A stretch of DNA of 64,000 nucleotides, taken from the IMG/VR virus record IMGVR_UViG_3300037504_000888, positions 1 through 64,000 of that record, one strand, 5' to 3'. This DNA is from a virus. The translations under genes and the position numbers were made by a program. Shown one piece after another: positions 1-64,000 of this stretch. The notes beneath the pieces are model-generated. The model was not told the origin of the DNA, ran no database searches, and saw only the letters and a list, made by a program, of their open reading frames with translations. Each line of letters begins with the position of its first letter. The first letter of the stretch is position 1.

Positions 1-121
1 CCTCCAGCAGGTGGGGCTCGATGTTGTAGTGGTTTGTCCGCCTGCTGAAACTGTTATGCCGCTACATCGAAGAACTTGAACGTAGAAGAAGAGCGGGTGT
101 GCAGCCCTCTCTTCTTCTTCG

Positions 122-895
122 TCACTGCACGTCGATGCAGATGACGAACGTGACAAGCTCATGCGGTGGCGCCACACCCTCCGCGATGCAGTGCCAGGCG
201 TATGGCACTTTACCAGCTGGGTGGTTGGCGGTTATCCGCACTGTAGTGGCTCCGTTTTGGTAGACGTCGCAACCACCGCCGATTGCGACGTCTCCTTCGT
301 CGCAGTATGCGGTGAGCCCGAAGGCTCCAGGGTCGGGTGGGTTGTCCCACTCCTGCACGGTGTAGACGTTCGATGTGTCGATGGACCCCGCAGGGCCTCT
401 TTCTCCCTTGTCGCCCTTCGGCCCGGTTGGGCCTCGAGCTCCACGGTCTCCTTTCGGGCCAGCCGGACCGACGATACTCTCACCAGCTGGTCCGGCCGGG
501 CCCATCGGGCCCATCGGGCCTGGGACAGTACTGTCGGCTCCTGGCGGCCCGGCAGGACCGGCAGGCCCGGTAGGCCCGACGATGCTCTCCCCGTCACTCC
601 CATGGTAGACCGTGGCGGCGGTGCCATCCTCACAGGTGAGGATGGCGCCCACCTCGGTGGGGGTGACGCTGCAGGAGCTCCCAGCCGGGCCCGGGGCGCC
701 AGCGGGGCACGAGCAGGACGCCTCCCCAGCTGCCCCATCAGGGGCTTGTGGAGTGACTGGGGGCGTCCCTCCGGAGCCCGTAGATGTGGCGGTGGGGACA
801 CCACCAGGCTCAGGGAGCGGTGTCAGCGTGTTGTCTTCGTTACCGCACCCAGCGAGTGCGGCGATGATGATGATGGTGATGATGATGTAGCGCAT
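122..895 (-). CDS. Collagen-like (Gly-X-Y repeat) lipoprotein
   Basis: Hydrophobic signal peptide with lipobox LAGC; long GPxGPx runs; Cys-containing C-terminal domain. Confidence 0.85.
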   Translation of the reverse strand: MRYIIITIIIIAALAGCGNEDNTLTPLPEPGGVPTATSTGSGGTPPVTPQAPDGAAGEASCSCPAGAPGPAGSSCSVTPTEVGAILTCEDGTAATVYHGSDGESIVGPTGPAGPAGPPGADSTVPGPMGPMGPAGPAGESIVGPAGPKGDRGARGPTGPKGDKGERGPAGSIDTSNVYTVQEWDNPPDPGAFGLTAYCDEGDVAIGGGCDVYQNGATTVRITANHPAGKVPYAWHCIAEGVAPPHELVTFVICIDVQ

Positions 896-1026
896 TCCTC
901 CTCCATTGGTGGGAAAGCTTCATCGAGCAACGTGTTTAGCTCTCTACGAGCTCGTTCCAGCTCCTCCCTTTGGAGGAACTGGGTGGCATGTTTCAAGTTC
1001 CATATTTTTACGAGTTCTTCTGTCAT
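823..1026 (-). CDS. Hypothetical protein
   Basis: AAGGAGG RBS and GGCATAAC motif upstream. Confidence 0.55.
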   Translation of the reverse strand: MTEELVKIWNLKHATQFLQREELERARRELNTLLDEAFPPMEEECATSSSPSSSSPHSLGAVTKTTR

Positions 1027-1046
1027 GCTCGCCTCCTTCCATAGTT

Positions 1047-1054
1047 GTTATGCC
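1047..1054 (-). promoter_or_regulatory. Recurrent GGCATAAC promoter-like motif
   Basis: Copies at 53-60, 1047-1054, 1434-1441, 3131-3138 and 25697-25704 on the minus strand, 5703-5710 on the plus strand, and a variant at 5666-5673; each (except 53-60, at the window edge) lies shortly upstream of a gene start in the matching orientation. Confidence 0.75.
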
Positions 1055-1083
1055 GGTGGGGGATGAGCTTTTTGACGTACGCG

Positions 1084-1410
1084 TCAATCACTCGTGCGCC
1101 TGAACTCGTTGCGCCAGATGAGCGAGTTGACGAGTCCCGGTGGGATGAGCGTATCCCTTTCCGAGGGTTTGTAGGTGGCGGAGCAGTACCCGCCGTTGTA
1201 CTTGGGGGGCATGAGGCCAATCTCAATGTGCTTCCCCACACAGATGGAGCAGAGGTTCACGTTGTAGGTCTGCTCGGTTGTTTTGTTGGTAACTGCGTAG
1301 AAGCTCTTGATATAGAGCGTCCGCACCCTACCCTTGCCGCCGCACATCTTGCAGCGGCAGGGGGTTCCTACGCGCTCGACATGAAGGTCGAGTACTTCGT
1401 CGGTTTTCAC
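1084..1410 (-). CDS. Hypothetical protein with CxxC pairs
   Basis: AAGGAG RBS, upstream GGCATAAC, CKMC...CSIC. Confidence 0.65.
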   Translation of the reverse strand: MKTDEVLDLHVERVGTPCRCKMCGGKGRVRTLYIKSFYAVTNKTTEQTYNVNLCSICVGKHIEIGLMPPKYNGGYCSATYKPSERDTLIPPGLVNSLIWRNEFRRTSD

Positions 1411-1434
1411 CAGGTTAGTCTCCTTTCACCAGTG

Positions 1435-1731
1435 TTATGCCGGTGGGACGAGGTTTCTGACGTCTAGTGGGTCGTTGATGCGCGTCTCAGCGGTGCCGAC
1501 GACCACAGTCACGGTGTGAAAGTTCTTCTTCACCCGCAGCTCGAAGTTACGGTCAAGGCTGATGGCAGCGAGCACGCCTTCGTCCCTGCGCCACTCAATC
1601 TTGGCGTTGATGTTGAGCTTCATCCCCGCGAAGAACATGGTGGTAAAAAGAGCCTGAGCCGCGCTGGAGCCCACGGTGGGGCTCCAGCGCCTGAAGAACT
1701 CAGCTCGAGCACGTCGTGGGCATTCAGGCAT
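1435..1731 (-). CDS. Hypothetical protein
   Basis: Overlaps upstream gene; operon context. Confidence 0.55.
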   Translation of the reverse strand: MPECPRRARAEFFRRWSPTVGSSAAQALFTTMFFAGMKLNINAKIEWRRDEGVLAAISLDRNFELRVKKNFHTVTVVVGTAETRINDPLDVRNLVPPA

Positions 1732-1984
1732 CTTCGTCGGTGGGTCCTGCTACATAGGGGGTTTCCCTATGGTAGCAGTGCCACAGCGTCTCGAACTCCT
1801 TGCAGTCACAGGCCGCTTCAACCTCTCCAGACAGAGCAGCGACGAGGGGGACGACCGAGCCGTCCTCCCGTAGTCCCCAGGCGATGAGAGGTGTTTGCCA
1901 CTTCTCCCCGTCGATGTTCTTGAAGTGGGCGTACCAGCCGTCGGCTGGCATCAGCTGAACGATCTTGCTTTCCTCGTCCTTCAT
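1724..1984 (-). CDS. Hypothetical protein
   Basis: AAGGA RBS; MPADGWYA...PLIAWGL looks like a small phage protein. Confidence 0.65.
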   Translation of the reverse strand: MKDEESKIVQLMPADGWYAHFKNIDGEKWQTPLIAWGLREDGSVVPLVAALSGEVEAACDCKEFETLWHCYHRETPYVAGPTDEDA

Positions 1985-1992
1985 GGCTTCCT

Positions 1993-2232
1993 TTAGTTGT
2001 TACCGTAGTTCAGCAGGTCAGCCTGCGGGTGAGCGGTGACCTCGATTGCGACGGCGTTGATGTCACCGTCGTCCTCGGCGAGGCCGTAGTGCGGGTTCAA
2101 TTGCTCGAGGTCTGCGATGACCTCGAGCACAGTGCGGTTGTTGCGGACGCCCGCCTGTATAAGGCGGGTTGCTTTCGGCGAGCTCGCTACGAGACGCCTG
2201 CTCTTCATCACTTTTCCAGACAACTTCTTCAT
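1993..2232 (-). CDS. Hypothetical protein
   Basis: Start moved to MKKLSG after an AAGGAG RBS. Confidence 0.55.
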   Translation of the reverse strand: MKKLSGKVMKSRRLVASSPKATRLIQAGVRNNRTVLEVIADLEQLNPHYGLAEDDGDINAVAIEVTAHPQADLLNYGNN

Positions 2233-2258
2233 TATCATTCTCCTTGGTGTGGATGGAT

Positions 2259-3113
2259 CTATACGGTTCCTCGGTACATCACCTTTCTCTTCAAGATGTG
2301 CTCGAGGTACTCGTCGCCGTACCAGGCGTCGGGGTCCTCTAGGATGTCGTGAGCCGTCCTTAAAGAGCCGAGGCACATGTGCTCCTTTGCGCACCTAGGG
2401 CAAAGGAGTCTGCTGCAAGCAAGACACAAGACAGCGCTGCTTGTGCGTACCCAACAACCCCTTTTGTCGCAGGCCCAGTGTCGATCCTCTGGGGCATGGA
2501 TGTCGACCAAGCAGAGCTGCGCTTCACGCTTTCTGCGCTTGCGCTCTTCTCGTCGCCTGGCTTCGTTGTTCTTGCGTTCCTCTGCTTGTTGCTTGAGGCG
2601 TACAGCTTGCTCCTCTGCTGTCTCTACAGCTTCGAGGAAGTGTTCTTCACCCTGGACATTAGGATGCTCAAAAGCCCCTGACCACACCTGAAGCGCTTGA
2701 GCATCGTACTCGTCCCACTCTGTGTCGGGCATGTCGATGTCCAGTGACTGCGCTATCTTCTCTCTAAGACGGCCTTCTTCTCGGGCCTCCCACCAGTGTG
2801 AGTACAAGGACCCGCACTGCTCATAGAGCTTGATGAAGCTCGCTCGAGCTCGTTCGTCAATGCCCTGTAGGCGGTGGATCGCCATACCGCGCAGAAGTTC
2901 GCTTCGACACGTTGGACATGCGGGTTCAGTGTCCACGAGGAGGCACCGTTTTACGTAGTCGACGGTGCGGAGAAGCATGGCGCCACAGCCGCAGCGCAGC
3001 AGGAGTGTGGGGAGTTCTCTTCCCTCGTCGTTGATTGTTCGCGGTGGTCCGGGCCCCACTACTTCTGTCTCGCCGAGTAGTGTTCCGGCGGCTAAGTTGC
3101 GCGTACTTGTCAT
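2259..3113 (-). CDS. Cys-rich hypothetical protein (Zn-finger-like termini, central coiled coil)
   Basis: GGAGG RBS, GGCATAAC upstream; CGCG, CPTC and CxxC..CxxC..H motifs. Confidence 0.7.
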   Translation of the reverse strand: MTSTRNLAAGTLLGETEVVGPGPPRTINDEGRELPTLLLRCGCGAMLLRTVDYVKRCLLVDTEPACPTCRSELLRGMAIHRLQGIDERARASFIKLYEQCGSLYSHWWEAREEGRLREKIAQSLDIDMPDTEWDEYDAQALQVWSGAFEHPNVQGEEHFLEAVETAEEQAVRLKQQAEERKNNEARRREERKRRKREAQLCLVDIHAPEDRHWACDKRGCWVRTSSAVLCLACSRLLCPRCAKEHMCLGSLRTAHDILEDPDAWYGDEYLEHILKRKVMYRGTV

Positions 3114-3149
3114 GTCTTTCCTCCACCATTGTTATGCCGCCATCGCTGC

Positions 3150-3155
3150 TATGCT
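3150..3155 (+). promoter_or_regulatory. -10 hexamer of a leaderless-type promoter (TAnnnT, 5-6 nt before the start codon)
   Basis: TATGCT-6nt-ATG here; same geometry at 25715, 27272, 32422 and 42898 (+) and 32397 (-). Confidence 0.7.
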
Positions 3156-3161
3156 TGTGCC

Positions 3162-3950
3162 ATGAGTGAGTTCATCCAACCGTTCTCGACAAAGGGCGCC
3201 ACCGAGCTCCTTCCCGACATTCCAGAGTACTTGGGCGAGGAGCGTGAAGACCACCTACACGCGTTGTTCGTGCAGGGCCAATTCCCTGGTTGGCTGCGGA
3301 TGTGGCACGAGGTGAACGTCCGCAAGGACGACCAGTACGCCACGTTCTACGTGATGCCCGACTTCCTCTGCATCGGCGAAGGGCAGGACTACTGCTACAC
3401 GCCGATGGGGGCGATGAACGCCGAGCGCGTACTCAGCCTCTTCAATGCCGTGTTGCCTACGCCGAAGATGGTCGACGACATATACAAGGCGTGCAGGTTC
3501 AAGCAGGTAGCAGCGACGTGGGGCCCGCCCTACGACAGCTCGATGACGCGTACCTCCCGTTGGCCCGTACAGACGACGAAGGTCTGGAAGAACCTCGTGG
3601 CCTCTGGAGCATGCTTGGGCGACCTGGTCGAGGGCCACATGAAGAACGTCGTGGTGAGCGAGAAGATGGTGGCACACCAAGGCGTAGACCTCAGCTTCTG
3701 GGGCTGGTTTAACAAGGATGGCTCTCGCATTCAGGGTGACAGCCAGGCACACGGTGCCGGCTACTGCGACTACGCTCACGGTGTACGTGGCGTGCTGCGT
3801 CGAGTCGTGGTCAACGGAATCCTGATGGAGTTTGATGCAGCAATCGAGGATGAAGAGGTCGCACCGCTCTTCACGTACAATGGCAGCTTCAGCCCGAGCT
3901 CGTACTTGGCGACCCGGGCGAAGTTCGGCATCACGGAGATCAAGTACTGA
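3162..3950 (+). CDS. Conserved-looking hypothetical protein, possibly an enzyme
   Basis: Motifs VMPDFLCIG, LPTPKMVD, GHMKNVV, YCDYAHGVR; start set by the leaderless promoter. Confidence 0.75.
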   Translation: MSEFIQPFSTKGATELLPDIPEYLGEEREDHLHALFVQGQFPGWLRMWHEVNVRKDDQYATFYVMPDFLCIGEGQDYCYTPMGAMNAERVLSLFNAVLPTPKMVDDIYKACRFKQVAATWGPPYDSSMTRTSRWPVQTTKVWKNLVASGACLGDLVEGHMKNVVVSEKMVAHQGVDLSFWGWFNKDGSRIQGDSQAHGAGYCDYAHGVRGVLRRVVVNGILMEFDAAIEDEEVAPLFTYNGSFSPSSYLATRAKFGITEIKY

Positions 3951-4561
3951 TGCGACCTAGTCCCTTAAAGGTCCTTGATTTCGTCTCCTTCGGAGGCGTG
4001 GCTACTGCTATGACCCTTGGCGCACTGGCGATCACCCTGTGGGGGGAGACCGAGAACATTGGTGCTGCCATCGCCCTCAGCTGGGTCGTGGCCGCTGCGG
4101 CCTGGGGTATCTACGGCTTCGTCGTCTATTGCCGCTGGAAGTACATCAAGAAGTTCGACGTGGAGCTCGAGCACGGCATTATGGTGGCGCGCAATGGATA
4201 CCTCGTCAGCTCTCTAGAGTTGGCGGCCGAGCTCGACCGCTTCGTAGGTCTCTGGGAGAAGCACATGCGGGTGCGTAAGCGACTCGAGGAGGACCGCATC
4301 TGGGTTGTCTTCCACCCCGGCGTCATCGAGAACAAGGGCAAGTATGAGAAAGTAGCCGGGTTCGTCACTGTTGGCGGCAACGTGGCGCACGTGGCTTACT
4401 TCAAGAGGATCAAGGACGGGGTCTACGTGAAGGACCCGGGTGTATCCATCGAGCGTACAGCCTTCGCACACGAGCTAGGACACATAGTCATGGCTCGAGA
4501 GTGGGGTGACTGGGACCAGGAGCGCCACCACGCATTCACGAAAGCCGAGGGCCTTCCCTGA
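3950..4561 (+). CDS. Membrane protein with HExxH zinc-metallopeptidase-like motif
   Basis: Two N-terminal TM segments; AFAHELGH. Confidence 0.7.
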   Translation: MRPSPLKVLDFVSFGGVATAMTLGALAITLWGETENIGAAIALSWVVAAAAWGIYGFVVYCRWKYIKKFDVELEHGIMVARNGYLVSSLELAAELDRFVGLWEKHMRVRKRLEEDRIWVVFHPGVIENKGKYEKVAGFVTVGGNVAHVAYFKRIKDGVYVKDPGVSIERTAFAHELGHIVMAREWGDWDQERHHAFTKAEGLP

Positions 4562-5126
4562 TGCGGCGTTCGAAGGGGCGCTCTTCCTGCTTCAGTCCGT
4601 CGGCGGCATTCTGGTAGTCCTGCAGCGAGCCAGATAGTTCCGCCTGCGACTCGCGAACTCGGTAGATATAAGAGGTCATGTCGACCTTGAAAATGTCGCC
4701 GTACTCACCGAAGTAGCCGATGTCTCGCATCTTCGCCATGGCCGCCATGGCGCCCTGCTTGCGATCGCTCTCTTGTACGGCCTTCATGCTGCTCAAAAAC
4801 TCGCCATGGTTGCAGTCGAGGCGTCCGGTGACAGGACTCTTACTGGCTCGATACCAGAGCTCGGCGAGCCACAACGGCACCCAGGGGCGACGGCCAACTT
4901 CTTCGTCGTAGAGCCACAGCGTCCCGGTGTGGTTGTACTCGAAGTGGAACTTGAGGAACTGGAATATGGGTGAGCCTGGGTGGCAGGGCACGTAGTCCTG
5001 CTCGACGAGCAGAGCGATGCGCTGATTGCGGCAGCACTGAACATTATTGCTCTGGTGGTGGGCCAGTCCTCTCTTCGTGACGGTGGTCTGGCAGTACGGG
5101 CATATGACGGTCTCAGAGGATGCCAT
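4536..5126 (-). CDS. C2HC Zn-finger paralogue family protein
   Basis: CPYC..GLAHHQ..C; similar to 5113, 5722 and 6849 genes. Confidence 0.7.
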   Translation of the reverse strand: MASSETVICPYCQTTVTKRGLAHHQSNNVQCCRNQRIALLVEQDYVPCHPGSPIFQFLKFHFEYNHTGTLWLYDEEVGRRPWVPLWLAELWYRASKSPVTGRLDCNHGEFLSSMKAVQESDRKQGAMAAMAKMRDIGYFGEYGDIFKVDMTSYIYRVRESQAELSGSLQDYQNAADGLKQEERPFERRIREGPRLS

Positions 5127-5658
5127 GGTGCTCCTTGAAGGCTTCGAGCCCTACTTCCCAGGCATTCTTGCTTCGGCCGTACTCTTGCCGATGCTTGTTC
5201 CTGCGGAGGGCGTACAACACGGTGAACGCCTTGGCTTTCTTCTCGCTCATCTTGCACTCGTCGATGAGGGCTTGAGCGCGCTCTTTGGCGTTCTCGAGCA
5301 ATGTATTCTTCGCGCTCTTCGCATCTGCGAGACAATCAGACATGTGGAGGTAGGGCGTCATGAACCCGCTCTGCCAGACGCATTCCAGGGCCCAAAACGG
5401 GTAGTAGCAGCCGTAGCCATTGAGGTGACTGGCAGGCGAGTTCTTACCGGGCACGCCCAACGTCTCGAGCAGGCGGCTGAGGCCGTCGTTGTGGTACAAA
5501 CCACCGTAATCCCTCTCTACTTCTTGAAGTACTGCGCGCTTTATCCTGCAGTGCTTGTTCGTATCCTGGTGCCAGGCCAGACCACGGCTACCGGCAACGA
5601 AGGCCCCGCAGTGCGGGCAAAACATCTTCTGACTGGAGGTGGAGGCTATCTCGGTCAT
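5113..5658 (-). CDS. C2HC Zn-finger paralogue family protein
   Basis: CPHC..GLAWHQ..C. Confidence 0.7.
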   Translation of the reverse strand: MTEIASTSSQKMFCPHCGAFVAGSRGLAWHQDTNKHCRIKRAVLQEVERDYGGLYHNDGLSRLLETLGVPGKNSPASHLNGYGCYYPFWALECVWQSGFMTPYLHMSDCLADAKSAKNTLLENAKERAQALIDECKMSEKKAKAFTVLYALRRNKHRQEYGRSKNAWEVGLEAFKEHHGIL

Positions 5659-5721
5659 CAGCTCTGTTGTGCCGCAGCGCCGTGAAAAGTTCCAGGTCGC
5701 ATGGCATAACGGCTTCGACGC

Positions 5722-6153
5722 ATGACATACGATAGAACAACACGTCCGGCGTCCATGCAGAAGCGCCGGGAGATTCGTCAGCGTATGCTCGAGCGCGGGT
5801 GGTTTCCCGTACCCAGTGACATGCCGCGCGACGCTCTGCTACGCATTCCAGTCAAGTGGGCTCCCAACTTCGACGATGAAGACCGAGTTGATTGCAACTG
5901 GACCGAGATGTGGTGCATAGCCCTCTGGGCGAAGCTGTGTGCTTCAGGCAAGGGTACGATGAAGCGCTACGCGCTCGAGCTGAAGAGGCACAAGCAGCAG
6001 CCCAGGTTGAAACGCGCCATTTTGATTACTGCGAAGATTTCCGCGGAAAGAAACCCCGAAGCCGACCTGGCCATCACCCGGTCCATCGAGCTTCTTGACG
6101 CCCCCTGGGCCGTCACGCTACAACTTGAACGGTCCTCTGGAACTCTGAAGTAG
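5722..6153 (+). CDS. Paralogue family protein lacking the Zn finger
   Basis: WTEMWCIALW and RLKRAIL segments match the neighbouring paralogues; GGCATAAC upstream. Confidence 0.65.
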   Translation: MTYDRTTRPASMQKRREIRQRMLERGWFPVPSDMPRDALLRIPVKWAPNFDDEDRVDCNWTEMWCIALWAKLCASGKGTMKRYALELKRHKQQPRLKRAILITAKISAERNPEADLAITRSIELLDAPWAVTLQLERSSGTLK

Positions 6154-6313
6154 CACTCTTGGTGGTGAGAGCCCTTCGGGGCTGGGTGAAGGCGGCAGCC
6201 AAGGTCGCCAGGGATGGCCATCCCTAACCCTCAGACCGCAGCGCAGCGCGCCCCCTGGGCCAGACGCAGTGCGCGCGAGAAGACGAACCTGCTACAACGA
6301 GTTCCAGGGGACT
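6131..6313 (+). ncRNA. Candidate structured ncRNA, about 183 nt, family unassigned
   Basis: 15-bp closing stem 6131-6145/6299-6313 with G-U pairs, plus GTAGCA/TGCTAC; internal UUCG hairpin; TTGACG-18-TACAAC promoter immediately upstream. Confidence 0.6.
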
Positions 6314-6328
6314 CCTATAGAGGGAAGT

Positions 6329-6883
6329 ATGCAGTACGAAGCAAACATCGCCCGTGCTTTCTTCACCATGGCCTCCGTGGCGTTCATTACGGTGGTCGCC
6401 ACCAACTGCCGGTGCACCTCCGAGTGCCCCCCATGCCCCTCATGCCCGAGCGTTTCTGCTAGCCCCAACCCCTCGGTCGATCCACCGAGCACTGACCCTC
6501 CTGAAGCCGAGGTGCTGAAGCAGCTCCCCGAGCAGGACCTCCAGCTCCGCAGCATGTTCGGCACGAGTGCCGAGCTCCTGTCGAAGAAGAACGCCGAGAA
6601 CTGGACGCTGCCGTACCCCCACCAGGTTCGGATCTTCCGCGAGGACAACTCGTGGATTGAGGACTGTGGTTTCTTCCCCACCCTCCAAGGGGATGGGTGG
6701 CGAACCGCGTACTGCCTCATCGAGGACAACCAGCGCGTGGCGCACAAGCTCTACATCCGAGTGCGGAAGAGTAGCAGGGGCGAGCCCATCTACGACTTCA
6801 AAGTAGTGGGCCCCGAAGGCGCACGACTGGACACCAGCTTCGTCGAGCATGGGCAAGAAACTTCCGCGGGCGGAATGCCCTAA
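6329..6883 (+). CDS. Secreted or membrane-anchored protein
   Basis: N-terminal hydrophobic segment followed by a Cys/Pro-rich linker. Confidence 0.65.
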   Translation: MQYEANIARAFFTMASVAFITVVATNCRCTSECPPCPSCPSVSASPNPSVDPPSTDPPEAEVLKQLPEQDLQLRSMFGTSAELLSKKNAENWTLPYPHQVRIFREDNSWIEDCGFFPTLQGDGWRTAYCLIEDNQRVAHKLYIRVRKSSRGEPIYDFKVVGPEGARLDTSFVEHGQETSAGGMP

Positions 6884-7349
6884 GTGTGGTCTGATCGTCA
6901 TCGAGCGACGTATGGACGAGCACATCAACAATGGTTGGTGTGTCAGCCGCCAGAACCTGCATCAGATACGCAAGCTCGGCTACGACGTGCCTAGCCACTA
7001 CGGGTCGAGCATCCGAACCGTGCAGATGCTAGCCAGGTACGCCGGCATCAAACTAGAACGTGAGCCTGTGGACGCCCTCGACTATGGCAGAAACTTTACG
7101 GCTTGGGCCAAGAGGAAGACCGAACAGGGTCGCCCCATCGACCAGCGCTACGTGGTCAAGGACCTCTACGTGGCCCCCACGTGGCTCATCAAGCTCGCCG
7201 CGGCTTGGCGCCACCGCCGCGCCCGCGCACTCAATGGCAAGCCTGCGCCGTTCCCCAAGAAGGTCCTGGTCAAGCTGCCAGAGGCCGTCGACAATGAGCG
7301 TCTACAGCAGGCGCTGATAACCTCGTTGACTCTGAGGAGTAGGAAATGA
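6849..7349 (+). CDS. C2HC Zn-finger paralogue family protein
   Basis: CPKC..H..C; YVAPTWLIKL; RLQQALI. Confidence 0.7.
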   Translation: MGKKLPRAECPKCGLIVIERRMDEHINNGWCVSRQNLHQIRKLGYDVPSHYGSSIRTVQMLARYAGIKLEREPVDALDYGRNFTAWAKRKTEQGRPIDQRYVVKDLYVAPTWLIKLAAAWRHRRARALNGKPAPFPKKVLVKLPEAVDNERLQQALITSLTLRSRK

Positions 7350-7933
7350 AGACGGATTTGTCTGACTGGCTCGACGAGAAACGCAGTTTCTTGGTCTTCG
7401 TCCCTGACATCGAGATGAAGGAGGCGATGAAGAATGAACCCTACGTACTGCGCATTCACCTTCCTAGGATCTACTCGTTCCTCGAGGTCGTGCAGATTGA
7501 GAACCCGCTCGTTGGCATCAGCGCCCTGGGCATGGGTCCGCAGACGGCCTACGCGTTCTTGGTCGATCCCACCACCGAAGTGAATAGGCGCTTCTACATC
7601 ACCGCCATATTCCCGCACATGCACTTTCCTTGGGGTGACACGCGCGTGCGCTGCTCGCCTCGGGGCATCAGCACGCACAGCGGTGTGGCGCTGCTGCACG
7701 TCGAGACGAACGTTGAGCACGACGACTACGACTGGTTCGAGCGCAACATCCAGGAGATGGGCTACCGCCTCGTCGACGCCAAGCCCTACACTCAGAGCGC
7801 TGAGCTCGTGAACCTCTACAAGGCCAACCTGGAGGAGCTGCGTGGCAAGGTGGAAGAGCAAGTTCGACCACCGGGACCCGGTGTGGGTCAGCCGAGTGGC
7901 GAAGGCCCTGAAGGGTCAGATGAACCAGCGTGA
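7346..7933 (+). CDS. Hypothetical protein
   Basis: ATGA coupling; codon usage typical of the genome. Confidence 0.7.
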   Translation: MKTDLSDWLDEKRSFLVFVPDIEMKEAMKNEPYVLRIHLPRIYSFLEVVQIENPLVGISALGMGPQTAYAFLVDPTTEVNRRFYITAIFPHMHFPWGDTRVRCSPRGISTHSGVALLHVETNVEHDDYDWFERNIQEMGYRLVDAKPYTQSAELVNLYKANLEELRGKVEEQVRPPGPGVGQPSGEGPEGSDEPA

Positions 7934-8162
7934 GCTCTACGAGGCCGAGCGCCTCACCGAAGAGTGGAAGAAGCAGTACGTCGACGACGACCGCGGGATG
8001 AAAGCGCTCGAGGTCGTCGACATGATGCGGCGGGGGCGCAGTGAGCCCCTGCCGGTGGACCACGTGACGCTTCACATCGGTGTGGACCATGCTGTAGTTT
8101 CAGAAAGTTCGACGGCCACCATAGCCGTCCCTCGAAAGGGCAACGATGCATCGGAATCATGA
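7920..8162 (+). CDS. Hypothetical protein
   Basis: Start MNQREL; operon context. Confidence 0.55.
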   Translation: MNQRELYEAERLTEEWKKQYVDDDRGMKALEVVDMMRRGRSEPLPVDHVTLHIGVDHAVVSESSTATIAVPRKGNDASES

Positions 8163-8436
8163 TCCCCAGCTTTGGATGGAGTCTGTCCCCAGGACCCCCA
8201 CAGCTACCCCTGAGAAGCCCCCGACCACCCTTTGGGACCCGGGGGCTTTGCTTTGTGCCGTGGTCGACGGCAGGCGCGTCTACGGCAAGGTCGCGTGTGT
8301 TGACCCGCACGTCGACTACGTGGTGGTTCGCTCCTACAACTTCAACGGGCACGAGCCCGTCAAGAGCACCTGGGCGGGTACCAGGGACCAGTTCCAGGCG
8401 ATGTGGATGTTCGCACGCCTCGAAGGCGCCGCTTGA
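8146..8436 (+). CDS. Hypothetical protein
   Basis: Operon context; codon usage. Confidence 0.55.
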   Translation: MHRNHDPQLWMESVPRTPTATPEKPPTTLWDPGALLCAVVDGRRVYGKVACVDPHVDYVVVRSYNFNGHEPVKSTWAGTRDQFQAMWMFARLEGAA

Positions 8437-8461
8437 CGGCGCCTGCGTCCTGAGCGACGCT
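8433..8461 (+). promoter_or_regulatory. Sigma70-like promoter upstream of the tmRNA
   Basis: TTGACG-17-GACGCT; similar promoters at 6095, 11101 and 27155. Confidence 0.5.
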
Positions 8462-8521
8462 TCTATCAGGTCGGCGGCCTCGTGCCTTAATGGAGAACTG
8501 GCTCCTGCCGGCCGTACTTAC

Positions 8522-8888
8522 GGGCCTGACTGGTTTCGACGTGGAGGAATGGAAGTAGCTGCGAGCAGGCGGGGCTCACGCCGCCTTGACCCATGTGAGC
8601 AAACGGCAGTTGCCAACGACAACGCCAACCAGGCCGCGGCGTAAGACCCGCGACCCACCCCTAGCGAGGAGCTCGAGTAGCGACGGGGTGCCAGTACACG
8701 AGCTGAGCCTGCGCGGCGTGTCTCCGATGATGCAGGCGAGCTTACGGAGAGGCTGACTTCTCGGAAAGACGGGATGGTGGAGGCGGCACACCCCCAGTCG
8801 CCAATGACGCCGGGAAAGACCGGCTACGCTCGTGAACGAAGCTACTGACTGAACTCTGCGGACCGGAGTTCGATTCTCCGCAGGTCCA
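8522..8888 (+). ncRNA. ssrA: Transfer-messenger RNA (tmRNA)
   Basis: 5' GGGCCTGACTGGTTTCGAC; 3' T-arm CGGAG-TTCGATT-CTCCG then CAGGTCC-A-CC; G3-U70 alanine identity pair; tag ORF 8612-8644 ANDNANQAAA*. Confidence 0.96.
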
Positions 8889-8890
8889 CC

Positions 8891-9280
8891 TCTACTTTCT
8901 CAGCTCCCCCGTTGTCACATTCGGGGCAGGAAAAGTTGGACTGAGCATGCTGAGCTCTGCGAAGTCCCCTGGTCACGGGAGGTTGCAACGCCCGCGCGAC
9001 TCGGTGCGTGGTATCCGTGTCACCGTCCTTCTCGGTCTCTCGGATGCTCGAGCAGGCCCTGGGTGAAAACCGAGGGCACCACTCGAGTAGCCCGGTCTTC
9101 TGGGATGGGCGGAAGTCGCGTCTGAACGTCTCAGCCTCGGGCGGCAAGGCCCGGGGCGAGTAGGTAACCCTGAGAGAGGCTTGCCCCTCTTGATGGGAGC
9201 GAAGTTCGAGTCCTCGCCGTTCAGGCCGAAGCAGAGGCGGGGAACGTCCCGCCATCAAGGCCCTCGCCTCTGCTTCTACA
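8891..9280 (+). ncRNA. Candidate large structured RNA with a tRNA-like domain and two pseudoknots, family unassigned
   Basis: Nested helices, GAAA tetraloop, acceptor-like stem with TTCGAGT T-loop, kissing loops GGCAAG/CTTGCC, pairing CTTGATGG/CCATCAAG, 15-bp terminal hairpin. Confidence 0.65.
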
Positions 9281-9561
9281 TCCTCGGCGAGACCGACCAC
9301 AACGTCGGCCTCGACCAACTCCAGGCGTTCACGGACGCCTGGCTCGGGTACTACGGCCAGTCCGACGAAGAAGAAGTAGAGTCGGTGCGACGACACCTCC
9401 AGGACCTACTTGCCCGAGCCCACCGCGATGGCGGTGGCGAGATCGCTCCCCTAGAAGAAGAAGCTGGGGGAGATACTGCACCACCTGGGACTGATAGTAG
9501 TAGGACCACCCCTACTACCCGGACGGATGGTGACAGTGCCTTCGCCTCTGCTTCTACTTAG
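9193..9561 (+). CDS. Hypothetical protein whose start lies inside the structured RNA
   Basis: The part after about 9275 has typical codon usage and looks helical; in-frame starts are TTG 9181/9190 and ATG 9193. Confidence 0.4.
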   Translation: MGAKFESSPFRPKQRRGTSRHQGPRLCFYILGETDHNVGLDQLQAFTDAWLGYYGQSDEEEVESVRRHLQDLLARAHRDGGGEIAPLEEEAGGDTAPPGTDSSRTTPTTRTDGDSAFASAST

Positions 9562-9570
9562 CTCCAGATT

Positions 9571-10221
9571 TCAGGGGTTACTGGCTACACGGGCGTCGGT
9601 GGTGAAGACCTTGCGCATCTTAGCCTCGTAGAAGAGGGCTCGAGGCTTGGCGCCCTTCCAGGCGGGGTTGCGTGTGCCCGCGTAGCACATGAAGAGCTTC
9701 TTCGGTGCGGGCGAGTAGCAACGACTCAACTTGATGGCCGCTGCATGCGTGGCGTACCAGGTGGATGTGGCATCTGTGCCATCCATGACGTTCCAGTGCC
9801 TTCGGATGCCGCGATCGTACTGCATCTGGAAGATGGTGCGGGCAGCGAAGTAGCGACGAGTGATCTTTCCCGTCTTCGGGTTGCGTATGATGACTTCGTC
9901 GCACTCGCCTCGCGCCCAAACACCGGGCTCCTTCTGGTAGCCGGGGCGGCACTTGCCCTCATGGATGTGTTTGGCGAATCGGCTCTCCCAGAAGCCAGCT
10001 GTGACTAGGGCAATGGCTAGTGATTCACGAGAACCACGCCAGCGGGGCGTGCAGTCCTTTGTGTCGTACTTGCCTGAGCAGGTGAAGCGTGCGCTGACGT
10101 CAGCATTTGCTTCGGCGATTGTCGTCAACCGGTCTGTTCGCTCTTCGAGCGTCTCTTGGTCGGTGTAATAGGCAGGAAGAGAAAGAAGAAGGGCGAGGAT
10201 GGTTGCGATGAACTGTTCCAT
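9571..10221 (-). CDS. Secreted protein, putative lysozyme/transglycosylase-like hydrolase
   Basis: Signal peptide MEQFIATILALLLSLPA; WESRF motif and later FQMQ resemble lytic transglycosylase motifs. Confidence 0.5.
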   Translation of the reverse strand: MEQFIATILALLLSLPAYYTDQETLEERTDRLTTIAEANADVSARFTCSGKYDTKDCTPRWRGSRESLAIALVTAGFWESRFAKHIHEGKCRPGYQKEPGVWARGECDEVIIRNPKTGKITRRYFAARTIFQMQYDRGIRRHWNVMDGTDATSTWYATHAAAIKLSRCYSPAPKKLFMCYAGTRNPAWKGAKPRALFYEAKMRKVFTTDARVASNP

Positions 10222-10344
10222 GACGGCCTTGTAACATGAAGGTCGTCGGACCACGCAAGATCTACTTGTTGAACGGTGGTCCGACAGGTTGTACAACTGC
10301 TTCACCGCCCGAGAACAACGTACCGGGCGAGAAGGAGAGATAAG

Positions 10345-11094
10345 ATGAACCACGGGTACAAGTACGGTATCCCCTACGGGGGTCAAGGCGACGAAAGCCG
10401 ACTGCAGCGAGCCTTCGATGCACACCAGGCTCAACACGAGTTCCGCCCGGGAGAAGGTCCGGAAGCAGAGAGGTTGCTCGAGCCCACCGTTCTGTATCGC
10501 TTGACGCTCAGCAACGGTGTGCTGGTCGAGCTTCTTCACCGCCGGCTCAAAGGCACTGACGACTCCGGCACCCTCGGCCTTCGCCTCACTCCTGAGGGTG
10601 ATGAGACAGGGGAGGTGAACCTTGAAGGCCTGGATCTTGAAGCGTTTCTTCTCATCGTCGACAAGCTGAAACCGTCATACATACATCCTGCAGAGAGACG
10701 CATCCGTACCAAGTCGGTCAAGACGCTCAAGAAGCATGAGGACCTAGGTCGGTCGAACAAGGACCTAGGCAAGGCCATGGCCCACGCGTTCGTGAATGAG
10801 GTGAGCAAGCTCAAAACGCCAGCCGACGTGAACATGGTGCCCATCGCCAGCGAAGAGGAGCACATGTCGGAGTATAGTCTGCGCTCGTGCGTCGGGGTGT
10901 CGAAAGCCGTCACCATTGACGGTGAGCGTTGGGTTGTGGACAAGGTTGCAAACAAGCTGAAGCTCACGCGTTTCGATACTACTGCAGACGCGGACCCCGA
11001 GACTGTGGTGATCGACGAGAAGGCGCTGCTGGCTGACGAGCCACTCGTCAACGTGGTGCGCCGTCACATCGCCGAGGCACGAAAGGCGAGTTGA
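10345..11094 (+). CDS. Hypothetical protein
   Basis: AAGGAG RBS before MNHGYK. Confidence 0.7.
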   Translation: MNHGYKYGIPYGGQGDESRLQRAFDAHQAQHEFRPGEGPEAERLLEPTVLYRLTLSNGVLVELLHRRLKGTDDSGTLGLRLTPEGDETGEVNLEGLDLEAFLLIVDKLKPSYIHPAERRIRTKSVKTLKKHEDLGRSNKDLGKAMAHAFVNEVSKLKTPADVNMVPIASEEEHMSEYSLRSCVGVSKAVTIDGERWVVDKVANKLKLTRFDTTADADPETVVIDEKALLADEPLVNVVRRHIAEARKAS

Positions 11095-11134
11095 CGGAGC
11101 TTGACAGTGTGGGCGGATGGGCTCATCCTTCCCC

Positions 11135-11425
11135 TTGAGGTCCAGCCGCTTGTACGGCGGTGAGGGTAAGTTGCTGCAGAGCAGCCGCCTCAACCTCTTC
11201 TGCACGGGTCGTCGGCGCTCCCCTCCGCTGGCGGCCCGTAGCTTTTATGGGGCTAGGAAAAGACGGCGCGCTACAATGGAGCACGCCGCAACGAAGAAGA
11301 GACGCGTCAGGCCCAGGAGGGGCTCCCCACTTGCTGAACCGCCCAAGGGTTTCAGCGTCTTCACCTTGGTCGCCGCGTGGTGGGGAGCCACACCTGGGTG
11401 CGGCCTACTCTTCATCTTCGCCCAG
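11135..11425 (+). ncRNA. Candidate structured ncRNA, about 290 nt, family unassigned
   Basis: TTGACA-17-CATCCT promoter at 11101-11129; lies between convergent genes; several hairpins with G-U pairs and a long 3' rod. Confidence 0.55.
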
Positions 11426-11428
11426 CAC

Positions 11429-12589
11429 TTACAGGTTCTCTGCGGCGAGCTTGCCGAGGATGACGACCTCGCCGCGCTCGTCGCTGGCGATGTCTACTTG
11501 GGCAAGACGTAGGGTCCGCAATTCTTCGTTGTCCAAGAGCACCTTCACCTCCATCTTCTTGTACGGTTTGGAGTAGCCCAGGTGATTGGCGTTACTCAGG
11601 TCGACACCCAGAGCAGTTGCAGCGCGCTCGAGTGAGACCTTTGGGGCCGTGCCGAACATGGCCGATAGCCGCTTCTTGAGCTCCGGGGCGTGCTTTGAGT
11701 CGTACAGAGCGGCCTTGATGTCCGGGGGCGTCCAGCCCTCGGGCTTGAGCACCTTCCCGTCCTCTCGGTACGTTACCTTTCCATCGGGGCCTACCTTGGC
11801 CATGTTCGAGCGGTGAACCTCATCCCACAGGCGGTCGAGGGGCATGCCGAGCTCGAGGCCCATGCCTACGGTGACGACCATCAGGTCGGTGAGTGCGTCA
11901 GCGGTCTCGATGGCGTTGTAGTCGTAGTTGTCACGCCATTTGTCCAGCACCGTGTCGATGTTCCCTTTGGCGGCCTCCACGAGGTGCTGAGGACCGTTTC
12001 CGACGGCACCCTTGAGCAGCTCGAAGAACTCCTCAGCGACGAGACGAAGACGCAACATCAGTCGCTCTTGCATCTCTCGCTTGGAGCTGAGATTCACGTC
12101 GTCGTCGACCAGGTCGTTGATGTCGTCGGGCGGTACGGGCTCCTCCAGAACAGGGTGCCCGAACGCAAGATGAAGCTGCTCCATGTCCCGCATCAGATGT
12201 TCCATTCGTCGTTCTCCAGGCAGGGGTTCTCGAGATGCTCGATGTTGAACTCCTTCTTCCTTCCGTTCCAAGTACTTAAGTGAGTCACGAGCGTCGACTC
12301 GGTCGAGCAGCGACTGCAGGTCATTCAGCACGCTCGGTATCTCGTCGCGAACGCCGGCGTACTCCTCAATCAGCGCTTCGACGCCTGAACGCAACTTCTC
12401 GGCTTCCTTCCCAGCTTCGGGGTCGTTGTCCTGTACGTACTCGTCCGCCTGTTCGAGCGCGTTCGCGCACTCTTCCAACGTCAGAGCCTCTGCGATGTCC
12501 CCCGGTTCATGCTTGCCAGTAACCGGGTTTCGCTTGCTCATCTGCTCTGCCTCTGCTCGCCACTTGGCCACGAGTTCGTGTAATTTCAT
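11429..12589 (-). CDS. MazG-like / phosphoribosyl-ATP pyrophosphohydrolase family nucleotide pyrophosphatase
   Basis: RLRLVAEEFFEL, DALTDLMVV, WDEVHRSNMAK, REDGKVLKPEGW. Confidence 0.88.
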   Translation of the reverse strand: MKLHELVAKWRAEAEQMSKRNPVTGKHEPGDIAEALTLEECANALEQADEYVQDNDPEAGKEAEKLRSGVEALIEEYAGVRDEIPSVLNDLQSLLDRVDARDSLKYLERKEEGVQHRASREPLPGERRMEHLMRDMEQLHLAFGHPVLEEPVPPDDINDLVDDDVNLSSKREMQERLMLRLRLVAEEFFELLKGAVGNGPQHLVEAAKGNIDTVLDKWRDNYDYNAIETADALTDLMVVTVGMGLELGMPLDRLWDEVHRSNMAKVGPDGKVTYREDGKVLKPEGWTPPDIKAALYDSKHAPELKKRLSAMFGTAPKVSLERAATALGVDLSNANHLGYSKPYKKMEVKVLLDNEELRTLRLAQVDIASDERGEVVILGKLAAENL

Positions 12590-13101
12590 TCCTCTTCCTC
12601 TGGCTTCACGGGCACCTCTTTGGTGTCGATGCCGTTGTGCCAGTAGCAGTGCAAGTACTTGCGCGCCCAGGCGCCAAGTACGGCGTGCAGCGCTTCTTCA
12701 GCCTGCTTCTCGGTGTAGTCCTTGTTGACGCTGAAGATGGAGTCGTTGCTGGTGTTCGCACATTGGTCGATGACGTAGTCCTCCATGCGTTCGAGCACGT
12801 CTTCTAGGCCCAGTGCGTCACAGAGCGTAGCGTCCGGGAGAACTTCTTCAGCCTCCATGACGCCGAAGGTCTCCATCTCCTCACCGTAGGGCGGGTCCTC
12901 GGAGTATTCAGACCGACCCTCCACGATGGCCTCCTCCTCGGTGTCGAAGGGTCCGCCGGGCCATTCCTCCTCGTCCCGGGTCGGGGCGTAGAACCACTTC
13001 CTCGTATTCCCCGGACGCTCCGGGGGCGCGTCGTTGATGTAGTCTTGAGCCCTCAACGTCTTAGGGCTCAATTCCTCACTAGGTATGATTCGCGTCTTCA
13101 C
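12586..13101 (-). CDS. Acidic hypothetical protein
   Basis: GGPFDTEEEAI motif; ATGA coupling. Confidence 0.65.
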   Translation of the reverse strand: MKTRIIPSEELSPKTLRAQDYINDAPPERPGNTRKWFYAPTRDEEEWPGGPFDTEEEAIVEGRSEYSEDPPYGEEMETFGVMEAEEVLPDATLCDALGLEDVLERMEDYVIDQCANTSNDSIFSVNKDYTEKQAEEALHAVLGAWARKYLHCYWHNGIDTKEVPVKPEEEE

Positions 13102-13447
13102 GTCGTTTCTTCTCTTCGTTGTAGGCGTTATCGTACCGGTTCCATTTGTCCCCGGCCCAGAACAGGTACTTGTCCTCTGCGACACAGAGTGTGTTGACCG
13201 TCATGCTTTGCTCCCATTTGAGTGATCGTCGAGCCAAAGATAGCAGAAGACCAATGGGGGTGGGTCGTTCCACTAGCGACGCTAGTTGAAACGCTCTCTC
13301 GAGCCATACGGGGTCTTCAACTGGCTCTCTTCCGTGTCGAGCGGAAGAAGCGCTATGGGACGGCATGGGTCCAGTGGACCTATCTACGGCCTTTTCACGG
13401 AGCTCCTTGAGCTCCTCTTCCTCGCCCTTGGCGGTTCTACTACTCAC
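13079..13447 (-). CDS. Hypothetical protein
   Basis: Fills the operon between coupled genes. Confidence 0.45.
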   Translation of the reverse strand: MSSRTAKGEEEELKELREKAVDRSTGPMPSHSASSARHGREPVEDPVWLERAFQLASLVERPTPIGLLLSLARRSLKWEQSMTVNTLCVAEDKYLFWAGDKWNRYDNAYNEEKKRREDANHT

Positions 13448-13688
13448 TCTTCCTGGTCTGCTCATGCTTCTTGAAGCCACGGATGGTTGCGCTGGCATGC
13501 TTCTTCGATTCGTAATACTTGCCGAGAGCGTCCTTGCCGGCGCAGTGCGCCTGGGCGTAGCGGTTCCACCGCGCTCGAATTTTGTAGTCGTCGGTGCCGG
13601 GGAGGTTGGCGGACACAGCCGCCCACTCCACGTACCAGACGCTGTCCCTGAGCACAGGGTTTAGCTCGAACGTCTTGGTAATCTTCAT
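13440..13688 (-). CDS. Hypothetical protein
   Basis: ATGA-coupled start MKITKT. Confidence 0.6.
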   Translation of the reverse strand: MKITKTFELNPVLRDSVWYVEWAAVSANLPGTDDYKIRARWNRYAQAHCAGKDALGKYYESKKHASATIRGFKKHEQTRKSE

Positions 13689-13867
13689 AGTCCCCAATTG
13701 TGGTGTTCTTCGTGGTGCCTTCGATGATCTTCGCTGATAGGCTCGGGGCGCAGGTGTTTCTCCTTCGCCGTTCTTCGCCCCAGCATGAAGCCGAGGGTAT
13801 ACCCGGTGAGGCCCGAGGCGACTATGAGCAGAGCACCAACCATGTACAGCAGCACGGGGTCCTTCAT
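13685..13867 (-). CDS. Small membrane protein with His-rich tail
   Basis: One TM segment; ATGA overlaps at both ends. Confidence 0.6.
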   Translation of the reverse strand: MKDPVLLYMVGALLIVASGLTGYTLGFMLGRRTAKEKHLRPEPISEDHRRHHEEHHNWGL

Positions 13868-14367
13868 AGGGGGATGCGCTCCACGATCCTGAGCAGCGCG
13901 TTGGTGATCTTCTGCTCTCGGTTCTTGGTCTCGGTGACCGTCCGCAGCTCATCCATGTACTGGACTGCTCGACGCTTGGCTTCGCTGAGCTCCTTCTCAG
14001 CTTCCATAGCCCTCTGCTTCAGGTTCGTGTTCTCCTGGTGCTTTTCGTCCGCGAGCTGCTTCAGCTCAGCAGCGCGGTCGAATTGCACCATACACTTTTC
14101 GCGTAGTTGCTTCGCCGTCAGCTTCGAGATGCTCTGCTCGAAGTTCTTTCTGTACTCGTCCATTGCTACTCTCCATAGGTGTGCCGTGACGGACTTGTCT
14201 TCGATCGCCTTTAGCTCTGCCTTCACCTTCACTTCCAAGAGCTGGAAGACGTCCCTATTCGCCTGTTCCCTTAGTGCTCCGGTGTGCGGACCCCCAATAT
14301 AGCCACGGAGCCCCTCCCGCATCAGGTGCGCAACCATGTTGCGCACCTCCTGTTCAGTTATAGCCAT
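13864..14367 (-). CDS. Coiled-coil hypothetical protein
   Basis: Heptad-rich; coupled to neighbours. Confidence 0.65.
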   Translation of the reverse strand: MAITEQEVRNMVAHLMREGLRGYIGGPHTGALREQANRDVFQLLEVKVKAELKAIEDKSVTAHLWRVAMDEYRKNFEQSISKLTAKQLREKCMVQFDRAAELKQLADEKHQENTNLKQRAMEAEKELSEAKRRAVQYMDELRTVTETKNREQKITNALLRIVERIPL

Positions 14368-14588
14368 CCGCGTTGCTCCGCCAACCACTCAGTGATGCAG
14401 AGCTGACCCTCGTCGCCCACCGAGTAGACTTCGGAGTCGTCGGTGATCTGCTTCTTCGGCACCCAGCACTTGTCTGAATCCTCATGCGAGTCGTCGTCCT
14501 CGAACTCCTCGCATTCGCACTGCATCAGTAGGCTCTTGGCTGATTCAGCGATGCACTTCACTCTATCGATGTCATAGCCGGAGTCCAT
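14358..14588 (-). CDS. Hypothetical protein
   Basis: WVPKKQI...ITEWLAEQRG; AAGGAG RBS. Confidence 0.65.
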   Translation of the reverse strand: MDSGYDIDRVKCIAESAKSLLMQCECEEFEDDDSHEDSDKCWVPKKQITDDSEVYSVGDEGQLCITEWLAEQRGWL

Positions 14589-14812
14589 TGTAGGCTCTTG
14601 CTCCTTGTTTGGCAGGTGTGAATGGCCTTGTCGCAGGCGTCGATGATGTTGCGGCACTCATTCCAGAGCTCCTCGGGAGGCTGCTCGTCGCATGTCTCTG
14701 CGTTCTGTGTGAGCGTGAGTAGGTCACGGGCGGTATCAAGCAGCTGCTCGCCCCTCTCGATGTGACGCGCCAGGGCTCCAGTGATGGTGAGCAGGTCTTC
14801 GGCGTCGCTCAT
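14558..14812 (-). CDS. Hypothetical protein
   Basis: GGAGGAGG RBS. Confidence 0.6.
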   Translation of the reverse strand: MSDAEDLLTITGALARHIERGEQLLDTARDLLTLTQNAETCDEQPPEELWNECRNIIDACDKAIHTCQTRSKSLQWTPAMTSIE

Positions 14813-14849
14813 TCCTCCTCCAATCGACGCACCCGTTCGGGGGCGTTTC

Positions 14850-15062
14850 TTAGTTGTGTAAGCACTTGCTGCATGTGCATCCGAAGCGGGGGTCCTGGGG
14901 CATGAGCTTCTGCTTCAAGTGCAGGATGATGCTGCCGCATGCCGACATGTAGATGTGGCGACGTTCCCCACCATGGTGTGCCGTTCCCGTGTGCTTGAAC
15001 TTGTGGAAGAGGACCTTCCGGTACGGGTCCATCCCCGGTGGTCGTCGCGGTTGTGACCACAT
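14850..15062 (-). CDS. Small His/Cys-rich hypothetical protein
   Basis: H..ACG..CSKC pattern. Confidence 0.4.
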   Translation of the reverse strand: MWSQPRRPPGMDPYRKVLFHKFKHTGTAHHGGERRHIYMSACGSIILHLKQKLMPQDPRFGCTCSKCLHN

Positions 15063-15066
15063 GGCG

Positions 15067-15327
15067 TCACCCGTAGTTGGGCTTGAGGGACCCATGCAGA
15101 CCGAAGTCGGGACGGTCGCCGTTGGGGTCGAGAAGGACAACGCGCCCACAGGGGCAACCGTTGACGGATAACTTCGCCTTGCGCTCCTGCTTGGCGTGCT
15201 CCTCCTTCTCGTAGGGGCCGAAGTAGTGTAGGCCGTTGACGACGTACCAGCGCTTCTCACCGAAAGGCACCTTGGAGATGCCCTCGCGTCGCGTCTGTTC
15301 CTCAGTCTTCGTCTTATTCGGCGTCAT
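15067..15327 (-). CDS. Hypothetical protein
   Basis: GGAGGAGG RBS before MTPNKT. Confidence 0.55.
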   Translation of the reverse strand: MTPNKTKTEEQTRREGISKVPFGEKRWYVVNGLHYFGPYEKEEHAKQERKAKLSVNGCPCGRVVLLDPNGDRPDFGLHGSLKPNYG

Positions 15328-15445
15328 CTTCCTCCTCCTCGTACTTCTTGAGCTCTTGCTTGAGTCTACCCTCTTTCTTTCCAAGGGTTCCGTATAAAGA
15401 AAACACTGTCGGCGAGGATCTTGGCGGAATGGGTGTGAACGTAGC

Positions 15446-15688
15446 TCACTTCTTCTCTCCCTTTCCGAGCTCGAAGTACTCGCAGGCTCGGCAGAATCCG
15501 TTGAGGAAGCCCTGCGCTTCCTCAACGGAGGTGCAGTGCCCTAGCTTCACGCCTTCGGCGTATGCAGGCCAATGCTTATTGTCGGGTATGAAAACTATGA
15601 AGGAGCCGATGAACGACACCTTCAGATGAAGCGTTTCTGCCACGCGAGCCATTTCTTGGCACGCGTGGTATTGGACGATGGTTGTCAT
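15446..15688 (-). CDS. Hypothetical protein
   Basis: Operon context. Confidence 0.55.
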   Translation of the reverse strand: MTTIVQYHACQEMARVAETLHLKVSFIGSFIVFIPDNKHWPAYAEGVKLGHCTSVEEAQGFLNGFCRACEYFELGKGEKK

Positions 15689-15787
15689 GCGATCACAGAC
15701 CCATCTCCTCTAGGGTTTCGAGCAGCTCGTCGAGGTACGCCTCGTCCCCACTGGCCTCGGTCTTCTTGAAGGGGGTTTCCTTGATGC

Positions 15788-15976
15788 TCATGTGGTCAGC
15801 TCCTCCAGAAGGTTCAGCGCTCTCTGGGCCTCAGCGGTTTCTCGTATCTGACGTGTGCAGGCGTGGCACGGGCTGTCATCCGGATTCACGATGTCACACT
15901 CCTTCGTTCGGCCGTGGTGGTCGATGAACGCTTGCAGCGTTCGTATCGCCCGTCTCGCTTCTTCTTCTTGGCTCAT
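15788..15976 (-). CDS. Hypothetical protein
   Basis: ATGA overlaps; CHAC. Confidence 0.55.
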   Translation of the reverse strand: MSQEEEARRAIRTLQAFIDHHGRTKECDIVNPDDSPCHACTRQIRETAEAQRALNLLEELTT

Positions 15977-16251
15977 GGTCCTCGGTAGGAGCTAGGGGGT
16001 TCGCTCGGGGGAGTTGAATCGCGCTCCCGGCGGGGCACGCCGCTGCCACCACAGGTGGGGCAGCGGCTGCCATCGACGTGAGGGTTGCCGATGCCGGTGC
16101 CCCGGCAGTCGTAGCAGTCCTCCTCTTCCGCGATGGAGTCTTCGTACGCTTCCTCGTTCACCATGTGCTCCACACACTCAGGGCATACTCCTTCGGTGTT
16201 GAGCTCGTCGGTCGGTTCACAACAGTGGATGCAGATCTCTTCGTCGCTCAT
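15973..16251 (-). CDS. DnaJ-type CxxCxGxG zinc-finger protein
   Basis: CYDCRGTG and CPTCGGSG. Confidence 0.7.
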   Translation of the reverse strand: MSDEEICIHCCEPTDELNTEGVCPECVEHMVNEEAYEDSIAEEEDCYDCRGTGIGNPHVDGSRCPTCGGSGVPRRERDSTPPSEPPSSYRGP

Positions 16252-16511
16252 CGCTCTACCTTGAGCTGGCGAAGCCAGTCCCAGAATGTGTTGCCGCGGA
16301 AGCAGGCTTCCATCACCTTCTCGAAGAGAAAGTGTTCTGCATCCTTGGGGTAGGCGTTGTGCTCTGCGATGTAGTTAACGATGTACTTCGCGTAGGAGGT
16401 AACGTTGGTGAAGTCAGCATCGCCGACCACATGCGGTTTATTCGCTCGTAGAGTACGGCGACGTTCAAGCTCGTTTAGGAGCTCCTTGTCGCTGAGGTCG
16501 CGGATGTTCAT
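16248..16511 (-). CDS. Hypothetical protein
   Basis: AGGAG RBS; LSDKELLNELERR. Confidence 0.65.
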   Translation of the reverse strand: MNIRDLSDKELLNELERRRTLRANKPHVVGDADFTNVTSYAKYIVNYIAEHNAYPKDAEHFLFEKVMEACFRGNTFWDWLRQLKVER

Positions 16512-16724
16512 CTTTCTCCTCACTTCAGGAAGAACACGTCGATACGCTGCTTGCCTAGCAGCCACACCTCGACGTGTTTCATATCGTCTGAACCTTTCAG
16601 CCCACTCCGCCAGAACCAGTTGATCTCGGCGGCGGTGTAGACCAACACCAACCCGTGGTCATTGAGCACTTCACGAGCGTCACTCGTGCCCGGCGATCCT
16701 CGATCTTCTTCTTCTTGCGGTCGG

Positions 16725-17021
16725 TCAGCACCAAAAGTCCCGTTCCGGGTCGAAAGGTGGCGGCTCCGGAGGTTGCTCCTCCGGGTTCTCCACTACTTCG
16801 GGGGTGTAGCCCTCAGTCCCAAGGACGTCGGTGATCCAGGACAGCAGTTCTTCTGGGTACACCCCAGCGTCCTGCAGCGGCGGGTCCACGTAGTACACCA
16901 TGGGGCGCCCGTTCTTCTTTTCGTGGGCGTTCAGTGCGTGCATGGCCGTCCGCGCCTCACGCTCGTTGCGGGCCGTCTCCACGTAGCGTCGACGGCCGCT
17001 TTTCTTGATGAAGAACCTCAT
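16725..17021 (-). CDS. Hypothetical protein
   Basis: ATGA-coupled to the ligase. Confidence 0.55.
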   Translation of the reverse strand: MRFFIKKSGRRRYVETARNEREARTAMHALNAHEKKNGRPMVYYVDPPLQDAGVYPEELLSWITDVLGTEGYTPEVVENPEEQPPEPPPFDPERDFWC

Positions 17022-18148
17022 GTCCCTGGCTCCCTGATGGCGACGCCAACGGGGTGAAATGGCACCCCGTCCGGCGTGTAGTTGAAGTAGCGAACGGTGA
17101 GCATCTTTCCGACGCTCTCGTTGGCAGTGCGGAGCATCTCGAGGCGCTCGGCCTCGTTGCCCATTGGCGTGACCTCGAAGGTGCGCTCTCCGCAGACACA
17201 CTCGAAGATGGGGACGTTGGCGAACTTCCCCTTGCCCGTCTTCCAGCCCACGATGAGGAACTCGTCGTCCTGGAACGCCTTGTACTTCAGCAGGTCTGAG
17301 CTGCGGTAGCCGAACTTGTAGACGCCGCCGAGGCTGCGGTAGATGGCGCCCTCGTAGCCCTCAGCGACGAAGTCGTTATGAAACTGCTCGAGTTCGATGT
17401 GCTCGTTGACCACGTGCGTCTCGACCAGCGATATCGACCGCAGCTCCCTGAAGTGGAACAAGGAGCTGGTGAAGAAGTGCTGGAGCGTCTCGAAGCGCTT
17501 GCTCCACGGCATCTCCGGTTCGTCTTCCATGTAGACGTCGTAGACGTGGTACTCGACGTTGATCGACGCCTCCTGCGGGCGCCGGACCCAGGAGCTGATG
17601 GTCTGGAGCGCGGTGCCATGGTGGTAGAGCTCGCCGTCGAGGATGTACCCCGGCGGGAGAGCCAGTCGCAGCTCTCCTTGGATGTGATGAACGACGTAGG
17701 GGTCGCCACCACGGGACAGCAGGTGTGCTTGGCCATCCTTCAGGAAGGCGAGGCAGCGCACGCCGTCCAGCTTCGGTTGGACGTGGGCAGGGTAGGTGGG
17801 CGCCTTCTTCTGCTTCTTGTAGTCCTTCGCAAGCATCGGCTTGAGGTTGCGATTCTCCTCCCAGTGGTTCGGGTCAACGTGGTACTTCTTCTTGACCTGC
17901 TTCTTCCACTTGCTGATGGCTTCCTTGATGGCCTGCTCGGAGTCGCTCGTCTCGTTGGAACGACCCTTGTTCTTGCCCTCGCACTCGAAGGCGGCGTGCT
18001 GCAGCTGCCCGCCGACCTGCCCCCACTCGACGTGGACCTGAGAGCCCTCGGCCCAGCAGGTCCACTGAGTGATGGCGCCAGTGACCGACTTGGCGTAGAG
18101 GGTCGGCATCTTGTCTAGCCCGTTGTAGCTGTCTGGGTCGTAGTTCAC
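17018..18148 (-). CDS. ATP-dependent DNA ligase
   Basis: Motif I QPKLDGVRC; LDGELY; YHVYDV; EGAIYR; LLKYK; C-terminal OB domain. Confidence 0.95.
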   Translation of the reverse strand: MNYDPDSYNGLDKMPTLYAKSVTGAITQWTCWAEGSQVHVEWGQVGGQLQHAAFECEGKNKGRSNETSDSEQAIKEAISKWKKQVKKKYHVDPNHWEENRNLKPMLAKDYKKQKKAPTYPAHVQPKLDGVRCLAFLKDGQAHLLSRGGDPYVVHHIQGELRLALPPGYILDGELYHHGTALQTISSWVRRPQEASINVEYHVYDVYMEDEPEMPWSKRFETLQHFFTSSLFHFRELRSISLVETHVVNEHIELEQFHNDFVAEGYEGAIYRSLGGVYKFGYRSSDLLKYKAFQDDEFLIVGWKTGKGKFANVPIFECVCGERTFEVTPMGNEAERLEMLRTANESVGKMLTVRYFNYTPDGVPFHPVGVAIREPGT

Positions 18149-18789
18149 TTCACCTCTCCCAGGCGCCCAAAAGCGCGCCTGAATTCACGGAGGCAGTGGG
18201 CCTTCCGTCTCAGTTGTTGTGCCGGCGGCAGCCAGACAATTACGTTGGCATGTGTGGGCGAGGTACCGGGGACGACGGTGTCGTCCTCGATCTTGTTGAA
18301 GGGGATTCGGTCCCTAGGGACGCAGATGTACGTTTCCATGGGCACCACTTCACTCGGGAACATCTTGGCCCGGTACATCTGGGTGCGTTGCAGCAACTCG
18401 ATGCTGAACCCGATGAAGACAGCTTGCTGCACGGAGCCAGCGCCCCACAACTCGGCGAGGCGGAACCACCAGAGGCACATGGCGCTGTAGTGCTCCTCCG
18501 CCCTCTCTTCGGTGTCGGGGTAGATGAAGCCTTTGTTCTTCACCTTTACGACGCGTTTGCCGTTGCCGTCGCAGTAGCCCCCGGGCGGGTTGAGGAAGAC
18601 GCGCCCCTTCCAGGTCTTCGTGAAGCCGTTCTGGGCCTCGGTGTAGAACTTCTTGGCCCGGACCGCCTCGTTGAATAGCGCGCTCGAGGCGGGGTCCAGG
18701 TCGATATCACCCATCAGAAGCTTGGAACAGAGAGCAATCTCTCGTGGGGTACCATGCTCGGCCGTCTCCGAGCTGTGCTGAGCGATCAC
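18145..18789 (-). CDS. Phage DNA N6-adenine methyltransferase (Dam-like)
   Basis: TP..IDLDPAS, NGFTKTW, VFLNPPG; GTGA-coupled start. Confidence 0.85.
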   Translation of the reverse strand: MIAQHSSETAEHGTPREIALCSKLLMGDIDLDPASSALFNEAVRAKKFYTEAQNGFTKTWKGRVFLNPPGGYCDGNGKRVVKVKNKGFIYPDTEERAEEHYSAMCLWWFRLAELWGAGSVQQAVFIGFSIELLQRTQMYRAKMFPSEVVPMETYICVPRDRIPFNKIEDDTVVPGTSPTHANVIVWLPPAQQLRRKAHCLREFRRAFGRLGEVK

Positions 18790-19094
18790 TTCAACCCTTC
18801 CTTTGCCATCTTCTGAAGCCACTTCAGGTCTCGGTCACTAGCAGCCTTGAGGATGCTTTTGAGAGCTTTCATCATGCGCTCTCTACGGACCTCTTCATCG
18901 GACTCGATGACAACCTCACCAGACTCATCTAAGACCTTCGTGTCGTAGATATCGCCTACCTCAATCTCCTTGGAGCACTGGTAGCAGATAGATGAGCCGA
19001 GTTGAGCCTGCTCCCTTGCCTCCTCCGGTGAGTCTGCTTCTACGTCCTCATAAACGGTAGCATCAACCATACCCATCACGGTGTACTTGGCCAT
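18786..19094 (-). CDS. Hypothetical protein
   Basis: VEADSPEEA and CYQC; AAGGA RBS. Confidence 0.65.
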   Translation of the reverse strand: MAKYTVMGMVDATVYEDVEADSPEEAREQAQLGSSICYQCSKEIEVGDIYDTKVLDESGEVVIESDEEVRRERMMKALKSILKAASDRDLKWLQKMAKEGLK

Positions 19095-19408
19095 TGTTGT
19101 CCTTTCATCGTCGCAACCAGTTCCTTGACGCTCGACTTGCGGAACCAGTTTCCAGTTGCCTCGTCCATCGCCACCAACTCTCCGTTGTGAAGCACGCTTA
19201 CGGACCATGATCCGTGCTCGCTGAGCCACTGAAGCATCTCGCGCTGCGCTTCTAGTTGTTGCTGAAGCTTGGCGTGGTCTCGCACGAGTGCATGAAGGGC
19301 ACGCTGCCTGTCGAGCTGCCACCACGATGCGCCGGCTCGCTCGACCATGATTGAGCCGTCAGTCTGAATGGTGAACGTCGTGTCGCCAGCTGTGGTGCAA
19401 TCAGTCAT
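19076..19408 (-). CDS. Hypothetical protein
   Basis: GGAGG RBS before MTDCTT. Confidence 0.5.
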   Translation of the reverse strand: MTDCTTAGDTTFTIQTDGSIMVERAGASWWQLDRQRALHALVRDHAKLQQQLEAQREMLQWLSEHGSWSVSVLHNGELVAMDEATGNWFRKSSVKELVATMKGQQWPSTP

Positions 19409-19703
19409 CCTCGCCTCCCCTTGCCAGCGCTTCCCGCAACCGCGCATTTTCGGCCGCAACCCGATGGGTCCCCTCAAAACGCTTTTGCAGCCGCGCCAAC
19501 TCTTCAGCTTGCCACTTTCGTTTGGCGCCGTTGGCTGCCGCCTCGTTCTTGAGGCGGACGATTGCGACCCGCGCCTCGTCAAGCTCACGCTCCAGCTCGG
19601 CAACGCGGTCGGCAAGCTCTTCAACGTCCACTTCGTCTCGAAGGGTGGCGCGAATATTCTCGCTCAGCTTGCGGTCAGTAATCGCTTGTCTCTTCGACTT
19701 CAT
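19401..19703 (-). CDS. Coiled-coil hypothetical protein
   Basis: ATGA coupling. Confidence 0.6.
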   Translation of the reverse strand: MKSKRQAITDRKLSENIRATLRDEVDVEELADRVAELERELDEARVAIVRLKNEAAANGAKRKWQAEELARLQKRFEGTHRVAAENARLREALARGGEDD

Positions 19704-20173
19704 CGATGTCCATCCCAGTTTGATTCCTTCGCGTAGGGCACACGCTCAACAACCTCCTCGGAGTACTCCTTACCGCACCCCGAGCAGGGTTTGTCCTTGG
19801 GCCTTCGCCAGCTCATGTCGTAGCAGTGGGTGCATGCGCACCGTCCAGGCGAGGGCGACTTTATCTTTGCTCGGCGGTTGTCGTGGAACTTGCAGAGCCG
19901 CTGATAGCGGCGTCCGCTCTTGTAGAACTCCTCGACGGGTAGCTCCTTGTCGCACTCGGGGCAGTACCGAGTGGTCTTGGCAGCCTTCCGCTTGTCCTTG
20001 GGTCTGGGCGTCGTCTTGGGTGGAGGCTTCACTTCAACCGGCGGCTCTTCCGGTACATCCTCATCCCATTTACAGGTCCCATCGACCCAGTTCGTTCCGT
20101 AGTGCGGCCCTTCGTGTCCTCTCGGTCGAACACAATGGACGTCACCCTTCTTGGCAGGACAGTGGTTCATCAC
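19700..20173 (-). CDS. Multi-Zn-finger hypothetical protein
   Basis: C..C..GHEGPH, CPEC..F..C, CTHC..CSGC. Confidence 0.65.
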   Translation of the reverse strand: MMNHCPAKKGDVHCVRPRGHEGPHYGTNWVDGTCKWDEDVPEEPPVEVKPPPKTTPRPKDKRKAAKTTRYCPECDKELPVEEFYKSGRRYQRLCKFHDNRRAKIKSPSPGRCACTHCYDMSWRRPKDKPCSGCGKEYSEEVVERVPYAKESNWDGHR

Positions 20174-20547
20174 ACCCTCATTGCGAAGTAGAGCTTCTCG
20201 CCTGTGAGCAACTCCTTGATGCCATCGACGAGCGCGTCTTCCCACTTGCCGTAGGGCTCATCAGGGTCTCTGAGCTTCACCAGATTGAACGGCTCCCCGA
20301 CCGTCGGCTCCTTGATGTCGCACAGGTAGCGCTTGGGGCTGAACGTGTCCAGTTTGATGTAGAGCTCGGCTGTGACGTGCCTGATGACGGGCTCGACGAG
20401 CTCGTCGGGCACGGGGGTGTTGTGACTCATGAGCTCGTCCATGGTGGCCTGAACGTGCTCCTTGTCCCACCAGACGTCGACCAGGTTGGCAACCCGGTCG
20501 ACCCTGATGAGATTCTTTCGGTTCTTGCGCTTCTCCTTAGACATCAC
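20170..20547 (-). CDS. Hypothetical protein
   Basis: AAGGAG RBS; GTGA coupling. Confidence 0.6.
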   Translation of the reverse strand: MMSKEKRKNRKNLIRVDRVANLVDVWWDKEHVQATMDELMSHNTPVPDELVEPVIRHVTAELYIKLDTFSPKRYLCDIKEPTVGEPFNLVKLRDPDEPYGKWEDALVDGIKELLTGEKLYFAMRV

Positions 20548-20747
20548 TTCTCCTTGAGCGGGTGCACAGAGCGCCGCAGCTCTCGTACTCGCTGATACCA
20601 GCGTTGGCACTCCTCAATTTCCTCGCTCACCATGTCGTGGCAGTCATTGTCGAGCCGCGATTCCATCTCAATCTCCAGCTCGGTCAGTGCTTGAAACGCG
20701 TCCCTCAAACGAGGGGGCCTGCCTCGGCCCTGCTTGGGGTCAGCCAT
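20544..20747 (-). CDS. Hypothetical protein
   Basis: TGATG coupling. Confidence 0.55.
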   Translation of the reverse strand: MADPKQGRGRPPRLRDAFQALTELEIEMESRLDNDCHDMVSEEIEECQRWYQRVRELRRSVHPLKEK

Positions 20748-21340
20748 CAGTCTTCGCCCCAAATGAATGAAATGGCGTCCTCCCAGTTCATCTCTTCTAC
20801 GCCGTGCTTTTCAACTATCCTCTTGAGCTTCTTGAACACGCCGAACACCTTCTTCTGGTACTTGACCAGCTCAGGCTTGAACACCTTCGCGAGGGTTTCA
20901 TCACGAGAGCAAGCGGAGCCGTCACCCACGACAACGCTCACCCCAATCTCGGAGGGGTTCTCTGCCTCGGCAGTATCGTGATCCCAAAAGATGAGCACAG
21001 GCAGTTTCACGGTCTTGCTCATCTTCAGGACCTTGAGCTCTTTCTGAAGACCAGCCTTTCTGACTGCGTTCACGAACGCATTGAGCTTTTTCTCTTCCTC
21101 CTTCCGAGCCTGCGCTTCCTCCTCCCGCATGAAGTTGCGGACAGTCCGCCCCAGCTCGTCCAGCTCCGAGTAGGGCAGCTTGGCTACTTGCTTCTTGATG
21201 CCCTCTAGGTTACTCATGGTCTTGCGCTCCTGTTCAGCGATGACGCGGTCGGCGGCGCAGCGTTTGTTGAGCTTTTCGATATGCCGTTCCAACTCGGCAA
21301 CGCGGTCCTTTAGGGCTTCGATGGTGGTGTTGTCACTCAC
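20747..21340 (-). CDS. Hypothetical protein
   Basis: Coupled ORF with coiled-coil N-terminus. Confidence 0.65.
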   Translation of the reverse strand: MSDNTTIEALKDRVAELERHIEKLNKRCAADRVIAEQERKTMSNLEGIKKQVAKLPYSELDELGRTVRNFMREEEAQARKEEEKKLNAFVNAVRKAGLQKELKVLKMSKTVKLPVLIFWDHDTAEAENPSEIGVSVVVGDGSACSRDETLAKVFKPELVKYQKKVFGVFKKLKRIVEKHGVEEMNWEDAISFIWGED

Positions 21341-21621
21341 GGCTTATTCCTCGCTCGTTCTTCTTCTGTGAGCTCTTCGTCGGGCAGTACGTACTCGGCG
21401 GGCACGCCCAACCCCTTGACGACGTCCCGGCGGAACTTCGTTGGCGGAGACATAGCGAAGAGTACCTTCTGAACGTACTTCAAAAACTCCTCGCCCAACC
21501 TCTTCTCGACGAGGAACCTGCCAAAGATGAGAGATTGAGAAGAGGGCCCGAAGCCCTCTTTGTCCATGAGGGTGGACGCCTCTCGAACCTTACTCCTCTC
21601 TTGCTCCTCGACGTTCTTCAC
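21337..21621 (-). CDS. Hypothetical protein
   Basis: GTGA coupling; GGAG RBS. Confidence 0.6.
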   Translation of the reverse strand: MKNVEEQERSKVREASTLMDKEGFGPSSQSLIFGRFLVEKRLGEEFLKYVQKVLFAMSPPTKFRRDVVKGLGVPAEYVLPDEELTEEERARNKP

Positions 21622-21860
21622 TTCTTCTCCTCCTCAACGCCCCTAACACCGTGGTTGATGTCGTACTCGGCCTTCGCAGCACTGGGCAGGTGATGGGCAA
21701 GCTCGCCCAAGTCCTCCTTCTCCCCGTGTATGAGGGTAATGGTGGTGAGACAGCGCCCGTCGTCCAACCGCTGCTCGTTGAATCGCCACAACCCTGTGGG
21801 GGCCTCGAGGGTCAGCGTCTTGGAATTAGGGTTCTCGGGGGTCTCAAACGTCAGTTTCAT
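21618..21860 (-). CDS. Hypothetical protein
   Basis: GGAGGAG RBS. Confidence 0.6.
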   Translation of the reverse strand: MKLTFETPENPNSKTLTLEAPTGLWRFNEQRLDDGRCLTTITLIHGEKEDLGELAHHLPSAAKAEYDINHGVRGVEEEKK

Positions 21861-22161
21861 CTTTCTCCTCCGGTTCTAGTAGGTTCCACACCTGCCCATC
21901 GTTGGTGATGAACTGTGCGCCCCAGATGTGCCCGTAGCTCTCGCTGCGGTACAGGTGGGGTCCTTCGTGCCCTGCGGGCTTCTGGCACTGCAGCTTGTCG
22001 TCCCATAGAGCAGGGCACTGAGCAGGCGGCGCATGGCCAGGCTTCGGATACCCTTCATGAGGCGTTGTGAGGCTCATGCCGTGCTTCTCTCGGAAGCACT
22101 CGCCTTCACCACATTCATGGTGACAGGCGCCGCCATCGTGAGGGCACCGCCGGTCACTCAT
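21844..22161 (-). CDS. Cys/His-rich hypothetical protein
   Basis: CPHDGGACHHEC; C..C..GHEGPH. Confidence 0.6.
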   Translation of the reverse strand: MSDRRCPHDGGACHHECGEGECFREKHGMSLTTPHEGYPKPGHAPPAQCPALWDDKLQCQKPAGHEGPHLYRSESYGHIWGAQFITNDGQVWNLLEPEEKDETDV

Positions 22162-22343
22162 GTCTTCTCCTCCTCGAACTGCTGCGGGGGCACGAGCTTT
22201 CGCTCCATGCTCTTCTCCCGTTGCCGCTGGTGGTAGTCCAGCATCGCCTTGTTCACCTCCTCGGCGCACAGCGGGCAGTACGACTTTCCCTCATGCACGA
22301 CGGTGAAGTCCTGCTCGCCGTGCTTGCTGCAGGTGGTTTTCAT
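22158..22343 (-). CDS. Small Zn-ribbon protein
   Basis: CSKH..CPLC; ATGA overlaps. Confidence 0.6.
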   Translation of the reverse strand: MKTTCSKHGEQDFTVVHEGKSYCPLCAEEVNKAMLDYHQRQREKSMERKLVPPQQFEEEKT

Positions 22344-22504
22344 CGCTTCTCCTTCGGCGCGTACGCGCCTTTCATGTTGAGGAAGTCGCAGTGCTCTTTC
22401 CAGCACTGCGGGTGGAAGAAGTGGAGGAGGTTGGCAGCATCCCTGCTGCGCCTCATCTCCTCCTCTTCCCCCTTCTTGCCACACCAGGTGCATTCACGCT
22501 TCAT
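22340..22504 (-). CDS. Small Zn-binding protein
   Basis: CTWC..HPQC; ATGA overlaps. Confidence 0.55.
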   Translation of the reverse strand: MKRECTWCGKKGEEEEMRRSRDAANLLHFFHPQCWKEHCDFLNMKGAYAPKEKR

Positions 22505-22737
22505 AGCTTGCACCAAACCCACCCAGCGAACTCACCTTCTTTGAAGACCGGCGCCACCTGCGGGGTCCCACGCTTGGATGCACCTCCGAGCCGTTGCAAC
22601 AGACGGTCTACGTCCATCTGCAGGTTTTCAGGCATCACTACGTGGTGCTTGTACAGCTTTAGCAGCGCCTCCTTCTCGTCGTCGTCCAGGGCGTTGAGTC
22701 GCCGAACCAGTTCTTCGCCAAACTCGTCGTTGGTCAT
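22501..22737 (-). CDS. Hypothetical protein
   Basis: AAGGAG RBS; coupled. Confidence 0.55.
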   Translation of the reverse strand: MTNDEFGEELVRRLNALDDDEKEALLKLYKHHVVMPENLQMDVDRLLQRLGGASKRGTPQVAPVFKEGEFAGWVWCKL

Positions 22738-23030
22738 GGCTTCTCCTTCTTGTATTGGTAAGGCACGTTGAGGAACTTGGCTTCAGGCACAGGCGTACCG
22801 TCTACCCAGGTGATTTGATGAGGCTCGAGCACATCCTCATGCCCCATCTGGAAGATGTACCGGCTCATCTTGTTCCTGTGTTCTTCCTCGGTCGAGCAAC
22901 AGGTCCAGACGCCGCAATTGGGGCACAGGTATTAGTGGTTGAACTCCTGCACCCCGACGCCGATATCCACCGACTCGCAGTCGAACAACGGCGAGGGCTT
23001 GCCGCAGCGGAGGCACTTCGGGTCACTCAT
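22734..23030 (-). pseudogene. Zn-ribbon gene interrupted by an in-frame TAA
   Basis: MSDPKCLRC...VDIGVGVQEFNH*YLCPNCG...; ATGA-coupled at both ends; TAA at 22932-22934. Confidence 0.7.
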
Positions 23031-24262
23031 CCAGTACCCCCAATGCCAGCACCCTCAATCTTGGCGAGCAATTCATCTATGATGTTTGCCGGGAAGAGTC
23101 CTCCGACCATCGACTTGAGTTGGGTGCGTAGGTCACGCACTACCTGTAGCTTCTCCTGTAGCAAGTCCACTGCGACCTTCTCGGCGTTCCGCGCCCTTGC
23201 GAGGTCCACGTGAAGCCACTTCACGTTCTCCCTGGAGCCTTCGAGCTGCTTCACCAACCAAGCAACACGCTGATCCAGCATTCCATCTTCGGCGTCGTCG
23301 CCAGCTCCTGCCTCCGTTAGGATCTTGTTTGAAGCGTCAACGACCTGCTGCAATGCCTGAAACTTATCCAGTGCATCATCCAGCTCAGACTGTCTTTTCG
23401 TGATCTGGTACTGCGTCTCACACTGGTGTGCGAAGAGGCGATCACTCTCCTTCTTCAGCTTCTCATGCGCATGCTCCAGGGACTGCTTTAGCGAGTTCTC
23501 TGTCGACTTAGCGCGCACAAGCTCCCTCTTTGCAGTCTGCCAATCCGCACCGAGCTGCCGAATCTCCTCCACCAGAGTACCGGACCGAACGGTCCAACTA
23601 GGCAGCGCCTTGTACGCCTCGGACAGCAGCGCCTCGGCGTCGTTCAACCGCTTGTTTGCGTCGTCAAGCTGGCGTTGAAGTTCGAGCACGTCTCGGGGTG
23701 GGCAGTTGTACTGAGCGTCCTTCTCTGCCTCATCGAGATTCACGCTCTGCGTTTCCGTTGCCTGTTCTTCAATCTGTGTGGCAACGGCTCTCCACCCCCC
23801 GCTATCTGGCGGGTTGTCCTTGCTCTCCCCCTTCTCGGACGTCATGTCAGTGGGACTGGGCGGCATGGGTTGTTTCCCCGCAAGCGCTTCTTCGAGCGCC
23901 TTCGCAATTTCATTGTCGCGGTCGCTCCCGTTGCCGAGCTTGATGTCGCAAAGGTCGCTCTTTAGCTGCCCAATGGCCTGCACCAACCGGTCCCGGTCGG
24001 CGGCTGCGTTCTCCGCGTTGAGCTTCCAGAGAGAATGGTGCGCAGTACGGAAATGCACGTAGTCGCTGTTGTTACACAACTCGTGGCAGTCATCAGGTGC
24101 CCCCGCCCCCTCCTCGTGCTGCTCATTGAGGTAGCGCGTGATGGCCTCCACGCGCGTAGAGTCTAGGTTCTTGTAGTTGTGCAGCTCCCCGAGCGGGGCG
24201 TCGCCCAGATGCTCCATGGCAATCTCCCTAGAGAGTTGCTCGATTCGTTCACTTGGTTTCAC
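23027..24262 (-). CDS. Long coiled-coil hypothetical protein
   Basis: Heptad-rich 411-aa ORF; GTGA coupling. Confidence 0.7.
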   Translation of the reverse strand: MKPSERIEQLSREIAMEHLGDAPLGELHNYKNLDSTRVEAITRYLNEQHEEGAGAPDDCHELCNNSDYVHFRTAHHSLWKLNAENAAADRDRLVQAIGQLKSDLCDIKLGNGSDRDNEIAKALEEALAGKQPMPPSPTDMTSEKGESKDNPPDSGGWRAVATQIEEQATETQSVNLDEAEKDAQYNCPPRDVLELQRQLDDANKRLNDAEALLSEAYKALPSWTVRSGTLVEEIRQLGADWQTAKRELVRAKSTENSLKQSLEHAHEKLKKESDRLFAHQCETQYQITKRQSELDDALDKFQALQQVVDASNKILTEAGAGDDAEDGMLDQRVAWLVKQLEGSRENVKWLHVDLARARNAEKVAVDLLQEKLQVVRDLRTQLKSMVGGLFPANIIDELLAKIEGAGIGGTG

Positions 24263-24591
24263 CTGTCTTTTTCCCTCCCCATCGTGGAGTGGAAGTACAG
24301 CAGGGCGCCCTCGTCGTCGTAGACGCCAGCGATATAGCCAAAGTCGTTGTCTCGAACGCCACAGATGCCGTTCAGGATGCCTAGAAGCCCTACGCCCTCG
24401 TCGGTTGCCTGAATAGTCGGGTGACGCTCTGCCAGCTCACCATCGACGGGAATACGTCGCTCGCACAGTGCGTGAAGAAGCTCCCTGACTCTTCCATCCA
24501 GGAAGTCGTGTTCAATCAGTTCGTTGAGGCGTAGCACCAGCTCCTGTGCCAGCTCTTGGTCCTTGATTCGTTCACTTGGCTTCTTTGCCAT
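24259..24591 (-). CDS. Hypothetical protein
   Basis: HPTIQ...VGLLGILNG motif. Confidence 0.7.
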   Translation of the reverse strand: MAKKPSERIKDQELAQELVLRLNELIEHDFLDGRVRELLHALCERRIPVDGELAERHPTIQATDEGVGLLGILNGICGVRDNDFGYIAGVYDDEGALLYFHSTMGREKDR

Positions 24592-24884
24592 CAGCCCTCC
24601 TCTTCTGACTTGCTGTCATCACGAAGCTGGTTGAGCGTCTTGAGGCCCATCATCCAGAGCACACCCTGGATAAAGCCGAGCCACCTCATGGCTTTCTCTA
24701 TACGACCCTCGGCAACGAAGTCAGCGGCCTGCTCGCACATCCACGCCAGGTGGAGTTGCACGTCAAACGGGTTAATGTTTTGCACGTAAGGTAGGTCGTA
24801 CTGTTCGCCTTCCAGTTTTTTTGCAGGGCACCGCCACAGTCTCCGGTATCCAGATAGAACGCTCACTAGTTTCTCAGGTGTCAT
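24591..24884 (-). CDS. Hypothetical protein
   Basis: HLAWMC..KAMRWLGFIQGVL, a motif typical of small phage proteins. Confidence 0.7.
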   Translation of the reverse strand: MTPEKLVSVLSGYRRLWRCPAKKLEGEQYDLPYVQNINPFDVQLHLAWMCEQAADFVAEGRIEKAMRWLGFIQGVLWMMGLKTLNQLRDDSKSEEEG

Positions 24885-25659
24885 TACGCTGTCTCTTTCT
24901 CATGACGAGCTCGAAGTGCATGCCGTCAGGGCGGTTCCAGTGGCCACCCCACCAGAAGCCGAAGTCGTTGGCGCTTTGGACGAGTGGAATGACAGTGCCA
25001 TGATCGTCACTGGGGGCTGGGTGCCGACCTAGACCATTACATTCAGCATTGATGTCGAAGGCTGTGCCCCAAGCATGAGAGCTGAGGACGCCAGGTGCTC
25101 GCCGCACGTAGCGGGGCACCCAGGAGCCTGCCCAGCTCTTGACGTAGTGCATCAGGTCATTGTCCTCCCAGTACTGGAAGAGTGCCTTCATCGGCTCGAC
25201 GGCGAGCTTGTTGACGAAGATATTCCTGCTGTAGGGCGCCCCAACAATACCTACGAGTTGAGGAATGTGCACCCTGGACAGATATTCCCTCTGCCAGTTG
25301 TTCGTGATCCGTATGGCCTCGGGATTGTTGCGCGTAGGAGCCGCTTTGGACTCAATGCGGCCGAACCTCTTGTGCTTCTGAGCTACGCTCAGTGGTTTGA
25401 AGTCAGGCTTATCTGGGGTCACCCAGCGAGAGCCGGCGATGGCGAGGTCTTGAGCCATGGCGGCACCCCAGAGCGCGTCGTCTACGATGCCATCTTGCGG
25501 CAATCGTTGTATGGCCTCGTACTCCTTCGTGGCGTTGTGTGTTTTCGGGCCGTAGTCGCAATCGATGCGCCCCTTGTACAAGCCCTCTCCGTGCAGGAAC
25601 TCCTGCCATAGACCGACAAGCGGGCCCTTGTCGCCCCTCTTCAGAATGGTCAGCTGCAT
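24874..25659 (-). CDS. Peptidoglycan-binding domain plus M15-family peptidase (endolysin-like)
   Basis: LKRGDKG..DCDYGPKT; SSHAWGTAFDIN; WGGHW..DGMHFE. Confidence 0.92.
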   Translation of the reverse strand: MQLTILKRGDKGPLVGLWQEFLHGEGLYKGRIDCDYGPKTHNATKEYEAIQRLPQDGIVDDALWGAAMAQDLAIAGSRWVTPDKPDFKPLSVAQKHKRFGRIESKAAPTRNNPEAIRITNNWQREYLSRVHIPQLVGIVGAPYSRNIFVNKLAVEPMKALFQYWEDNDLMHYVKSWAGSWVPRYVRRAPGVLSSHAWGTAFDINAECNGLGRHPAPSDDHGTVIPLVQSANDFGFWWGGHWNRPDGMHFELVMRKRQRNDT

Positions 25660-25726
25660 GCTCTTCTCCTTGTGCTAGTTCCAGGGAACCACTGCTGTTA
25701 TGCCCGCTATAGTGTAGACTTTCGTC

Positions 25727-26062
25727 GTGGCCTCGAAAGAGCAGAAAGCGCAAGAGCGGCAGCAGCAACGCGACAACATCAAGCTGCGGGAAGCACTGAA
25801 CAAGAGCTACGCCGTACTTGAGGCTGAGAAGTACACCCAGACGGCTTTGGCCTTCACCTTCGAGGAGGCCGTCACCCAACAGCTACAGCGCCTCGAGCAA
25901 TCTGGCTCTCGCATCCGCCCCTCGCCTCTAGAGCGAGTGGAGAAGATCGAGAAAGAGCTGCTACAAGCAGTGGAGACCATCACCGCCATCCCACCCGAGG
26001 AGTTCATCAGACAGATTCGGGGGCGGGACGTGAACACTGAGGAAGACGATGAATCTAAGTGA
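25727..26062 (+). CDS. Hypothetical protein
   Basis: Leaderless promoter geometry upstream; helical. Confidence 0.65.
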   Translation: MASKEQKAQERQQQRDNIKLREALNKSYAVLEAEKYTQTALAFTFEEAVTQQLQRLEQSGSRIRPSPLERVEKIEKELLQAVETITAIPPEEFIRQIRGRDVNTEEDDESK

Positions 26063-27158
26063 CATTCGTTGGGGCAGCTACAAGAACTTCGAGGGCCCGT
26101 GGACGCTGGGCGAAGTGCCTTACGAGCTGCCGATCACCCCGACTGACGAAGACAAGGTCATGGCGGTCATCACCGCCACCGAGGGCGGCAAGTACGACGT
26201 CGTCAACATGTACGACGTCTGCTTGTGGACGTGTTCGTTCATTCAGTGGTGCAACCGGGCTCCGCAGCACTCCGTTGACGACCTGCTGACGCACATCCTG
26301 CTCGAGAAGGGCGCTTCTTACTGCGAACCGCTCTTTTCCCTGGCCTCGACCCGCGGCTACATCTTCCGGGTCATCGATGGCAAGGGACGGTTCTACCGAC
26401 AGCAGAACAACGTCCAGGTCGCTACTCCCGAGCTGCAGCAGGACCTCTACTTTGGGGGCTCCACCGGCTACAAGGGACAGTGGCACGAGACGGATAAGTC
26501 GTGGGCCAAGTTGTGGTGTCTAGCTTCAGCTCAGACCTTCGGGGGAACCGAACAGGCTCGAGAGGCCGCGGTGACGTTTACGGCCCCCAAGGTCGTCAAG
26601 TTCTTCGCCTACGGCGCGGGTCGTACTCTGCTCGAGGAGATGCCCCCGAGCTCGGTGGGGCACGCCTGGCGGGCGCTCTACCTCAGCTTTGCGGCCAACA
26701 ACCCCGCCAAGGCCGCCTCGGCCGTGAAGAACGCTCAGAGCTACCTCGGGCTCGAACCATGGACCGAGGTCTGGCTCATCAACCAGGCGCACCATCTGAC
26801 CTTCGACTCTGGCATCAGCATCTACCCACACCGCTACAACAAGATTCGGCCTGTCATCGAAAATCTCTGGGGTGTGGACCTGCCCGATGTATCGGAAGAG
26901 TTGAGGAAGTGGCAGCCGGGCTTCTCCGAGCGTTGGTTTGACCCTGCGGAGGTTCAGCGCGCTCTCAAGGCCCTGGGTTACGACCTGGGTCCCCGCGGCA
27001 TTGACGGGGACTTTGGACGTAAGAGCAAAGCGGCCCTGCAGGAGTTCGAGAGGGACGCCGGTGTCCCTCCAGAGTGCCAAGATGGAATGCCGGACCGGTT
27101 CACTCTGCCCGAGCTTGAGAAGGCGCTGGAGGCGAAAGGACTGAAAGAACTTTCTTGA
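26049..27158 (+). CDS. Putative peptidoglycan hydrolase (lysozyme-like N-terminus, C-terminal PG-binding domain)
   Basis: TEGGKYDVVNMYD..FIQW; VQRALKALGY..IDGDFG..ALQEF. Confidence 0.8.
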   Translation: MNLSDIRWGSYKNFEGPWTLGEVPYELPITPTDEDKVMAVITATEGGKYDVVNMYDVCLWTCSFIQWCNRAPQHSVDDLLTHILLEKGASYCEPLFSLASTRGYIFRVIDGKGRFYRQQNNVQVATPELQQDLYFGGSTGYKGQWHETDKSWAKLWCLASAQTFGGTEQAREAAVTFTAPKVVKFFAYGAGRTLLEEMPPSSVGHAWRALYLSFAANNPAKAASAVKNAQSYLGLEPWTEVWLINQAHHLTFDSGISIYPHRYNKIRPVIENLWGVDLPDVSEELRKWQPGFSERWFDPAEVQRALKALGYDLGPRGIDGDFGRKSKAALQEFERDAGVPPECQDGMPDRFTLPELEKALEAKGLKELS

Positions 27159-27189
27159 CGGGGCGCTGTAGCTGCCGTAGCGTCATCTC

Positions 27190-27260
27190 GCTGTCTTCAT
27201 GTTGTCCACCCCGGACGCCCCGAAGGCCCGCCTGATTGCCCACAGGCGGGCCTTCTCTTT
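27190..27260 (+). ncRNA. Candidate small RNA, about 70 nt
   Basis: TTGACG-17-TAGCGT promoter at 27155-27183, then a short unstructured segment and an intrinsic terminator. Confidence 0.45.
27222..27260 (+). terminator. Rho-independent terminator
   Basis: 13-bp perfect stem GAAGGCCCGCCTG/CAGGCGGGCCTTC followed by TCTTT. Confidence 0.8.
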
Positions 27261-27283
27261 GGCGTAGGTGTTAGAATCGCTGC

Positions 27284-27943
27284 GTGGCTGTAGACCTGCA
27301 GACCGTTCTTCCGCAAGACGTCGTGCCCGTGAGCCGATCTCGGCTCACTAGGCTCGGAGGGTTGTTGGCGCTCGATGTCATCGGTGAGGACTTCCGGGCC
27401 GTCGATGAGGTTCGCATCAACGACATCCAGAGCCCCGATTTCGTGGTGGTGTCGAAGACCCGCCTCATAGCCCAGCTGCCGGACCCTCTTCAGGAAAACC
27501 CGGACGTCTCTACCATCTTCGTGCTCAGTCGCACACTCACGCTGACGACAAAGAGCTTGTTGCGGTTTCGCATTGGCGATACGCCAGGTGCCGTACAAGG
27601 CATCCTGCGCCTACTTCAGCTCTTCGTGAAGCTACTTCTGAGTGAACCGGGCACAGACATCTTCAACAAGGACATGGGCGGGGCCGCCCTACGCAATGTA
27701 GGCGTGACCTTCAATGCCGGTGAGGGAGACACCATCAAAGCCGACTTCACCATCGCTGTGGACCGAGTGGCTCGACAGATCATCGGCATTCAGAGCCGTA
27801 ACGGTCGGTTGCCCCGCAATGAGCGTCTGCTCAACGCTCGACTGCTGGGTGCCACGTTCAGCAGATCCACTGGTTCGTTGTTCGTGAACATCGAGGTAGT
27901 ATCGCAGGACGGTACGCCCGCTCGGGTAAACCTGGAGCTTTGA
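27284..27943 (+). CDS. Putative baseplate wedge/sheath-initiator (gp25-like) protein
   Basis: Precedes the baseplate J-like gene; KLLLSEPGTD..GG resembles gp25/lysozyme-fold baseplate subunits. Confidence 0.55.
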   Translation: MAVDLQTVLPQDVVPVSRSRLTRLGGLLALDVIGEDFRAVDEVRINDIQSPDFVVVSKTRLIAQLPDPLQENPDVSTIFVLSRTLTLTTKSLLRFRIGDTPGAVQGILRLLQLFVKLLLSEPGTDIFNKDMGGAALRNVGVTFNAGEGDTIKADFTIAVDRVARQIIGIQSRNGRLPRNERLLNARLLGATFSRSTGSLFVNIEVVSQDGTPARVNLEL

Positions 27944-27946
27944 AGC

Positions 27947-30900
27947 ATGGCAGTCCGAGACATTGAAGCCTTTCTCCGGCAGGCGGCAGCGAACTTCGAC
28001 CCGAACCTCGATACCAATCCGGGTTCGCCGTTCGACACCAAGATCATTCAGACGCTAGTGCGGCGCATCGGTACCGACCCGTTCAGCGTAGACCTGAGTA
28101 CGTTCTTGAGCACTCGCTTGCAGCAGGCGTATCCGAAGTTGGCTACGGATGAAGGTGACAACCTCACCGACCTGCTCATCAAGCCCATCACGCTGCTCTG
28201 GGACCCCGTGGTGCGGGAGAACACCCGAGTCCGTAGGGGCCTGAGCTTCAACGATCCCTCTACGCTGACACTGGAAGAGGCCGACTCGCTCGGTGGCAAC
28301 TTCTTCATTCCTCGACGGCGCGGACGCTTCTCTCGTGGGCGTGCCCGCATCATCTTCGGCAAGCCCCAGGACGTCAGCGTCAATCAGAACAACTTCATCA
28401 CAAGCCGTGGCGGGCTCGTGTTCTTTCCCTCGTCTTTGCAGAGCATCCGCGCCAACGAGATGCTCATCAACGTCACGCAGGACAATCTCTACTACTTCGA
28501 CATCAACGTCGTCGCCGAGCTCCCGGGCACGCAGTACAACATCGAGGCGAACGAGCTCAACTCTATCGCCAACCTCAACGCTGCAGTGCGGGTCACCAAC
28601 ACCCAGCGCTTTCGGGACGGTGAGGATGAAGAGGATGCCGTCACCTACGTCGGCCGCCTCGAGCAGAGCCTGGGCGAGAAGTCCATGGTCACACTGCGGG
28701 GCATTGCCGCCAAGGTCCTAGAGGCGTTCCCCGAAGTGCAGCGGCTCAACGTGGTCGGCTTCAATGACCCCGAGATGCAGCGCGACGTCATTGTGGGTGG
28801 CGGTCTGGGCCCTGTCGTAGCCTCGGGTGTAGCCGGAGCAGCGACGGACGACACCGAGGGACAGGCTACAACACGTCGTTTCAGCACCACCGAGGTGGAC
28901 TTCGATGTGTTGGTGGGGGCTGCTGGGGGTTTCGTGCTCACAGTCATCAACGGAACGGCTGGCACTGAGCCTGCTGTCGACGTACCTGTGAGGGGCGTCT
29001 ACGACGCCAACGCCATTGATCTCGATGAGTCGGTGTTGGTGCTAGGCCGCACGGGCCTGACCTGGATTCTACGCCGAAGTGAGCTCACCCTCAGTCACAT
29101 CCCGGGCGGCATTCTCTTTCCGAACACCTCCAGCGGGGAGCTCAGAGTCGATAGTGACGCCATCCACGTGGGTGGGGCCTATGACATACACACTCGCCCC
29201 AGCGATGTTGAAGAAGCCACACTCACCATTACCAACGTCACTGACGATGAGCCCGCTCTGAGTGGGTTGGAGGCTTTCGAGAGCACGCTGATCTCCGCTG
29301 AGGGCTTCACGCTACTGGATTACGGTGCAAGTCCTCCCGACGACATCATCTCCGTTGTTGAGCAGGCCGCGCTCGAAGGATGGACGCTGCAGATTCAAGA
29401 GGGTCCCAACGCCGGTAACTACCGAGTGATTGACCGTCAGACCACGCCGGGCAACCAGGTCTTCGTGAGGACGGACCCCGAGCCCCCGAATGTCGACCCC
29501 GAGTACCGCCGTTGGCGTCTCTTCGACCAAGTCAACATCGACCTGGTCGAGCCCAAAGAGACCCGCATCGAGGGTGAGGACCTAGTAGCGGTTCAGGGGT
29601 CAGACATCGTGACGACGGCAGGTGGGGTGAACTTCGACCAGTTCGGGGTAGCCGAGGGCGACACCCTACGTGTGCTCACGGGGAAGAATAAGGGCGACTA
29701 CACCGTCATCTCTGATCCGCTCGTGCCAGGGTTCAACCAGCTCCAGGTGGACCGTGACATGCCCTTCAGCGCAGCCAACGTCGACTACCTCGTCTTCCGT
29801 CCTGGTGATGGCGGCATTGAGCTGCCTCTCGTACGCGTGACGAGCCTTGAGCTGCTGGACTCGAGTTCGCAGCCCCAAGGCTCGTTCATTCCCTACGCCA
29901 AGCCCGTCGACGTGCAGAGCCGGGCCTTTCAGAACCCCGCCCGCGGGGTGAAACATGACTTTCGGGACGCGCGGCTGGGTCTGGTGAGCGCCTCAGCAGA
30001 TCAGCTTACGAAGGAGTTCACCATCACTGGCGGCTCCAACTCATTCAACCTCTATCTGGGTAGTACGGCCACGAGCTATCTCATCACAGTGACGCCCGGC
30101 ACGTACACCGTCGATGCGCTCGTGACTGAGCTCAACACTCAGATTGAGGCAGCGACACTCATCCCCGATGTGGCGGTGAGAGTGAACGAACTGCACTTCG
30201 GCATCCGCCCAGTGGGCAACGGCTACGTAGCGGCGACCAATGGGTCTGCGATGAACGTGCTCTTCGGCGACAGCACGTTGAAGACCACTGCCGACATCCA
30301 GACGGATGAAGTTACAGGCACTTGGGCTTCTCTTAGCCCAGCCATCGACTTCGTCACCGGGCTCGATACGGCGCAGGTGGTCGACGGCCGCAACGTAGGC
30401 TTCTACGGAGGGCCCTTCGTGACCAACGCCGTGCAGGTGGCAAGTTCGTCTGCCCTTATGCCGGGCACGAGCTTCACCGATATCCAACAGGGGCGGGGCC
30501 TGAAGTACTTCGCCCCTGACGTGGGTCGACGGGTCATCATCGGCTCTCGTAGTCTGGGTAGCGTTCGGGTCTATTTCCTCGACCCCACGAGCTTCGAGGT
30601 GGACGAGAATACGATCTTCGAACTCGACCAGGGCGACGCCGGCGTTCTTCGCTTCATCCCTGACCCCACGTTGAGCCACCAGCAGATCCCACCACTGCCC
30701 GACGGTGCAACGCCAGTTGACGGTGAGTCTGCAGATGGTGGAACAACGCTGACTAGTGCCTCGCAGGATTTTGGTCTCAGCGGAGTCAATGAGGGCGACG
30801 AACTAGAGATTGAGAACCACCCACTATTGGGCAGTATCGCACTGTCTGACCCGGTACTCAACCTGGCGGGCAAAACCTTCGTCTACTCCTTGGAAGAAGG

Positions 30901-32017
30901 GGCTGATCGCACCGTGGTCTTCGTGCAGGACGACCCGAGCATCTTATCGGGGGCTGTGACGCTCAACGGCGTCGTCGAACAGATCAACGCGTCGGCAGGC
31001 GTCAACATAGTCAGTTTGGACTCCAACCGCCTGAAGTTCTCTACCGACTTGAAGCTTGTCATCCGCGCCAGTAGTACGGCTACGACTTCTAGTGACTCCA
31101 ACAATTGGGAGCTGCTTAGCAACGTGGCGAACTACACACCCACGCTGCGTTTCAACGACGCCGACATCAGCAATGAGTCACCGCACGCTGGAACCTACTC
31201 TATCATTGGTGTAGAAGGGGATACGCTGACCATCAGCGGTACCTTCCCTAACGACGCCAACTGGTTGAGTCCTGTTGTCGAGCAAACGTTCAAAGTACGT
31301 CGTCGAGGCGTTCAGCGTATTTCGACTACGCAGATGGCGGAGCAGCAGGCTGAGGCCAGCTTGTACTACGCCGACATCGAGCTCGTGAGTCAGGGTGCTG
31401 GAGACGCCTGGAACATCAACAGCGGCGAGCAGCTCATCGTCTCTGGCTACAAGAGTGACGGATACTATCTGACGACGGATGACGAGAATCTGACCTTCAG
31501 CCCTGCCGAACGCCCGAGGCTGGTAATCAGTCGCAGCATCCTCGAGGAGGGGGTGGACGATGACCCGCGGAACGCTACGCAGGTCACGGGACAGAACATC
31601 GAGATCACCTACGACCGTTCGACGACGGTACAAAACGTACAGGACTTCGCTCTCAGTGAGGTTGAGCGCGTGGTTTGCGCCAGTCCGCTCAGCCGTCACC
31701 TCGTTCCGCACTACATCCGTTACGACTACGAGTACTTCGGCGGTAGCGACGAGGACGTGGTGCTAGCGGACCACCAGAAGTACATCCGTGAGCTTTTCCC
31801 GGTGGACACACTCGACGCCAGCGACCTGCAGAAGATGGGCAGTGACCGCGGAGCGACGAAGATTACCAACCCACTCACGCTCATCGCCATCGTGCACAAT
31901 ACCGACCGCAGCGTGTGGATTCAGCGCAGCCAGAACAGCCTGGGAACGACGCGCTTGGCTGCCTTCATCCCCGACATCCTGAACGTGGTCCGCAATGTTA
32001 CCGGGGGAGTGGCTTAG
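27947..32017 (+). CDS. Large baseplate wedge (J/gp6-like) protein
   Basis: VVAELPGTQYNI, VTNTQRFRDGEDEE, VVGFNDPEMQRD; 1356 aa, beta-rich. Confidence 0.75.
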   Translation: MAVRDIEAFLRQAAANFDPNLDTNPGSPFDTKIIQTLVRRIGTDPFSVDLSTFLSTRLQQAYPKLATDEGDNLTDLLIKPITLLWDPVVRENTRVRRGLSFNDPSTLTLEEADSLGGNFFIPRRRGRFSRGRARIIFGKPQDVSVNQNNFITSRGGLVFFPSSLQSIRANEMLINVTQDNLYYFDINVVAELPGTQYNIEANELNSIANLNAAVRVTNTQRFRDGEDEEDAVTYVGRLEQSLGEKSMVTLRGIAAKVLEAFPEVQRLNVVGFNDPEMQRDVIVGGGLGPVVASGVAGAATDDTEGQATTRRFSTTEVDFDVLVGAAGGFVLTVINGTAGTEPAVDVPVRGVYDANAIDLDESVLVLGRTGLTWILRRSELTLSHIPGGILFPNTSSGELRVDSDAIHVGGAYDIHTRPSDVEEATLTITNVTDDEPALSGLEAFESTLISAEGFTLLDYGASPPDDIISVVEQAALEGWTLQIQEGPNAGNYRVIDRQTTPGNQVFVRTDPEPPNVDPEYRRWRLFDQVNIDLVEPKETRIEGEDLVAVQGSDIVTTAGGVNFDQFGVAEGDTLRVLTGKNKGDYTVISDPLVPGFNQLQVDRDMPFSAANVDYLVFRPGDGGIELPLVRVTSLELLDSSSQPQGSFIPYAKPVDVQSRAFQNPARGVKHDFRDARLGLVSASADQLTKEFTITGGSNSFNLYLGSTATSYLITVTPGTYTVDALVTELNTQIEAATLIPDVAVRVNELHFGIRPVGNGYVAATNGSAMNVLFGDSTLKTTADIQTDEVTGTWASLSPAIDFVTGLDTAQVVDGRNVGFYGGPFVTNAVQVASSSALMPGTSFTDIQQGRGLKYFAPDVGRRVIIGSRSLGSVRVYFLDPTSFEVDENTIFELDQGDAGVLRFIPDPTLSHQQIPPLPDGATPVDGESADGGTTLTSASQDFGLSGVNEGDELEIENHPLLGSIALSDPVLNLAGKTFVYSLEEGADRTVVFVQDDPSILSGAVTLNGVVEQINASAGVNIVSLDSNRLKFSTDLKLVIRASSTATTSSDSNNWELLSNVANYTPTLRFNDADISNESPHAGTYSIIGVEGDTLTISGTFPNDANWLSPVVEQTFKVRRRGVQRISTTQMAEQQAEASLYYADIELVSQGAGDAWNINSGEQLIVSGYKSDGYYLTTDDENLTFSPAERPRLVISRSILEEGVDDDPRNATQVTGQNIEITYDRSTTVQNVQDFALSEVERVVCASPLSRHLVPHYIRYDYEYFGGSDEDVVLADHQKYIRELFPVDTLDASDLQKMGSDRGATKITNPLTLIAIVHNTDRSVWIQRSQNSLGTTRLAAFIPDILNVVRNVTGGVA

Positions 32018-32385
32018 CGATGAGTGCCCGGGTCGAGCTCGTCTTCGACACCGTTGAAGAGCGGGGCGTGTCCACCCGACTCCACGATGAGGCCGCTGCG
32101 CGGGTTCATCAGGAGCTTGCAGTCGCAGCAGCGAAGCAGCGCCTGCGGCGTGACTTCTCCGTCTATCCACGTGGTGCCACTTCCTCGCGGCCCCGCTGGG
32201 AACTCCTTCGTCATGCTCGAGCAACCACAGCTGGGGCAGGCGAATTGGCGGTAGAAGGAATCGTCGGTTCGCTGTGCGGGGGCGAGCTCGTCTTCGTACC
32301 CTTCGATGGCCTTGCGTGCGATATCAGGGTGGAGCTCCTGGATTGTGCCGCGCTGTCGAATGAAGTCCTTCAATGACTCAGCCAT
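32014..32385 (-). CDS. Zn-ribbon protein, antisense within the structural module
   Basis: CPSC..CCDC; own TGC-TACTCT-6nt-ATG promoter. Confidence 0.7.
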   Translation of the reverse strand: MAESLKDFIRQRGTIQELHPDIARKAIEGYEDELAPAQRTDDSFYRQFACPSCGCSSMTKEFPAGPRGSGTTWIDGEVTPQALLRCCDCKLLMNPRSGLIVESGGHAPLFNGVEDELDPGTHR

Positions 32386-32433
32386 ATCAAGAGAGTAGCA
32401 TGGGTTGGTGGGGCAGTAAGGTAGGCTGATTAA

Positions 32434-35400
32434 ATGGCAGGCGACGGATTTGGCAATGCTCCTTGGGGCGGCGGGTCTTGGGGTGGAGTTCTGTCGACCG
32501 CTGGCGGGGATGCACCGGAGAACATCCCGTTCACGGTGGACTGGGACATCTTCGACTTGTCGGGAGTGCGTCAGCCGAACGACATGGACCGTGTTCAGTC
32601 CTTCGTCGAGACCAGTACTATCGGTAACGGCGCGTCGTTCTTCATCGCCTCGTTCAACATCTGCTCCGGCGGCACGGCGCCGGCCTACCCCACCGACACT
32701 GCGCAACTGCTCATCGACAAGGCAGTTACAGAGGACTTCACCATTGAGTGGAGGGTGGCATTCAATGACCTGCCGCCCGACTTCTCGGACTTGGTCAACG
32801 AGCATGTCTACCTAGGTGCGTGGAGTCAGCAAGACTTCGCCGTTGGCTTCTTCTTCAGTCAAGCTGGTATCCAGCACACAGGTGAGCTCACACTGACCGG
32901 TGGCAACATCGGTGTCGTTCAGACGCCGGATGACCTACCGGGTAGTAGTAGCTGGATTAAACCTGGCGTTGAGTATGTCATTCGCGCCGCCGTCAACTCC
33001 GAGACGCAGCTGCTTTATCTGTTCGTGACGCCGGCGGCTGACATCGACAGCGGTTCGCCTCCGATTCTTCGAGCCATCCTCGTCGCCAAACCGACGCTGT
33101 TAGCATCTGAAGACAATATCCTCGTTTCTGTGCGGGGAACGGCGACGAATCGCAGTTGCGTAGAGCTCTTCAATTATCAGATGAGCTCTAAGTTCCTGGT
33201 CAGCAATCTGGCCCCGGTGGCGCTCGCCGGAGACGACCAGGCCATCAACCGTTGTAGCATCGTCGAGCTCGATGGTACCAACAGCTTCGACCCCGAGGGT
33301 GAAGAGCTCACCTACGAGTGGCGTCTTATCGACGCGCCGCAGGGATCGATGTTCGTCGTTGAGGGTACTGATGGCGTCACGCAGCCAAAAGCCGTACCCA
33401 CCGGCTTCACCGACCGCTTCTTCAGCGATACACTGGGTGTAGCGGACTCGGTTGAGTCCATCCAGGACGGAGACGTAGTCACCCTCGTCGACGGGTCCTT
33501 CACCATCGTCGACAAGGGTACCGACAGCGGCAATTTCTACGTCGACGTCGAGTACAGTCAGATCCCCGACAGCTACGGTGGCGTAGCCTTCAAACTGCTG
33601 CGGCAGGCAGGCATCAGTAGGCCTACAACGGCCAATCCCACGTTCTACCCTGATGTACTAGGATTCTACTTATTCGACCTTCGTGTGAATGACGGAGAGC
33701 TTTCAAGCTCACCGTTGGGACTCAATCGCGATCGCGTGCTCATCAATGTTGTCGAGAGCGCGCTGCCTCGGGGTTGCGCTGTCGACACGGAGTTCATGTT
33801 CAACTACATGCTGTCGTTCTGGCGGCTGGTGGAGGACAAGGACCGCATCGCTACGTTCTTCGAGGCGGTTAGTCGTGTCGCTTCGAGCGAGCTCTACACA
33901 CTGTGGCAGGTCGAATACTCGAAGAGTCTGCGTGACATCCAGCGCACGTTCGTGCGTCGTTGGTTGCACTACGACCTGTTGTTACCGGAGCCTGTGCCCG
34001 AGCTCACAAGGGTCAGAGATGTATGGAGTGGAGTGACGACGACGGCTCTGCCAGCGGGGATCATCGTAGGTGGTAAGCGACTCATTGTGAGCTCACCGAG
34101 GTTGACAGACCCCGTCGAGATCACCCTGAACACGCCGGGTGTAGTCAGTCCTTCGTACTACGCGCTCGAGCTGCAGACCGTACTGCGGCAAGCCATAGAT
34201 CCCTCCTTCTCCGCTACTTCGTTCCGAGGGCGCGCGGGGCTCGAGAGCATCACGCAACTCGCCAGTTTGCTTTACCCGGACGACGTACAGGGGCGCTACA
34301 TTACAGTGACGGTGGATGGCACCAACGTCGAGTCGGTGACTATTGGAATGCCAGTTGATGCTACTGCGTTCATCGCTGAACTCGTCGCTGGCCTGCCCAG
34401 TGCCTCGGTGACGACCGAGGCCGGGTTGCTGCGCATTGGCAGCAAAACCCTGGGTGGGAGCATCATCATCGATGATGCGAGCACGCTGCTCGGTATTAAC
34501 GCCGGCCCCCTGATTTTCCCTGACAGCACAGCGGAGTCACCTCACTACGTCCGAGTGACGGCGGACGTTCCCTTCACGTTCACCAGCCTCTCCAGCGCTC
34601 CTGGGTTCTCCTACCCGGTCAACAACACACTCCTGGGCGGCCTGAGCGGGCAGAAAGTGGCTGAGCGGACTTTCCGAGCTGACCAGAGCTTGAGCAGCTA
34701 CGGCCTCGCTGAAGGCGACTTGTTGGTCGTGGGCCGGGTGGCGTTCAGTATCGTCCGCATTATCGACGACGAGAGCGATGACTTACCCTTCCAACGGGTG
34801 GTCGTGAACCGCGCCCTGTCTACGGACCTCGATGCGCCGGACGATGCCTCAGAAGCGCCAGCAACCGAGTGGATCGTTCCAGGCTGGGTACAATCCGAGT
34901 TCCTGAACTTCTACAACGGCCTGGTCGACCGCGGGGACTACGTGGACTTCGAGGTGGTGCTGGAGGGGCAGACCGAGCTCGTGGAAACGACAGCGATTGG
35001 TGTAAGCCCCAGTAGGCCGAACCGATTGGGCATCGACACCCCCTCGCTGCGCAGTGTGCTGACGGGCTCTGAGACGTCTGTGCGTTTGGCACGCGTCATC
35101 CGCCGCCACTACGTCCCCGTCGACGCGCGCACGGAGGACATTCCCATCCTCAACGACGTCATCGCCATAGAGGACACCGACGCCGTACTGAGGAGAAACG
35201 TAGACTTCTTCATCGAGGAGTTCCGGGGGCGCAACAGCGTACGCTTCAGTACCGGCGTTGGTGCCGAGCTCGGTGATGTGTGGGAAGGCGACCGCCCGCC
35301 AGACCGGCTGTGGGCCGAGTACACCTTCTTCAACAACGAGGAGCTCATCGAAGCAAACTTCGGTGCCGCTATTGGCCTGACTCGGGATCGAGTGCCCGAC

Positions 35401-36726
35401 GATGTCGACTACCTCAGTGCCGTGCGCGGCATCTGGTATGCGCTCTACAACGGCCCTACGATGCGCAACCTTCGCATCGCCCTTCAGATCTTCTTGGGGC
35501 TGCCCTTCGCCGAAGTGGCGGGCATCATTCGCGAGATCCGCACCGATTTTCTCAGTCAGCGTAGCCGCATTCTCATTCAGGACGCTGACAACCCGGCCAT
35601 CGTCCGTTCTTACGTCTATCCACGAGTGCTCGAAGTCGAGGTGAATCCGGCGACGGGTGATAAGTACGCCGTGGGCGACTCAGTGGACGAGTTCGCCCCG
35701 CTCGTTACGGGCGCCGAGATCGTCGACTACGTCAAGGACCCCACCTGGTTCCAGGGCATCACCACCCAGGGCATCTTCGTCGAGCCTCAGAAGTACCACA
35801 CGTTCGCAGTACGTGTAGACAGCGAGGCGTTCAACTTGAACTCCCTGCGCTTCGCGCAGGACTTCGTCAATGGGGTGAAGCCAACGTATACCGATCCGAT
35901 GTACCTCATCGTCTTCCGTGTGGCGGGTGACGGGGACGAGATCGACGTAGTCGACGACATCGAGATGAACGTCACCCTGCACCTACAGGACTCGATGTGC
36001 GACCGCCTCGGGGCGAGCACACGCTACGACCAGCCATTCCCCGGAGGAGACGAGTATGGTTGGAACTGGCGCAACAAATTCGACCACAACGACGACCCGA
36101 CGGATGCCGACCCCAGCTACCCCGGACCAAGCGACACCGTTCGGTGGGGCTACGACAAGGAGTACATCTGCCCCGACGACATCGTTGAAGCCGAGCGCTG
36201 CGAGGAGTACAACAACGAGATTCCTCGGTACGACTCAGTCCTCAAGTACGACGTGGGCCCCTTCCAGCAGCTCATCGACACTACGGCGGGTCCGCTCGTC
36301 TTCCCACAAACCTTCAATCTGGGAGCCGCCTTCGATGGTACAATCAGTCGCATCTTTCTTCAGCTCGAGGGAGACACCGGCACCATTACGGAAGCCGAGT
36401 GGCAGGTGGAGCTGCTCGTGGACTCGGTTGTTGAGGCGACGGTGCCGTTCTCGCTGGGTCGCAGTGAGTACCAGAACCCCGGTCCCGCCCTTGTCTTCGT
36501 AGTCACGCTGGAACAGAACGTCGAGGTGGTGGCTACGGTGAGCGTACCCGTTACGGCCGGTCAGACTGTGGAGCTTCGAGTACAACCGGTGAGCGCCGCT
36601 GCACAGAACCCTACGTGGACGGCTGCTCACTACGCCGTGAACATCAGTCAGGGCGTATGGCAGTTCGATACGCCGGTTGATGGTACCCTATGTTCCCTGG
36701 GGGAGCTGGACCCGCCTGAGCCATGA
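32434..36726 (+). CDS. Large baseplate/tail structural protein with PKD/REJ-like domain
   Basis: NLAPVALAGDDQ..LDGTNSFDPEG..YEW; C-terminal NGPTMRNL..LGLP..VKPTYT resembles wedge subunits. Confidence 0.7.
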   Translation: MAGDGFGNAPWGGGSWGGVLSTAGGDAPENIPFTVDWDIFDLSGVRQPNDMDRVQSFVETSTIGNGASFFIASFNICSGGTAPAYPTDTAQLLIDKAVTEDFTIEWRVAFNDLPPDFSDLVNEHVYLGAWSQQDFAVGFFFSQAGIQHTGELTLTGGNIGVVQTPDDLPGSSSWIKPGVEYVIRAAVNSETQLLYLFVTPAADIDSGSPPILRAILVAKPTLLASEDNILVSVRGTATNRSCVELFNYQMSSKFLVSNLAPVALAGDDQAINRCSIVELDGTNSFDPEGEELTYEWRLIDAPQGSMFVVEGTDGVTQPKAVPTGFTDRFFSDTLGVADSVESIQDGDVVTLVDGSFTIVDKGTDSGNFYVDVEYSQIPDSYGGVAFKLLRQAGISRPTTANPTFYPDVLGFYLFDLRVNDGELSSSPLGLNRDRVLINVVESALPRGCAVDTEFMFNYMLSFWRLVEDKDRIATFFEAVSRVASSELYTLWQVEYSKSLRDIQRTFVRRWLHYDLLLPEPVPELTRVRDVWSGVTTTALPAGIIVGGKRLIVSSPRLTDPVEITLNTPGVVSPSYYALELQTVLRQAIDPSFSATSFRGRAGLESITQLASLLYPDDVQGRYITVTVDGTNVESVTIGMPVDATAFIAELVAGLPSASVTTEAGLLRIGSKTLGGSIIIDDASTLLGINAGPLIFPDSTAESPHYVRVTADVPFTFTSLSSAPGFSYPVNNTLLGGLSGQKVAERTFRADQSLSSYGLAEGDLLVVGRVAFSIVRIIDDESDDLPFQRVVVNRALSTDLDAPDDASEAPATEWIVPGWVQSEFLNFYNGLVDRGDYVDFEVVLEGQTELVETTAIGVSPSRPNRLGIDTPSLRSVLTGSETSVRLARVIRRHYVPVDARTEDIPILNDVIAIEDTDAVLRRNVDFFIEEFRGRNSVRFSTGVGAELGDVWEGDRPPDRLWAEYTFFNNEELIEANFGAAIGLTRDRVPDDVDYLSAVRGIWYALYNGPTMRNLRIALQIFLGLPFAEVAGIIREIRTDFLSQRSRILIQDADNPAIVRSYVYPRVLEVEVNPATGDKYAVGDSVDEFAPLVTGAEIVDYVKDPTWFQGITTQGIFVEPQKYHTFAVRVDSEAFNLNSLRFAQDFVNGVKPTYTDPMYLIVFRVAGDGDEIDVVDDIEMNVTLHLQDSMCDRLGASTRYDQPFPGGDEYGWNWRNKFDHNDDPTDADPSYPGPSDTVRWGYDKEYICPDDIVEAERCEEYNNEIPRYDSVLKYDVGPFQQLIDTTAGPLVFPQTFNLGAAFDGTISRIFLQLEGDTGTITEAEWQVELLVDSVVEATVPFSLGRSEYQNPGPALVFVVTLEQNVEVVATVSVPVTAGQTVELRVQPVSAAAQNPTWTAAHYAVNISQGVWQFDTPVDGTLCSLGELDPPEP

Positions 36727-37388
36727 TTCATCCGCCTGGAACCAACGTTGCCATCCGCCACTACAGGGCGGGTCAGCTCGTAGAGGCGCGCGACGTTCAC
36801 AACGCGTGGGTGAACAACGGCCGCGGGTGGTTGTCGAAGCTCGTCTCTCTGCAGGTGCTTGACCCTGGCAACCCGGCGGGGGACGTGGCGGAGAACAACG
36901 CTCGGATTCGTTACTTCGGTCTGGGCATGGGCGGGCATCAGGCATCGGCAAGTTCGCTGGTGCCTCCATACTCCACGTACTACCAGCCGGGCGCCGACCC
37001 CAACGCCACAGCCGGCAACGAGTACCGTAGCGACTTCGCCTCGAACATCAGTACGCTAGAGAGACCAGTGCGCAGAAGCGGGACGCTCGACCCCTACCCG
37101 GGGGACCCGGCGGACGTCTGGTTGTACGAGGACATCCCGGTGTGGCGTCGCGATACACAGTCGGTGACGTTCAACGTCTCCGTCGACGCTACGGGTGGCG
37201 AGCTCATCTACGGGGCCCTCACCGACCTGCCTATCAGCGAGGCGGGGCTCTTCACTGACGACACCGGCGTGAGCATCAACCAGCCGTACAGCCCTCTGAT
37301 TGCCTACGTGAACTTTGGTACAATCCAACTCACCACGAGCAGCATCGTGCTTTTCTCGTGGACCGTGCGATTTGCGGACGCCCCATGA
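36723..37388 (+). CDS. Tail/baseplate structural protein (paralogue 1)
   Basis: HN..GRGWL, RYFGLG, ISEAGLF. Confidence 0.7.
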   Translation: MIHPPGTNVAIRHYRAGQLVEARDVHNAWVNNGRGWLSKLVSLQVLDPGNPAGDVAENNARIRYFGLGMGGHQASASSLVPPYSTYYQPGADPNATAGNEYRSDFASNISTLERPVRRSGTLDPYPGDPADVWLYEDIPVWRRDTQSVTFNVSVDATGGELIYGALTDLPISEAGLFTDDTGVSINQPYSPLIAYVNFGTIQLTTSSIVLFSWTVRFADAP

Positions 37389-38038
37389 AGTTCAACGAAG
37401 ACATTTTGGTCAGGTACAACCTGCAGATCATCGCTCGTGAGCGCGGGAAGATCGTTCAGCGTCACGAGTCGCACAACATATTCCTCGACTTGGGGCGGGA
37501 GTGGTTGTCGAACCTCATCTCGTATCAAGCGTACGGCCCGCCGCCGGAGTATCAGAGCGAGGCGCGTGTTCGCTACATGGGCTTCGGCATCGGGGGAACG
37601 CAGCAGGTGGCGCCAGAACTCAGCGAACAGAGCCCCATTGGTTCCTCTGGCGACCCCTACGAGGCTAACAGCGCCGCCGGTATCGGCTCGAACGCGCAGA
37701 CCGACCAAAACCGCTCGGTGACCCGCCTCGAGCGCCCCGTGCGAGTTAGTGGCTCGAGTTCGAACTACCCCGGCACGGGCGGAGACGTCTGGATTGGCGA
37801 GATTCAAGCGCCGGTCTTCCATGAAACCGCGACGAGCGCTCGCTTCGTGCGCGTCTTCACGCAAGAGGAGATCAGTTACACCCCGTTCACTGCTGTACCC
37901 CTCAGCGAGGCTATGCTCTACACGTCTGACGCCAACCCGGCGTTTTACCTAAATACGGGTATCGCGTACGACACTTTTCCCACCATCAGCAAGACCACGT
38001 CCATTGCACTAGAAGTCCAATGGACCTTCAACTTCTAA
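37385..38038 (+). CDS. Tail/baseplate structural protein (paralogue 2)
   Basis: HN..GREWL, RYMGFG, LSEAMLY; ATGA coupled. Confidence 0.7.
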   Translation: MKFNEDILVRYNLQIIARERGKIVQRHESHNIFLDLGREWLSNLISYQAYGPPPEYQSEARVRYMGFGIGGTQQVAPELSEQSPIGSSGDPYEANSAAGIGSNAQTDQNRSVTRLERPVRVSGSSSNYPGTGGDVWIGEIQAPVFHETATSARFVRVFTQEEISYTPFTAVPLSEAMLYTSDANPAFYLNTGIAYDTFPTISKTTSIALEVQWTFNF

Positions 38039-38048
38039 CGGGACGGCC

Positions 38049-40082
38049 ATGCCCTTTCATCGTTTCGTAGACCCCACCTACAACCTGATTGGTGGCTCCT
38101 TCCCCGGAACCATCGGGGCACAGACCTACGACCGCGTCAACGTCATCAGCGGTGGCACGGGTGGTGGCGGGGCGGCCAATGCTGATGCCGCCAAGGTGGG
38201 TGGTCCCAACGCGGGCACCTACTTCGTGGCTTTCGGCGAGGATGCCACGAGTTCTTTCGCCAACCGCGGTTTGCGCGCCCTGGCAGAGAACACCGACTTC
38301 CTCGACAACGTCGCTCGCGGCAACATCCCGGGCTACAGCGTCAATTCGTCCGTCGCCGTCAGCGGTACTTCGTTCGTGCTCACCGGTGACGTTTGGACCG
38401 GTGACACACTGGCTGCAGCCGACGATCTCGTTACTCTCATCGACGCCTCGACTGGGCGCGCCCCAGTGCAGAGCAACGGGCAACGTCTTCAGGTCTCGGG
38501 CATCTACGACAACGCCAACGCGGTCAATGTGTTGGGTAATGGGTGGGTGACCAACCCCACGGTTCGCCTCAACGCCTCGTTCACGGGCAACCTCAACGTC
38601 GCCTACGGAGGTCGTACGAGTCGTGCGCGCATGCTCGAGGAGACCGAGCAGGACCGCCATTGGTTGATGTTGATGGGTGCGTGGGCGCGCGTCTTCAAGA
38701 ATGAGCTCATCGCGTGGCACGGACTCAACGAGCGCTATAGCCGTGCCGATAGCGTCAACGACCAGGGTGGGCTGCTTGACGTCACGCCTAACACGCCAGG
38801 GTCTGGCGCCACCATCTACCGCAACGGGCAGGCGCTCGTTCTGCTGCACCCGAATCAGGACTACTGGGTCTCTGCACCACCTGACCCGTACTTGGCGCTG
38901 TTCCGTGCGGAGAAGGTCAACACGAACCTTGAGACAGAAGACCGTCAGAAGGCTGGGGTCATCGGGTTTCAATCGATTTACGCCAAGGCCATCGATCCTG
39001 GTGAAGCGGGTGACGAAGGTAGCAACCTGTTCGACTTCGTGGCGATGGCACGTCGCAACGTCGTCAGCGATACGGTCGGTACCGGAACCGCCTACACCTA
39101 TGTGCCCGTAGAGGCTCCGTGCATCCTGAACCCGGGGGGAACTGGGGACTACACCCTACAGTTGACCAACGCTAGCCACTACTGGTCTCGAAACGAGGGA
39201 GGGACCGACGTCACTGGTGCGCGTGGTGGGGGCTTCGACCTAGCTCTGGTGACTTGGGGAGGCGTTACGCGTTTGCTCAAGTTGTCGCAGTCCATTGTGG
39301 GCGGTGGCGGCTACAACCAGGCTACCTTTGTCAGCGTCAACGGACCCTCTGGTACGGGCCCGTTCAATGGTCTCAACAACGAGCCGGCGACGGTGACATG
39401 GATCACCCCCCATTTTTGGATGGGTGGGCAGAATGACTACCCGTTCTTTTATGGGCACGCTCCGTACAACTCAGACGACCTGGATACGGAGTTCTTCAAC
39501 CCGCCCTTCTTCTTGGCGGGTTCTCGGTATGAGAGTCACGGCCTTCCGTCGCCCAACGGACGAGTCAATCAGGCGTTTTCCTGGGGTGGGTTTGACAAGA
39601 GAAGCGGTACCGCTCCGGATCGACGCGGCATCATGTACGGCGACGGTTCCCTCGAGTGCGTTCGTGTAGCCGCCGACCTGCACTCGCTGGCACCAATACA
39701 AGACTTCATCAATTCGAGTGGCGACACAGCTACCCTAGACGCCTATCTCCAAGGTACCTACGCGCAGTCGGAAACAGGGTTCAACGTTCACTGCAACGTT
39801 AACACCGGTGCAACCGGTACAGGTACTATCAACTTCAACTTCTACGCGGGCGGGCTTGCCACAATGCCCCTGGGTACTCGTTGTACGGTGACTTTGAACG
39901 TCACTGTCGACACCCTGGATGACCTCGTGCTCAACTGGGGTGGGGACATTCCCTTCCTCTTCAGTGGAGGCGAAGACCAGGTGCCCCCGGATGTCGTGGG
40001 GGTGTACAAGTGGGAGGGCCTAGTCACCCTCGTTGGCAGTAGCGTCAGAACTTGGCTGATGACTCGTACAGACTACATCTGA
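38049..40082 (+). CDS. Putative tail fibre/structural protein
   Basis: ANRGLRALAENTDFL fibre-anchor-like segment; Gly/Thr-rich. Confidence 0.65.
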   Translation: MPFHRFVDPTYNLIGGSFPGTIGAQTYDRVNVISGGTGGGGAANADAAKVGGPNAGTYFVAFGEDATSSFANRGLRALAENTDFLDNVARGNIPGYSVNSSVAVSGTSFVLTGDVWTGDTLAAADDLVTLIDASTGRAPVQSNGQRLQVSGIYDNANAVNVLGNGWVTNPTVRLNASFTGNLNVAYGGRTSRARMLEETEQDRHWLMLMGAWARVFKNELIAWHGLNERYSRADSVNDQGGLLDVTPNTPGSGATIYRNGQALVLLHPNQDYWVSAPPDPYLALFRAEKVNTNLETEDRQKAGVIGFQSIYAKAIDPGEAGDEGSNLFDFVAMARRNVVSDTVGTGTAYTYVPVEAPCILNPGGTGDYTLQLTNASHYWSRNEGGTDVTGARGGGFDLALVTWGGVTRLLKLSQSIVGGGGYNQATFVSVNGPSGTGPFNGLNNEPATVTWITPHFWMGGQNDYPFFYGHAPYNSDDLDTEFFNPPFFLAGSRYESHGLPSPNGRVNQAFSWGGFDKRSGTAPDRRGIMYGDGSLECVRVAADLHSLAPIQDFINSSGDTATLDAYLQGTYAQSETGFNVHCNVNTGATGTGTINFNFYAGGLATMPLGTRCTVTLNVTVDTLDDLVLNWGGDIPFLFSGGEDQVPPDVVGVYKWEGLVTLVGSSVRTWLMTRTDYI

Positions 40083-40089
40083 GGATACG

Positions 40090-41550
40090 ATGAGCTCACA
40101 CGCAGAGATTCAATCCCGTCGACTGGTACGACCTGAGACGGATCTTGTCAGTATCAGTAGTGGTGGCACTTACGAGTGGGACCCCCGTAAGAGCGGGACG
40201 TTGAATGTCGTTACAACGGGAACCAATTACGCCCCGCTGGAGATCAACTTTCATCCGGACTACGTTCCCGTAAGAGGGGAGACGTTGCGCATCGAAGGCC
40301 GGGAAGGAGTTGTCGGTGGCTTCCTCTCTCAAGGCATGATCGACCTGCAGAGCATCGTGGTCTCGGAGTCTGGCCCACGTCCCCGGCAAAACTTCGGGGG
40401 TACGTTGGTGTATGGTCGAGTCAACTCGTCACCTGTTTCGGACCAATGGTTCTTCTACCCTGACGTGGAGCCCCCCACCGCGGAAGACGTTGTCCGATCT
40501 CTGCACGCGTACTCCGTTATTGCTGATGGCATCTCCGCGGTAGCTCAGACTTTTGTGGGTCCCACATTTCCTCTTCCGGACCAGGGGGAAATAGTCAAGT
40601 GCAGTATTGCTAACGACGCCACTCTCGACCTCACGTACTTGCAGCCCTTGTGGAGTACCCGCGTTACTAGTGATACGTGGGCCTACGGAAGTCCGAGCTG
40701 GGTCAACAACTGGATGCTGAGTGATGGTCGCACCTATTATGGTTGTCAGGCTGAAGGTTCGACGGGCACTCAGCTGGGTGGCTGGACGTCAGCAAGCTCC
40801 ACCGGCTCGCAGTTTGGTGCGCATGCGTCCGCAGAAAGTGTCTGGGTGGTCGACACCGATACGACGGACGCCAATGAAGTGGGCATTCTTCTTATTCTCC
40901 CTTCGGGTAGTGTGTCTATCAACCGGTCAACCGACGGTGGTTCCAACTGGACAGGTATCGCGGGACTGTCGATTGGCACTGAGACAGTGACCGCTGTCAT
41001 CCCTGACGTTAGAATCGGCGGAGGAAGGTCTGGCACCTTCTTCGTACTCACTGCAGAGGGCTCGGTCTGGTACTTCACAGGCGCAGGGGGTATCGGGAGC
41101 CCTTCGAACCATCAGGTAGTTGGTCCTACTGGAAGCGCCTTCCGGTGCGGAGTGTTCGACTCGTTCACTGGAGACGCCTACTTCGGAGGGGACGACGGGC
41201 AGGTCTACCGAGCCATCGGGGACGACTGGACAAACACAGCCAACTACGAGTCCACGGGCAACATCAGCTCCGTTTACACCGTACGAGCGATGGCCTTCGC
41301 CGAGTCACGGCTACAACTGTACACGCTGCTCGGAAGAGATCGAGGAGGTTCGATCGGTGAGGAGGTCTTCGTCGCTCGTAGCGACACCAGAGCCATCTAC
41401 TGGACGACCGCGCCCCTACACGCCTACTACGATGCCGCCGTTGTATACCCACCCCACTTGGACGCTTTCGGTGGTTACCTGTACCTTAGTATCCCACTAC
41501 AGGCAAACGACCAACAACCGGTTCAGTTCTACCGGATGCTAGCGGTTTAG
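40090..41550 (+). CDS. Beta-propeller (Asp-box) protein, putative receptor-binding protein
   Basis: RSTDGGSNW Asp-box; repeated GxxGxVY/W blades. Confidence 0.6.
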   Translation: MSSHAEIQSRRLVRPETDLVSISSGGTYEWDPRKSGTLNVVTTGTNYAPLEINFHPDYVPVRGETLRIEGREGVVGGFLSQGMIDLQSIVVSESGPRPRQNFGGTLVYGRVNSSPVSDQWFFYPDVEPPTAEDVVRSLHAYSVIADGISAVAQTFVGPTFPLPDQGEIVKCSIANDATLDLTYLQPLWSTRVTSDTWAYGSPSWVNNWMLSDGRTYYGCQAEGSTGTQLGGWTSASSTGSQFGAHASAESVWVVDTDTTDANEVGILLILPSGSVSINRSTDGGSNWTGIAGLSIGTETVTAVIPDVRIGGGRSGTFFVLTAEGSVWYFTGAGGIGSPSNHQVVGPTGSAFRCGVFDSFTGDAYFGGDDGQVYRAIGDDWTNTANYESTGNISSVYTVRAMAFAESRLQLYTLLGRDRGGSIGEEVFVARSDTRAIYWTTAPLHAYYDAAVVYPPHLDAFGGYLYLSIPLQANDQQPVQFYRMLAV

Positions 41551-41559
41551 GAGGAGAAC

Positions 41560-41976
41560 ATGAACAATCTGCTTGCTGAGTTCAGCCTGCTGGGGGTGTG
41601 CGCCCTGGCCGTTGCTATCGTCGTGCTCAGCGCCTTGGTGCGCAAGACGCTCGAGCTCATCTGGCCCTGGCTCTCCAAGGTCGAGGTGGTATCGAAGCAG
41701 CAGAGAGTGGCGGAGTATCACAACCAGGTGGCGCGCTTCTACAACGAGCTCGGCCTCTACGTGCTGCCCTACGTCATCGGCTCGCTCATCGCCATTGGCA
41801 AGATCACGTTCGTCTTTGGCTCCATCGAGACCTACGCAGGTCGGTGGATCTTCTCCATGCTCGTGGCGACATTCAGCGCTCTCTTCTACAAGAGCATCAA
41901 GAAGGCCATCCCGGGTCTGCTCGGTGTGCAAGTCGAGACCAGTGACAAGATCCTCGAGCTGCCGAAGAAGGAGTAG
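41560..41976 (+). CDS. Multi-TM membrane protein, putative holin
   Basis: Three hydrophobic segments and a charged C-terminus; follows tail genes. Confidence 0.55.
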   Translation: MNNLLAEFSLLGVCALAVAIVVLSALVRKTLELIWPWLSKVEVVSKQQRVAEYHNQVARFYNELGLYVLPYVIGSLIAIGKITFVFGSIETYAGRWIFSMLVATFSALFYKSIKKAIPGLLGVQVETSDKILELPKKE

Positions 41977-41979
41977 CTC

Positions 41980-42363
41980 ATGCCCTTCTGGATGGTCCTA
42001 AGCATCTGGTGGGTGGAGAAGGCCGAGCCCTGGTTGAAGCGCAACTGGCATTGGATGGTAGCCGCCACGGGCGGCCTCGTGCTTTTCATCTTCGCCATCA
42101 CCAAAAAGAGGCCCAAGGTCGAGATCGTTTCAACCGAGCTCTCGGGGGCCGACCAGGTGAAGCGGGACCTCGAGGAGCAGAAGCGCGCCGAGGAGGCCGT
42201 GCTCAAGGACGAGCGCGACTCCGACCTCAAGAAGGCCGAGGAGCAGCGTAACGACACCATCAGCGGTCTCCTTGAGGATCAAGAGGACCGTGCTGAGAGC
42301 CCGCCTGAAGGGGATTCTCTCACTGACTTCCTCAAGGACGTTGGGAAGGACGTGCGTAGATGA
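41980..42363 (+). CDS. Membrane-anchored coiled-coil protein, i-spanin-like
   Basis: N-terminal TM followed by a charged helix. Confidence 0.45.
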   Translation: MPFWMVLSIWWVEKAEPWLKRNWHWMVAATGGLVLFIFAITKKRPKVEIVSTELSGADQVKRDLEEQKRAEEAVLKDERDSDLKKAEEQRNDTISGLLEDQEDRAESPPEGDSLTDFLKDVGKDVRR

Positions 42364-42893
42364 AGTATGACGACGAGCTGCTAGCGACGCTGGAAGAGTT
42401 CCCCAGGTTCCGCATCAAGTTCAAGCACGAGAGCTGGTTCATGAAGCTCCTGAACGTGCTGCTGCTGATCGTCACTTTCGGTCAGCAGCGTGGGTTCATG
42501 ACGCGGTTCATTACCACTATCGGTCGATACATGTGGGTTCCGAGGGATTGGGGGGAGTGGAACGACAAGGGGCGTGCCCTCATCCTGCGTCACGAACGCG
42601 TTCATATGCGTCAGCAGGAGTCCTTGGGCATGGTTGTCTACGTGCTGACGTACCTCTTGTGGCCCATCCCCATACTCTGGGCAAATGGGCGCACCGAGCT
42701 TGAGATGGATGCGTACGAGGAGACGCTGCGGGGGTTCTATGAGTACTTTGGGGCTGCCGCTCTGCGTGACCCCGAGCTCCGCAAGAGCATAATCAAGCAC
42801 TTCACCAGTGGCGACTACGCGTGGATGTGGGTGGGTCGTCGTCGCATCGAACGGTGGTACGACGACGCCATTGCGCGGATTCTTGATCGATAG
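42360..42893 (+). CDS. HExxH metallopeptidase-like membrane protein
   Basis: TTIG..LILRHERVHMRQ..EMDAY. Confidence 0.75.
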   Translation: MKYDDELLATLEEFPRFRIKFKHESWFMKLLNVLLLIVTFGQQRGFMTRFITTIGRYMWVPRDWGEWNDKGRALILRHERVHMRQQESLGMVVYVLTYLLWPIPILWANGRTELEMDAYEETLRGFYEYFGAAALRDPELRKSIIKHFTSGDYAWMWVGRRRIERWYDDAIARILDR

Positions 42894-42908
42894 CTGGTAG
42901 AATGGGGC

Positions 42909-45785
42909 ATGTCCGAGTGGGACTCCTTTTTCAAACACGCTCGCGTCAAGACGAAGCTGAAGTCCCATCAGGAGCGCGTCGTCGAGCGTATGAAGAGCGA
43001 AGACCAGCCGGGGTTGGTCGTCGCTCATGGGCTTGGTAGCGGCAAGACGCTCACGTCCATTGCTACGCAGGACGCCCTGGGCTTGCCCGCTACGGTGGCC
43101 GTCCCAGCGGCGCTGCAAGCGAACTACCGCAAGGAGATGGACAAGCACCTCGAAGGCACCAGCCCTGAGGCGTCCTTGACTACCTTGCAGCGCATCAGCC
43201 GCGCCGGCGACATCGGCCACGCCAACCCCATGTTGGTGGTCGACGAAGCCCACAAGGCCCGTGAGATCAACACGAAGACGTACAAGGCGTTGAAGAAGGG
43301 TATTGAGAATACCGACAAGCGGCTGCTACTCACCGCCAGCCCCTTCTACAACCGGCCGAACGACATCGCCCCACTCGTAAACCTGGCCGCCGGCGAGACC
43401 GTCCTCGAGGCGCACCCGACGGACTTCAAGAAGAAGTACGTCAAGGAGCGCGTCATCAAGCCAGGGCTCATCGGCAAGTACGTCAAGGGCGCGCAGCCCG
43501 GTGTTGTCGAGGAGCTGAATCCCAAACAGAAGGCGTTCCTCGAGGGCACCTTCCGTAAGTGGGTCGACTACCACCCGAACTCGACTGAGGGCTTCCCCGA
43601 GGTGAAGCGGCAGCAGGTCGAGGTGCCGATGACGCAGCGCCAGCTTCAGGCGTACGACGCCATGATGGGTACGGCGCCGCCCTGGCTGGCACACAAGGTG
43701 AAGAAGGGCCTGCCACCCAGCAAGCAGGAGTCGAAGGAGCTCAACGCATTCATGAGTGCGGTGCGGCAGATCTCGAACACCACCCGTGGCTTCTCTCCTG
43801 AGGAGAAGCCGCAGGAGCCGAAGATCGAGACCGCCTTCAACCGCATGCAGGACACGCTGAAGAAGGACGAGGATGCCAAGGGGGTCGTCTACTCGAACTT
43901 CCTCGAGTCGGGGCTCAAGCCCTACAAGGAACGGCTGCAGAAAGCCAACATTCCGTTCGGTGAGTTTACCGGCGATATGAAGAAGAAAGAGCGTGACCAG
44001 CTCGTTCGGGACTACAACGAGGGTAAGAAGAAGGTCCTGCTCCTCAGTTCCGCCGGTGGTGAGGGGCTTGACCTAAAAGGCACACGGCTCATGCAGGTCA
44101 TGGAGCCGCACTGGAATGCGGAGAAGCTCAAGCAGGTGGAAGGCCGCGGGATTCGCTTCAAGAGCCATGACCACCTGCCTCCGGAGAAGCGCAACGTCAC
44201 AGTGGAGAACTACCTGGCGACGCGGCCTCCACGGAAGGGGCTCTCGAAGCTGGTGCTAGGCAAGGATAGCGGCGGCAGTTCCGACCAGTACCTACGGCAA
44301 ATGAGCGAGGACAAAGAGAAGCTCATCAAGCAGTTCAGGAGCCTCATGGAAGACGACCAGGAGAAGACCTCTGCGGCGACCAAGTTGGTGAGCCCAGACC
44401 TCTTGGCGCTGCCACATAAATACGACCTGACACCAGGAAGTAGCTCCGCGAAGAAGGTAGATCACATTGCTGAGGAGTTTGGAGAGTCCGGCTACGACAT
44501 GGAACGACCACCGCTGGTGGGGTACGAGGTGGCGCCCGATGACATCCAGCTACTTGATGGAGGGCACCGCGCTCAAGCAGCTCAACGGGCGGGCATTGAC
44601 GTGCCCGTGCTGGTGAAGTCTCGAGACGCTATGCTAGCGGCACGTGACACCCCCGAGTGGGAGGCGTTTGGGCACACCGACACCCCAGCCAAGGATCTGT
44701 TGAGCGATGGGAAGACAACTATGAACGCAGCCGACATCGTCAAGGAAGCCAAGACCCTCGGCGGCTTCTACAAGGGCAAACCGAGTTCTCCCGACACGGT
44801 GAAGAAGACCGTGGAGTTTCAGGGCCTGAAGATCAAGGTGGATCGCCCCAAGGGGTTCATCATGTTCGGTGAGGACTCCAAGGGAGAGGAGTGGAAACGC
44901 AAGTACAAGGTCGACTACGGCTTCATTCCCAAGACCGTGGGCGGCGACGGTGATGGACTCGACGTCTTCATTGGACCGAACAAGAAGAGCAAGAAGGCGT
45001 TCTGGGCCGTACAACGGAAAGACGATGGCACCTTTGACGAGTACAAGGTCTTCGTCGGCTTCGACAACCGCGACGAGGCGGTGGCTTGCTATCGGGCGCA
45101 CATCCCGAAGAAGTACTTCGGGAGGATGATCACTATGACGGTGGAGATGATGAAGGCAATGCTGGGGACCAACCCTGACGAGGTCGTTGAGGGTGTAAAG
45201 ACAGCGGAGTGGGCTGGCTTTTTCGACGAGGTAAACAAGCTAGCCGCGCTGGTTCTCCCAAACAAGGCTCGGGGCTTCATGGGGCGTGCTGACGAGCTTT
45301 TGCAAGGGGGACGGGTGGGCAAGTTGAAGGACGTAGCAGAAGAGGCCGTGCGTACCGCCAGGCTGGTTGACCCCTCTACACAGGGAGGGGAGGCTGAGAT
45401 CATGCGACGGGCGTTCGAAAACGTCGCCAACAAGGCCAAGAAGGAGAGCAGGTCTGAGGCACGCAAGGTGCTTGGTGCCCGCGCGGGCCTAACTACCGCC
45501 GTTGCGGGCACCGGTGTGGGTGCAGGTGTCGGCGGTGGGATGCTTCTCAAGAAGAAGCTGCAACCTGGGGAGAAGACGGTGGAGGCTGCTTCCAAGTTGG
45601 CCGACTCCAGCGTCTTCATGGACGACCCTCGCATGGCGCAGCAGATGGCTATGATGCGTCGGCAGCAAGGCCACCCCGGCATGCCCCCGCCCATCACCAA
45701 CCTCAAGCACCCTGGTAACAAGCACCTGAAGCTGGCGTTGCTCGAAGCCGCTATTCAGGGCACGGCGGGAGTCGGGAGTGTCTGA
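42909..45785 (+). CDS. Polyvalent protein: SNF2-like helicase plus ParB/Srx-like plus inorganic pyrophosphatase-like domains
   Basis: HGLGSGKT, DEAH, TASP, EGLDL, QVEGRGIR; LLDGGHRAQA; YGFIPKT..DGDGLDVF..DEYKV. Confidence 0.88.
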   Translation: MSEWDSFFKHARVKTKLKSHQERVVERMKSEDQPGLVVAHGLGSGKTLTSIATQDALGLPATVAVPAALQANYRKEMDKHLEGTSPEASLTTLQRISRAGDIGHANPMLVVDEAHKAREINTKTYKALKKGIENTDKRLLLTASPFYNRPNDIAPLVNLAAGETVLEAHPTDFKKKYVKERVIKPGLIGKYVKGAQPGVVEELNPKQKAFLEGTFRKWVDYHPNSTEGFPEVKRQQVEVPMTQRQLQAYDAMMGTAPPWLAHKVKKGLPPSKQESKELNAFMSAVRQISNTTRGFSPEEKPQEPKIETAFNRMQDTLKKDEDAKGVVYSNFLESGLKPYKERLQKANIPFGEFTGDMKKKERDQLVRDYNEGKKKVLLLSSAGGEGLDLKGTRLMQVMEPHWNAEKLKQVEGRGIRFKSHDHLPPEKRNVTVENYLATRPPRKGLSKLVLGKDSGGSSDQYLRQMSEDKEKLIKQFRSLMEDDQEKTSAATKLVSPDLLALPHKYDLTPGSSSAKKVDHIAEEFGESGYDMERPPLVGYEVAPDDIQLLDGGHRAQAAQRAGIDVPVLVKSRDAMLAARDTPEWEAFGHTDTPAKDLLSDGKTTMNAADIVKEAKTLGGFYKGKPSSPDTVKKTVEFQGLKIKVDRPKGFIMFGEDSKGEEWKRKYKVDYGFIPKTVGGDGDGLDVFIGPNKKSKKAFWAVQRKDDGTFDEYKVFVGFDNRDEAVACYRAHIPKKYFGRMITMTVEMMKAMLGTNPDEVVEGVKTAEWAGFFDEVNKLAALVLPNKARGFMGRADELLQGGRVGKLKDVAEEAVRTARLVDPSTQGGEAEIMRRAFENVANKAKKESRSEARKVLGARAGLTTAVAGTGVGAGVGGGMLLKKKLQPGEKTVEAASKLADSSVFMDDPRMAQQMAMMRRQQGHPGMPPPITNLKHPGNKHLKLALLEAAIQGTAGVGSV

Positions 45786-46318
45786 TGAACCTGAAAGCCC
45801 TCATCGCCGTCCTTCTCATCCCCGCCACGACCTATGCCGGCGGGGATGACGTCGTCAAGCGCCCGGAGATTCCGGTGCCGCAACTCACACTGAAGTACGC
45901 CCCTGAGCCACTCATTCCAGTGCCCGACGGGGACGACAAGATCGAATTCGTGCGCCAGGGTGATGAGGTCCCGTTCAGCGGCCAGCTCTTCGACCCGGCT
46001 ACGGCGCTGCGCTGGGCTCACTACCTGCAGCAGGCCAAGCTCCGGCTCAAGGAAGACGTGGTATACGAGCGTCGCGTCTGCAACGCCCACCTCGACTACC
46101 TGGGCAGTCGGCTCGAGCTCGAGGTGGCCTACAGCGAGGCCGTGGAGAAGGACCTCCGCGCCCGCGTGTTGGATCTTGAGCAGCGAAACTCCGACATGCA
46201 GGAGGAGCTCCGTAGCCCACCCTGGCACAAGTCCAGAGCATTCGGCATAGCTATCGGAGTAGTGGGAACGTCGCTCGTCGCAGGCCTTAGTGCCTGGGCG
46301 GTCATCGAGTCTAGGTAA
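45785..46318 (+). CDS. Exported protein with coiled coil and C-terminal TM
   Basis: Signal peptide; PWHKSRAFG followed by a hydrophobic tail. Confidence 0.65.
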   Translation: MNLKALIAVLLIPATTYAGGDDVVKRPEIPVPQLTLKYAPEPLIPVPDGDDKIEFVRQGDEVPFSGQLFDPATALRWAHYLQQAKLRLKEDVVYERRVCNAHLDYLGSRLELEVAYSEAVEKDLRARVLDLEQRNSDMQEELRSPPWHKSRAFGIAIGVVGTSLVAGLSAWAVIESR

Positions 46319-46327
46319 GAGGTAACA

Positions 46328-49285
46328 GTGGCAATCAAGATCAAAGTAGATCAATCTGGAAAGCCAGTTGGTGTAGCGGGGCAAGCGCGCGAGGACCTCG
46401 ATCTGGCTGCCGCTGTTACGCTTACAGCGGTCGACGGAGTAGCGGTTACGCAATACCAGTGGGAGGTTGTTTACGCTCCCCCAAACGAAGCGCTTACCGC
46501 CCCAAGTGGGTCGACGCTATCTGCCCCAACCGCCTCGAGTACGACGATCACGCCCGACAACAGGGGAACCTACTTGATTGATCTACAGGTCAATCAAGGC
46601 TTCGGACTTGGTGCTCGCGAGGATGACCGCGCGCGGATCACCTTCTACGCTGGCCCAGCTCTCAACTCGGACCCGACGAAGCTCCCTAGGCGGCGACTTG
46701 CCGCTTTTGAAACGCGGGAACACAACGTTCCCGACGCGGTGGAGCCCGGAGGGAACGAAAACGGCTGGGCGCGCGAGTGGGAGAGATGGTTTCGTGCAGT
46801 CGAAGCGGCTTTGACAGCGCAAACCCCAACGCTGGCTAATTCCGTTCTGGCGTCGATCGATGGGGTGACCACTCTTTGGTCGAAGATCACGAATGCCATG
46901 GTCGATTCCGCCGCTGGGATCGAGTGGACGAAGTTTCTCGGGGTTGGAACCGAGATCTACGAGCCGTCAGGGTGGCCGCAGGCTGGCGAAGCGAATGACG
47001 CAAACGTAACCCTCAACTACGTGGAAGGGACGCGCACTCTCACACTGACCCACGCTTCGGACTACTCGTTCTGGGCAGCAGGACAGCGCTTCACGAAGAC
47101 GGCGAACGAGAGCATCGTCTGGCCCGACTTCAGCGGAACGCACTTCTTCTACTTCGACAACACGGGCGCGTTGCAAACCACGCAGAGTACGGACACGTGG
47201 ATCAACGAAGCGATCGGTGGTGATGGTTGTCCGGTCGCAGCGCTGTACTGGAACGCGACCGAGGGCGAGGTCTTGTGGATGCTCGACGAGCGCCACGGGA
47301 TGATGCCTGGCGAGACGCACAAGTGGGCGCATGAGGCAATCAGTGCACAATGGATCGAGGGTGGCGCGCTCAGTGGGTTCACGTTTGGAGACGGCTCTCT
47401 AGACGCACACGCTCAGTTCGACGTCGAGAACGTCATCATCCGCGATGAGGACATTCGCGTCAGTGTTGTCGCAGGTGACCCCCGCACGCAGACAATGAGC
47501 CCCGCCACGATGCGTGGTTACTTCAAGCTCGGCAGCGAGTGGAACTACAAGGACCCGGATGGCTTCGCTTGCTTGCAGGGAGGCGCGAGCTACCAAGGAG
47601 GGACTGTTCCGGCGGGTCGCCTGCGGTACAACGAGATCACGGGCGGTGTCGGGACGATTCCAGAAGTGCCGAACAACAACGCAGTTCTCGCTCACATCGG
47701 GGTGACGACAGAAGGCTCTGGCTATTCCGCTGACGGAAGCTCTACCAACTGGCGCCTCTTCTACGTGGTGGGACAGGGTGCTTACGGCACCGTTGGCGAC
47801 GCGAAGAATGCCGCCCTTCTCGAGCTGAACCAATTGCAGCTGGACGGCTTCCCGCTGGAAGAAGTCGTGTGGCTCGGAACGGTAGCGTTTCAAACGCGGA
47901 ACACAGACGCCAATGCGGTGTCGGCACACCTGGAGCAGCCGGATGATGCGCTAGGGAATCCGGTGGACTACATCGACCAGCGCAACCCGAGCGGGCTTGC
48001 AGGTGGAGGAGGAGGCAGTGGCGGTGTCACCGACCACGGACTGCTCACGGGGCTATCAGATACCGCCGACCACACCTGGGCTCTGCTTGTCGATGGCACT
48101 CGACAGGCAACGTATCTCGACGCGCTGAACTACCTGACCATCGGTACGAATGCCGCTGCGAGCGGCGTAGTTCGAGTCGCGAATGCTGCGTACCACAAGG
48201 CACGCAACGCGGCGAACAGCGCTGACCTGAGTCTGCTGGGGCTCAACTCATCCGACGAACTAGAGCTTGGCGAATCTGGAGTCTCCAACATTACAGCTAC
48301 CGCATCGACGGCGTTTCAGGCGTCTGTCGGTGGCGTCACCAGAATGATCGTTCAGGGCTCATTCACGTCGTTCTACAGCAGTCTCTTGCTAGCTGGCGAC
48401 TACGTGAGCATCGGAGTGAATGCGGCAACGACCGGAGCGCTCCGCCTGGTGAGCCAGGGGTATATCAAGGCACGAAACGCTGCGAACAGCACCGACCTTA
48501 CGCTCATTGGTCTGAACATCACCGACAGCATCGACATCGGCAGCACTAGCGTTTCGAACATCACCAACTACTCATCCTCGTCGTGGCAAGCATTCGTAGG
48601 CGGAGGCACACGAGCGAACATTGGATCGTCCGAAGCCACGTTCTACACGAACGTCAAGCTCGGAAGCACCTACATCTCAGTTGGACCTGCGGCAGCAGCG
48701 AGTGGACCTGTTCGCATAGAGCAAGCGAGCTACCTTACCTCACGGAACGCTGGGAACACGGCAGACATCGAGCTGATCGGCGTTGCAGCGTCCGATGTCG
48801 TTACCCTTGGCACTTCAACCGCTGGAGGCTTCAAGGCGTTCGTGGGGGCAGGCGGTAGCTCGGCGGTGTTCGACATCGGCGGTGCATCAATCCTCACGCT
48901 CACCGAGACCACGGCCGAGTTCGCGTTCAGTGGCGGCAACATCAACCTCGGTGTGGGCTTCATTTCCGTTGGTCCGTCGCCCGCGCAAAGCGGAGGGTTG
49001 CGACTACCCAATGCGGTATGGGTCAAAGCTCGCAACGCTGCGAACAGCGCCGACCTCACAATCATCCGCCTCAATTCGAGCGATCAAGTTGAAGTCGGGC
49101 CAACGGGAGACGCAGCACTGGAGACCATGAGCGATCGAGTGCACATCTACAAGTTTCTCCAGCTCTCATCCGTCACCCCACCGTCAGGCACGCCGAGCGG
49201 TAGTGATTGGTGGTTCTATGCAGCGTCGGACGGCTTGCACGCGGTGAGCCCTAGTGGAACGGACACAATCATCGCGTCCATCTGA
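46328..49285 (+). CDS. Tail fibre-like protein with four internal repeats
   Basis: N-terminal PKD-like domain; DHGLLTGLSD..H motif; four ARNAANxxD-type repeats. Confidence 0.75.
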   Translation: MAIKIKVDQSGKPVGVAGQAREDLDLAAAVTLTAVDGVAVTQYQWEVVYAPPNEALTAPSGSTLSAPTASSTTITPDNRGTYLIDLQVNQGFGLGAREDDRARITFYAGPALNSDPTKLPRRRLAAFETREHNVPDAVEPGGNENGWAREWERWFRAVEAALTAQTPTLANSVLASIDGVTTLWSKITNAMVDSAAGIEWTKFLGVGTEIYEPSGWPQAGEANDANVTLNYVEGTRTLTLTHASDYSFWAAGQRFTKTANESIVWPDFSGTHFFYFDNTGALQTTQSTDTWINEAIGGDGCPVAALYWNATEGEVLWMLDERHGMMPGETHKWAHEAISAQWIEGGALSGFTFGDGSLDAHAQFDVENVIIRDEDIRVSVVAGDPRTQTMSPATMRGYFKLGSEWNYKDPDGFACLQGGASYQGGTVPAGRLRYNEITGGVGTIPEVPNNNAVLAHIGVTTEGSGYSADGSSTNWRLFYVVGQGAYGTVGDAKNAALLELNQLQLDGFPLEEVVWLGTVAFQTRNTDANAVSAHLEQPDDALGNPVDYIDQRNPSGLAGGGGGSGGVTDHGLLTGLSDTADHTWALLVDGTRQATYLDALNYLTIGTNAAASGVVRVANAAYHKARNAANSADLSLLGLNSSDELELGESGVSNITATASTAFQASVGGVTRMIVQGSFTSFYSSLLLAGDYVSIGVNAATTGALRLVSQGYIKARNAANSTDLTLIGLNITDSIDIGSTSVSNITNYSSSSWQAFVGGGTRANIGSSEATFYTNVKLGSTYISVGPAAAASGPVRIEQASYLTSRNAGNTADIELIGVAASDVVTLGTSTAGGFKAFVGAGGSSAVFDIGGASILTLTETTAEFAFSGGNINLGVGFISVGPSPAQSGGLRLPNAVWVKARNAANSADLTIIRLNSSDQVEVGPTGDAALETMSDRVHIYKFLQLSSVTPPSGTPSGSDWWFYAASDGLHAVSPSGTDTIIASI
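48131..49099 (+). repeat. Four degenerate repeats of about 90 aa
   Basis: YxxxGxxxAxSGxxRxxxxxxxKARNAANSADL..lgln.sD...G units. Confidence 0.85.
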
Positions 49286-49297
49286 GCGAGGCTGATC

Positions 49298-52200
49298 ATG
49301 ATAGGCGTAGTGATCCATACACTGGTCAAGGTCTTCGCTGGGACCGTATTCGCCGCGGCTGTACCTCCCGACACCGTGACGATCACGAGTACACCTACGA
49401 CTTTATTTGAACAACAGGAGAATACCGGCGACGCAATCGAGGGAACTACTACAGCCGCCGACGGCAGTACTGCCACTGCTACTATCAACGGTCAAACATT
49501 CGGCACTGATACTGTTTCCGGCGGAGCATTTTCGATCACTGGATTCCCTACGGCTGCGATGATTGGCACCGGCGTAACGGTAGAGGTCACTGTCGGTACT
49601 GGGTCCGCCACGAGCACGACGAACGTTCTAGCAGGGACTGCATACTGGGACGCGAAGCGCGGTATCACCTTTACACAGTCCGAGGTAGATGCCGATCTAA
49701 CTGCTTGGACTCAGGATGGGGCAACAACGTATGATAATGGCGACGGCACCTACACCATCGAGGCGGTCAGTGGCAATCTGAGAATATACGATCTGGTCAC
49801 CAACCCGTTGGCAGGTGCAAGATATAGCGACGTATTGTTCAAGGCCAAGTTGGGCACTGGTACTCCTACCTTGGAGGTACGTCCCGCCGCAGACTATACT
49901 GATACCGCTACCTATGACTTGTCTGCAGGCACCATCGCTACCGCCGGTGATGTCTACGGATCATACTACACCTACATAACGGGGCCTGATGCAGATGGGT
50001 TCTACACTTGCCGAGTCGGCGCGTACATGGCTTCGTCGGGGGGTCCAGCCGTGGTATTCAAGCTAACTGGCACGGTCAACCCTGGAGACTCTGTCATCAT
50101 AAAGGATTTGAATCCAGTGGTGCATCGCCGTGTGGCGTCGTGGTCTGATCAGATTCAAGATCTGGTAGCATCTGCGCCGACCGATGACGCTAAACCAACC
50201 TTCACTGACGTTCCGGTAGGAGCGCTTGCCGATCGTTTATGGTACGACCGCAGCACCTCCAAGGCTTTGCGCACCGGGGACGTTACCCTGACGTCTGAAA
50301 CTCATTATGTGATCATCGTAGCAGCGTATTTCGATACGGGAAATGTGCGTAAGCTACTGGAGACGCAAAGCGGTCGATACGTGAACATAAGAACTGGAAA
50401 TCCTGGTGATGTAGAGATAAACGGTACCGGTACAGGAGACATATTCTCAGGGCAACATTTGGTAACTTGGATTATCGACGGGACCTCCGGGCGCACCAGG
50501 GTAGATGGATCTGATGTGGAATCTGGGATCAGTGTATCCGCTACTGATCTAACTGGAGTCATAGCGCTAGGTAACTCCTGGGGCGGTGATAACGCTAGAT
50601 GGTTTGCAAACTATTACGGCATCTACATAGCTGCTGGTTCGAGTGTGCCTCTGACCGACGCCGAAATCGAAGCTTTAGAAAAGCAGATTAGCGGCTACCA
50701 CGGGCTAGGGGTAGTTTTCGACACCGTGACGATCGATACGATCACGCAGTCGTCCACCACGAACAGTCTCTACACGAACACACCATGCCGTGTTGCTGGC
50801 ACTTCGACCGCAAGCGATGGCACTACTGTCACGGTAACAGTAGACGGTGAAGCCGCTGGAACGGGTACCGTAAGCAGCGGTGCATGGCACGTAGACTTCA
50901 TCGTGACGGCCGCTATGGTTCCGGCGGCTGGTTCCGGCAACCCGGCTACGGTAGAGGCGAGCATCACGGGCGCGTCTGATACGTCTTCTGTCAACGTCAC
51001 GACAGAAACCGCTAGCTTGCTCGGATGGTGGGACCCGTCAGATTCATCGACGCTCAGTTTCGACGGCTCGGGGAACGTCAACGGCATCACCGACAAGTAC
51101 AACTCCTTTGACCTGGCTTGGGACGCTGGCGCCTGGGTGAGTACCGGTGTGCCGACTGGCATCGTCAACGGGCTCACGGTGTTGGACTGGGAGGGACATT
51201 CAGATGCTAGAAGGCTACGGAACACGAGCGCATCGTTGGTATGCGAGCATATTGCGACAGCCTGTAGGTATGACGCTACCTTGCCTTTCAATTCCTATAG
51301 AGGGTTAATCACAGCCGACAGTGGGAGTAACTCCGGACTGTTCCTTTTGGGGTTCCAAAACCGGGCTCACCTATACAATACACAAGGCCATGATCACTAT
51401 GTCGATGGCGTCGTTAGGAATGATGATCGAATCGACAATTCTTGGCATCTGATAGAGTCGGAGAGAGTAAACACCGCGGCCGGTATCATTTTCGGAAACG
51501 ATCGCGATCAAGCATCACGAGGGTGGAGCGGCCCACAGGGTGAGACACTCGCATGGGACTCGGCACTCTCGTCTGGCGCAAGAGAGGCGCTACATCACTA
51601 CTACGGTGTCAAGTGGGCCACGCCTTACGATCTGGTAGTCGAAAACGTTACACAGGACGTACTAGACGGCACGGTATTCACAAACGGACGATGTCGCATC
51701 AATGGTACCTCGACGGAAGCGGACGGCACTACCGTAACGGTAACGGTAGATGGGGAGACTGCTGGCACGGGTACCGTAAGCAGTGGTGAGTGGTACGTAG
51801 ACTTCCTCGTAACTAGCGCCATGGTTCCGGCTGGAGGTAGCGGCACTAGCTCCAGCATTGTGGTTTCGACCGCTACGCATAGCACCGATGCTAGTATCAA
51901 CGTCACGAGTGAGGCGGTGAACGTGCTCGGGTGGTACGATCCAAGCGAGTCGGCTTACGTGTCGCTTGACGGTTCGGGGAACATCGACGGCCTGACTGAT
52001 AGATCGAGCGCGGGGAACGATCTCACGTGGAACTCTGGCAGCGGCGCGTCTACTGGCGTGCCGACGACTACGGTCAACGGGTTGACTGCATGTGATTGGG
52101 GTAATGCCGATGATAAGCGTTGGTTGGAAAACACGGGGTCGCAGGTGATTCAGTACGTGTCTGCTGTATCTAGGTATGACGGAGTAATACCGTTCGATCA

Positions 52201-52540
52201 ATACGCTGGGCCGGCTGGAGCTAACACAACCAGCAGTCCACAAGGTGCGTTCTTTTCCTCCGCTAGTGTTGGCGCTAGTGCGTGGTACGATGCAGCTGCT
52301 GGCCTTAACCATTTCCGCGACGGTGTTGACACAGGATCGGTGGATACATCCTTACATTTTTACGAAGCTATTAGCTCCGCAAACACTAGTACCGGGCTTA
52401 TCGTAGGCAACGATCGCGCAGTCAGTAGTCGCTCATGGAACGGCCCTACGGGTGAGATGCTAGCGCTCGATGCAGTGCCATCGTCAAACTACCAAGAGGC
52501 CGAGCTCGACTACATCCAAACCAAGTGGGGTACGCCGTAA
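49298..52540 (+). CDS. Ig-like plus LamG/concanavalin-like repeat virion protein
   Basis: Three GTxTxxDGxTxTxTxxG Ig-like units; duplicated LGWxDPS...GPxGExLA...KWxTP domains. Confidence 0.75.
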   Translation: MIGVVIHTLVKVFAGTVFAAAVPPDTVTITSTPTTLFEQQENTGDAIEGTTTAADGSTATATINGQTFGTDTVSGGAFSITGFPTAAMIGTGVTVEVTVGTGSATSTTNVLAGTAYWDAKRGITFTQSEVDADLTAWTQDGATTYDNGDGTYTIEAVSGNLRIYDLVTNPLAGARYSDVLFKAKLGTGTPTLEVRPAADYTDTATYDLSAGTIATAGDVYGSYYTYITGPDADGFYTCRVGAYMASSGGPAVVFKLTGTVNPGDSVIIKDLNPVVHRRVASWSDQIQDLVASAPTDDAKPTFTDVPVGALADRLWYDRSTSKALRTGDVTLTSETHYVIIVAAYFDTGNVRKLLETQSGRYVNIRTGNPGDVEINGTGTGDIFSGQHLVTWIIDGTSGRTRVDGSDVESGISVSATDLTGVIALGNSWGGDNARWFANYYGIYIAAGSSVPLTDAEIEALEKQISGYHGLGVVFDTVTIDTITQSSTTNSLYTNTPCRVAGTSTASDGTTVTVTVDGEAAGTGTVSSGAWHVDFIVTAAMVPAAGSGNPATVEASITGASDTSSVNVTTETASLLGWWDPSDSSTLSFDGSGNVNGITDKYNSFDLAWDAGAWVSTGVPTGIVNGLTVLDWEGHSDARRLRNTSASLVCEHIATACRYDATLPFNSYRGLITADSGSNSGLFLLGFQNRAHLYNTQGHDHYVDGVVRNDDRIDNSWHLIESERVNTAAGIIFGNDRDQASRGWSGPQGETLAWDSALSSGAREALHHYYGVKWATPYDLVVENVTQDVLDGTVFTNGRCRINGTSTEADGTTVTVTVDGETAGTGTVSSGEWYVDFLVTSAMVPAGGSGTSSSIVVSTATHSTDASINVTSEAVNVLGWYDPSESAYVSLDGSGNIDGLTDRSSAGNDLTWNSGSGASTGVPTTTVNGLTACDWGNADDKRWLENTGSQVIQYVSAVSRYDGVIPFDQYAGPAGANTTSSPQGAFFSSASVGASAWYDAAAGLNHFRDGVDTGSVDTSLHFYEAISSANTSTGLIVGNDRAVSSRSWNGPTGEMLALDAVPSSNYQEAELDYIQTKWGTP

Positions 52541-52555
52541 CCTCAGGAGACGACA

Positions 52556-53029
52556 ATGGACATAGCAACACTGAAAAGCAAGGCCGTCGAGAAGTTCGGC
52601 GCCGACGCAACGATCATCTACACACCCGACCTGGCGTCGGATAGTCCTGGTGAGCAGCACGCAAAACTTCCCGGTGTGGAGACCTACACGGCCTTCGTGA
52701 AGGAGCCCCTGGGAGCAACCGGATTTCGCACGTCTACCTACTCGATCCATGTGACTGAGAGAGGCACTGTAGATGAAGAGGCTCGTTTCGAGCGAGTGGA
52801 TATCGATCCTACAGAATCGAACGACGCGAAGTTCATTCGGCTCCTCAACGAGGAGGTGGAATCGCTGCGTTCAGCAGGGACGATTCGGCGCGCGTGGATC
52901 GATCCATCATCGCCTCAATACCTCACCCCGAGCCGGCTCATCCGGGCGGTGCTCGATTCGAACGGGACTGAGATAGCGCGCGAGTACTATCTCGCCGCCG
53001 ATGGAACGCTGCAATTCGATGCAGTGTAA
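52556..53029 (+). CDS. Hypothetical protein
   Basis: AGGAG RBS. Confidence 0.7.
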   Translation: MDIATLKSKAVEKFGADATIIYTPDLASDSPGEQHAKLPGVETYTAFVKEPLGATGFRTSTYSIHVTERGTVDEEARFERVDIDPTESNDAKFIRLLNEEVESLRSAGTIRRAWIDPSSPQYLTPSRLIRAVLDSNGTEIAREYYLAADGTLQFDAV

Positions 53030-53041
53030 GGAGCTTGAACC

Positions 53042-53437
53042 GTGGCACAGAATACGTGGCTGAAGAAAACGGTCTTTCGGGGCTCTGGCGGTAGCAGCGT
53101 TACCGTGAACATCACGATGGATGTAAGCGAGATCACGGCAACGGACGCCACGATCGCCGTGACGCTCCGGCTCTGTGCCATGGTGACGGGCACAAGCTCG
53201 AATACGCAGATGAAGGAGATTCGAGCGATGTTCGTGAAGGACTCAAACTCGGGCTCATTACGTGCAGCCGCAGGCCCGACAGAGATACTCGACATCGGTC
53301 AAACGAGTGGCTTCATTGGCACGATGACCGCAGACGCTCCCGACTCGAACACCATTCGCATCCAAGTACCTACGGGCCCCACAGCTGGAATCCTTTTGCG
53401 CGGCGTGATGACCGCGCATGTTGACCACGTGACCTAA
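53042..53437 (+). CDS. Hypothetical beta-rich protein
   Basis: AAGGAG RBS. Confidence 0.65.
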   Translation: MAQNTWLKKTVFRGSGGSSVTVNITMDVSEITATDATIAVTLRLCAMVTGTSSNTQMKEIRAMFVKDSNSGSLRAAAGPTEILDIGQTSGFIGTMTADAPDSNTIRIQVPTGPTAGILLRGVMTAHVDHVT

Positions 53438-54201
53438 TGATCTGGCTCATTGTTCCTTTCAGCCGTCCTGCGTTCGCCGCCAATGTGGTGGCAAACTATC
53501 GGCGACAGAGCATCTACGCGCGGCTCGTATGGGTGCACAACGGACCAGCGAGAGGTGAAGCGCTGGAGACCCCAGGCGAGCACCTAGAGAGCGAAAGCGG
53601 GCTCGCAGAGCCTATGAATGCGGGTCTGGCTTACGTACGAAAGAAGGGCGCGCCGACAGACTGGTTTTGCAAGTGGGACGATGATGACTACTACGGACCC
53701 GACTACGTACGAACGGTGATCGATGGCATCGAGCGCGGGGCTGATATTGTAGGACGGTCTGCTGCGTGGGTACGGACTGAAACCGAGAGGTTGTGGTTCA
53801 TCGAAGGCTTGCAGAACCAATGGAGCAACGATCTGGGGTTTCACGGGCCGACGCTTGCGAGCGCGATCGACTGCCCGAACTTTCCGCTCGTAGATGAGTG
53901 GGGCGAAGACTTCGCATGGCTCAACGAGATGGCAGCTGCGGGTCGGTCTAAGCGCTGGCACTCCAGCGCACATGACTTCTGCTGGATGCGACGAGGACCG
54001 GAACATGGGCACGCCTTTCCCTTCAGCGCGCCTACACTCGCGGGCATGCAAGCGTTCAACGTGTATGACTGCGGACCGTTCCTATTGGAGACCACGCGCA
54101 CAACATCGCCGCGTTTCAAACACATTGTGCGAAAGCCAGAGGACGGCGAGCAAGTCGAACGCATGTTCGACGAGATGCACCTAGCGAGGAGCCAGCGATG
54201 A
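53437..54201 (+). CDS. GT-A fold (family 2-like) glycosyltransferase
   Basis: LIVPFSRP, NAGL, CKWDDDDYYGPDY, GED. Confidence 0.82.
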   Translation: MIWLIVPFSRPAFAANVVANYRRQSIYARLVWVHNGPARGEALETPGEHLESESGLAEPMNAGLAYVRKKGAPTDWFCKWDDDDYYGPDYVRTVIDGIERGADIVGRSAAWVRTETERLWFIEGLQNQWSNDLGFHGPTLASAIDCPNFPLVDEWGEDFAWLNEMAAAGRSKRWHSSAHDFCWMRRGPEHGHAFPFSAPTLAGMQAFNVYDCGPFLLETTRTTSPRFKHIVRKPEDGEQVERMFDEMHLARSQR

Positions 54202-55007
54202 GGCGTCACGTTTCAATAGGGCCGGCTGTGCCCATGCGATGGCTCAGCGTGAAGGTTACGAACCATTGTCCGCATGAATGTTCTTACTGCGTCAGCGGCT
54301 CGAACGCAGAGCACCCTCGATGGGGTGTCGAGTTCGTTGAAGAAGAAGTGCTCACACAAGCCGCACAGGTCGATGCGGTAGAGATCACGGGAGGCGAGCC
54401 GCTGCGCGAAGCGTTGCTGGCTGAGTTGCTGTACAAGCTACACCGGGACCACGCTGTGCGAATCAACCTGCTCACCGCTGGGAGCCGCAACCGGCACGAT
54501 CGTCGCGCCCTCCAGGAATTGCGGGTTGGAGACCACGTGCACTTCACGCACCACATTAGCGAGCGTGATAACGAGCAAGAGATTCGTGCATGCCTTTACG
54601 ACCTTCCTTCTGGCGTAGACGCCACGGTGAAGGTTTTGGGGCTCGATGAAGAGTCAGTGCGTGGCGCCATGCAACGATGGACTGACGTCCGCGTGATGCC
54701 AGCGCTGGTCGGGCAGTACCCACGTCCGCTCAACCTTCCGTGGCCTGACGACTATCCGCGGTGGCTCAGCCTACGAGTTCGCTTCGATGATGGTAGCGAA
54801 GAGGTCGTGCCCCCAGCTCGTGCCATCCACGACGGCTTTACGCGTGTGAACGGTTGGAAGTGCTCGGCTGGTACAGTCATCAATGAGTGGGGGATGCGGA
54901 TGAGCACGTGGTGCAACTCTCGACAACTTGGCCGCTGTCAGGCTCGCTTTTGCGACTGCGGCTCCGACCTTCTCTTGGGGGTAAAGGTTTCGGGTTTGGC
55001 AAGCTAG
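54198..55007 (+). CDS. Radical SAM protein with Cys-rich C-terminus
   Basis: CPHECSYC, ITGGEP, GWKCSAG..C..C..CDC. Confidence 0.88.
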   Translation: MRRHVSIGPAVPMRWLSVKVTNHCPHECSYCVSGSNAEHPRWGVEFVEEEVLTQAAQVDAVEITGGEPLREALLAELLYKLHRDHAVRINLLTAGSRNRHDRRALQELRVGDHVHFTHHISERDNEQEIRACLYDLPSGVDATVKVLGLDEESVRGAMQRWTDVRVMPALVGQYPRPLNLPWPDDYPRWLSLRVRFDDGSEEVVPPARAIHDGFTRVNGWKCSAGTVINEWGMRMSTWCNSRQLGRCQARFCDCGSDLLLGVKVSGLAS

Positions 55008-55035
55008 TAGTTCGACCTACATACTTGGAGCTAAG

Positions 55036-55067
55036 AAAAAAGAGGGGCGGGCCCTAGAGGCCCGCCC
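55036..55067 (-). terminator. Rho-independent terminator of the replication operon
   Basis: GGGCGGGCC/GGCCCGCCC stem followed by CTCTTTTTT on the minus strand. Confidence 0.8.
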
Positions 55068-55230
55068 ATTCGTGCGTCTCGAGTTGCCGTCGCGGGGTTG
55101 TACGGCCGAAGACGTCGAGGCCGAGGCGTCGAACGAGGTCTTGCAGCTCCCCGTCCGACGCGCTCAAGTCTACCTCGGCGACGTCGTCAGCCCGGGGCAG
55201 GACGCACCCGGGCCAGACGGTCGTCTTCAG
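55054..55230 (-). CDS. Unannotated 58-codon frame (CTG start or -1 frameshift extension)
   Basis: LKTTVWPG...ELQDLVRRLGLDV...; typical codon usage; overlaps the upstream stop as CTGA. Confidence 0.5.
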   Translation of the reverse strand: MKTTVWPGCVLPRADDVAEVDLSASDGELQDLVRRLGLDVFGRTTPRRQLETHEWAGL

Positions 55231-56012
55231 CCCTGTTGTCCCCCCAAGGACTGCAGGAACTGCTCGAGCTCGCCCCCGTTGAGAGCCGACGCGAGCTCGG
55301 TGGTGAGGTCTCCGCGTTGACGGTGCATCGCAGCTTCGACGAACGTCACGAGTAGGAGCAGCGTGGTGCCGGTAATCTGATTGCTGACAGCAGCCTGGTT
55401 CTTGAGTTCGGTGAGTGCTGCTACGAGCTGGCCCTGCGACTGCGTGAGGGCCTGGATGCTCTGAGAGATCTTCTGCTGGTTGCTGATGATGGTGGCCAGC
55501 GGGTCAGGGTCGTTGGAGAACGTCGGCTGCCGGACGTCAGCTGCCGGGGCAGGAGGAGTGGCAGCCGGGGCGGCAGGAGCAGCAGGAGGGGCGGCAGGGG
55601 CGGCAGGAGCGGCCGGGGCGGCCTGTTGGGGAATCCCGACTGCTCCGGGCATGGAGATGGCAGGAGCGGCCGCCGGGGCGGCAGGAGCTGATGGACCCGG
55701 CATGGACATCTGCTGTGAGGGCATCTGTGGGGCTCCGCTTGGCATGGCCGGCTGCTGTGGGGCCGGCTGCTGTGGGGCTGATGCTGCCTGGGCCGGAGCA
55801 ACACCCTGACCGGCATCCTTGGCCTGGAGCACGGCGAGCAGGCGCTCTGCTTGCTGATCGGGAGGAGCGCTCGAATAGGCGATCTTGTCGTTATGATCGG
55901 CGAAGGCGTTCTCCTGGTTCATGATCCTGAAGCGGAGGCTCGGGCGGAGCTGTTCTTGGATGTAGTTGAGGTCCCGGGGGATGGTGTCGGCGTTGATGGT
56001 TCCTACGCTCAT
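55227..56012 (-). CDS. Pro/Ala/Gln-rich protein with C-terminal coiled coil
   Basis: ATGA-coupled start MSVGTI; low-complexity linker. Confidence 0.7.
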   Translation of the reverse strand: MSVGTINADTIPRDLNYIQEQLRPSLRFRIMNQENAFADHNDKIAYSSAPPDQQAERLLAVLQAKDAGQGVAPAQAASAPQQPAPQQPAMPSGAPQMPSQQMSMPGPSAPAAPAAAPAISMPGAVGIPQQAAPAAPAAPAAPPAAPAAPAATPPAPAADVRQPTFSNDPDPLATIISNQQKISQSIQALTQSQGQLVAALTELKNQAAVSNQITGTTLLLLVTFVEAAMHRQRGDLTTELASALNGGELEQFLQSLGGQQG

Positions 56013-56419
56013 GATCTTTTCCTCAGTTGCTTGATGAGTTGGGTATTTTGGGGGGCCTGGTTCGACACGCAGGCAATCACCTGCATGTCGGTGCAACCAA
56101 AGCACGGCCTCGGGTTCGCCTTGGTTGGGTCTGGGTGCTTCATATCCTTGGCGGGACACTTCAACTGTGGGCGGAGGGTCCGCCAGTACTGCTCGATGAA
56201 GGCGATGAGTCCCTCGCGCAGCTCGTCGATGGGGTGCTCGACGTCACTGAAGTCTTCTGGCAACCAGTCTCTTAGCGCGTCGATGAGACGGGTTCGCTCC
56301 CAGGCGGGATGAACGTTGAGCCCAGCGTGACGGCAGAGCTGATAGAGCTCGGTGTGATTCAGTCGGTCGAAGAGGTCATAGTCGATGCTGGTTGTAGATG
56401 AAGACGTCAACGGGTCCAT
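56009..56419 (-). CDS. Hypothetical protein (HeH-like helix pair, Cys motif)
   Basis: LNHTELYQLC..GL; CPA..CFGC..C. Confidence 0.7.
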   Translation of the reverse strand: MDPLTSSSTTSIDYDLFDRLNHTELYQLCRHAGLNVHPAWERTRLIDALRDWLPEDFSDVEHPIDELREGLIAFIEQYWRTLRPQLKCPAKDMKHPDPTKANPRPCFGCTDMQVIACVSNQAPQNTQLIKQLRKRS

Positions 56420-56870
56420 CCTCCTGTTCCGCGTTCCAGGCCCAAAGCTCGAAGTACGCCTCCCCGCCTGGGGGTGCCTGTACCTTCATCGAAGTGACAC
56501 AGACGTGTTGTGAATCGTCATGCCCGCAAGCGTCGACCAACGCATCTTCTAGAACCTTGAGGTAGTTGGATGCGTCAAGTTTCTTATGCCGTGTCTTTGC
56601 CTTTTTTGGCCACCCGCGGTTGTAGAGCTCTTGGAAGTAGAGCACAACGATAATCGAGTATTCTCCGGACGGGCTGGAGAAGAACTTCAGCACCTCCGGG
56701 TGGTTTCGCGCGAGCCATGTCTTGAACTCGCGTTTGTACTTCTTGCCGGTGTTGTTGAGCACCCGCAGAATCACGGGCTTGCCCTTGGGGTTGTTCTTCG
56801 GCCTTGCCAGCTTGCTGAAGTAGGCGTTGTTCATCGACGGTGGGAAGAACGGGCACTTGATGTGGATCAC
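56376..56870 (-). CDS. rusA: RusA-family Holliday junction resolvase
   Basis: PPSMNNAY; LDASNYLKVLEDAL..DDSQ. Confidence 0.85.
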   Translation of the reverse strand: MIHIKCPFFPPSMNNAYFSKLARPKNNPKGKPVILRVLNNTGKKYKREFKTWLARNHPEVLKFFSSPSGEYSIIVVLYFQELYNRGWPKKAKTRHKKLDASNYLKVLEDALVDACGHDDSQHVCVTSMKVQAPPGGEAYFELWAWNAEQEDGPVDVFIYNQHRL

Positions 56871-57499
56871 TGACTGAATCTCCGGGGCCCAGAACGGTGC
56901 TGTCGCCCATGGATGTCCACATCCTGTCCCCGTATGGTGACGCGTCGACTCAGTAGGGCGCTGGTGCGCTCGATGCTGGATAGGAAGCCTTCTAGAACCT
57001 TCTTCTGCGAGGTGATCTCTGCGATGCGTTGTTCGATCTGCCGGGGGTACGGCTGGCGTTCAGCGGCCTCTTTGAGCTCGGTCTCGCTAGGTACGTCGGA
57101 TTTCTTGGAGGCGTGAAGCTTTGCGTCATCGCGCAGTGCGGTTTTGAACTCCCGAACGATGTCCTTGTACTCCCGGTGGCGAACCTCTAGCTCGGCTTCG
57201 ACAAAGCCAAGAAGCCTCTTGCAGAGGTCGAACCAGTGGTTGACCTCAGCCATCAGACGCTCGAATTCCTCCCCTTCTAGATCCACGAACTGGTCGGGGG
57301 TGAGCGTCGGATAGGGGCAGACCGGAGGGGAGATATTCTCGTTGAACCCCTTCAGAGCCAGCTCTTGTATGGCTTTGGAGTAGGTATCTTCCCACTCCGC
57401 GGTGATTGCGTCTTGCTGGTCATCGGGGACGTAGCCGTTGACGTTGACGTTGAGGGTCACTTGGTCAGCCTCCTTGGTGGTGACGTCTTCTTTCTCCAC
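56867..57499 (-). CDS. Helical hypothetical protein
   Basis: Coiled-coil; lies in the recombination operon. Confidence 0.7.
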   Translation of the reverse strand: MEKEDVTTKEADQVTLNVNVNGYVPDDQQDAITAEWEDTYSKAIQELALKGFNENISPPVCPYPTLTPDQFVDLEGEEFERLMAEVNHWFDLCKRLLGFVEAELEVRHREYKDIVREFKTALRDDAKLHASKKSDVPSETELKEAAERQPYPRQIEQRIAEITSQKKVLEGFLSSIERTSALLSRRVTIRGQDVDIHGRQHRSGPRRFSQ

Positions 57500-58314
57500 G
57501 TCGTGTGCAGCTTGAGGATGGTGGGGCGGCAGGTTTCACTGAAGGCACACCACTTGCAGGGCATCCCCTCCTCGCGGTCGGGGAGTGTGCCAGCTTGGAG
57601 GTGCTGATGGGCGAGCTGGCTGCGACCCTCAAGCGTGTTCCACTCGTTGCGGTTGAACGGCACGACCCACGGTGCCGTGGGGGGTGTCCAGTTGCTGTTC
57701 GACTTGTTGTAGTAGAGAAACCACATCAGCGGTACGTCGAGGGCTTTCTGATACAGGGTGGCCTGCTGTAGGTGGTGGTCCTTGGGTCCTGTCAGCTTCT
57801 CGAACTCATCGGCGGACGTCGTCTTGATCTCCCAGCCGAGGCGTAGGTAGGGCTGACCCACTGTGTCGCAAAAGGTGAACACACCGTCGCAAGATGAGGA
57901 GTAGTCGTACTGGGCGGATACGCCGCCCAGGTTTTTGTCGATCCTCACCTCGTCCTCGAGCGACACCTGGCCGAGTGTTGTTGCGCAGACCTCCTCGAAC
58001 TCAGTCTGCAGAAGCGCGTGCAGCATGGTGCCGACGTCGAAGCGGTTCTGCATGTTCACGTCGGGGTTGGCTGCCTGGCGCGGCTCACCTCGCAGCGCAT
58101 AGACGGCCTGCCTCACGCAGGTGTTCAACTCGGAGGCATGAAGCCCAGGCGAGCGATTACTGTTGTCTCCGAAGTGCACCGCAACAGTGCGTCCGCCGAC
58201 GTCCCGTTTCTTCCAGTCTTCGTAGGCTGGGCCGAGCCAAGCAACCTGCTCGAGCAAGCTCTTCCAGTTGTTGTGTGGGTCGTACAGGTCGTCAATCGTC
58301 AGTAGCCTTGGCAT
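57457..58314 (-). CDS. Cas4-like PD-(D/E)xK exonuclease with Fe-S Cys motif
   Basis: ASELNTC, GTMLH, DG..EIKT, QATLY, CKWC..C. Confidence 0.85.
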   Translation of the reverse strand: MPRLLTIDDLYDPHNNWKSLLEQVAWLGPAYEDWKKRDVGGRTVAVHFGDNSNRSPGLHASELNTCVRQAVYALRGEPRQAANPDVNMQNRFDVGTMLHALLQTEFEEVCATTLGQVSLEDEVRIDKNLGGVSAQYDYSSSCDGVFTFCDTVGQPYLRLGWEIKTTSADEFEKLTGPKDHHLQQATLYQKALDVPLMWFLYYNKSNSNWTPPTAPWVVPFNRNEWNTLEGRSQLAHQHLQAGTLPDREEGMPCKWCAFSETCRPTILKLHTTWRKKTSPPRRLTK

Positions 58315-58810
58315 GCTTCTCCCATTCGCTGCGCGGCACGAGCACCCACGAGTCCTCGGTCCGTAGGGTCTGTGGGTCTTTGAAGTCGACTACGAAGACA
58401 GGGATTTCACCCAGTGCGCACTCCGACCGAATCTTGTCGAGCTCGGTGCGCCGCACTGAGTAGCTTTTCTTCATCGTGTACTTCGCCTCAATACGGTACT
58501 TGCCGGCGACACGAACGTCGCCCTCGTAACCGGTTTGGTTCCCACTTCCGTAATGCCGCCGGCCGCCTGTGGTTTGCGCCAGCTTCTCTTCCTGCTTCAC
58601 AGAGGCCCTCTTCATCTTCTTCTTCGAGTGCTTGGGCCGGCTCTCCTTGGGTGGGTGGAGGATGACGGGTATGTGATGCGTCGCGTGCTCACAAGGTAGG
58701 AGCGCCTGGTCGACGAGGAAGTCACCGCGGTAGCCGTCATCAGTCGTGAGTTCGACGATGATGGCCCCTGCGGTGGTGCGGGTGAGAAGGGCGCCTATCG
58801 ATACAAACAC
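58292..58810 (-). CDS. Hjc-like PD-(D/E)xK endonuclease/resolvase
   Basis: QEEKLA..GSG..GDV..IEAK. Confidence 0.75.
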   Translation of the reverse strand: MFVSIGALLTRTTAGAIIVELTTDDGYRGDFLVDQALLPCEHATHHIPVILHPPKESRPKHSKKKMKRASVKQEEKLAQTTGGRRHYGSGNQTGYEGDVRVAGKYRIEAKYTMKKSYSVRRTELDKIRSECALGEIPVFVVDFKDPQTLRTEDSWVLVPRSEWEKHAKATDD

Positions 58811-60084
58811 TTGATTCCCGCCGCCGCCATGATGTGGCGACGGAAGTCTAGCTCGAAGTCGAAGTCCACCTGGAGGCATTCTTTGAAAGCCTCCTCGGTA
58901 GGTGCGTACATCCCGTCTAGGGGCTCGCGGGTGACGCCGTTCAGCAACTGCATGCCCTTGTTCGTATGCAGGAGCAGCCCCTGGCGCTTGGCGAAGAGGA
59001 TGAGGTCGCCGTGGACGTCGACGTTGCCGGGGAAGAACTCCGAGTAGTAGAAGTTGAACTCGCCCTTGATGTGGTCGTGGGTGCCAGCCTTGCCCTTAAT
59101 GGTCTCAAAGCCGGTCTTCTTGCCCACGGTGTAGTCGCGCCCTTGAATCTGGCGCTTGATCTGCGCCCCCGGCCACATGGCGAGGTCGATGAGCTTGAAG
59201 TGCTCAGTGGCCTTGCCGCCGGTGACCTTCCACTCCTTGCCGTACTGGCTGTCATTGGCCCGCACCTGTTGGGTGAAGAGCAGGCTGGTGGTATTCCTGC
59301 CCTTGTTCACGTAGGGGACGTACTTGGGCCAGAACTTCGTCATCATCAGAGCTCGAGCGGCCCGAGCAGCATCCTCGTCCATCTCCTTGTCAGCGTCGCG
59401 CTGAGGCTCAAGGGATGAGATGGAGTCCACGCCGATGATGTTGAAGACGTTGGACTTCACACACTCCAGCACGGTCTGCAGAACCTGCTCGCCGGTGCCA
59501 CCCTCGATGACATGCAGCGTGCCGATTTGATGCTTGAGGCCCGCGATGCGCTCGTTGTCCCACATGGGCAGCCCGAGCTCCATGTCTCGCTGAATCCACT
59601 GGCGGATGACGTTGTCAGGCACCTCTACGCGCATACCGGCCTGCAGCATCTGATCGTAGGGCATCTGCGTCTCCGAGATGTGCAGCGCACCCATGAACGA
59701 GTTGCCGTAGATTTGCTGCTGCATCGCCATGGTACGGAAGAGCAGCCAGGTCTTCCCAGCATTGTAGACGCCGGAGATCATGCAGGCTCCGCCAGCGGGG
59801 AAGCCCCCACCGAGAGCGACGTCGAGCTCCACGATGCCGGTGGGGCGTCGAAGGGTGTAGACGGTCTCCATCTGACGGGCGGGGATGAGCTTGCCTTCGA
59901 GCTTGTTCATCACCGTGTTGAGGGCTCGGGTGCGCTCAGCGTCAGTATTGGAGGGGAGCGCCGGGTCTTTGGTGACCGCCAGGGCCGGACCCGCAGCAGC
60001 CCTGGATACGGGGGCGGGTCCGGCTTTCTTCTCGGTCTTTTTGGCGGGCGCCTTCTTCTTTACGGCTTTCTTCCTCGTGGCCAT
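58795..60084 (-). CDS. recA: RecA/UvsX-like recombinase
   Basis: PTGIVELDVALGGGFP, GVYNAGKT, VDSISSL, GGKA. Confidence 0.9.
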   Translation of the reverse strand: MATRKKAVKKKAPAKKTEKKAGPAPVSRAAAGPALAVTKDPALPSNTDAERTRALNTVMNKLEGKLIPARQMETVYTLRRPTGIVELDVALGGGFPAGGACMISGVYNAGKTWLLFRTMAMQQQIYGNSFMGALHISETQMPYDQMLQAGMRVEVPDNVIRQWIQRDMELGLPMWDNERIAGLKHQIGTLHVIEGGTGEQVLQTVLECVKSNVFNIIGVDSISSLEPQRDADKEMDEDAARAARALMMTKFWPKYVPYVNKGRNTTSLLFTQQVRANDSQYGKEWKVTGGKATEHFKLIDLAMWPGAQIKRQIQGRDYTVGKKTGFETIKGKAGTHDHIKGEFNFYYSEFFPGNVDVHGDLILFAKRQGLLLHTNKGMQLLNGVTREPLDGMYAPTEEAFKECLQVDFDFELDFRRHIMAAAGIKCLYR

Positions 60085-60242
60085 GGGTCTCCTTGATGTT
60101 CGAACGGCTCCGTCCCGTGAACGGGGCACTTCACGACGCTGCCTAGCTTCTCCAGCTCACGGCCGCATTGCGGGCAGCCTTGGGCAGCCTTCTTCTCGAG
60201 GGCGGACTGATCAACGCTTTCATCGACTCCTAGCTTTTCCAT
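60060..60242 (-). CDS. Small Zn-ribbon protein
   Basis: CPQCG..CPVHG. Confidence 0.6.
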   Translation of the reverse strand: MEKLGVDESVDQSALEKKAAQGCPQCGRELEKLGSVVKCPVHGTEPFEHQGDPWPRGRKP

Positions 60243-60558
60243 TCTTCTTGAGCTCCTTCTTGAGTAGGGGGGACATGGAGAAGGATACCGCAAAGTAGGC
60301 GTCGACGTAGCGTTTGTACTTCACGTCGGGGTTGTGTTTGCTCGCCAGCTCGAACATCTTCTTGCGCTTGACCTTGGTGACAGTGACTTGTCCCAGCCGA
60401 GGAAGAGCGACGGTGCCCTCCTCGACCAAGGTTTCGCGAGCAGCCTCGATGAACAACTTGGTGATGAGCGATACGCTCTTTCGGTCCATGCCAAGCTGTG
60501 CGGCGACGCGACTGTCTAGAACGAGCTTGGTTCTTTGGCTGTGGTTCTGGTCTCTCAC
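60220..60558 (-). CDS. HU/IHF-like DNA-binding protein
   Basis: LVEEGTVALPRLG..VSFSMSPLLKKEL; HU fold pattern. Confidence 0.75.
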   Translation of the reverse strand: MRDQNHSQRTKLVLDSRVAAQLGMDRKSVSLITKLFIEAARETLVEEGTVALPRLGQVTVTKVKRKKMFELASKHNPDVKYKRYVDAYFAVSFSMSPLLKKELKKNGKARSR

Positions 60559-63285
60559 TTGGCCTCACCCCAGGAATCTCCGACGCCCGCTTCGGCCTCC
60601 ATGGGACAGGCAAGCTCGATGGGGAACGGGTAGGTCATGATCTCCTCGATGTCCTGCTTTGCGTCCTCAACGTGTTCTGCTGGCACCTCGAAGACCAGCT
60701 CGTCGTGGACCTGCAGCACGATGTGGCAGTCGTACCGTTTATCTAGTCCGTAGGCGGCGAGGTTGAGCTGAGCCATGCGACAGACATCCGCGGCCGAACC
60801 TTGGATCTGGGTATTTACCGCCAAGCGCTCACCCAGGGCCTGCTGGTCCTTGCGGTTGCTGTCGATCATGGGAATGTTGCGGCGGCGGCCCATCACGGTG
60901 AAGGCGTATCCGTACTTCTTGCCCTCCTCGATGGCCTCCTTCATGAACCGCTCAACGGCAGGGTAAGTCTTCTTGTACTGTTCGATCTTGGCAATGGCGA
61001 CGTCCTTGTCGACGCCGAGGTCTCTCGCCAACTTGCCAGGACCCATACCGTAGTTCAACGTGTTGTTCCCGAGTTTCCCCGGGCACTGACTATACCTTCG
61101 CTCTTGATTCCTTACAGGTGGAGCAATGAACTCCACGAGGCCCAGTGGGCTGGAAACTCGAACTGCAACTGGCACACTGCCGCGGTTTGAACCGAATCCT
61201 TTTCGGCAGGTTGTTCGCACAACCATGCTCGACCTGGTGGCACCGTTTGCACAGTACTTCCAGGTTGTTCGGGTCAGAGTTCCTCCGGTTTCCGTCCTTG
61301 TGATGGACGAGTACCGCGAAACGTCCGCAGCGAAGGCAGCGATCACCGTGAGCGGTAAACGCAACCTTCTTGTAGTAGTCCGGCGAGGGGCCACCCTTCC
61401 AGGCGTTGTTGTTCGCGCCCTTCTGATTGTAGCCCTTGCGTTCGTACGTGGCGTGCCAGCGTTGCTTGCAAGATTCGAGATGATGTGCACGTCGGCATGG
61501 GGGACACCGTTTACAGTTCGCACCCGTCGGGATGAACTGTTCACCGCATCGGCTACATGTTTTTTCTTTCCGTTGAACATGTCCCATTCCTATGCGCATA
61601 CTCAAGAGTGCCTGCCGTGTCAACGAGGGAGCGGGAGTGACTACCCTGCGCTGAAGCGCCCCACGTTGAGGGGGCCGTCGCCCCCAAGTCGATACACTAC
61701 CCAGAACGGTGGGCAGCACGGGATTGTCTTAGGCAGCGAGCCCGTAGAGTTCCCCGTTTTGAGCAGGTTTTACTTCGGCCTGACTGGTAGGTTGACCGAA
61801 GCCGATGTTCTTGGCGTCAGAACGGTAGGCCGCGTGGTCCACCAGGTACTCCAACAGGTTGGCTCCGGCACGTTGGGTGATGCCGGGGCTCAACTCTTCC
61901 GCCTTCATGGCGAGATCGGCGGGGTCCATCGACGCAGCGTCCTTGCTGAGTTTCTTGCCGGCAGCGACGTCCTCGTAGATGGTGTCGTACATCAGCGCGG
62001 CGTTGCCGGAGTGGATATCCCAGCTCCGTAGGAAGATGTCGATCATCGGTTTCTCCATGGCGGCAGCTGCCAGGAGTCGCATCTCCAGCTGCGAGTAGTC
62101 TGCTGCGATTACCTTCCAACCAGGCTCGGTGATGAATGCACTGCGCAAGTTCCAGTGGTCATTCTCCGGGCGCGGGATGTTCTGGAGGTTCGGGTCGCTC
62201 GAGCTCAATCTTCCCGTCCTGGCGACGTCCTGATTGAAGTTCGAGTGGATACGGTCGTAGGGGTCGAGTAGCTCATGCAGGCCGTCTATGTATGTGCCAA
62301 GCAGCTTCGTGTACTCGCGGTGCTCCAGGATGAGCGCTGCTACCGGATCGTGGTTCTTGTAGTACTCGAGGAAGGGCTCATTGCACTGAGGTTTTCGGAC
62401 GCCGCTCTTACCGCCGCTCGTCATCGATAGTGGAGTGAGGTTCGCGATCTCGAAGAAGTACCTCTGCAGCTGCGGAGTACTTTTGGGGTTGAGCATGAAG
62501 CCTGCCTCACGAACGATGTCGCGCTCGATCTGTCGAATCTTGGCGTGCGCTTCGGGACGGGCTGCCTCGAACTGCGCGCGGTTGACTTTGATGCCACGCC
62601 GCTCCATTGCCCACAGCGCCTTGGTGTAAGGCACCTCGACGCGCTCGAAGAAGTCCCAGAGTGTTGAGATGTAGGGTGGGACGTTCGTGAACAGCGAGTA
62701 GGTGTACTCACCCTGCAGCGTTTGTTTGAGCGACTCCCAGCACTTCAGAGTGCCCCAGGCGTCGTTGGCGGCGTACTCTACCAGCAGGTCGAAGTTTTCC
62801 CGCTCGGCGCGCATGATGACCTCTTCTGCGCTTTGCTTCTTGCCGATCCTCCCGAACGTGTCCTCGAAGTCGGCCCAGGTCCATCCGAGGATGTGGTTGG
62901 CGATGAACTTGAGCTTGTGAGGCTTGTCCTCGTACAACAGCGCATGCATCACCTGTACGTCGTGCCAGTCGCCGGTGATGTTGAGGCCGTAGTTCGCCAG
63001 CATGTGCATGTCGAATTTGGCGTTAGCAAGAATCCAGGTCTTCGATGGGTCGGCGAACGCCCTCTGGCAATGAACGAGCACATCCGCTCGTAACGTCGCT
63101 CGGCTGTTGCCCCAAGCAACTGACCAGTAGAGAGGTACGTCGCCCCACTTACTGAGGCCCGTTGTCTCGGTGTCGATGGCGATGTGCTTCTCGCCCTCGA
63201 TGGCGTTGACTAGGTACTGGATCTGGTCGTGAGTAGAGTCCCTCGACACGTACAGCGTGTCGGGCATATCGATGTTCCAGCTCAT
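60555..63285 (-). CDS. polA: Family A DNA polymerase with 3'-5' exonuclease; exons 63285-61795 and 61058-60555, about 664 aa spliced
   Basis: DTETTG, NAKFD, YAANDA, TGRLSSSDPNLQNIP, ADYSQLEMR, motif B rebuilt across the intron as RSDAKNIGFG|LNYG, QGSAAD, VHDE. Confidence 0.95.
61059..61794 (-). mobile_element. Group I intron (IA2-like) in the polymerase gene
   Basis: P1 CTTCGGT/GCCGAAG with U-G at the splice site; P4 CGGG/CCCG; P7 GACT/AGTC; P7.1; P8 CTCTTGA/TCAAGAG enclosing the ORF; P9 GAAA loop; terminal G; removal restores motif B. Confidence 0.92.
61090..61599 (-). CDS. Intron-encoded HNH homing endonuclease
   Basis: HHKDGNRRNSDPNNLEVLCKRCH; NNAWKGG; Zn-finger repeats at both ends. Confidence 0.9.
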   Translation of the reverse strand: MRIGMGHVQRKEKTCSRCGEQFIPTGANCKRCPPCRRAHHLESCKQRWHATYERKGYNQKGANNNAWKGGPSPDYYKKVAFTAHGDRCLRCGRFAVLVHHKDGNRRNSDPNNLEVLCKRCHQVEHGCANNLPKRIRFKPRQCASCSSSFQPTGPRGVHCSTCKESRAKV

Positions 63286-63336
63286 TCCACCTCCTATCGG
63301 GGAGGCCCGCCCCGGGTTCACCGGGGCGGACCACTG

Positions 63337-63354
63337 CTACTACTACTACTACTA

Positions 63355-63357
<3 letters not shown>
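63337..63357 (-). repeat. (TAG)7 tandem stop-codon repeat
   Basis: CAG CAG (TAG)7 CAG on the minus strand. Confidence 0.95.

Positions 63358-64000
<643 letters not shown>

Follow-up and report, generated by a model that had tools for sequence, protein, structure and literature searches.

Does this phage carry a set of RNA genes that the host RNA polymerase transcribes from promoters of a common type? The question is raised by four TTGAC-type motifs (at 6095, 8433, 11101, and 27155) in a window of 64,000 nt, taken from the record of an uncultured phage from tidal-flat sediment; the record spans 103 kb, or about 55% of a ~180-kb genome. A sequence-only reading had placed these motifs in one co-regulated promoter class, each followed by structured non-coding sequence, and had proposed that the resulting RNAs serve an early takeover of translation or transcription. 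An alternative genetic code in which TAG encodes an amino acid was rejected, given that the lengthening of open reading frames (ORFs) was no greater than expected and that 36 long ORFs end in TAG; the standard code was retained. The features discussed below are as follows.

6095..6124, plus strand: promoter-like site A (TTGACG, 18 nt, TACAAC), inside gene 5722-6153
6131..6313, plus strand: spacer from gene 5722-6153 to gene 6329-6883, rich in hairpins and with a closing stem of 15 bp
8433..8461, plus strand: predicted promoter B (TTGACG, 17 nt, GACGCT); the TGA of its −35 is the stop of gene 8146-8436
8462..8521, plus strand: pre-tmRNA leader of 60 nt, with a hairpin at 8469-8513 whose loop contains CCTTAATGG
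8522..8891, plus strand: tmRNA gene (Rfam RF00023 and ARAGORN)
8892..9570, plus strand: post-tmRNA stretch of 680 nt, strongly structured and with no called gene
11101..11129, plus strand: predicted promoter C (TTGACA, 17 nt, CATCCT), 7 nt past the stop of gene 10276-11094
11136..11249, plus strand: candidate RNA C, ~110 nt, from a terminator scan and fold
27155..27183, plus strand: predicted promoter D (TTGACG, 17 nt, TAGCGT); the TGA of its −35 is the stop of gene 26049-27158
27190..27262, plus strand: candidate RNA D, ~70 nt, fold z −4.1
27269..27286, plus strand: predicted leaderless promoter, comprising the TGTTAGAAT extended −10, 6 nt, and the GTG start of a 219-aa gene

Start signals in the window

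All four motifs have exactly the positions and sequences first described, each at the end of a gene, and a codon-usage model classified the DNA after them (6154-6328, 8437 to about 9570, 11095-11428, and 27159-27283) as non-coding. In a test for primary-sigma promoters (a TTGACA-like −35, a spacing of 17 ± 1 nt, and a −10 with A at its second and T at its sixth position), the sites at 8433, 11101, and 27155 passed, while that at 6095, whose −10 ends in C, failed. Three of the four sites thus support a distinct class of the form TTGACR, 17 nt, yAnnnT that leads into RNA-only DNA, and the notion of a single class stands for these three but not for 6095; the final T of the −10 is present in all supported promoters of the class. 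Related phages corroborate the site at 27155 strongly and that at 8433 moderately, but offer no counterpart to 6095 or 11101. The −10 elements GACGCT and CATCCT are weak.

Protein genes use two other classes of signal, as had been noticed from the sequence. One is GGCATAAC, which has nine copies in the record, all of them intergenic; the other is an extended −10 (TGnTAGAAT or TAGACT) located 6 nt upstream of the start codon, a distance that indicates leaderless mRNAs. The operon that holds the 6095 site has its own GGCATAAC-type promoter at 5703. Site A itself is doubtful, given that its −10 lacks the final T and that it lies within a gene, and it probably falls outside the TTGAC class. The spacer at 6131-6313 folds strongly (−88.6 kcal/mol, z −2.5) and contains two copies of the boxes CCCCTGGGCC...CTACAAC, compared with none in shuffled sequences; its similarity to the syntenic gap of the related phage G018 was not significant (z 1.6), and the same was true of the gap in G019. 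This segment probably belongs to the operon mRNA started at 5703 and is best read as a structured spacer within that mRNA.

On their own, the motifs do not exceed chance. The window contains 65 copies of TTGACR, a motif that shows no enrichment between genes in five family genomes (ratio 0.9); its combination with nAnnnT was found at 9 sites of the 103-kb record against roughly 12 estimated from base composition, and a sigma-70 scan returned fewer sites than in shuffles. Of those nine, only 8433, 11101, and 27155 have their predicted start in intergenic DNA. At 8433, at 27155, and at 11091, the upstream gene ends with the TGA contained in TTGAC; the motif at 11091 is a second TTGACG, 10 nt upstream of 11101, and contains the stop of gene 10276-11094. 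This T-TGA-CR context was present at 4 of 62 TGA stops, with about 2 expected. One may postulate from such counts that, apart from the tmRNA, these regions are ordinary 3′ ends, terminators, and intercistronic spacer, in which TTGAC arises by chance through the context of the stop codon. Regions A and C, which lack homologs, and the location of unit C between convergent genes with back-to-back terminators would also fit this scenario. The genes flanking regions A-C have almost no homologs in six full relatives, and blastn of regions A, B2, C, and D against six full relatives returned no match. We nevertheless regard the scenario as quite unlikely, given what related phages retain ahead of their tmRNA and virion genes.

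A tmRNA with its own predicted promoter and leader

The tmRNA gene is real: it matches RF00023 over the full length of the model (positions 1-374) with 100.6 bits against a cut-off of 47, ARAGORN reports the tag frame ANDNANQAAA*, and the 3′ end reads ACCT, with CCA incompletely encoded. That only the tmRNA would be recognizable holds true for Rfam, in that a search of 5900-11500 and 27120-27300 at permissive thresholds returned the tmRNA alone, with 6C RNA below its cut-off. No match to 8400-9600 was found by blastn among 50,697 phage records. The host signal is Acidimicrobiia by tmRNA similarity and Myxococcota by the tag, and a host query with the tmRNA 5′ end did not discriminate Acidimicrobiia from Myxococcota or Gammaproteobacteria.

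Phage-encoded tmRNAs are known from mycobacteriophage Bxz1 and from huge phages recovered from metagenomes. Like these, the gene described here encodes a one-piece, full-length molecule with a tRNA-like domain and a tag frame, and in related phages it is located in a tRNA region. Unlike these, its tag ends in QAAA rather than ALAA, its CCA is only partly encoded, no tRNA gene was found in its record, and on its 5′ side lie a TTGACG promoter, overlapping a stop codon, and a structured, conserved leader of 60 nt.

Comparison with relatives argues for the reality of promoter B. In the G010 group, a signal of the form TTGACA, 18 nt, CATGCT lies 57 nt 5′ of the tmRNA, compared with 60 nt in the window phage, and the window leader aligns and consensus-folds with both the G010 leader and positions 17413-17500 of G018; leader similarity reached z 4.4 between G010 and G018, and just z 1.9 between the window and G018. 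A chance origin of TTGAC fails to explain this matching promoter and leader. Further −35- or −10-like elements precede the tmRNAs of G004 (TTGCAC), G021 (TTGCAA), and G025 (TACAAT), and G002 has TTGACA, 17 nt, CATCTT upstream of tRNA-Ile. Unit B is conserved by position, and the tmRNAs of this family have a predicted host-type promoter of their own and a conserved leader. The tmRNA would be made with the 60-nt structured leader, which would then have to be cut off.

The 680 nt that follow the tmRNA fold with z −4.7 and −4.9 on the plus strand against −2.5 on the minus strand, and no terminator-like site precedes them, so that co-transcription with the tmRNA is possible. ORF 9193-9561 had no homologue, the stretch as a whole had no Rfam match and no counterpart in 7 relatives, and ARAGORN, run on 8850-9700 with introns and lowered thresholds, returned noise only. 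One explanation is that this stretch and the pre-tmRNA leader are remnants of a decayed tRNA array, co-transcribed without a function of their own. Relatives keep tRNA genes beside their tmRNA (Pro, Val, Thr, and Met in G010; Gln and Thr in G002; Thr in G004) and the window record has none, the leader loops resemble D-arm sequence (GCTCAATGG), and 9122-9227 can be read by eye as an acceptor-like stem with a TTCGAGT T-loop. The tRNA calls of ARAGORN appeared at noise thresholds only, however, no Rfam tRNA match was found with E up to 5, and the strong, strand-specific fold suggests that structure has been maintained; decay of a tRNA array therefore appears improbable.

Predicted terminated units downstream of promoters D and C

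Promoter D follows a gene for a peptidoglycan-binding, endolysin-like protein (26049-27158). Signals of the form TTGACN, 16-18 nt, nAnnnT were found within 200 nt 5′ of the 219-aa gene in 12 of 25 distinct related phages, compared with 0/25 on the other strand, 1/25 and 0/25 inside the gene, and 0/24 further upstream, a difference that ordinary gene ends with chance motifs fail to explain. Within the D modules the −10 lies exactly 17 nt away in 10 of 13 and its final T is present in all 13, and the genes upstream of the promoter differ among relatives; the module is absent from G018 and from the G010 group, which are the two relatives nearest to the window phage. These alignments of position strongly suggest that promoter D is a conserved signal.

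Candidate RNA D would consist of a pyrimidine-rich 5′ part, a small hairpin (loop ACCCC), a terminator hairpin at 27222-27255, and a U-run, with a composition of 35% C, 27% T, 24% G, and 14% A. The same build (promoter, 56-88 nt, strong hairpin, and T-run) is common to 13 phages whose sequences are not alignable, and the 5′ parts of the D modules contain 279 pyrimidines against 173 purines, along with UUCCC or CUCC motifs. Downstream of the terminator, TAGAAT or TAGACT is conserved 6-7 nt 5′ of the start codon, which suggests that the short RNA D is a transcription unit of its own. In the window this position is occupied by the TGTTAGAAT promoter, which heads the plus-strand virion gene block and lies outside the TTGAC class; the 219-aa gene has no Shine-Dalgarno sequence.

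The location of the D module directly at the head of the long plus-strand block 27284-54201 invites another interpretation, in which, instead of yielding a free small RNA, it serves the virion operon as a regulated leader in the manner of lambda PR′-6S RNA-tR′. A short terminated transcript would be made constitutively, and read-through into the ~27-kb late block would follow once it is permitted by a phage antiterminator or, as in HK022 put, by the RNA itself. The host-type promoter, short terminated transcript, and strong terminator before the late block are shared with these systems, and a promoter and terminator that are kept as the RNA sequence varies freely would be compatible with such a role. 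Here, however, the operon has a conserved leaderless promoter of its own, located after the terminator and ahead of the first gene, in relatives both with and without the TTGAC promoter, that first gene lacks the Shine-Dalgarno sequence a leadered read-through mRNA would need, and the module is optional within the family, being missing even from close relatives. We thus consider a regulated leader unlikely. Late antitermination of the lambda type, in which late genes depend on read-through and have no promoter of their own, does not agree with the TAGAAT/TAGACT element after the terminator.

Unit C fits the pattern of a promoter followed by a terminated RNA, yet it is a single case. Candidate RNA C (fold z −2.9) would comprise, in order, a 5′ helix domain, AACCUCUUCUGCAC, a 14-bp hairpin at 11204-11239 with loop CUCCCCUC, and a U-run. 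A weak look-alike at 17482-17556 of G018 reached a z of only 2.1, and its C-type 3′ domain gave no MAFFT alignment with that of the window. Promoter-plus-terminator modules were counted at 9/99, of which about 4 were D homologues, and permuted cores averaged 3.6; since their frequency outside the D homologues is close to that of permuted cores, unit C may have arisen by chance, or may represent the 3′ UTR of gene 10276-11094 with its terminator.

Possible roles of the short RNAs

A promoter of its own and an intrinsic terminator around a unit of 50-150 nt are predicted for both C and D. Besides the tmRNA gene, at least one short RNA gene, and probably a second, would stand behind TTGAC-type promoters of this phage. 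The reading we favor, to which we assign somewhat better than even odds (roughly 0.55), holds that the tmRNA and one or two small RNAs that expose C/U-rich stretches are all products of the host RNA polymerase. The holoenzyme with the primary sigma factor would start at TTGACR, 17 nt, yAnnnT, a signal whose −35 often shares bases with the upstream gene's TGA stop and that would lead only to RNA-only DNA, and units C (11136-11249) and D (27190-27262) would end at intrinsic terminators and be released as free small RNAs. Their exposed stretches (CCACCCC and CUCCCCUC; in relatives UUCCC, CUCC, and CACCUCCUUUCU) may then pair with purine-rich ribosome-binding sites and lower the translation of target mRNAs, as C-rich small RNAs of Gram-positive bacteria do. 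We infer transcription itself, as well as RNA ends, timing, targets, and any host effect; neither the co-regulation and early timing nor the takeover of translation or transcription initially proposed is supported by these results.

C-rich small RNAs that pair with Shine-Dalgarno sequences include RsaE/RoxS, the UCCC-motif RNAs of Staphylococcus, and the actinobacterial 6C RNA. Like them, the units described here are short, are predicted to have their own promoter and intrinsic terminator, and place C/U-rich motifs in loops or where the RNA is unpaired; unlike them, the window RNA has one C-rich site rather than two and is phage-borne. Identity with 6C RNA (RF01066) was rejected: 27200-27259 scored 25.1 bits against a cut-off of 47, and the model found no match in the D modules of relatives, its best score in the family (31.5 bits) falling elsewhere in G018. 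Phage small RNAs with their own promoter and terminator are also known, such as lambda OOP and P22 sar, which are antisense to a neighboring gene. Units C and D are similar as intergenic RNAs of 60-110 nt with a host-polymerase promoter and intrinsic terminator, here predicted, but overlap no gene on the opposite strand. No clear outlier emerged when five genomes were scanned for target duplexes; a match in G004 spans GGAGGA and the ATG (z −5.6), and a similar score occurred elsewhere too.

A bolder proposal is that the small RNAs of this family mimic the 3′ tail of 16S rRNA and soak up Shine-Dalgarno sites, damping host translation, which we consider highly improbable. The RNA of one relative contains CACCUCCUUUCU, others contain CCUCC or UUCCC, and the loop of unit C is CUCCCCUC. 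Under this proposal, key phage operons would begin with leaderless mRNAs, which need no Shine-Dalgarno site.

A search for sequencing runs with window positions 5900-11500 listed two tidal-flat DNA runs, one of which is the likely source, and no RNA run, and contigs from these two runs had no variants in the RNA regions and were uninformative. Homologues of gene 7346-7933 were located in ENA and Logan contigs, a metagenome scan yielded two short loci only, and literature searches returned nothing specific.

To our knowledge, little has been learned about small RNAs in virulent or very large phages, and hardly any have been defined for uncultured ones. The conservation of units B and D among relatives points to a phage small-RNA family that would be new within a known kind, and unit D offers a small-RNA locus open to testing, whose position is retained in about half of a family of ~180-kb phages. 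Should ribosome-binding sites be the targets of the C/U-rich RNAs, these would represent a phage tool for tuning translation. More broadly, start signals appear to be split three ways: RNA genes have TTGAC-type promoters, many protein genes have GGCATAAC, and the virion block has a leaderless extended −10. This split could help to sort the genes of these phages by host or phage RNA polymerase and by time class.

TTGAC-type motifs and the start signals of protein genes

The four TTGAC-type promoter motifs lie exactly where the sequence-only reading had placed them, and the DNA downstream of them (6154-6328, 8437 to about 9570, 11095-11428 and 27159-27283) scores as non-coding under a codon-usage model trained on long ORFs. 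The elements concerned are these.

6095, site A: TTGAC-type motif with -10 element TACAAC
8433, site B: TTGAC-type motif upstream of the tmRNA
8522-8891: tmRNA
11101, site C: TTGAC-type motif with -10 element CATCCT
11136-11249, unit C: candidate short RNA
27155, site D: TTGAC-type motif upstream of the 219-aa gene
27190-27262, unit D: candidate short RNA
27269-27286: extended -10 element before the GTG start of the 219-aa gene, the first gene of the + strand virion block

By themselves, TTGAC motifs are weak evidence: the window holds 65 copies of TTGACR (R, purine), their frequency between genes is 0.9-fold that inside genes in five genomes, and a sigma-70 scan returned fewer sites than in shuffles. 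Only nine sites in the whole record combine TTGACR with nAnnnT (n, any base) at 16-18 nt, and three of these have a predicted intergenic start (8433, 11101 and 27155); 6095 falls outside the three because TACAAC ends in C. The proposal of a set under a common promoter stands for the other three sites, while 6095 probably falls outside it; the further idea of a co-regulated arsenal for early takeover gained no support.

The view that protein genes use other signals, namely GGCATAAC and extended -10 leaderless promoters, was borne out. All nine copies of the 8-mer GGCATAAC in the 103-kb record are intergenic and lie 12-40 nt upstream of a ribosome-binding site and start codon; they may mark a promoter class specific to the phage. 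The extended -10 elements are predicted leaderless-mRNA promoters heading virion-block genes. The hexamer most enriched between genes in five family genomes is TTATGC (3.2-fold).

Positions of the two signals
GGCATAAC, - strand: window 60, 1054, 1441, 3138, 25704
GGCATAAC, + strand: window 5703
GGCATAAC, in G000: 67185, 72319, 82499
TGnTAGAAT, TAGACT or TAGGCT, 5-7 nt upstream of GTG/ATG: window 25715-25729, 27272-27286, 42898-42911, 32416-32436; sequence pieces L067-L094 from relatives, about 2985-3003

At window 1087 (- strand), a fourth gene end has the T-TGA-CR stop context, with TTGACG, 16 nt, CATCCC and then GGCATAAC 6 nt on; here a TTGAC element stands directly upstream of a promoter of the other class.

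A predicted promoter and short RNA ahead of the virion block

The window makes up the first 64 kb of an IMG/VR virus record of 103 kb, whose completeness is put at about 55%; these 64 kb have a G+C content of 59%, and one tidal-flat metagenome run covers the entire record and is probably its source. The 1356-aa protein encoded beside the finding served as the first query and the 219-aa protein as the second; they identified about 30 phage relatives with lengths of 140-190 kb, six of which were taken in full for local analysis. Gene order is common to the window and its relatives rightwards from about 25.7 kb; the left 25 kb, where sites A, B and C lie, is hypervariable, and its proteins have hardly any homologues among the relatives.

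For site D, we compared the 200 nt upstream of the 219-aa gene in 25 distinct family members. A sense-strand TTGACN followed at 16-18 nt by nAnnnT is present in 12 of the 25, against 0/25 on the opposite strand, 1/25 (sense) and 0/25 (antisense) inside the gene, and 0/24 on either strand 400-600 nt upstream; a thirteenth module lies at 4720 in the related phage G004. The -10 element stands at exactly 17 nt in 10 of these 13 modules, and in nine the upstream ORF stops at the TGA within TTGAC, an overlap that recurs although this ORF is not always the same gene. Downstream of every promoter come 56-88 nt and then a strong hairpin with a T-run, often ...TTTTTAGCC. Between relatives, the RNA bodies cannot be aligned. 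Their 5' parts are pyrimidine-rich (C 35, T 27, G 24, A 14%), and the RNAs carry UUCCC, CUCC or CCUCC motifs, often within a small hairpin loop; the RNA of one relative (L093) contains CACCUCCUUUCU. Neither G018 nor the G010 group, the two nearest relatives, has the module. On this comparison, site D is a conserved predicted promoter that would give a short RNA ending at a terminator, and it is notable that position and build are conserved, not sequence.

The main rival explanation is that D works as a regulated terminator in the manner of lambda PR'-tR'. Against this reading, a conserved leaderless promoter lies 3' of the D terminator, and the first gene has no ribosome-binding site. The element in question, TGnTAGAAT or TAGACT 6-7 nt upstream of the GTG/ATG start, has the spacing of leaderless mRNA promoter geometry; it occurs upstream of the 219-aa gene in more than 20 related phages and is kept also in relatives without the TTGAC promoter. 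A leaderless-type promoter after the terminator argues that the D RNA forms a unit of its own and is not just the virion block's leader.

Across the phage family, TAGCC or TAGCT very often follows the terminator T-run (TTTTTAGCC; L067-L094, G004:4810), and TTTAGC is 2.6-fold enriched in intergenic DNA.

The tmRNA unit and sites A and C

The tmRNA named in the sequence-only reading is genuine (Rfam, 100.6 bits across the whole model; ARAGORN tag ANDNANQAAA), and eight other family members have a match over the Rfam cut-off. In a host search by tmRNA, its body was nearest to Acidimicrobiia and the ANDN tag nearest to Polyangiaceae.

Elements upstream of tmRNA and tRNA genes
G010 group: TTGACA, 18 nt, CATGCT; 57 nt upstream of tmRNA
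Window: TTGACG, 17 nt, GACGCT; 60 nt upstream of tmRNA
G004: TTGCAC, 18 nt, GATAGT; upstream of tRNA-Thr and tmRNA; partial match
G021: TTGCAA, 17 nt, GATAAC; upstream of tmRNA/tRNA; partial match
G025: TACAAT; upstream of tmRNA/tRNA; partial match
G002, G020: unclear element upstream of tmRNA
G002: TTGACA, 17 nt, CATCTT; about 110 nt upstream of tRNA-Ile

The window and G010 share a leader hairpin whose loop contains GCCTTAATGG or GGCTCAATGG, and G018 has the same promoter-leader module at 17413-17500; leader similarity reaches z 4.4 between G010 and G018, and only z 1.3-1.9 between the window and either.

A terminator scan found no terminator-like site after the tmRNA, and 680 nt without a called gene (8892-9570) extend to the converging gene 9571-10221. 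This stretch folds far more stably than shuffles (z -4.7 and -4.9 on the + strand, -2.5 on the - strand). Rfam and tRNA searches gave no match to it, and its sole ORF (9193-9561) lacks homologues, nor does the protein collection hold a separate entry for it. Relatives show no counterpart of the stretch: their tmRNA is followed by tRNA genes, by an HNH-like ORF or by other ORFs. It may be a structured RNA co-transcribed with the tmRNA or a decayed tRNA array.

The stretch also carries a tRNA-like piece (9122-9227) and two copies, at 9260 and at 9538, of a 20-nt direct repeat, GCCYTCGCCTCTGCTTCTAC. In the adjoining region, the real gene is probably the 216-aa ORF (9571-10221, - strand, start ATG 10221), whose N-terminus, MEQFIATILALLLSL..., resembles a signal peptide or a membrane anchor; as TGTTACAAG lies 6 nt upstream of the ATG, it may be leaderless. 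For the neighbouring + strand gene, a start near 10345 is likelier than one at 10276. In G010 (c144600, L030), a ribosome-binding site and HNH/AP2-like ORF directly follow the tmRNA; in G010, G001 and G003 this ORF lies between the tmRNA and four tRNA genes, and it may be a homing endonuclease in an RNA gene cluster.

At site A, the -10 element has no T at its last position, unlike 13/13 D promoters and the tmRNA promoters, and the motif falls 56 nt within gene 5722-6153. This gene is preceded by its own GGCATAAC signal at 5703 and the genes from 6329 onwards have none, so the simplest reading of 6131-6313 is a structured spacer within a single mRNA. The region is closed by a 15-bp stem and folds at -88.6 kcal/mol (z only -2.5), and the repeat CCCCTGGGCC...CTACAAC stands upstream of each arm (two matches, none in shuffles). 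G018 likewise has a long, hairpin-rich syntenic gap, whose similarity to 6131-6313 is not significant (z 1.6).

Promoter C fits the family pattern, its CATCCT comparing with CATGCT, CATGGT and CACTCT elsewhere, and the predicted RNA of about 110 nt ends at a 14-bp hairpin (11204-11239, loop CUCCCCUC) and U-run. Unit C lies between convergent genes, and a second terminator, on the opposite strand, adjoins it, so this hairpin may simply end gene 10276-11094. Across seven genomes, 9 of 99 TTGAC promoters are followed by a terminator (permuted cores, mean 3.6/127); D homologues account for about four of the nine, which leaves the remainder at chance level. The only other C-like element in the DNA compared is at G018 17482-17556, with ACCUCCUCUUGCAG, a 19-bp hairpin (loop UAUCCCCCCUC) and a U tail; in sequence it resembles C at a z of only 2.1. 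Units C and D belong to no Rfam family (6C, 25 bits against a cut-off of 47).

The span G018 17413-17556 (L101, IMGVR_UViG_3300005683_000087) resembles a small-RNA unit: it has TTGGCT, 18 nt, TAGGGT and a tmRNA-type leader hairpin, followed by ACCUCCUCUU, the 19-bp hairpin with its C-rich loop and the U tail, and scores 31.5 bits against Rfam 6C, under the cut-off of 47.

Predicted role of the short RNAs

The bacterial primary sigma factor contacts the -35 hexamer and A2/T6 of the -10 element at a 17-nt spacing. From these features of the motifs, we infer that host holoenzyme would start transcription at B and D, and probably also at C. By analogy with known C-rich small RNAs, the best-supported function of units D and C is that they would yield free small RNAs that pair, through a C/U-rich stretch, with purine-rich ribosome-binding sites; no clear target emerged from a genome-wide duplex scan. 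The tmRNA of the window is a member of a known family and, as phage small RNAs with host-type promoters are already known, the predicted RNA at D would add another of those.

What the first reader, a model, noticed from the sequence alone, without database searches (positions are those of the whole stretch)
6131..6313. About 183-nt RNA with a long closing stem that repeats parts of its own promoter
Seen: GGTCCTCTGGAACTC (6131-6145) pairs with GAGTTCCAGGGGACT (6299-6313) using G-U pairs, extended by GTAGCA/TGCTAC. The 5' end starts just after the -10 box. Internal hairpins are AGCCC-TTCG-GGGCT and AGGGATGGCCATCCCT. The RNA contains CGCCCCCTGGGCC (6249-6261) and GCTACAAC (6291-6298), both also present in its promoter (6099-6111, 6117-6124). 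Known: size and closing stem resemble 6S RNA, but the interior looks branched. Inference: a promoter mimic, a guide-like RNA or a new class.
Basis: partly seen in the sequence, partly recalled or inferred. Interest (0 to 1): 0.7.

Follow-up and report, generated by a model that had tools for sequence, protein, structure and literature searches.

The report
Conserved structured RNA between two phage genes
The 175-base gap between two small genes of an uncultivated tidal-flat phage holds a folded RNA element that matches no described RNA family, including 6S RNA, and whose core is kept in distant relatives, though its function is still unknown.

Summary
This includes the 15-bp closing stem, whose two G-U pairs work only on the + strand.

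The stem alone is weak evidence. Stems of this quality occur 3 times on the + strand, against 1.45 expected by chance. The "-10 box" TACAAC is not canonical.

The case rests on conservation. No relative's DNA could be fetched, but some relatives' neighbouring ORFs run into the element, so their proteins partly report its sequence:
- One such extension matches window 6165-6230 with score 76, against 25 +/- 4 for shuffles.
- Relatives read the element in two different frames, and the window has stops in two of the three frames, so the conservation is non-coding.
- Two base pairs changed on both sides and still pair. Of 21 testable pairs, none is definitely broken.
- The CTACAAC motif and the 5' arm are kept at nucleotide level inside the upstream gene's end.

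Rfam gives no hit, 6S included. The fold is branched, and no recombinase or reverse transcriptase lies nearby.

The 13-nt promoter/RNA repeat is not kept in any relative at the promoter copy.

Verdict: a new structured RNA family. It is probably made as the leader of the downstream lipoprotein gene, since no terminator follows it, and may be cut out at its long stem. Expression is untested.

The parts
5722..6153 (+). Upstream ORF (143 aa). Its last about 20 codons carry the promoter-like motif and the 5' arm of the RNA.
   Evidence: GC3 periodicity. Family of about 21 cluster representatives, all metagenomic. AlphaFold2 mean pLDDT 89.7 with no fold match. No Pfam or PHROG hit.
6095..6100 (+). 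-35-like TTGACG, which is the codons for Leu-Asp
   Evidence: Sequence. Leu-Asp is invariant in the 12-sequence sub-alignment A4. This cannot be separated from constraint on the protein itself.
6099..6111 (+). 13-nt repeat, copy 1 (CGCCCCCTGGGCC). It lies in the promoter spacer, inside the imperfect palindrome TGACGCCC-CCT-GGGCCGTCA.
   Evidence: No relative keeps it at this place: P0004 D-ADWGH-T, P0005 D-PKAQL-E, P0006 D-PEYRE-E.
6117..6124 (+). GCTACAAC copy 1, holding the -10-like TACAAC (6119-6124), 18 nt after the -35-like hexamer
   Evidence: In relatives the residue after Leu-Gln is L, Q, R, H or P. These are exactly the five amino acids with CNN codons, so the nucleotide C is conserved rather than the amino acid.
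6131..6145 (+). P1, 5' arm of the closing stem
   Evidence: probability 0.97 or more. Relatives read S-[PS]-[EG]-[TRA] here, always 3 codons after Leu-Gln.
6146..6149 (+). 5' side of the internal loop (UGAA). Its length varies among relatives.
   Evidence: P0005 and P0011 lack 4 nt here and P0006 lacks 3 nt, while the flanking strands are kept (inference from reading frames).
6150..6155 (+). P1b 5' strand (GUAGCA)
   Evidence: Probability 0.95. Read as Ser-Ser-Thr or Ser-Ser-Asn (AGY AGY AC/AA) in P0005 and P0011, which is consistent with conservation.
6170..6183 (+). H2 hairpin: AGCCC, loop UUCG, GGGCU
   Evidence: Probability 0.97. Pair 6172-6181 is C-G here and G-C in P0041's relative. The codons CC./UC./GG. 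(Pro-Ser-Gly) are kept in P0005 and P0011. P0010 reads Pro-Lys-Gly, so its loop is xAAx.
6184..6230 (+). P3 (GGGU with ACCC), enclosing H3 (6191-6209, loop AGCCAAG) and H4 (6210-6225, loop GGCC). This is the most conserved core.
   Evidence: In P0041's relative, H3 pair 6192-6208 changes from G-C to A-U and pair 6195-6205 from G-U to A-U. No definite break among the 21 assessable pairs of H2, P3, H3 and H4.
6237..6277 (+). H5, an imperfect long hairpin. Its tip (6249-6261) is copy 2 of the 13-nt repeat, folded as GCCC-CCU-GGGC.
   Evidence: probabilities 0.54-0.96. No detectable similarity to P0041's extension here. The weak P0005 alignment puts a 9-nt gap at the repeat.
6290..6298 (+). P1b 3' strand (UGCUAC) followed by AAC. 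It overlaps GCUACAAC copy 2 (6291-6298).
6299..6313 (+). P1, 3' arm of the closing stem
   Evidence: Not covered by any relative's ORF, so it is untested by comparison.
6320..6331 (+). Shine-Dalgarno GAGGGAAG and the AUG (6329) of the downstream gene. Predicted to pair with 6353-6364.
   Evidence: Sequence. 12-bp helix with probability 0.95 in the extended fold. No terminator between 6313 and the gene.
6329..6883 (+). Downstream ORF (184 aa): signal peptide or lipoprotein-like N-terminus, Pro/Ser-rich linker, conserved C-terminal domain
   Evidence: GC3 periodicity. Homologues P0002 and P0032-P0041. Found on the same contigs as the upstream family.

Best explanation
This is a conserved, independently folding RNA domain of an undescribed family. 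It sits between a small ORFan gene and a lipoprotein-like gene in an uncultivated phage from a tidal flat.

Shown: the sequence folds into a 15-bp plus 6-bp closing helix around a five-hairpin junction. The 5' two-thirds (P1 5' arm, P1b 5' strand, H2, P3, H3, H4) is kept at nucleotide level in relatives, without a conserved reading frame and with pair-preserving changes.

Inferred: it is transcribed on the + strand. Transcription probably starts near G6131, from a promoter-like TTGAC-N18-TACAAC embedded in the upstream gene's last codons. With no terminator, it continues into the lipoprotein gene.

The element would therefore be made as the 5' leader of that mRNA. I think it most likely works as a cis-acting platform that binds a protein or a ligand and sets the stability or translation of the downstream message. 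The long coaxial closing helix (about 21 bp with an internal loop) insulates the domain. It is also a plausible RNase III site, which could release the domain as a stable RNA.
For: Fold: MFE -88 kcal/mol, z = -3.4; helix probabilities 0.85-0.98; stable to added flanks.

Non-coding: no GC3 periodicity in 6160-6330, while both flanking ORFs have it.

Conservation:
- P0041, a homologue of the downstream gene (38% identity), carries a 60-aa N-terminal read-through. It matches the window's frame from 6165 with score 76, against 24.9 +/- 4.2 for shuffles, 0 of 3000.
- The C-terminal read-throughs of P0005 and P0011 match 6149-6205 in another frame: P0005 scores 49 against 31.8 +/- 5.2, p about 0.008. 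Identity at determinable nucleotides is 0.67 and 0.57, about that of codon positions 1 and 2 in the gene body.
- The window has stops in two of the three frames, so no ORF is conserved.

Structure: pairs 6172-6181 (C-G to G-C) and 6192-6208 (G-C to A-U) changed on both sides. Pair 6195-6205 changed from G-U to A-U. None of 21 assessable pairs is definitely broken.

Promoter and 5' end: the residue after Leu-Gln is always one with a CNN codon, in five different amino acids. S-[PS]-[EG]-[TRA] lies at a fixed distance.

Leader reading: no terminator after 6313, and the Shine-Dalgarno sequence starts at 6320.

Strand: three G-U pairs work only on the + strand, and both neighbouring genes are on the + strand.

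Module: the two gene families share contigs in four lineages.
Against: - No DNA of any relative could be read. All comparative evidence comes from back-translated read-through ORFs, with third codon positions unknown.
- Only two compensatory pairs are definite, both from one relative. Together with the G-U to A-U change their joint chance probability is about 0.06.
By itself it is not rarer than chance.
- The 3' third (H5, linker, 3' arm) shows no detectable conservation.
- TACAAC lacks the conserved final T of a -10 box, and the promoter scan reports nothing.
- No expression data exist.
- A 15+6-bp closing helix is far more stable than the P1 of known riboswitches, which argues against a simple switch.
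- The weak H1 hairpin has a definite break in P0005.
Confidence: 0.6

Rival explanations
1. It is a stable trans-acting phage RNA. RNase III cuts in the closing helix release it from the operon transcript, and it acts elsewhere, for example as the RNA part of a ribonucleoprotein. It would belong with the tmRNA and the tRNA-like stretch 2-3 kb downstream. It would not be a leader.
For: The closing helix (15 bp, a 4x3 internal loop, then 6 bp) has the size and form of the RNase III processing stalks that flank rRNAs and T7 early mRNAs (established knowledge). The loop sequences AGCCAAG and GGCC are conserved, not only the stems. The phage carries other stable RNAs nearby, including a tmRNA at 100.6 bits.
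Against: There is no terminator and no evidence of processing. The element sits in the same place next to the same two genes in relatives, which fits a local role. No RNA data exist.
Confidence: 0.22
2. It is a DNA-level control region. The 20-bp imperfect palindrome over the -35 and spacer, together with its 13-bp copy 150 bp downstream, would be paired operators for a phage repressor that loops the DNA. The RNA fold would then be incidental.
For: The exact 13-bp repeat is non-random: 0.5 such repeats are expected per contig. Copy 1 lies in a palindrome that overlaps the -35-like hexamer.
Against: No relative keeps the repeat at the promoter copy, whereas the hairpin core is conserved with pair-preserving changes. 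The G-U pairs are specific to the + strand. The contig holds 11 local repeats of this length, so small duplications are common here.
Confidence: 0.08
3. It is a 6S-like promoter mimic. The RNA would bind RNA polymerase holoenzyme by imitating the open form of its own promoter.
For: The length of about 183 nt and the long closing stem resemble 6S RNA. The RNA contains the promoter's spacer 13-mer and the -10-like 8-mer.
Against: No 6S (RF00013) hit at E up to 10, even in a 226-nt search. The predicted fold is a branched five-hairpin junction with no large central bubble, and two of its inner hairpins have comparative support. In the fold the 8-mer is mostly base-paired and the 13-mer forms a hairpin tip, so neither forms an open bubble. 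The 13-mer is specific to this lineage.
Confidence: 0.04
4. It is a guide-type RNA of a mobile element or nuclease, such as an IS110 bridge RNA, an omega RNA or a retron msr-msd. The repeats of flanking DNA would be guide or donor segments.
For: The size is close to that of bridge RNAs. The RNA shares 13-nt and 8-nt segments with DNA just upstream.
Against: None of the ten neighbouring ORFs hits Pfam significantly or PHROGs at all. The flanking proteins are a 143-aa ORFan with no detected fold match and a lipoprotein-like protein. There is no second copy of the element in the 103-kb contig. The shared segments have the same sense as the DNA and are not conserved in relatives.
Confidence: 0.02
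5. It is a chance fold in a GC-rich spacer, or an unrecognised small protein gene, with no RNA function.
For: The stem alone is within chance expectation. GC-rich sequence folds well on both strands. Frame 6149 is open into the downstream gene, and a minus-strand ORF (5967-6221) overlaps the region.
Against: Conservation crosses reading frames at z of about 12. The window has stops in two of the three frames. There is no GC3 periodicity. Both-sided pair changes preserve pairing.
Confidence: 0.04

Closest known systems
6S RNA (Rfam RF00013)
   Same: Length of about 180 nt, with the 5' and 3' ends joined in a long closing helix.
   Different: No covariance-model hit. The interior is branched with five hairpins instead of a central bubble between two long helices. 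There is no terminator, and the element lies directly ahead of a gene's ribosome-binding site.
RNase III processing stalks (rRNA operons, T7 early intergenic sites)
   Same: A helix of about 21 bp with an internal loop, formed by sequences that flank a folded RNA, lying between co-transcribed genes.
   Different: Cleavage is not shown. The enclosed RNA is not rRNA or tRNA, and it has its own conserved promoter-like element.
Structured 5' leaders: riboswitch aptamers closed by P1, and protein-binding leaders such as those of ribosomal-protein operons
   Same: A multi-helix junction closed by a P1 helix, directly upstream of the Shine-Dalgarno sequence of the regulated gene, with conserved loops.
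   Different: The closing helix is far longer and more stable than a switching P1. No known aptamer matches in Rfam. The regulated gene is a phage lipoprotein, not a metabolic or ribosomal gene.
Orphan structured RNAs of phages and prophages (GOLLD, ROOL, HEARO and the motif collections in Rfam)
   Same: A conserved fold of unknown function, carried by phage genomes that also encode tRNA or tmRNA.
   Different: It is much smaller than GOLLD or ROOL, matches no model, and is tied to one particular gene pair.
IS110/IS1111 bridge RNA
   Same: Size of about 180 nt, and it contains short segments identical to nearby DNA.
   Different: There is no recombinase gene, no second copy and no element ends. 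The shared segments are not conserved.

Membership tests
6S RNA (RF00013) | Match to the family covariance model | tested here: not met
   No hit at the gathering score on the window, nor at E up to 10 on 601-nt and 226-nt stretches.
6S RNA (RF00013) | Rod-like fold: closing stem, large central bubble, terminal stem | tested here: not met
   The MFE and centroid structures are a multibranch junction with five hairpins. Hairpins H2 and H3 have compensatory support.
6S RNA (RF00013) | Binds RNA polymerase holoenzyme and templates product RNA | not testable with these tools
   Needs a binding assay and an in vitro transcription assay.
IS110-type bridge RNA | Encoded next to a DEDD/serine IS110 recombinase, within element ends | tested here: not met
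   Ten neighbouring ORFs give no significant Pfam hit and no PHROG hit. There is no second copy in the contig.
Retron msr-msd | Adjacent reverse transcriptase gene | tested here: not met
   No reverse transcriptase domain in the ten tested ORFs between 3129 and 10539.
Y RNA / YrlA, SRP RNA, RNase P RNA, tmRNA and other stable RNAs in Rfam | Match to the family covariance model | tested here: not met
   Searches list only two chance-level hits on the minus strand (HTT-AS1_3 and RsmV). The tmRNA model hits only 8522-8891.
Sigma-70-type promoter | -35 TTGACA and -10 TATAAT with a 16-18 nt spacer, with A at position 2 and T at position 6 of the -10 | tested here: inconclusive
   TTGACG, an 18-nt spacer and TACAAC are present, but position 6 is C. 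The scan reports no site. The motif is conserved at nucleotide level in relatives. The host and its promoter rules are unknown.
Structured non-coding RNA (general) | Conservation without a reading frame, plus pair-preserving substitutions | tested here: met
   Weakness: one relative supplies both two-sided changes, and third codon positions are unknown.
RNase III processing stalk | About two turns of double-stranded RNA formed by the flanks of the excised RNA, and cleavage by RNase III | tested here: inconclusive
   The geometry fits (15 bp + loop + 6 bp). Cleavage cannot be tested here.

The most novel reading that the evidence does not exclude
The element founds a new class of phage RNA that feeds back on its own promoter.

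The tip of hairpin H5 carries the same 13 nt (GCCC-CCU-GGGC hairpin) as the palindrome over the -35 and spacer of the promoter that makes it. RNA and promoter would then compete for one factor, either a phage protein such as the adjacent ORFan with no detected fold match, or RNA polymerase itself. As the RNA accumulates, it would titrate that factor and reset transcription of the lipoprotein operon.

The spacer varies among relatives, yet in this phage the RNA copy is identical to it. That would then reflect co-evolution of the decoy and its site.
Probability: 0.08. Interest if true: 0.75.

Novelty: new variant of a known kind. Interest (0 to 1): 0.5.

Why it matters
Structured RNAs carried by phages are few, and most have no known function. 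This one is tied to a fixed three-part module: a small protein with no detected fold match, the RNA, and a lipoprotein. The module recurs in uncultivated phages from several metagenome sources.

The module offers a concrete handle for study. The RNA can be tested as a regulator of a likely surface-acting or exclusion protein, or as a partner of the neighbouring protein.

It also shows that a promoter-like motif and the start of an RNA can be read out of the amino-acid pattern of an overlapping gene. The sign is a residue position that accepts only the five amino acids with CNN codons.

If the closing stem proves to be a processing site, the element would add a case of a phage excising a stable RNA from an mRNA.

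Tried and rejected
DNA of relatives: none could be obtained.
- Scans of viral contigs found no relative. These used the flanking proteins, alignments A1, A2 and A5, P0036, a large virion protein and two degenerate DNA patterns. The four pattern hits were chance.
- Both metagenome-contig scans and both genome-contig scans were empty. The A2 scan narrowly missed the JGI-held P0007, which differs within both search peptides.
- The INPHARED phage collection gave no match by DNA or by six protein queries.
- The genome search cannot centre on a taxon name.

Expression: no RNA holder is listed for this DNA. The two DNA runs are the probable source sample and a second tidal-flat sample with the identical sequence at low depth, so there was no variation to use.

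Protein function:
- Pfam and PHROGs were empty for ten neighbouring ORFs.
- The AlphaFold2 model of the upstream protein had no convincing match in PDB or BFVD (best Foldseek E-values 0.34 and 0.087) or by VIA-align (best Z 5.0).
- The protein atlas gave only sub-threshold rows.

Considered and dropped:
- Intron: removing 6125-6298 keeps the upstream frame but does not join the GC3-supported downstream frame.
- Transposon ends with a target duplication: the second GCTACAAC lies inside the right arm, not outside it.
- Antisense target at 19523-19543: it is a same-sense Ala-rich coding stretch, so chance.
- SRP-like motif GCAGCCAAGG: a recollection only, with no model hit.
- General phage promoter: CTACAAC is not enriched between genes, and only five TTGAC-N16-18-TAnnn[TC] sites exist.
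- The global degenerate-nucleotide alignment of P0005's whole tail was unreliable beyond about 6205.
- Earlier-findings look-ups by relatives and by sequence returned nothing.

Full report
**Context.** The window is the first 64 kb of a 103-kb IMG/VR virus record (about 60% G+C, CheckV 55% complete). Its DNA is held by tidal-flat metagenome runs. The element lies in a run of + strand genes that starts at 5722, after two minus-strand genes that end at 5658. A phage tmRNA lies 2.2 kb downstream at 8522-8891, scoring 100.6 bits with the tag ANDNANQAAA. Huge phages are known to carry tmRNAs (PMC7162821, listed; the statement is from my own knowledge of that paper).

**The observation.**
- The closing stem is 15 consecutive pairs. 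Two are G-U pairs that would be A-C mismatches on the other strand.
- After a 4x3 internal loop, the stem continues as GUAGCA/UGCUAC.
- Inside is a junction with five hairpins:
  - a weak 3-bp hairpin (H1)
  - H2 (AGCCC, loop UUCG, GGGCU)
  - helix P3 (GGGU/ACCC), which encloses H3 (6 bp, loop AGCCAAG) and H4 (6 bp, loop GGCC)
  - a long imperfect hairpin H5, whose tip is the second copy of the 13-mer
- Helix probabilities are 0.85-0.98, and the fold survives added flanks.
- The MFE z-score is -3.4 on the + strand and -2.8 on the minus strand.

Three cautions apply.
- Stems of this quality and span occur 3 times on the + strand, against 1.45 expected. The stem alone proves nothing.
- The "-10" TACAAC ends in C, and the promoter scan lists no site.
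- CTACAAC is a common word, with 37 copies. The contig has 11 exact local repeats of 13 nt or more, against 0.5 expected. The 13-mer repeat is therefore non-random but of a common kind.

**Coding status.**
- ORF 5722-6153 and ORF 6329-6883 show the GC3 periodicity of real genes. The stretch 6160-6330 shows none.
- The 5' arm and the promoter-like motif lie in the last 20 codons of the upstream gene.
- The 3' arm ends 6 nt before the Shine-Dalgarno sequence GAGGGAAG.
- No terminator follows the element.

**Known families.** Rfam gives nothing for this stretch at E up to 10, even when only 226 nt are searched. That covers 6S, SRP, Y RNA and RNase P. The ten neighbouring ORFs have no significant Pfam hit and no PHROG hit. 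No recombinase, nuclease or reverse transcriptase was therefore found that would go with a guide-type RNA.

**Relatives.** Protein searches did find relatives:
- about 21 cluster representatives of the upstream protein
- 11 homologues of the downstream protein

The two families share contigs in four lineages:
- the window itself
- P0005 and P0002, 68,280 nt
- P0021 and P0040, 61,071 nt
- P0026 and P0039, 2,312 nt

. The gene pair is therefore a conserved module.

**Reading the element through neighbours' ORFs.** In several relatives the gene caller's ORF runs into the spacer. The protein then reports two of every three nucleotides of that relative's element.

1. P0041 (38% identical in the downstream protein) has a 60-aa N-terminal extension. 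Its stretch GLRTWAKTTAKVVRDGHPEP matches ALRGWVKAAAKVARDGHP*P, the window's frame from 6171. The score is 76, against 24.9 +/- 4.2 for 3000 shuffles, none of which reaches it.
2. The C-terminal tails of P0005 and P0011 read the element in a different frame. SSTTGGAWPSGSATAGSLG and SSNLDDNSPSGSG compare with the window's SSTLGGESPSGLGEGGSQG from 6149. P0005 scores 49 against 31.8 +/- 5.2, p about 0.008. At determinable nucleotides the tails are 0.67 and 0.57 identical. That is about the level of codon positions 1 and 2 in the gene body, 0.72 and 0.57.
3. The window has stop codons in two of the three frames, and relatives stop at different places. What is conserved is nucleotide sequence, not a protein.

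**Structure test.** In P0041's relative, 21 predicted pairs of H2, P3, H3 and H4 can be assessed.
- None is definitely broken.
- Two changed on both sides and still pair: 6172-6181 (C-G to G-C) and 6192-6208 (G-C to A-U).
- One G-U pair became A-U (6195-6205).
- Three more changed on one side, with the partner undetermined but able to pair.
- P0005 also has G at 6172.
- P0010 and P0031 read Pro-Lys-Gly where the others read Pro-Ser-Gly. The H2 loop there is xAAx instead of xUCx, between unchanged CC and GG. This would fit a swap between tetraloop types, though the two outer loop bases are undetermined.

The joint chance of the three definite pair-keeping changes is about 0.06. This is suggestive, not proof. 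The weak hairpin H1 has a definite break in P0005. The 3' third (H5, linker, 3' arm) shows no detectable similarity to P0041's extension. No ORF covers the 3' arm, so the closing stem itself remains untested by comparison.

**The 5' end and the promoter-like motif.** Eleven family members end with LD-x5-[E/T/K]-LQ-[L/Q/R/H/P]-x2-S-[P/S]-[E/G]-[T/R/A].
- LD corresponds to TTGAC.
- LQ plus the next base corresponds to CTACAAC.
- The residue after LQ takes exactly the five amino acids that have CNN codons, and no other. This marks conservation of the nucleotide C rather than of a residue.
- S-P-E-T is the 5' arm. The perfect complement of the window's 3' arm would encode S-P-G-T. The window's U6136-G6308 wobble is therefore a C-to-U change that kept pairing.
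- The linker between the 5' arm and GUAGCA varies by 0-4 nt among relatives. That is expected for an internal loop.
- The geometry fits a start at the first base of the stem: the -35-like hexamer, 18 nt, TACAAC, then 6 nt to G6131 (the seventh base after TACAAC). The C at the last -10 position and the unknown host leave this inferred.

**The repeats.** The promoter copy of the 13-mer lies in a spacer that differs in every relative: D-APWAV-T here, D-ADWGH-T in P0004, D-PKAQL-E in P0005, D-PEYRE-E in P0006. The weak P0005 alignment places a 9-nt gap exactly at the RNA copy. The repeat is therefore specific to this lineage. A small local duplication is the simplest account. A decoy or feedback role cannot be excluded, and I give it as the novel case.

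**Mechanism.** With no terminator and the ribosome-binding site 7 nt beyond the stem, the element is most simply made as the 5' part of the lipoprotein gene's transcript.
- I favour a cis-acting domain that binds a protein or ligand, insulated by its closing helix (confidence 0.6 for the whole statement).
- The main rival is excision at that helix by RNase III, giving a stable RNA (0.22).
- The extended fold also pairs the Shine-Dalgarno sequence and AUG (6320-6331) with 6353-6364 (12 bp, probability 0.95). This gives a place where a leader could act.
- 6S-like mimicry (0.04) and guide RNA (0.02) fail their defining tests.
- A pure DNA operator pair (0.08) does not explain the conserved, pair-preserving hairpins.

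**Neighbours.**
- The upstream protein folds confidently (mean pLDDT 89.7), but no convincing fold relative was found.
- The downstream family has a signal or lipobox-like N-terminus, a Pro/Ser-rich linker and a conserved domain (W-IPYPYQ ... DCGFFP ... GDGWRTAYCL).
- From general knowledge, phage lipoproteins often act in superinfection exclusion or lysis. Nothing here tests that.

**Verdict.** The finding is real. It is a new family of structured RNA, but neither a 6S RNA nor a guide RNA. The evidence is indirect and expression is unknown. Interest is 0.5.

Noticed in passing
window 8522-8891: Phage-encoded tmRNA (Rfam 100.6 bits; ARAGORN tag peptide ANDNANQAAA), on the same strand and 2.2 kb downstream of the element.
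   Followed up: partly
window 8333-8348: CCTACAACTTCAACGG matches GCTACAACTTGAACGG (6117-6132) at 14 of 16 bases. It lies inside ORF 8146-8436, about 175 nt upstream of the tmRNA. No TTGAC lies at promoter distance. It may be chance from Tyr-Asn-Phe-Asn codons.
   Followed up: partly
window 6320-6331 with 6353-6364: A 12-bp helix (probability 0.95) pairs the Shine-Dalgarno sequence and start codon of ORF 6329 with codons 9-12 of the same gene. It is a possible translational brake.
   Followed up: no
window 5722-6153 (protein family P0004-P0026): The upstream ORFan belongs to a family known only from metagenomes. Its alpha/beta fold is predicted with confidence (pLDDT 89.7), but no convincing match turned up in PDB or BFVD. 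The source's gene call starts at Met12, but relatives support Met1 at 5722.
   Followed up: yes
window 6329-6883 (family P0002, P0032-P0041): The downstream protein is lipoprotein-like: a hydrophobic N-terminus ending in Cys, a Pro/Ser-rich linker, and a conserved domain with IPYPYQ, DCGFFP and GDGWRTAYCL. It shares contigs with the upstream family even in members only about 25% identical.
   Followed up: partly
window 9228-9554: A 15-bp stem (9228/9554) and an exact 13-nt direct repeat TCGCCTCTGCTTC (9264 and 9542) bracket the stretch after the tmRNA. Another note of this scan calls that stretch tRNA-like.
   Followed up: no
protein P0025 (NCBI MFZ1074864.1): A distant member of the upstream family is filed as a protein of a Minisyncoccia (candidate phyla radiation) metagenome-assembled genome, on a 75-kb contig. 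This is either a phage contig binned with that genome or a hint about the host.
   Followed up: no
window 19523-19543: A 19-of-21 match to hairpin H3 on the opposite strand. It lies in an Ala-rich coiled-coil coding stretch and has the same sense as that gene, so I judged it chance.
   Followed up: yes
window 55560-55770: A cluster of exact short direct repeats (GGGGCGGCAGGAG and related words) inside a minus-strand ORF, so the coding sequence there is repetitive.
   Followed up: no
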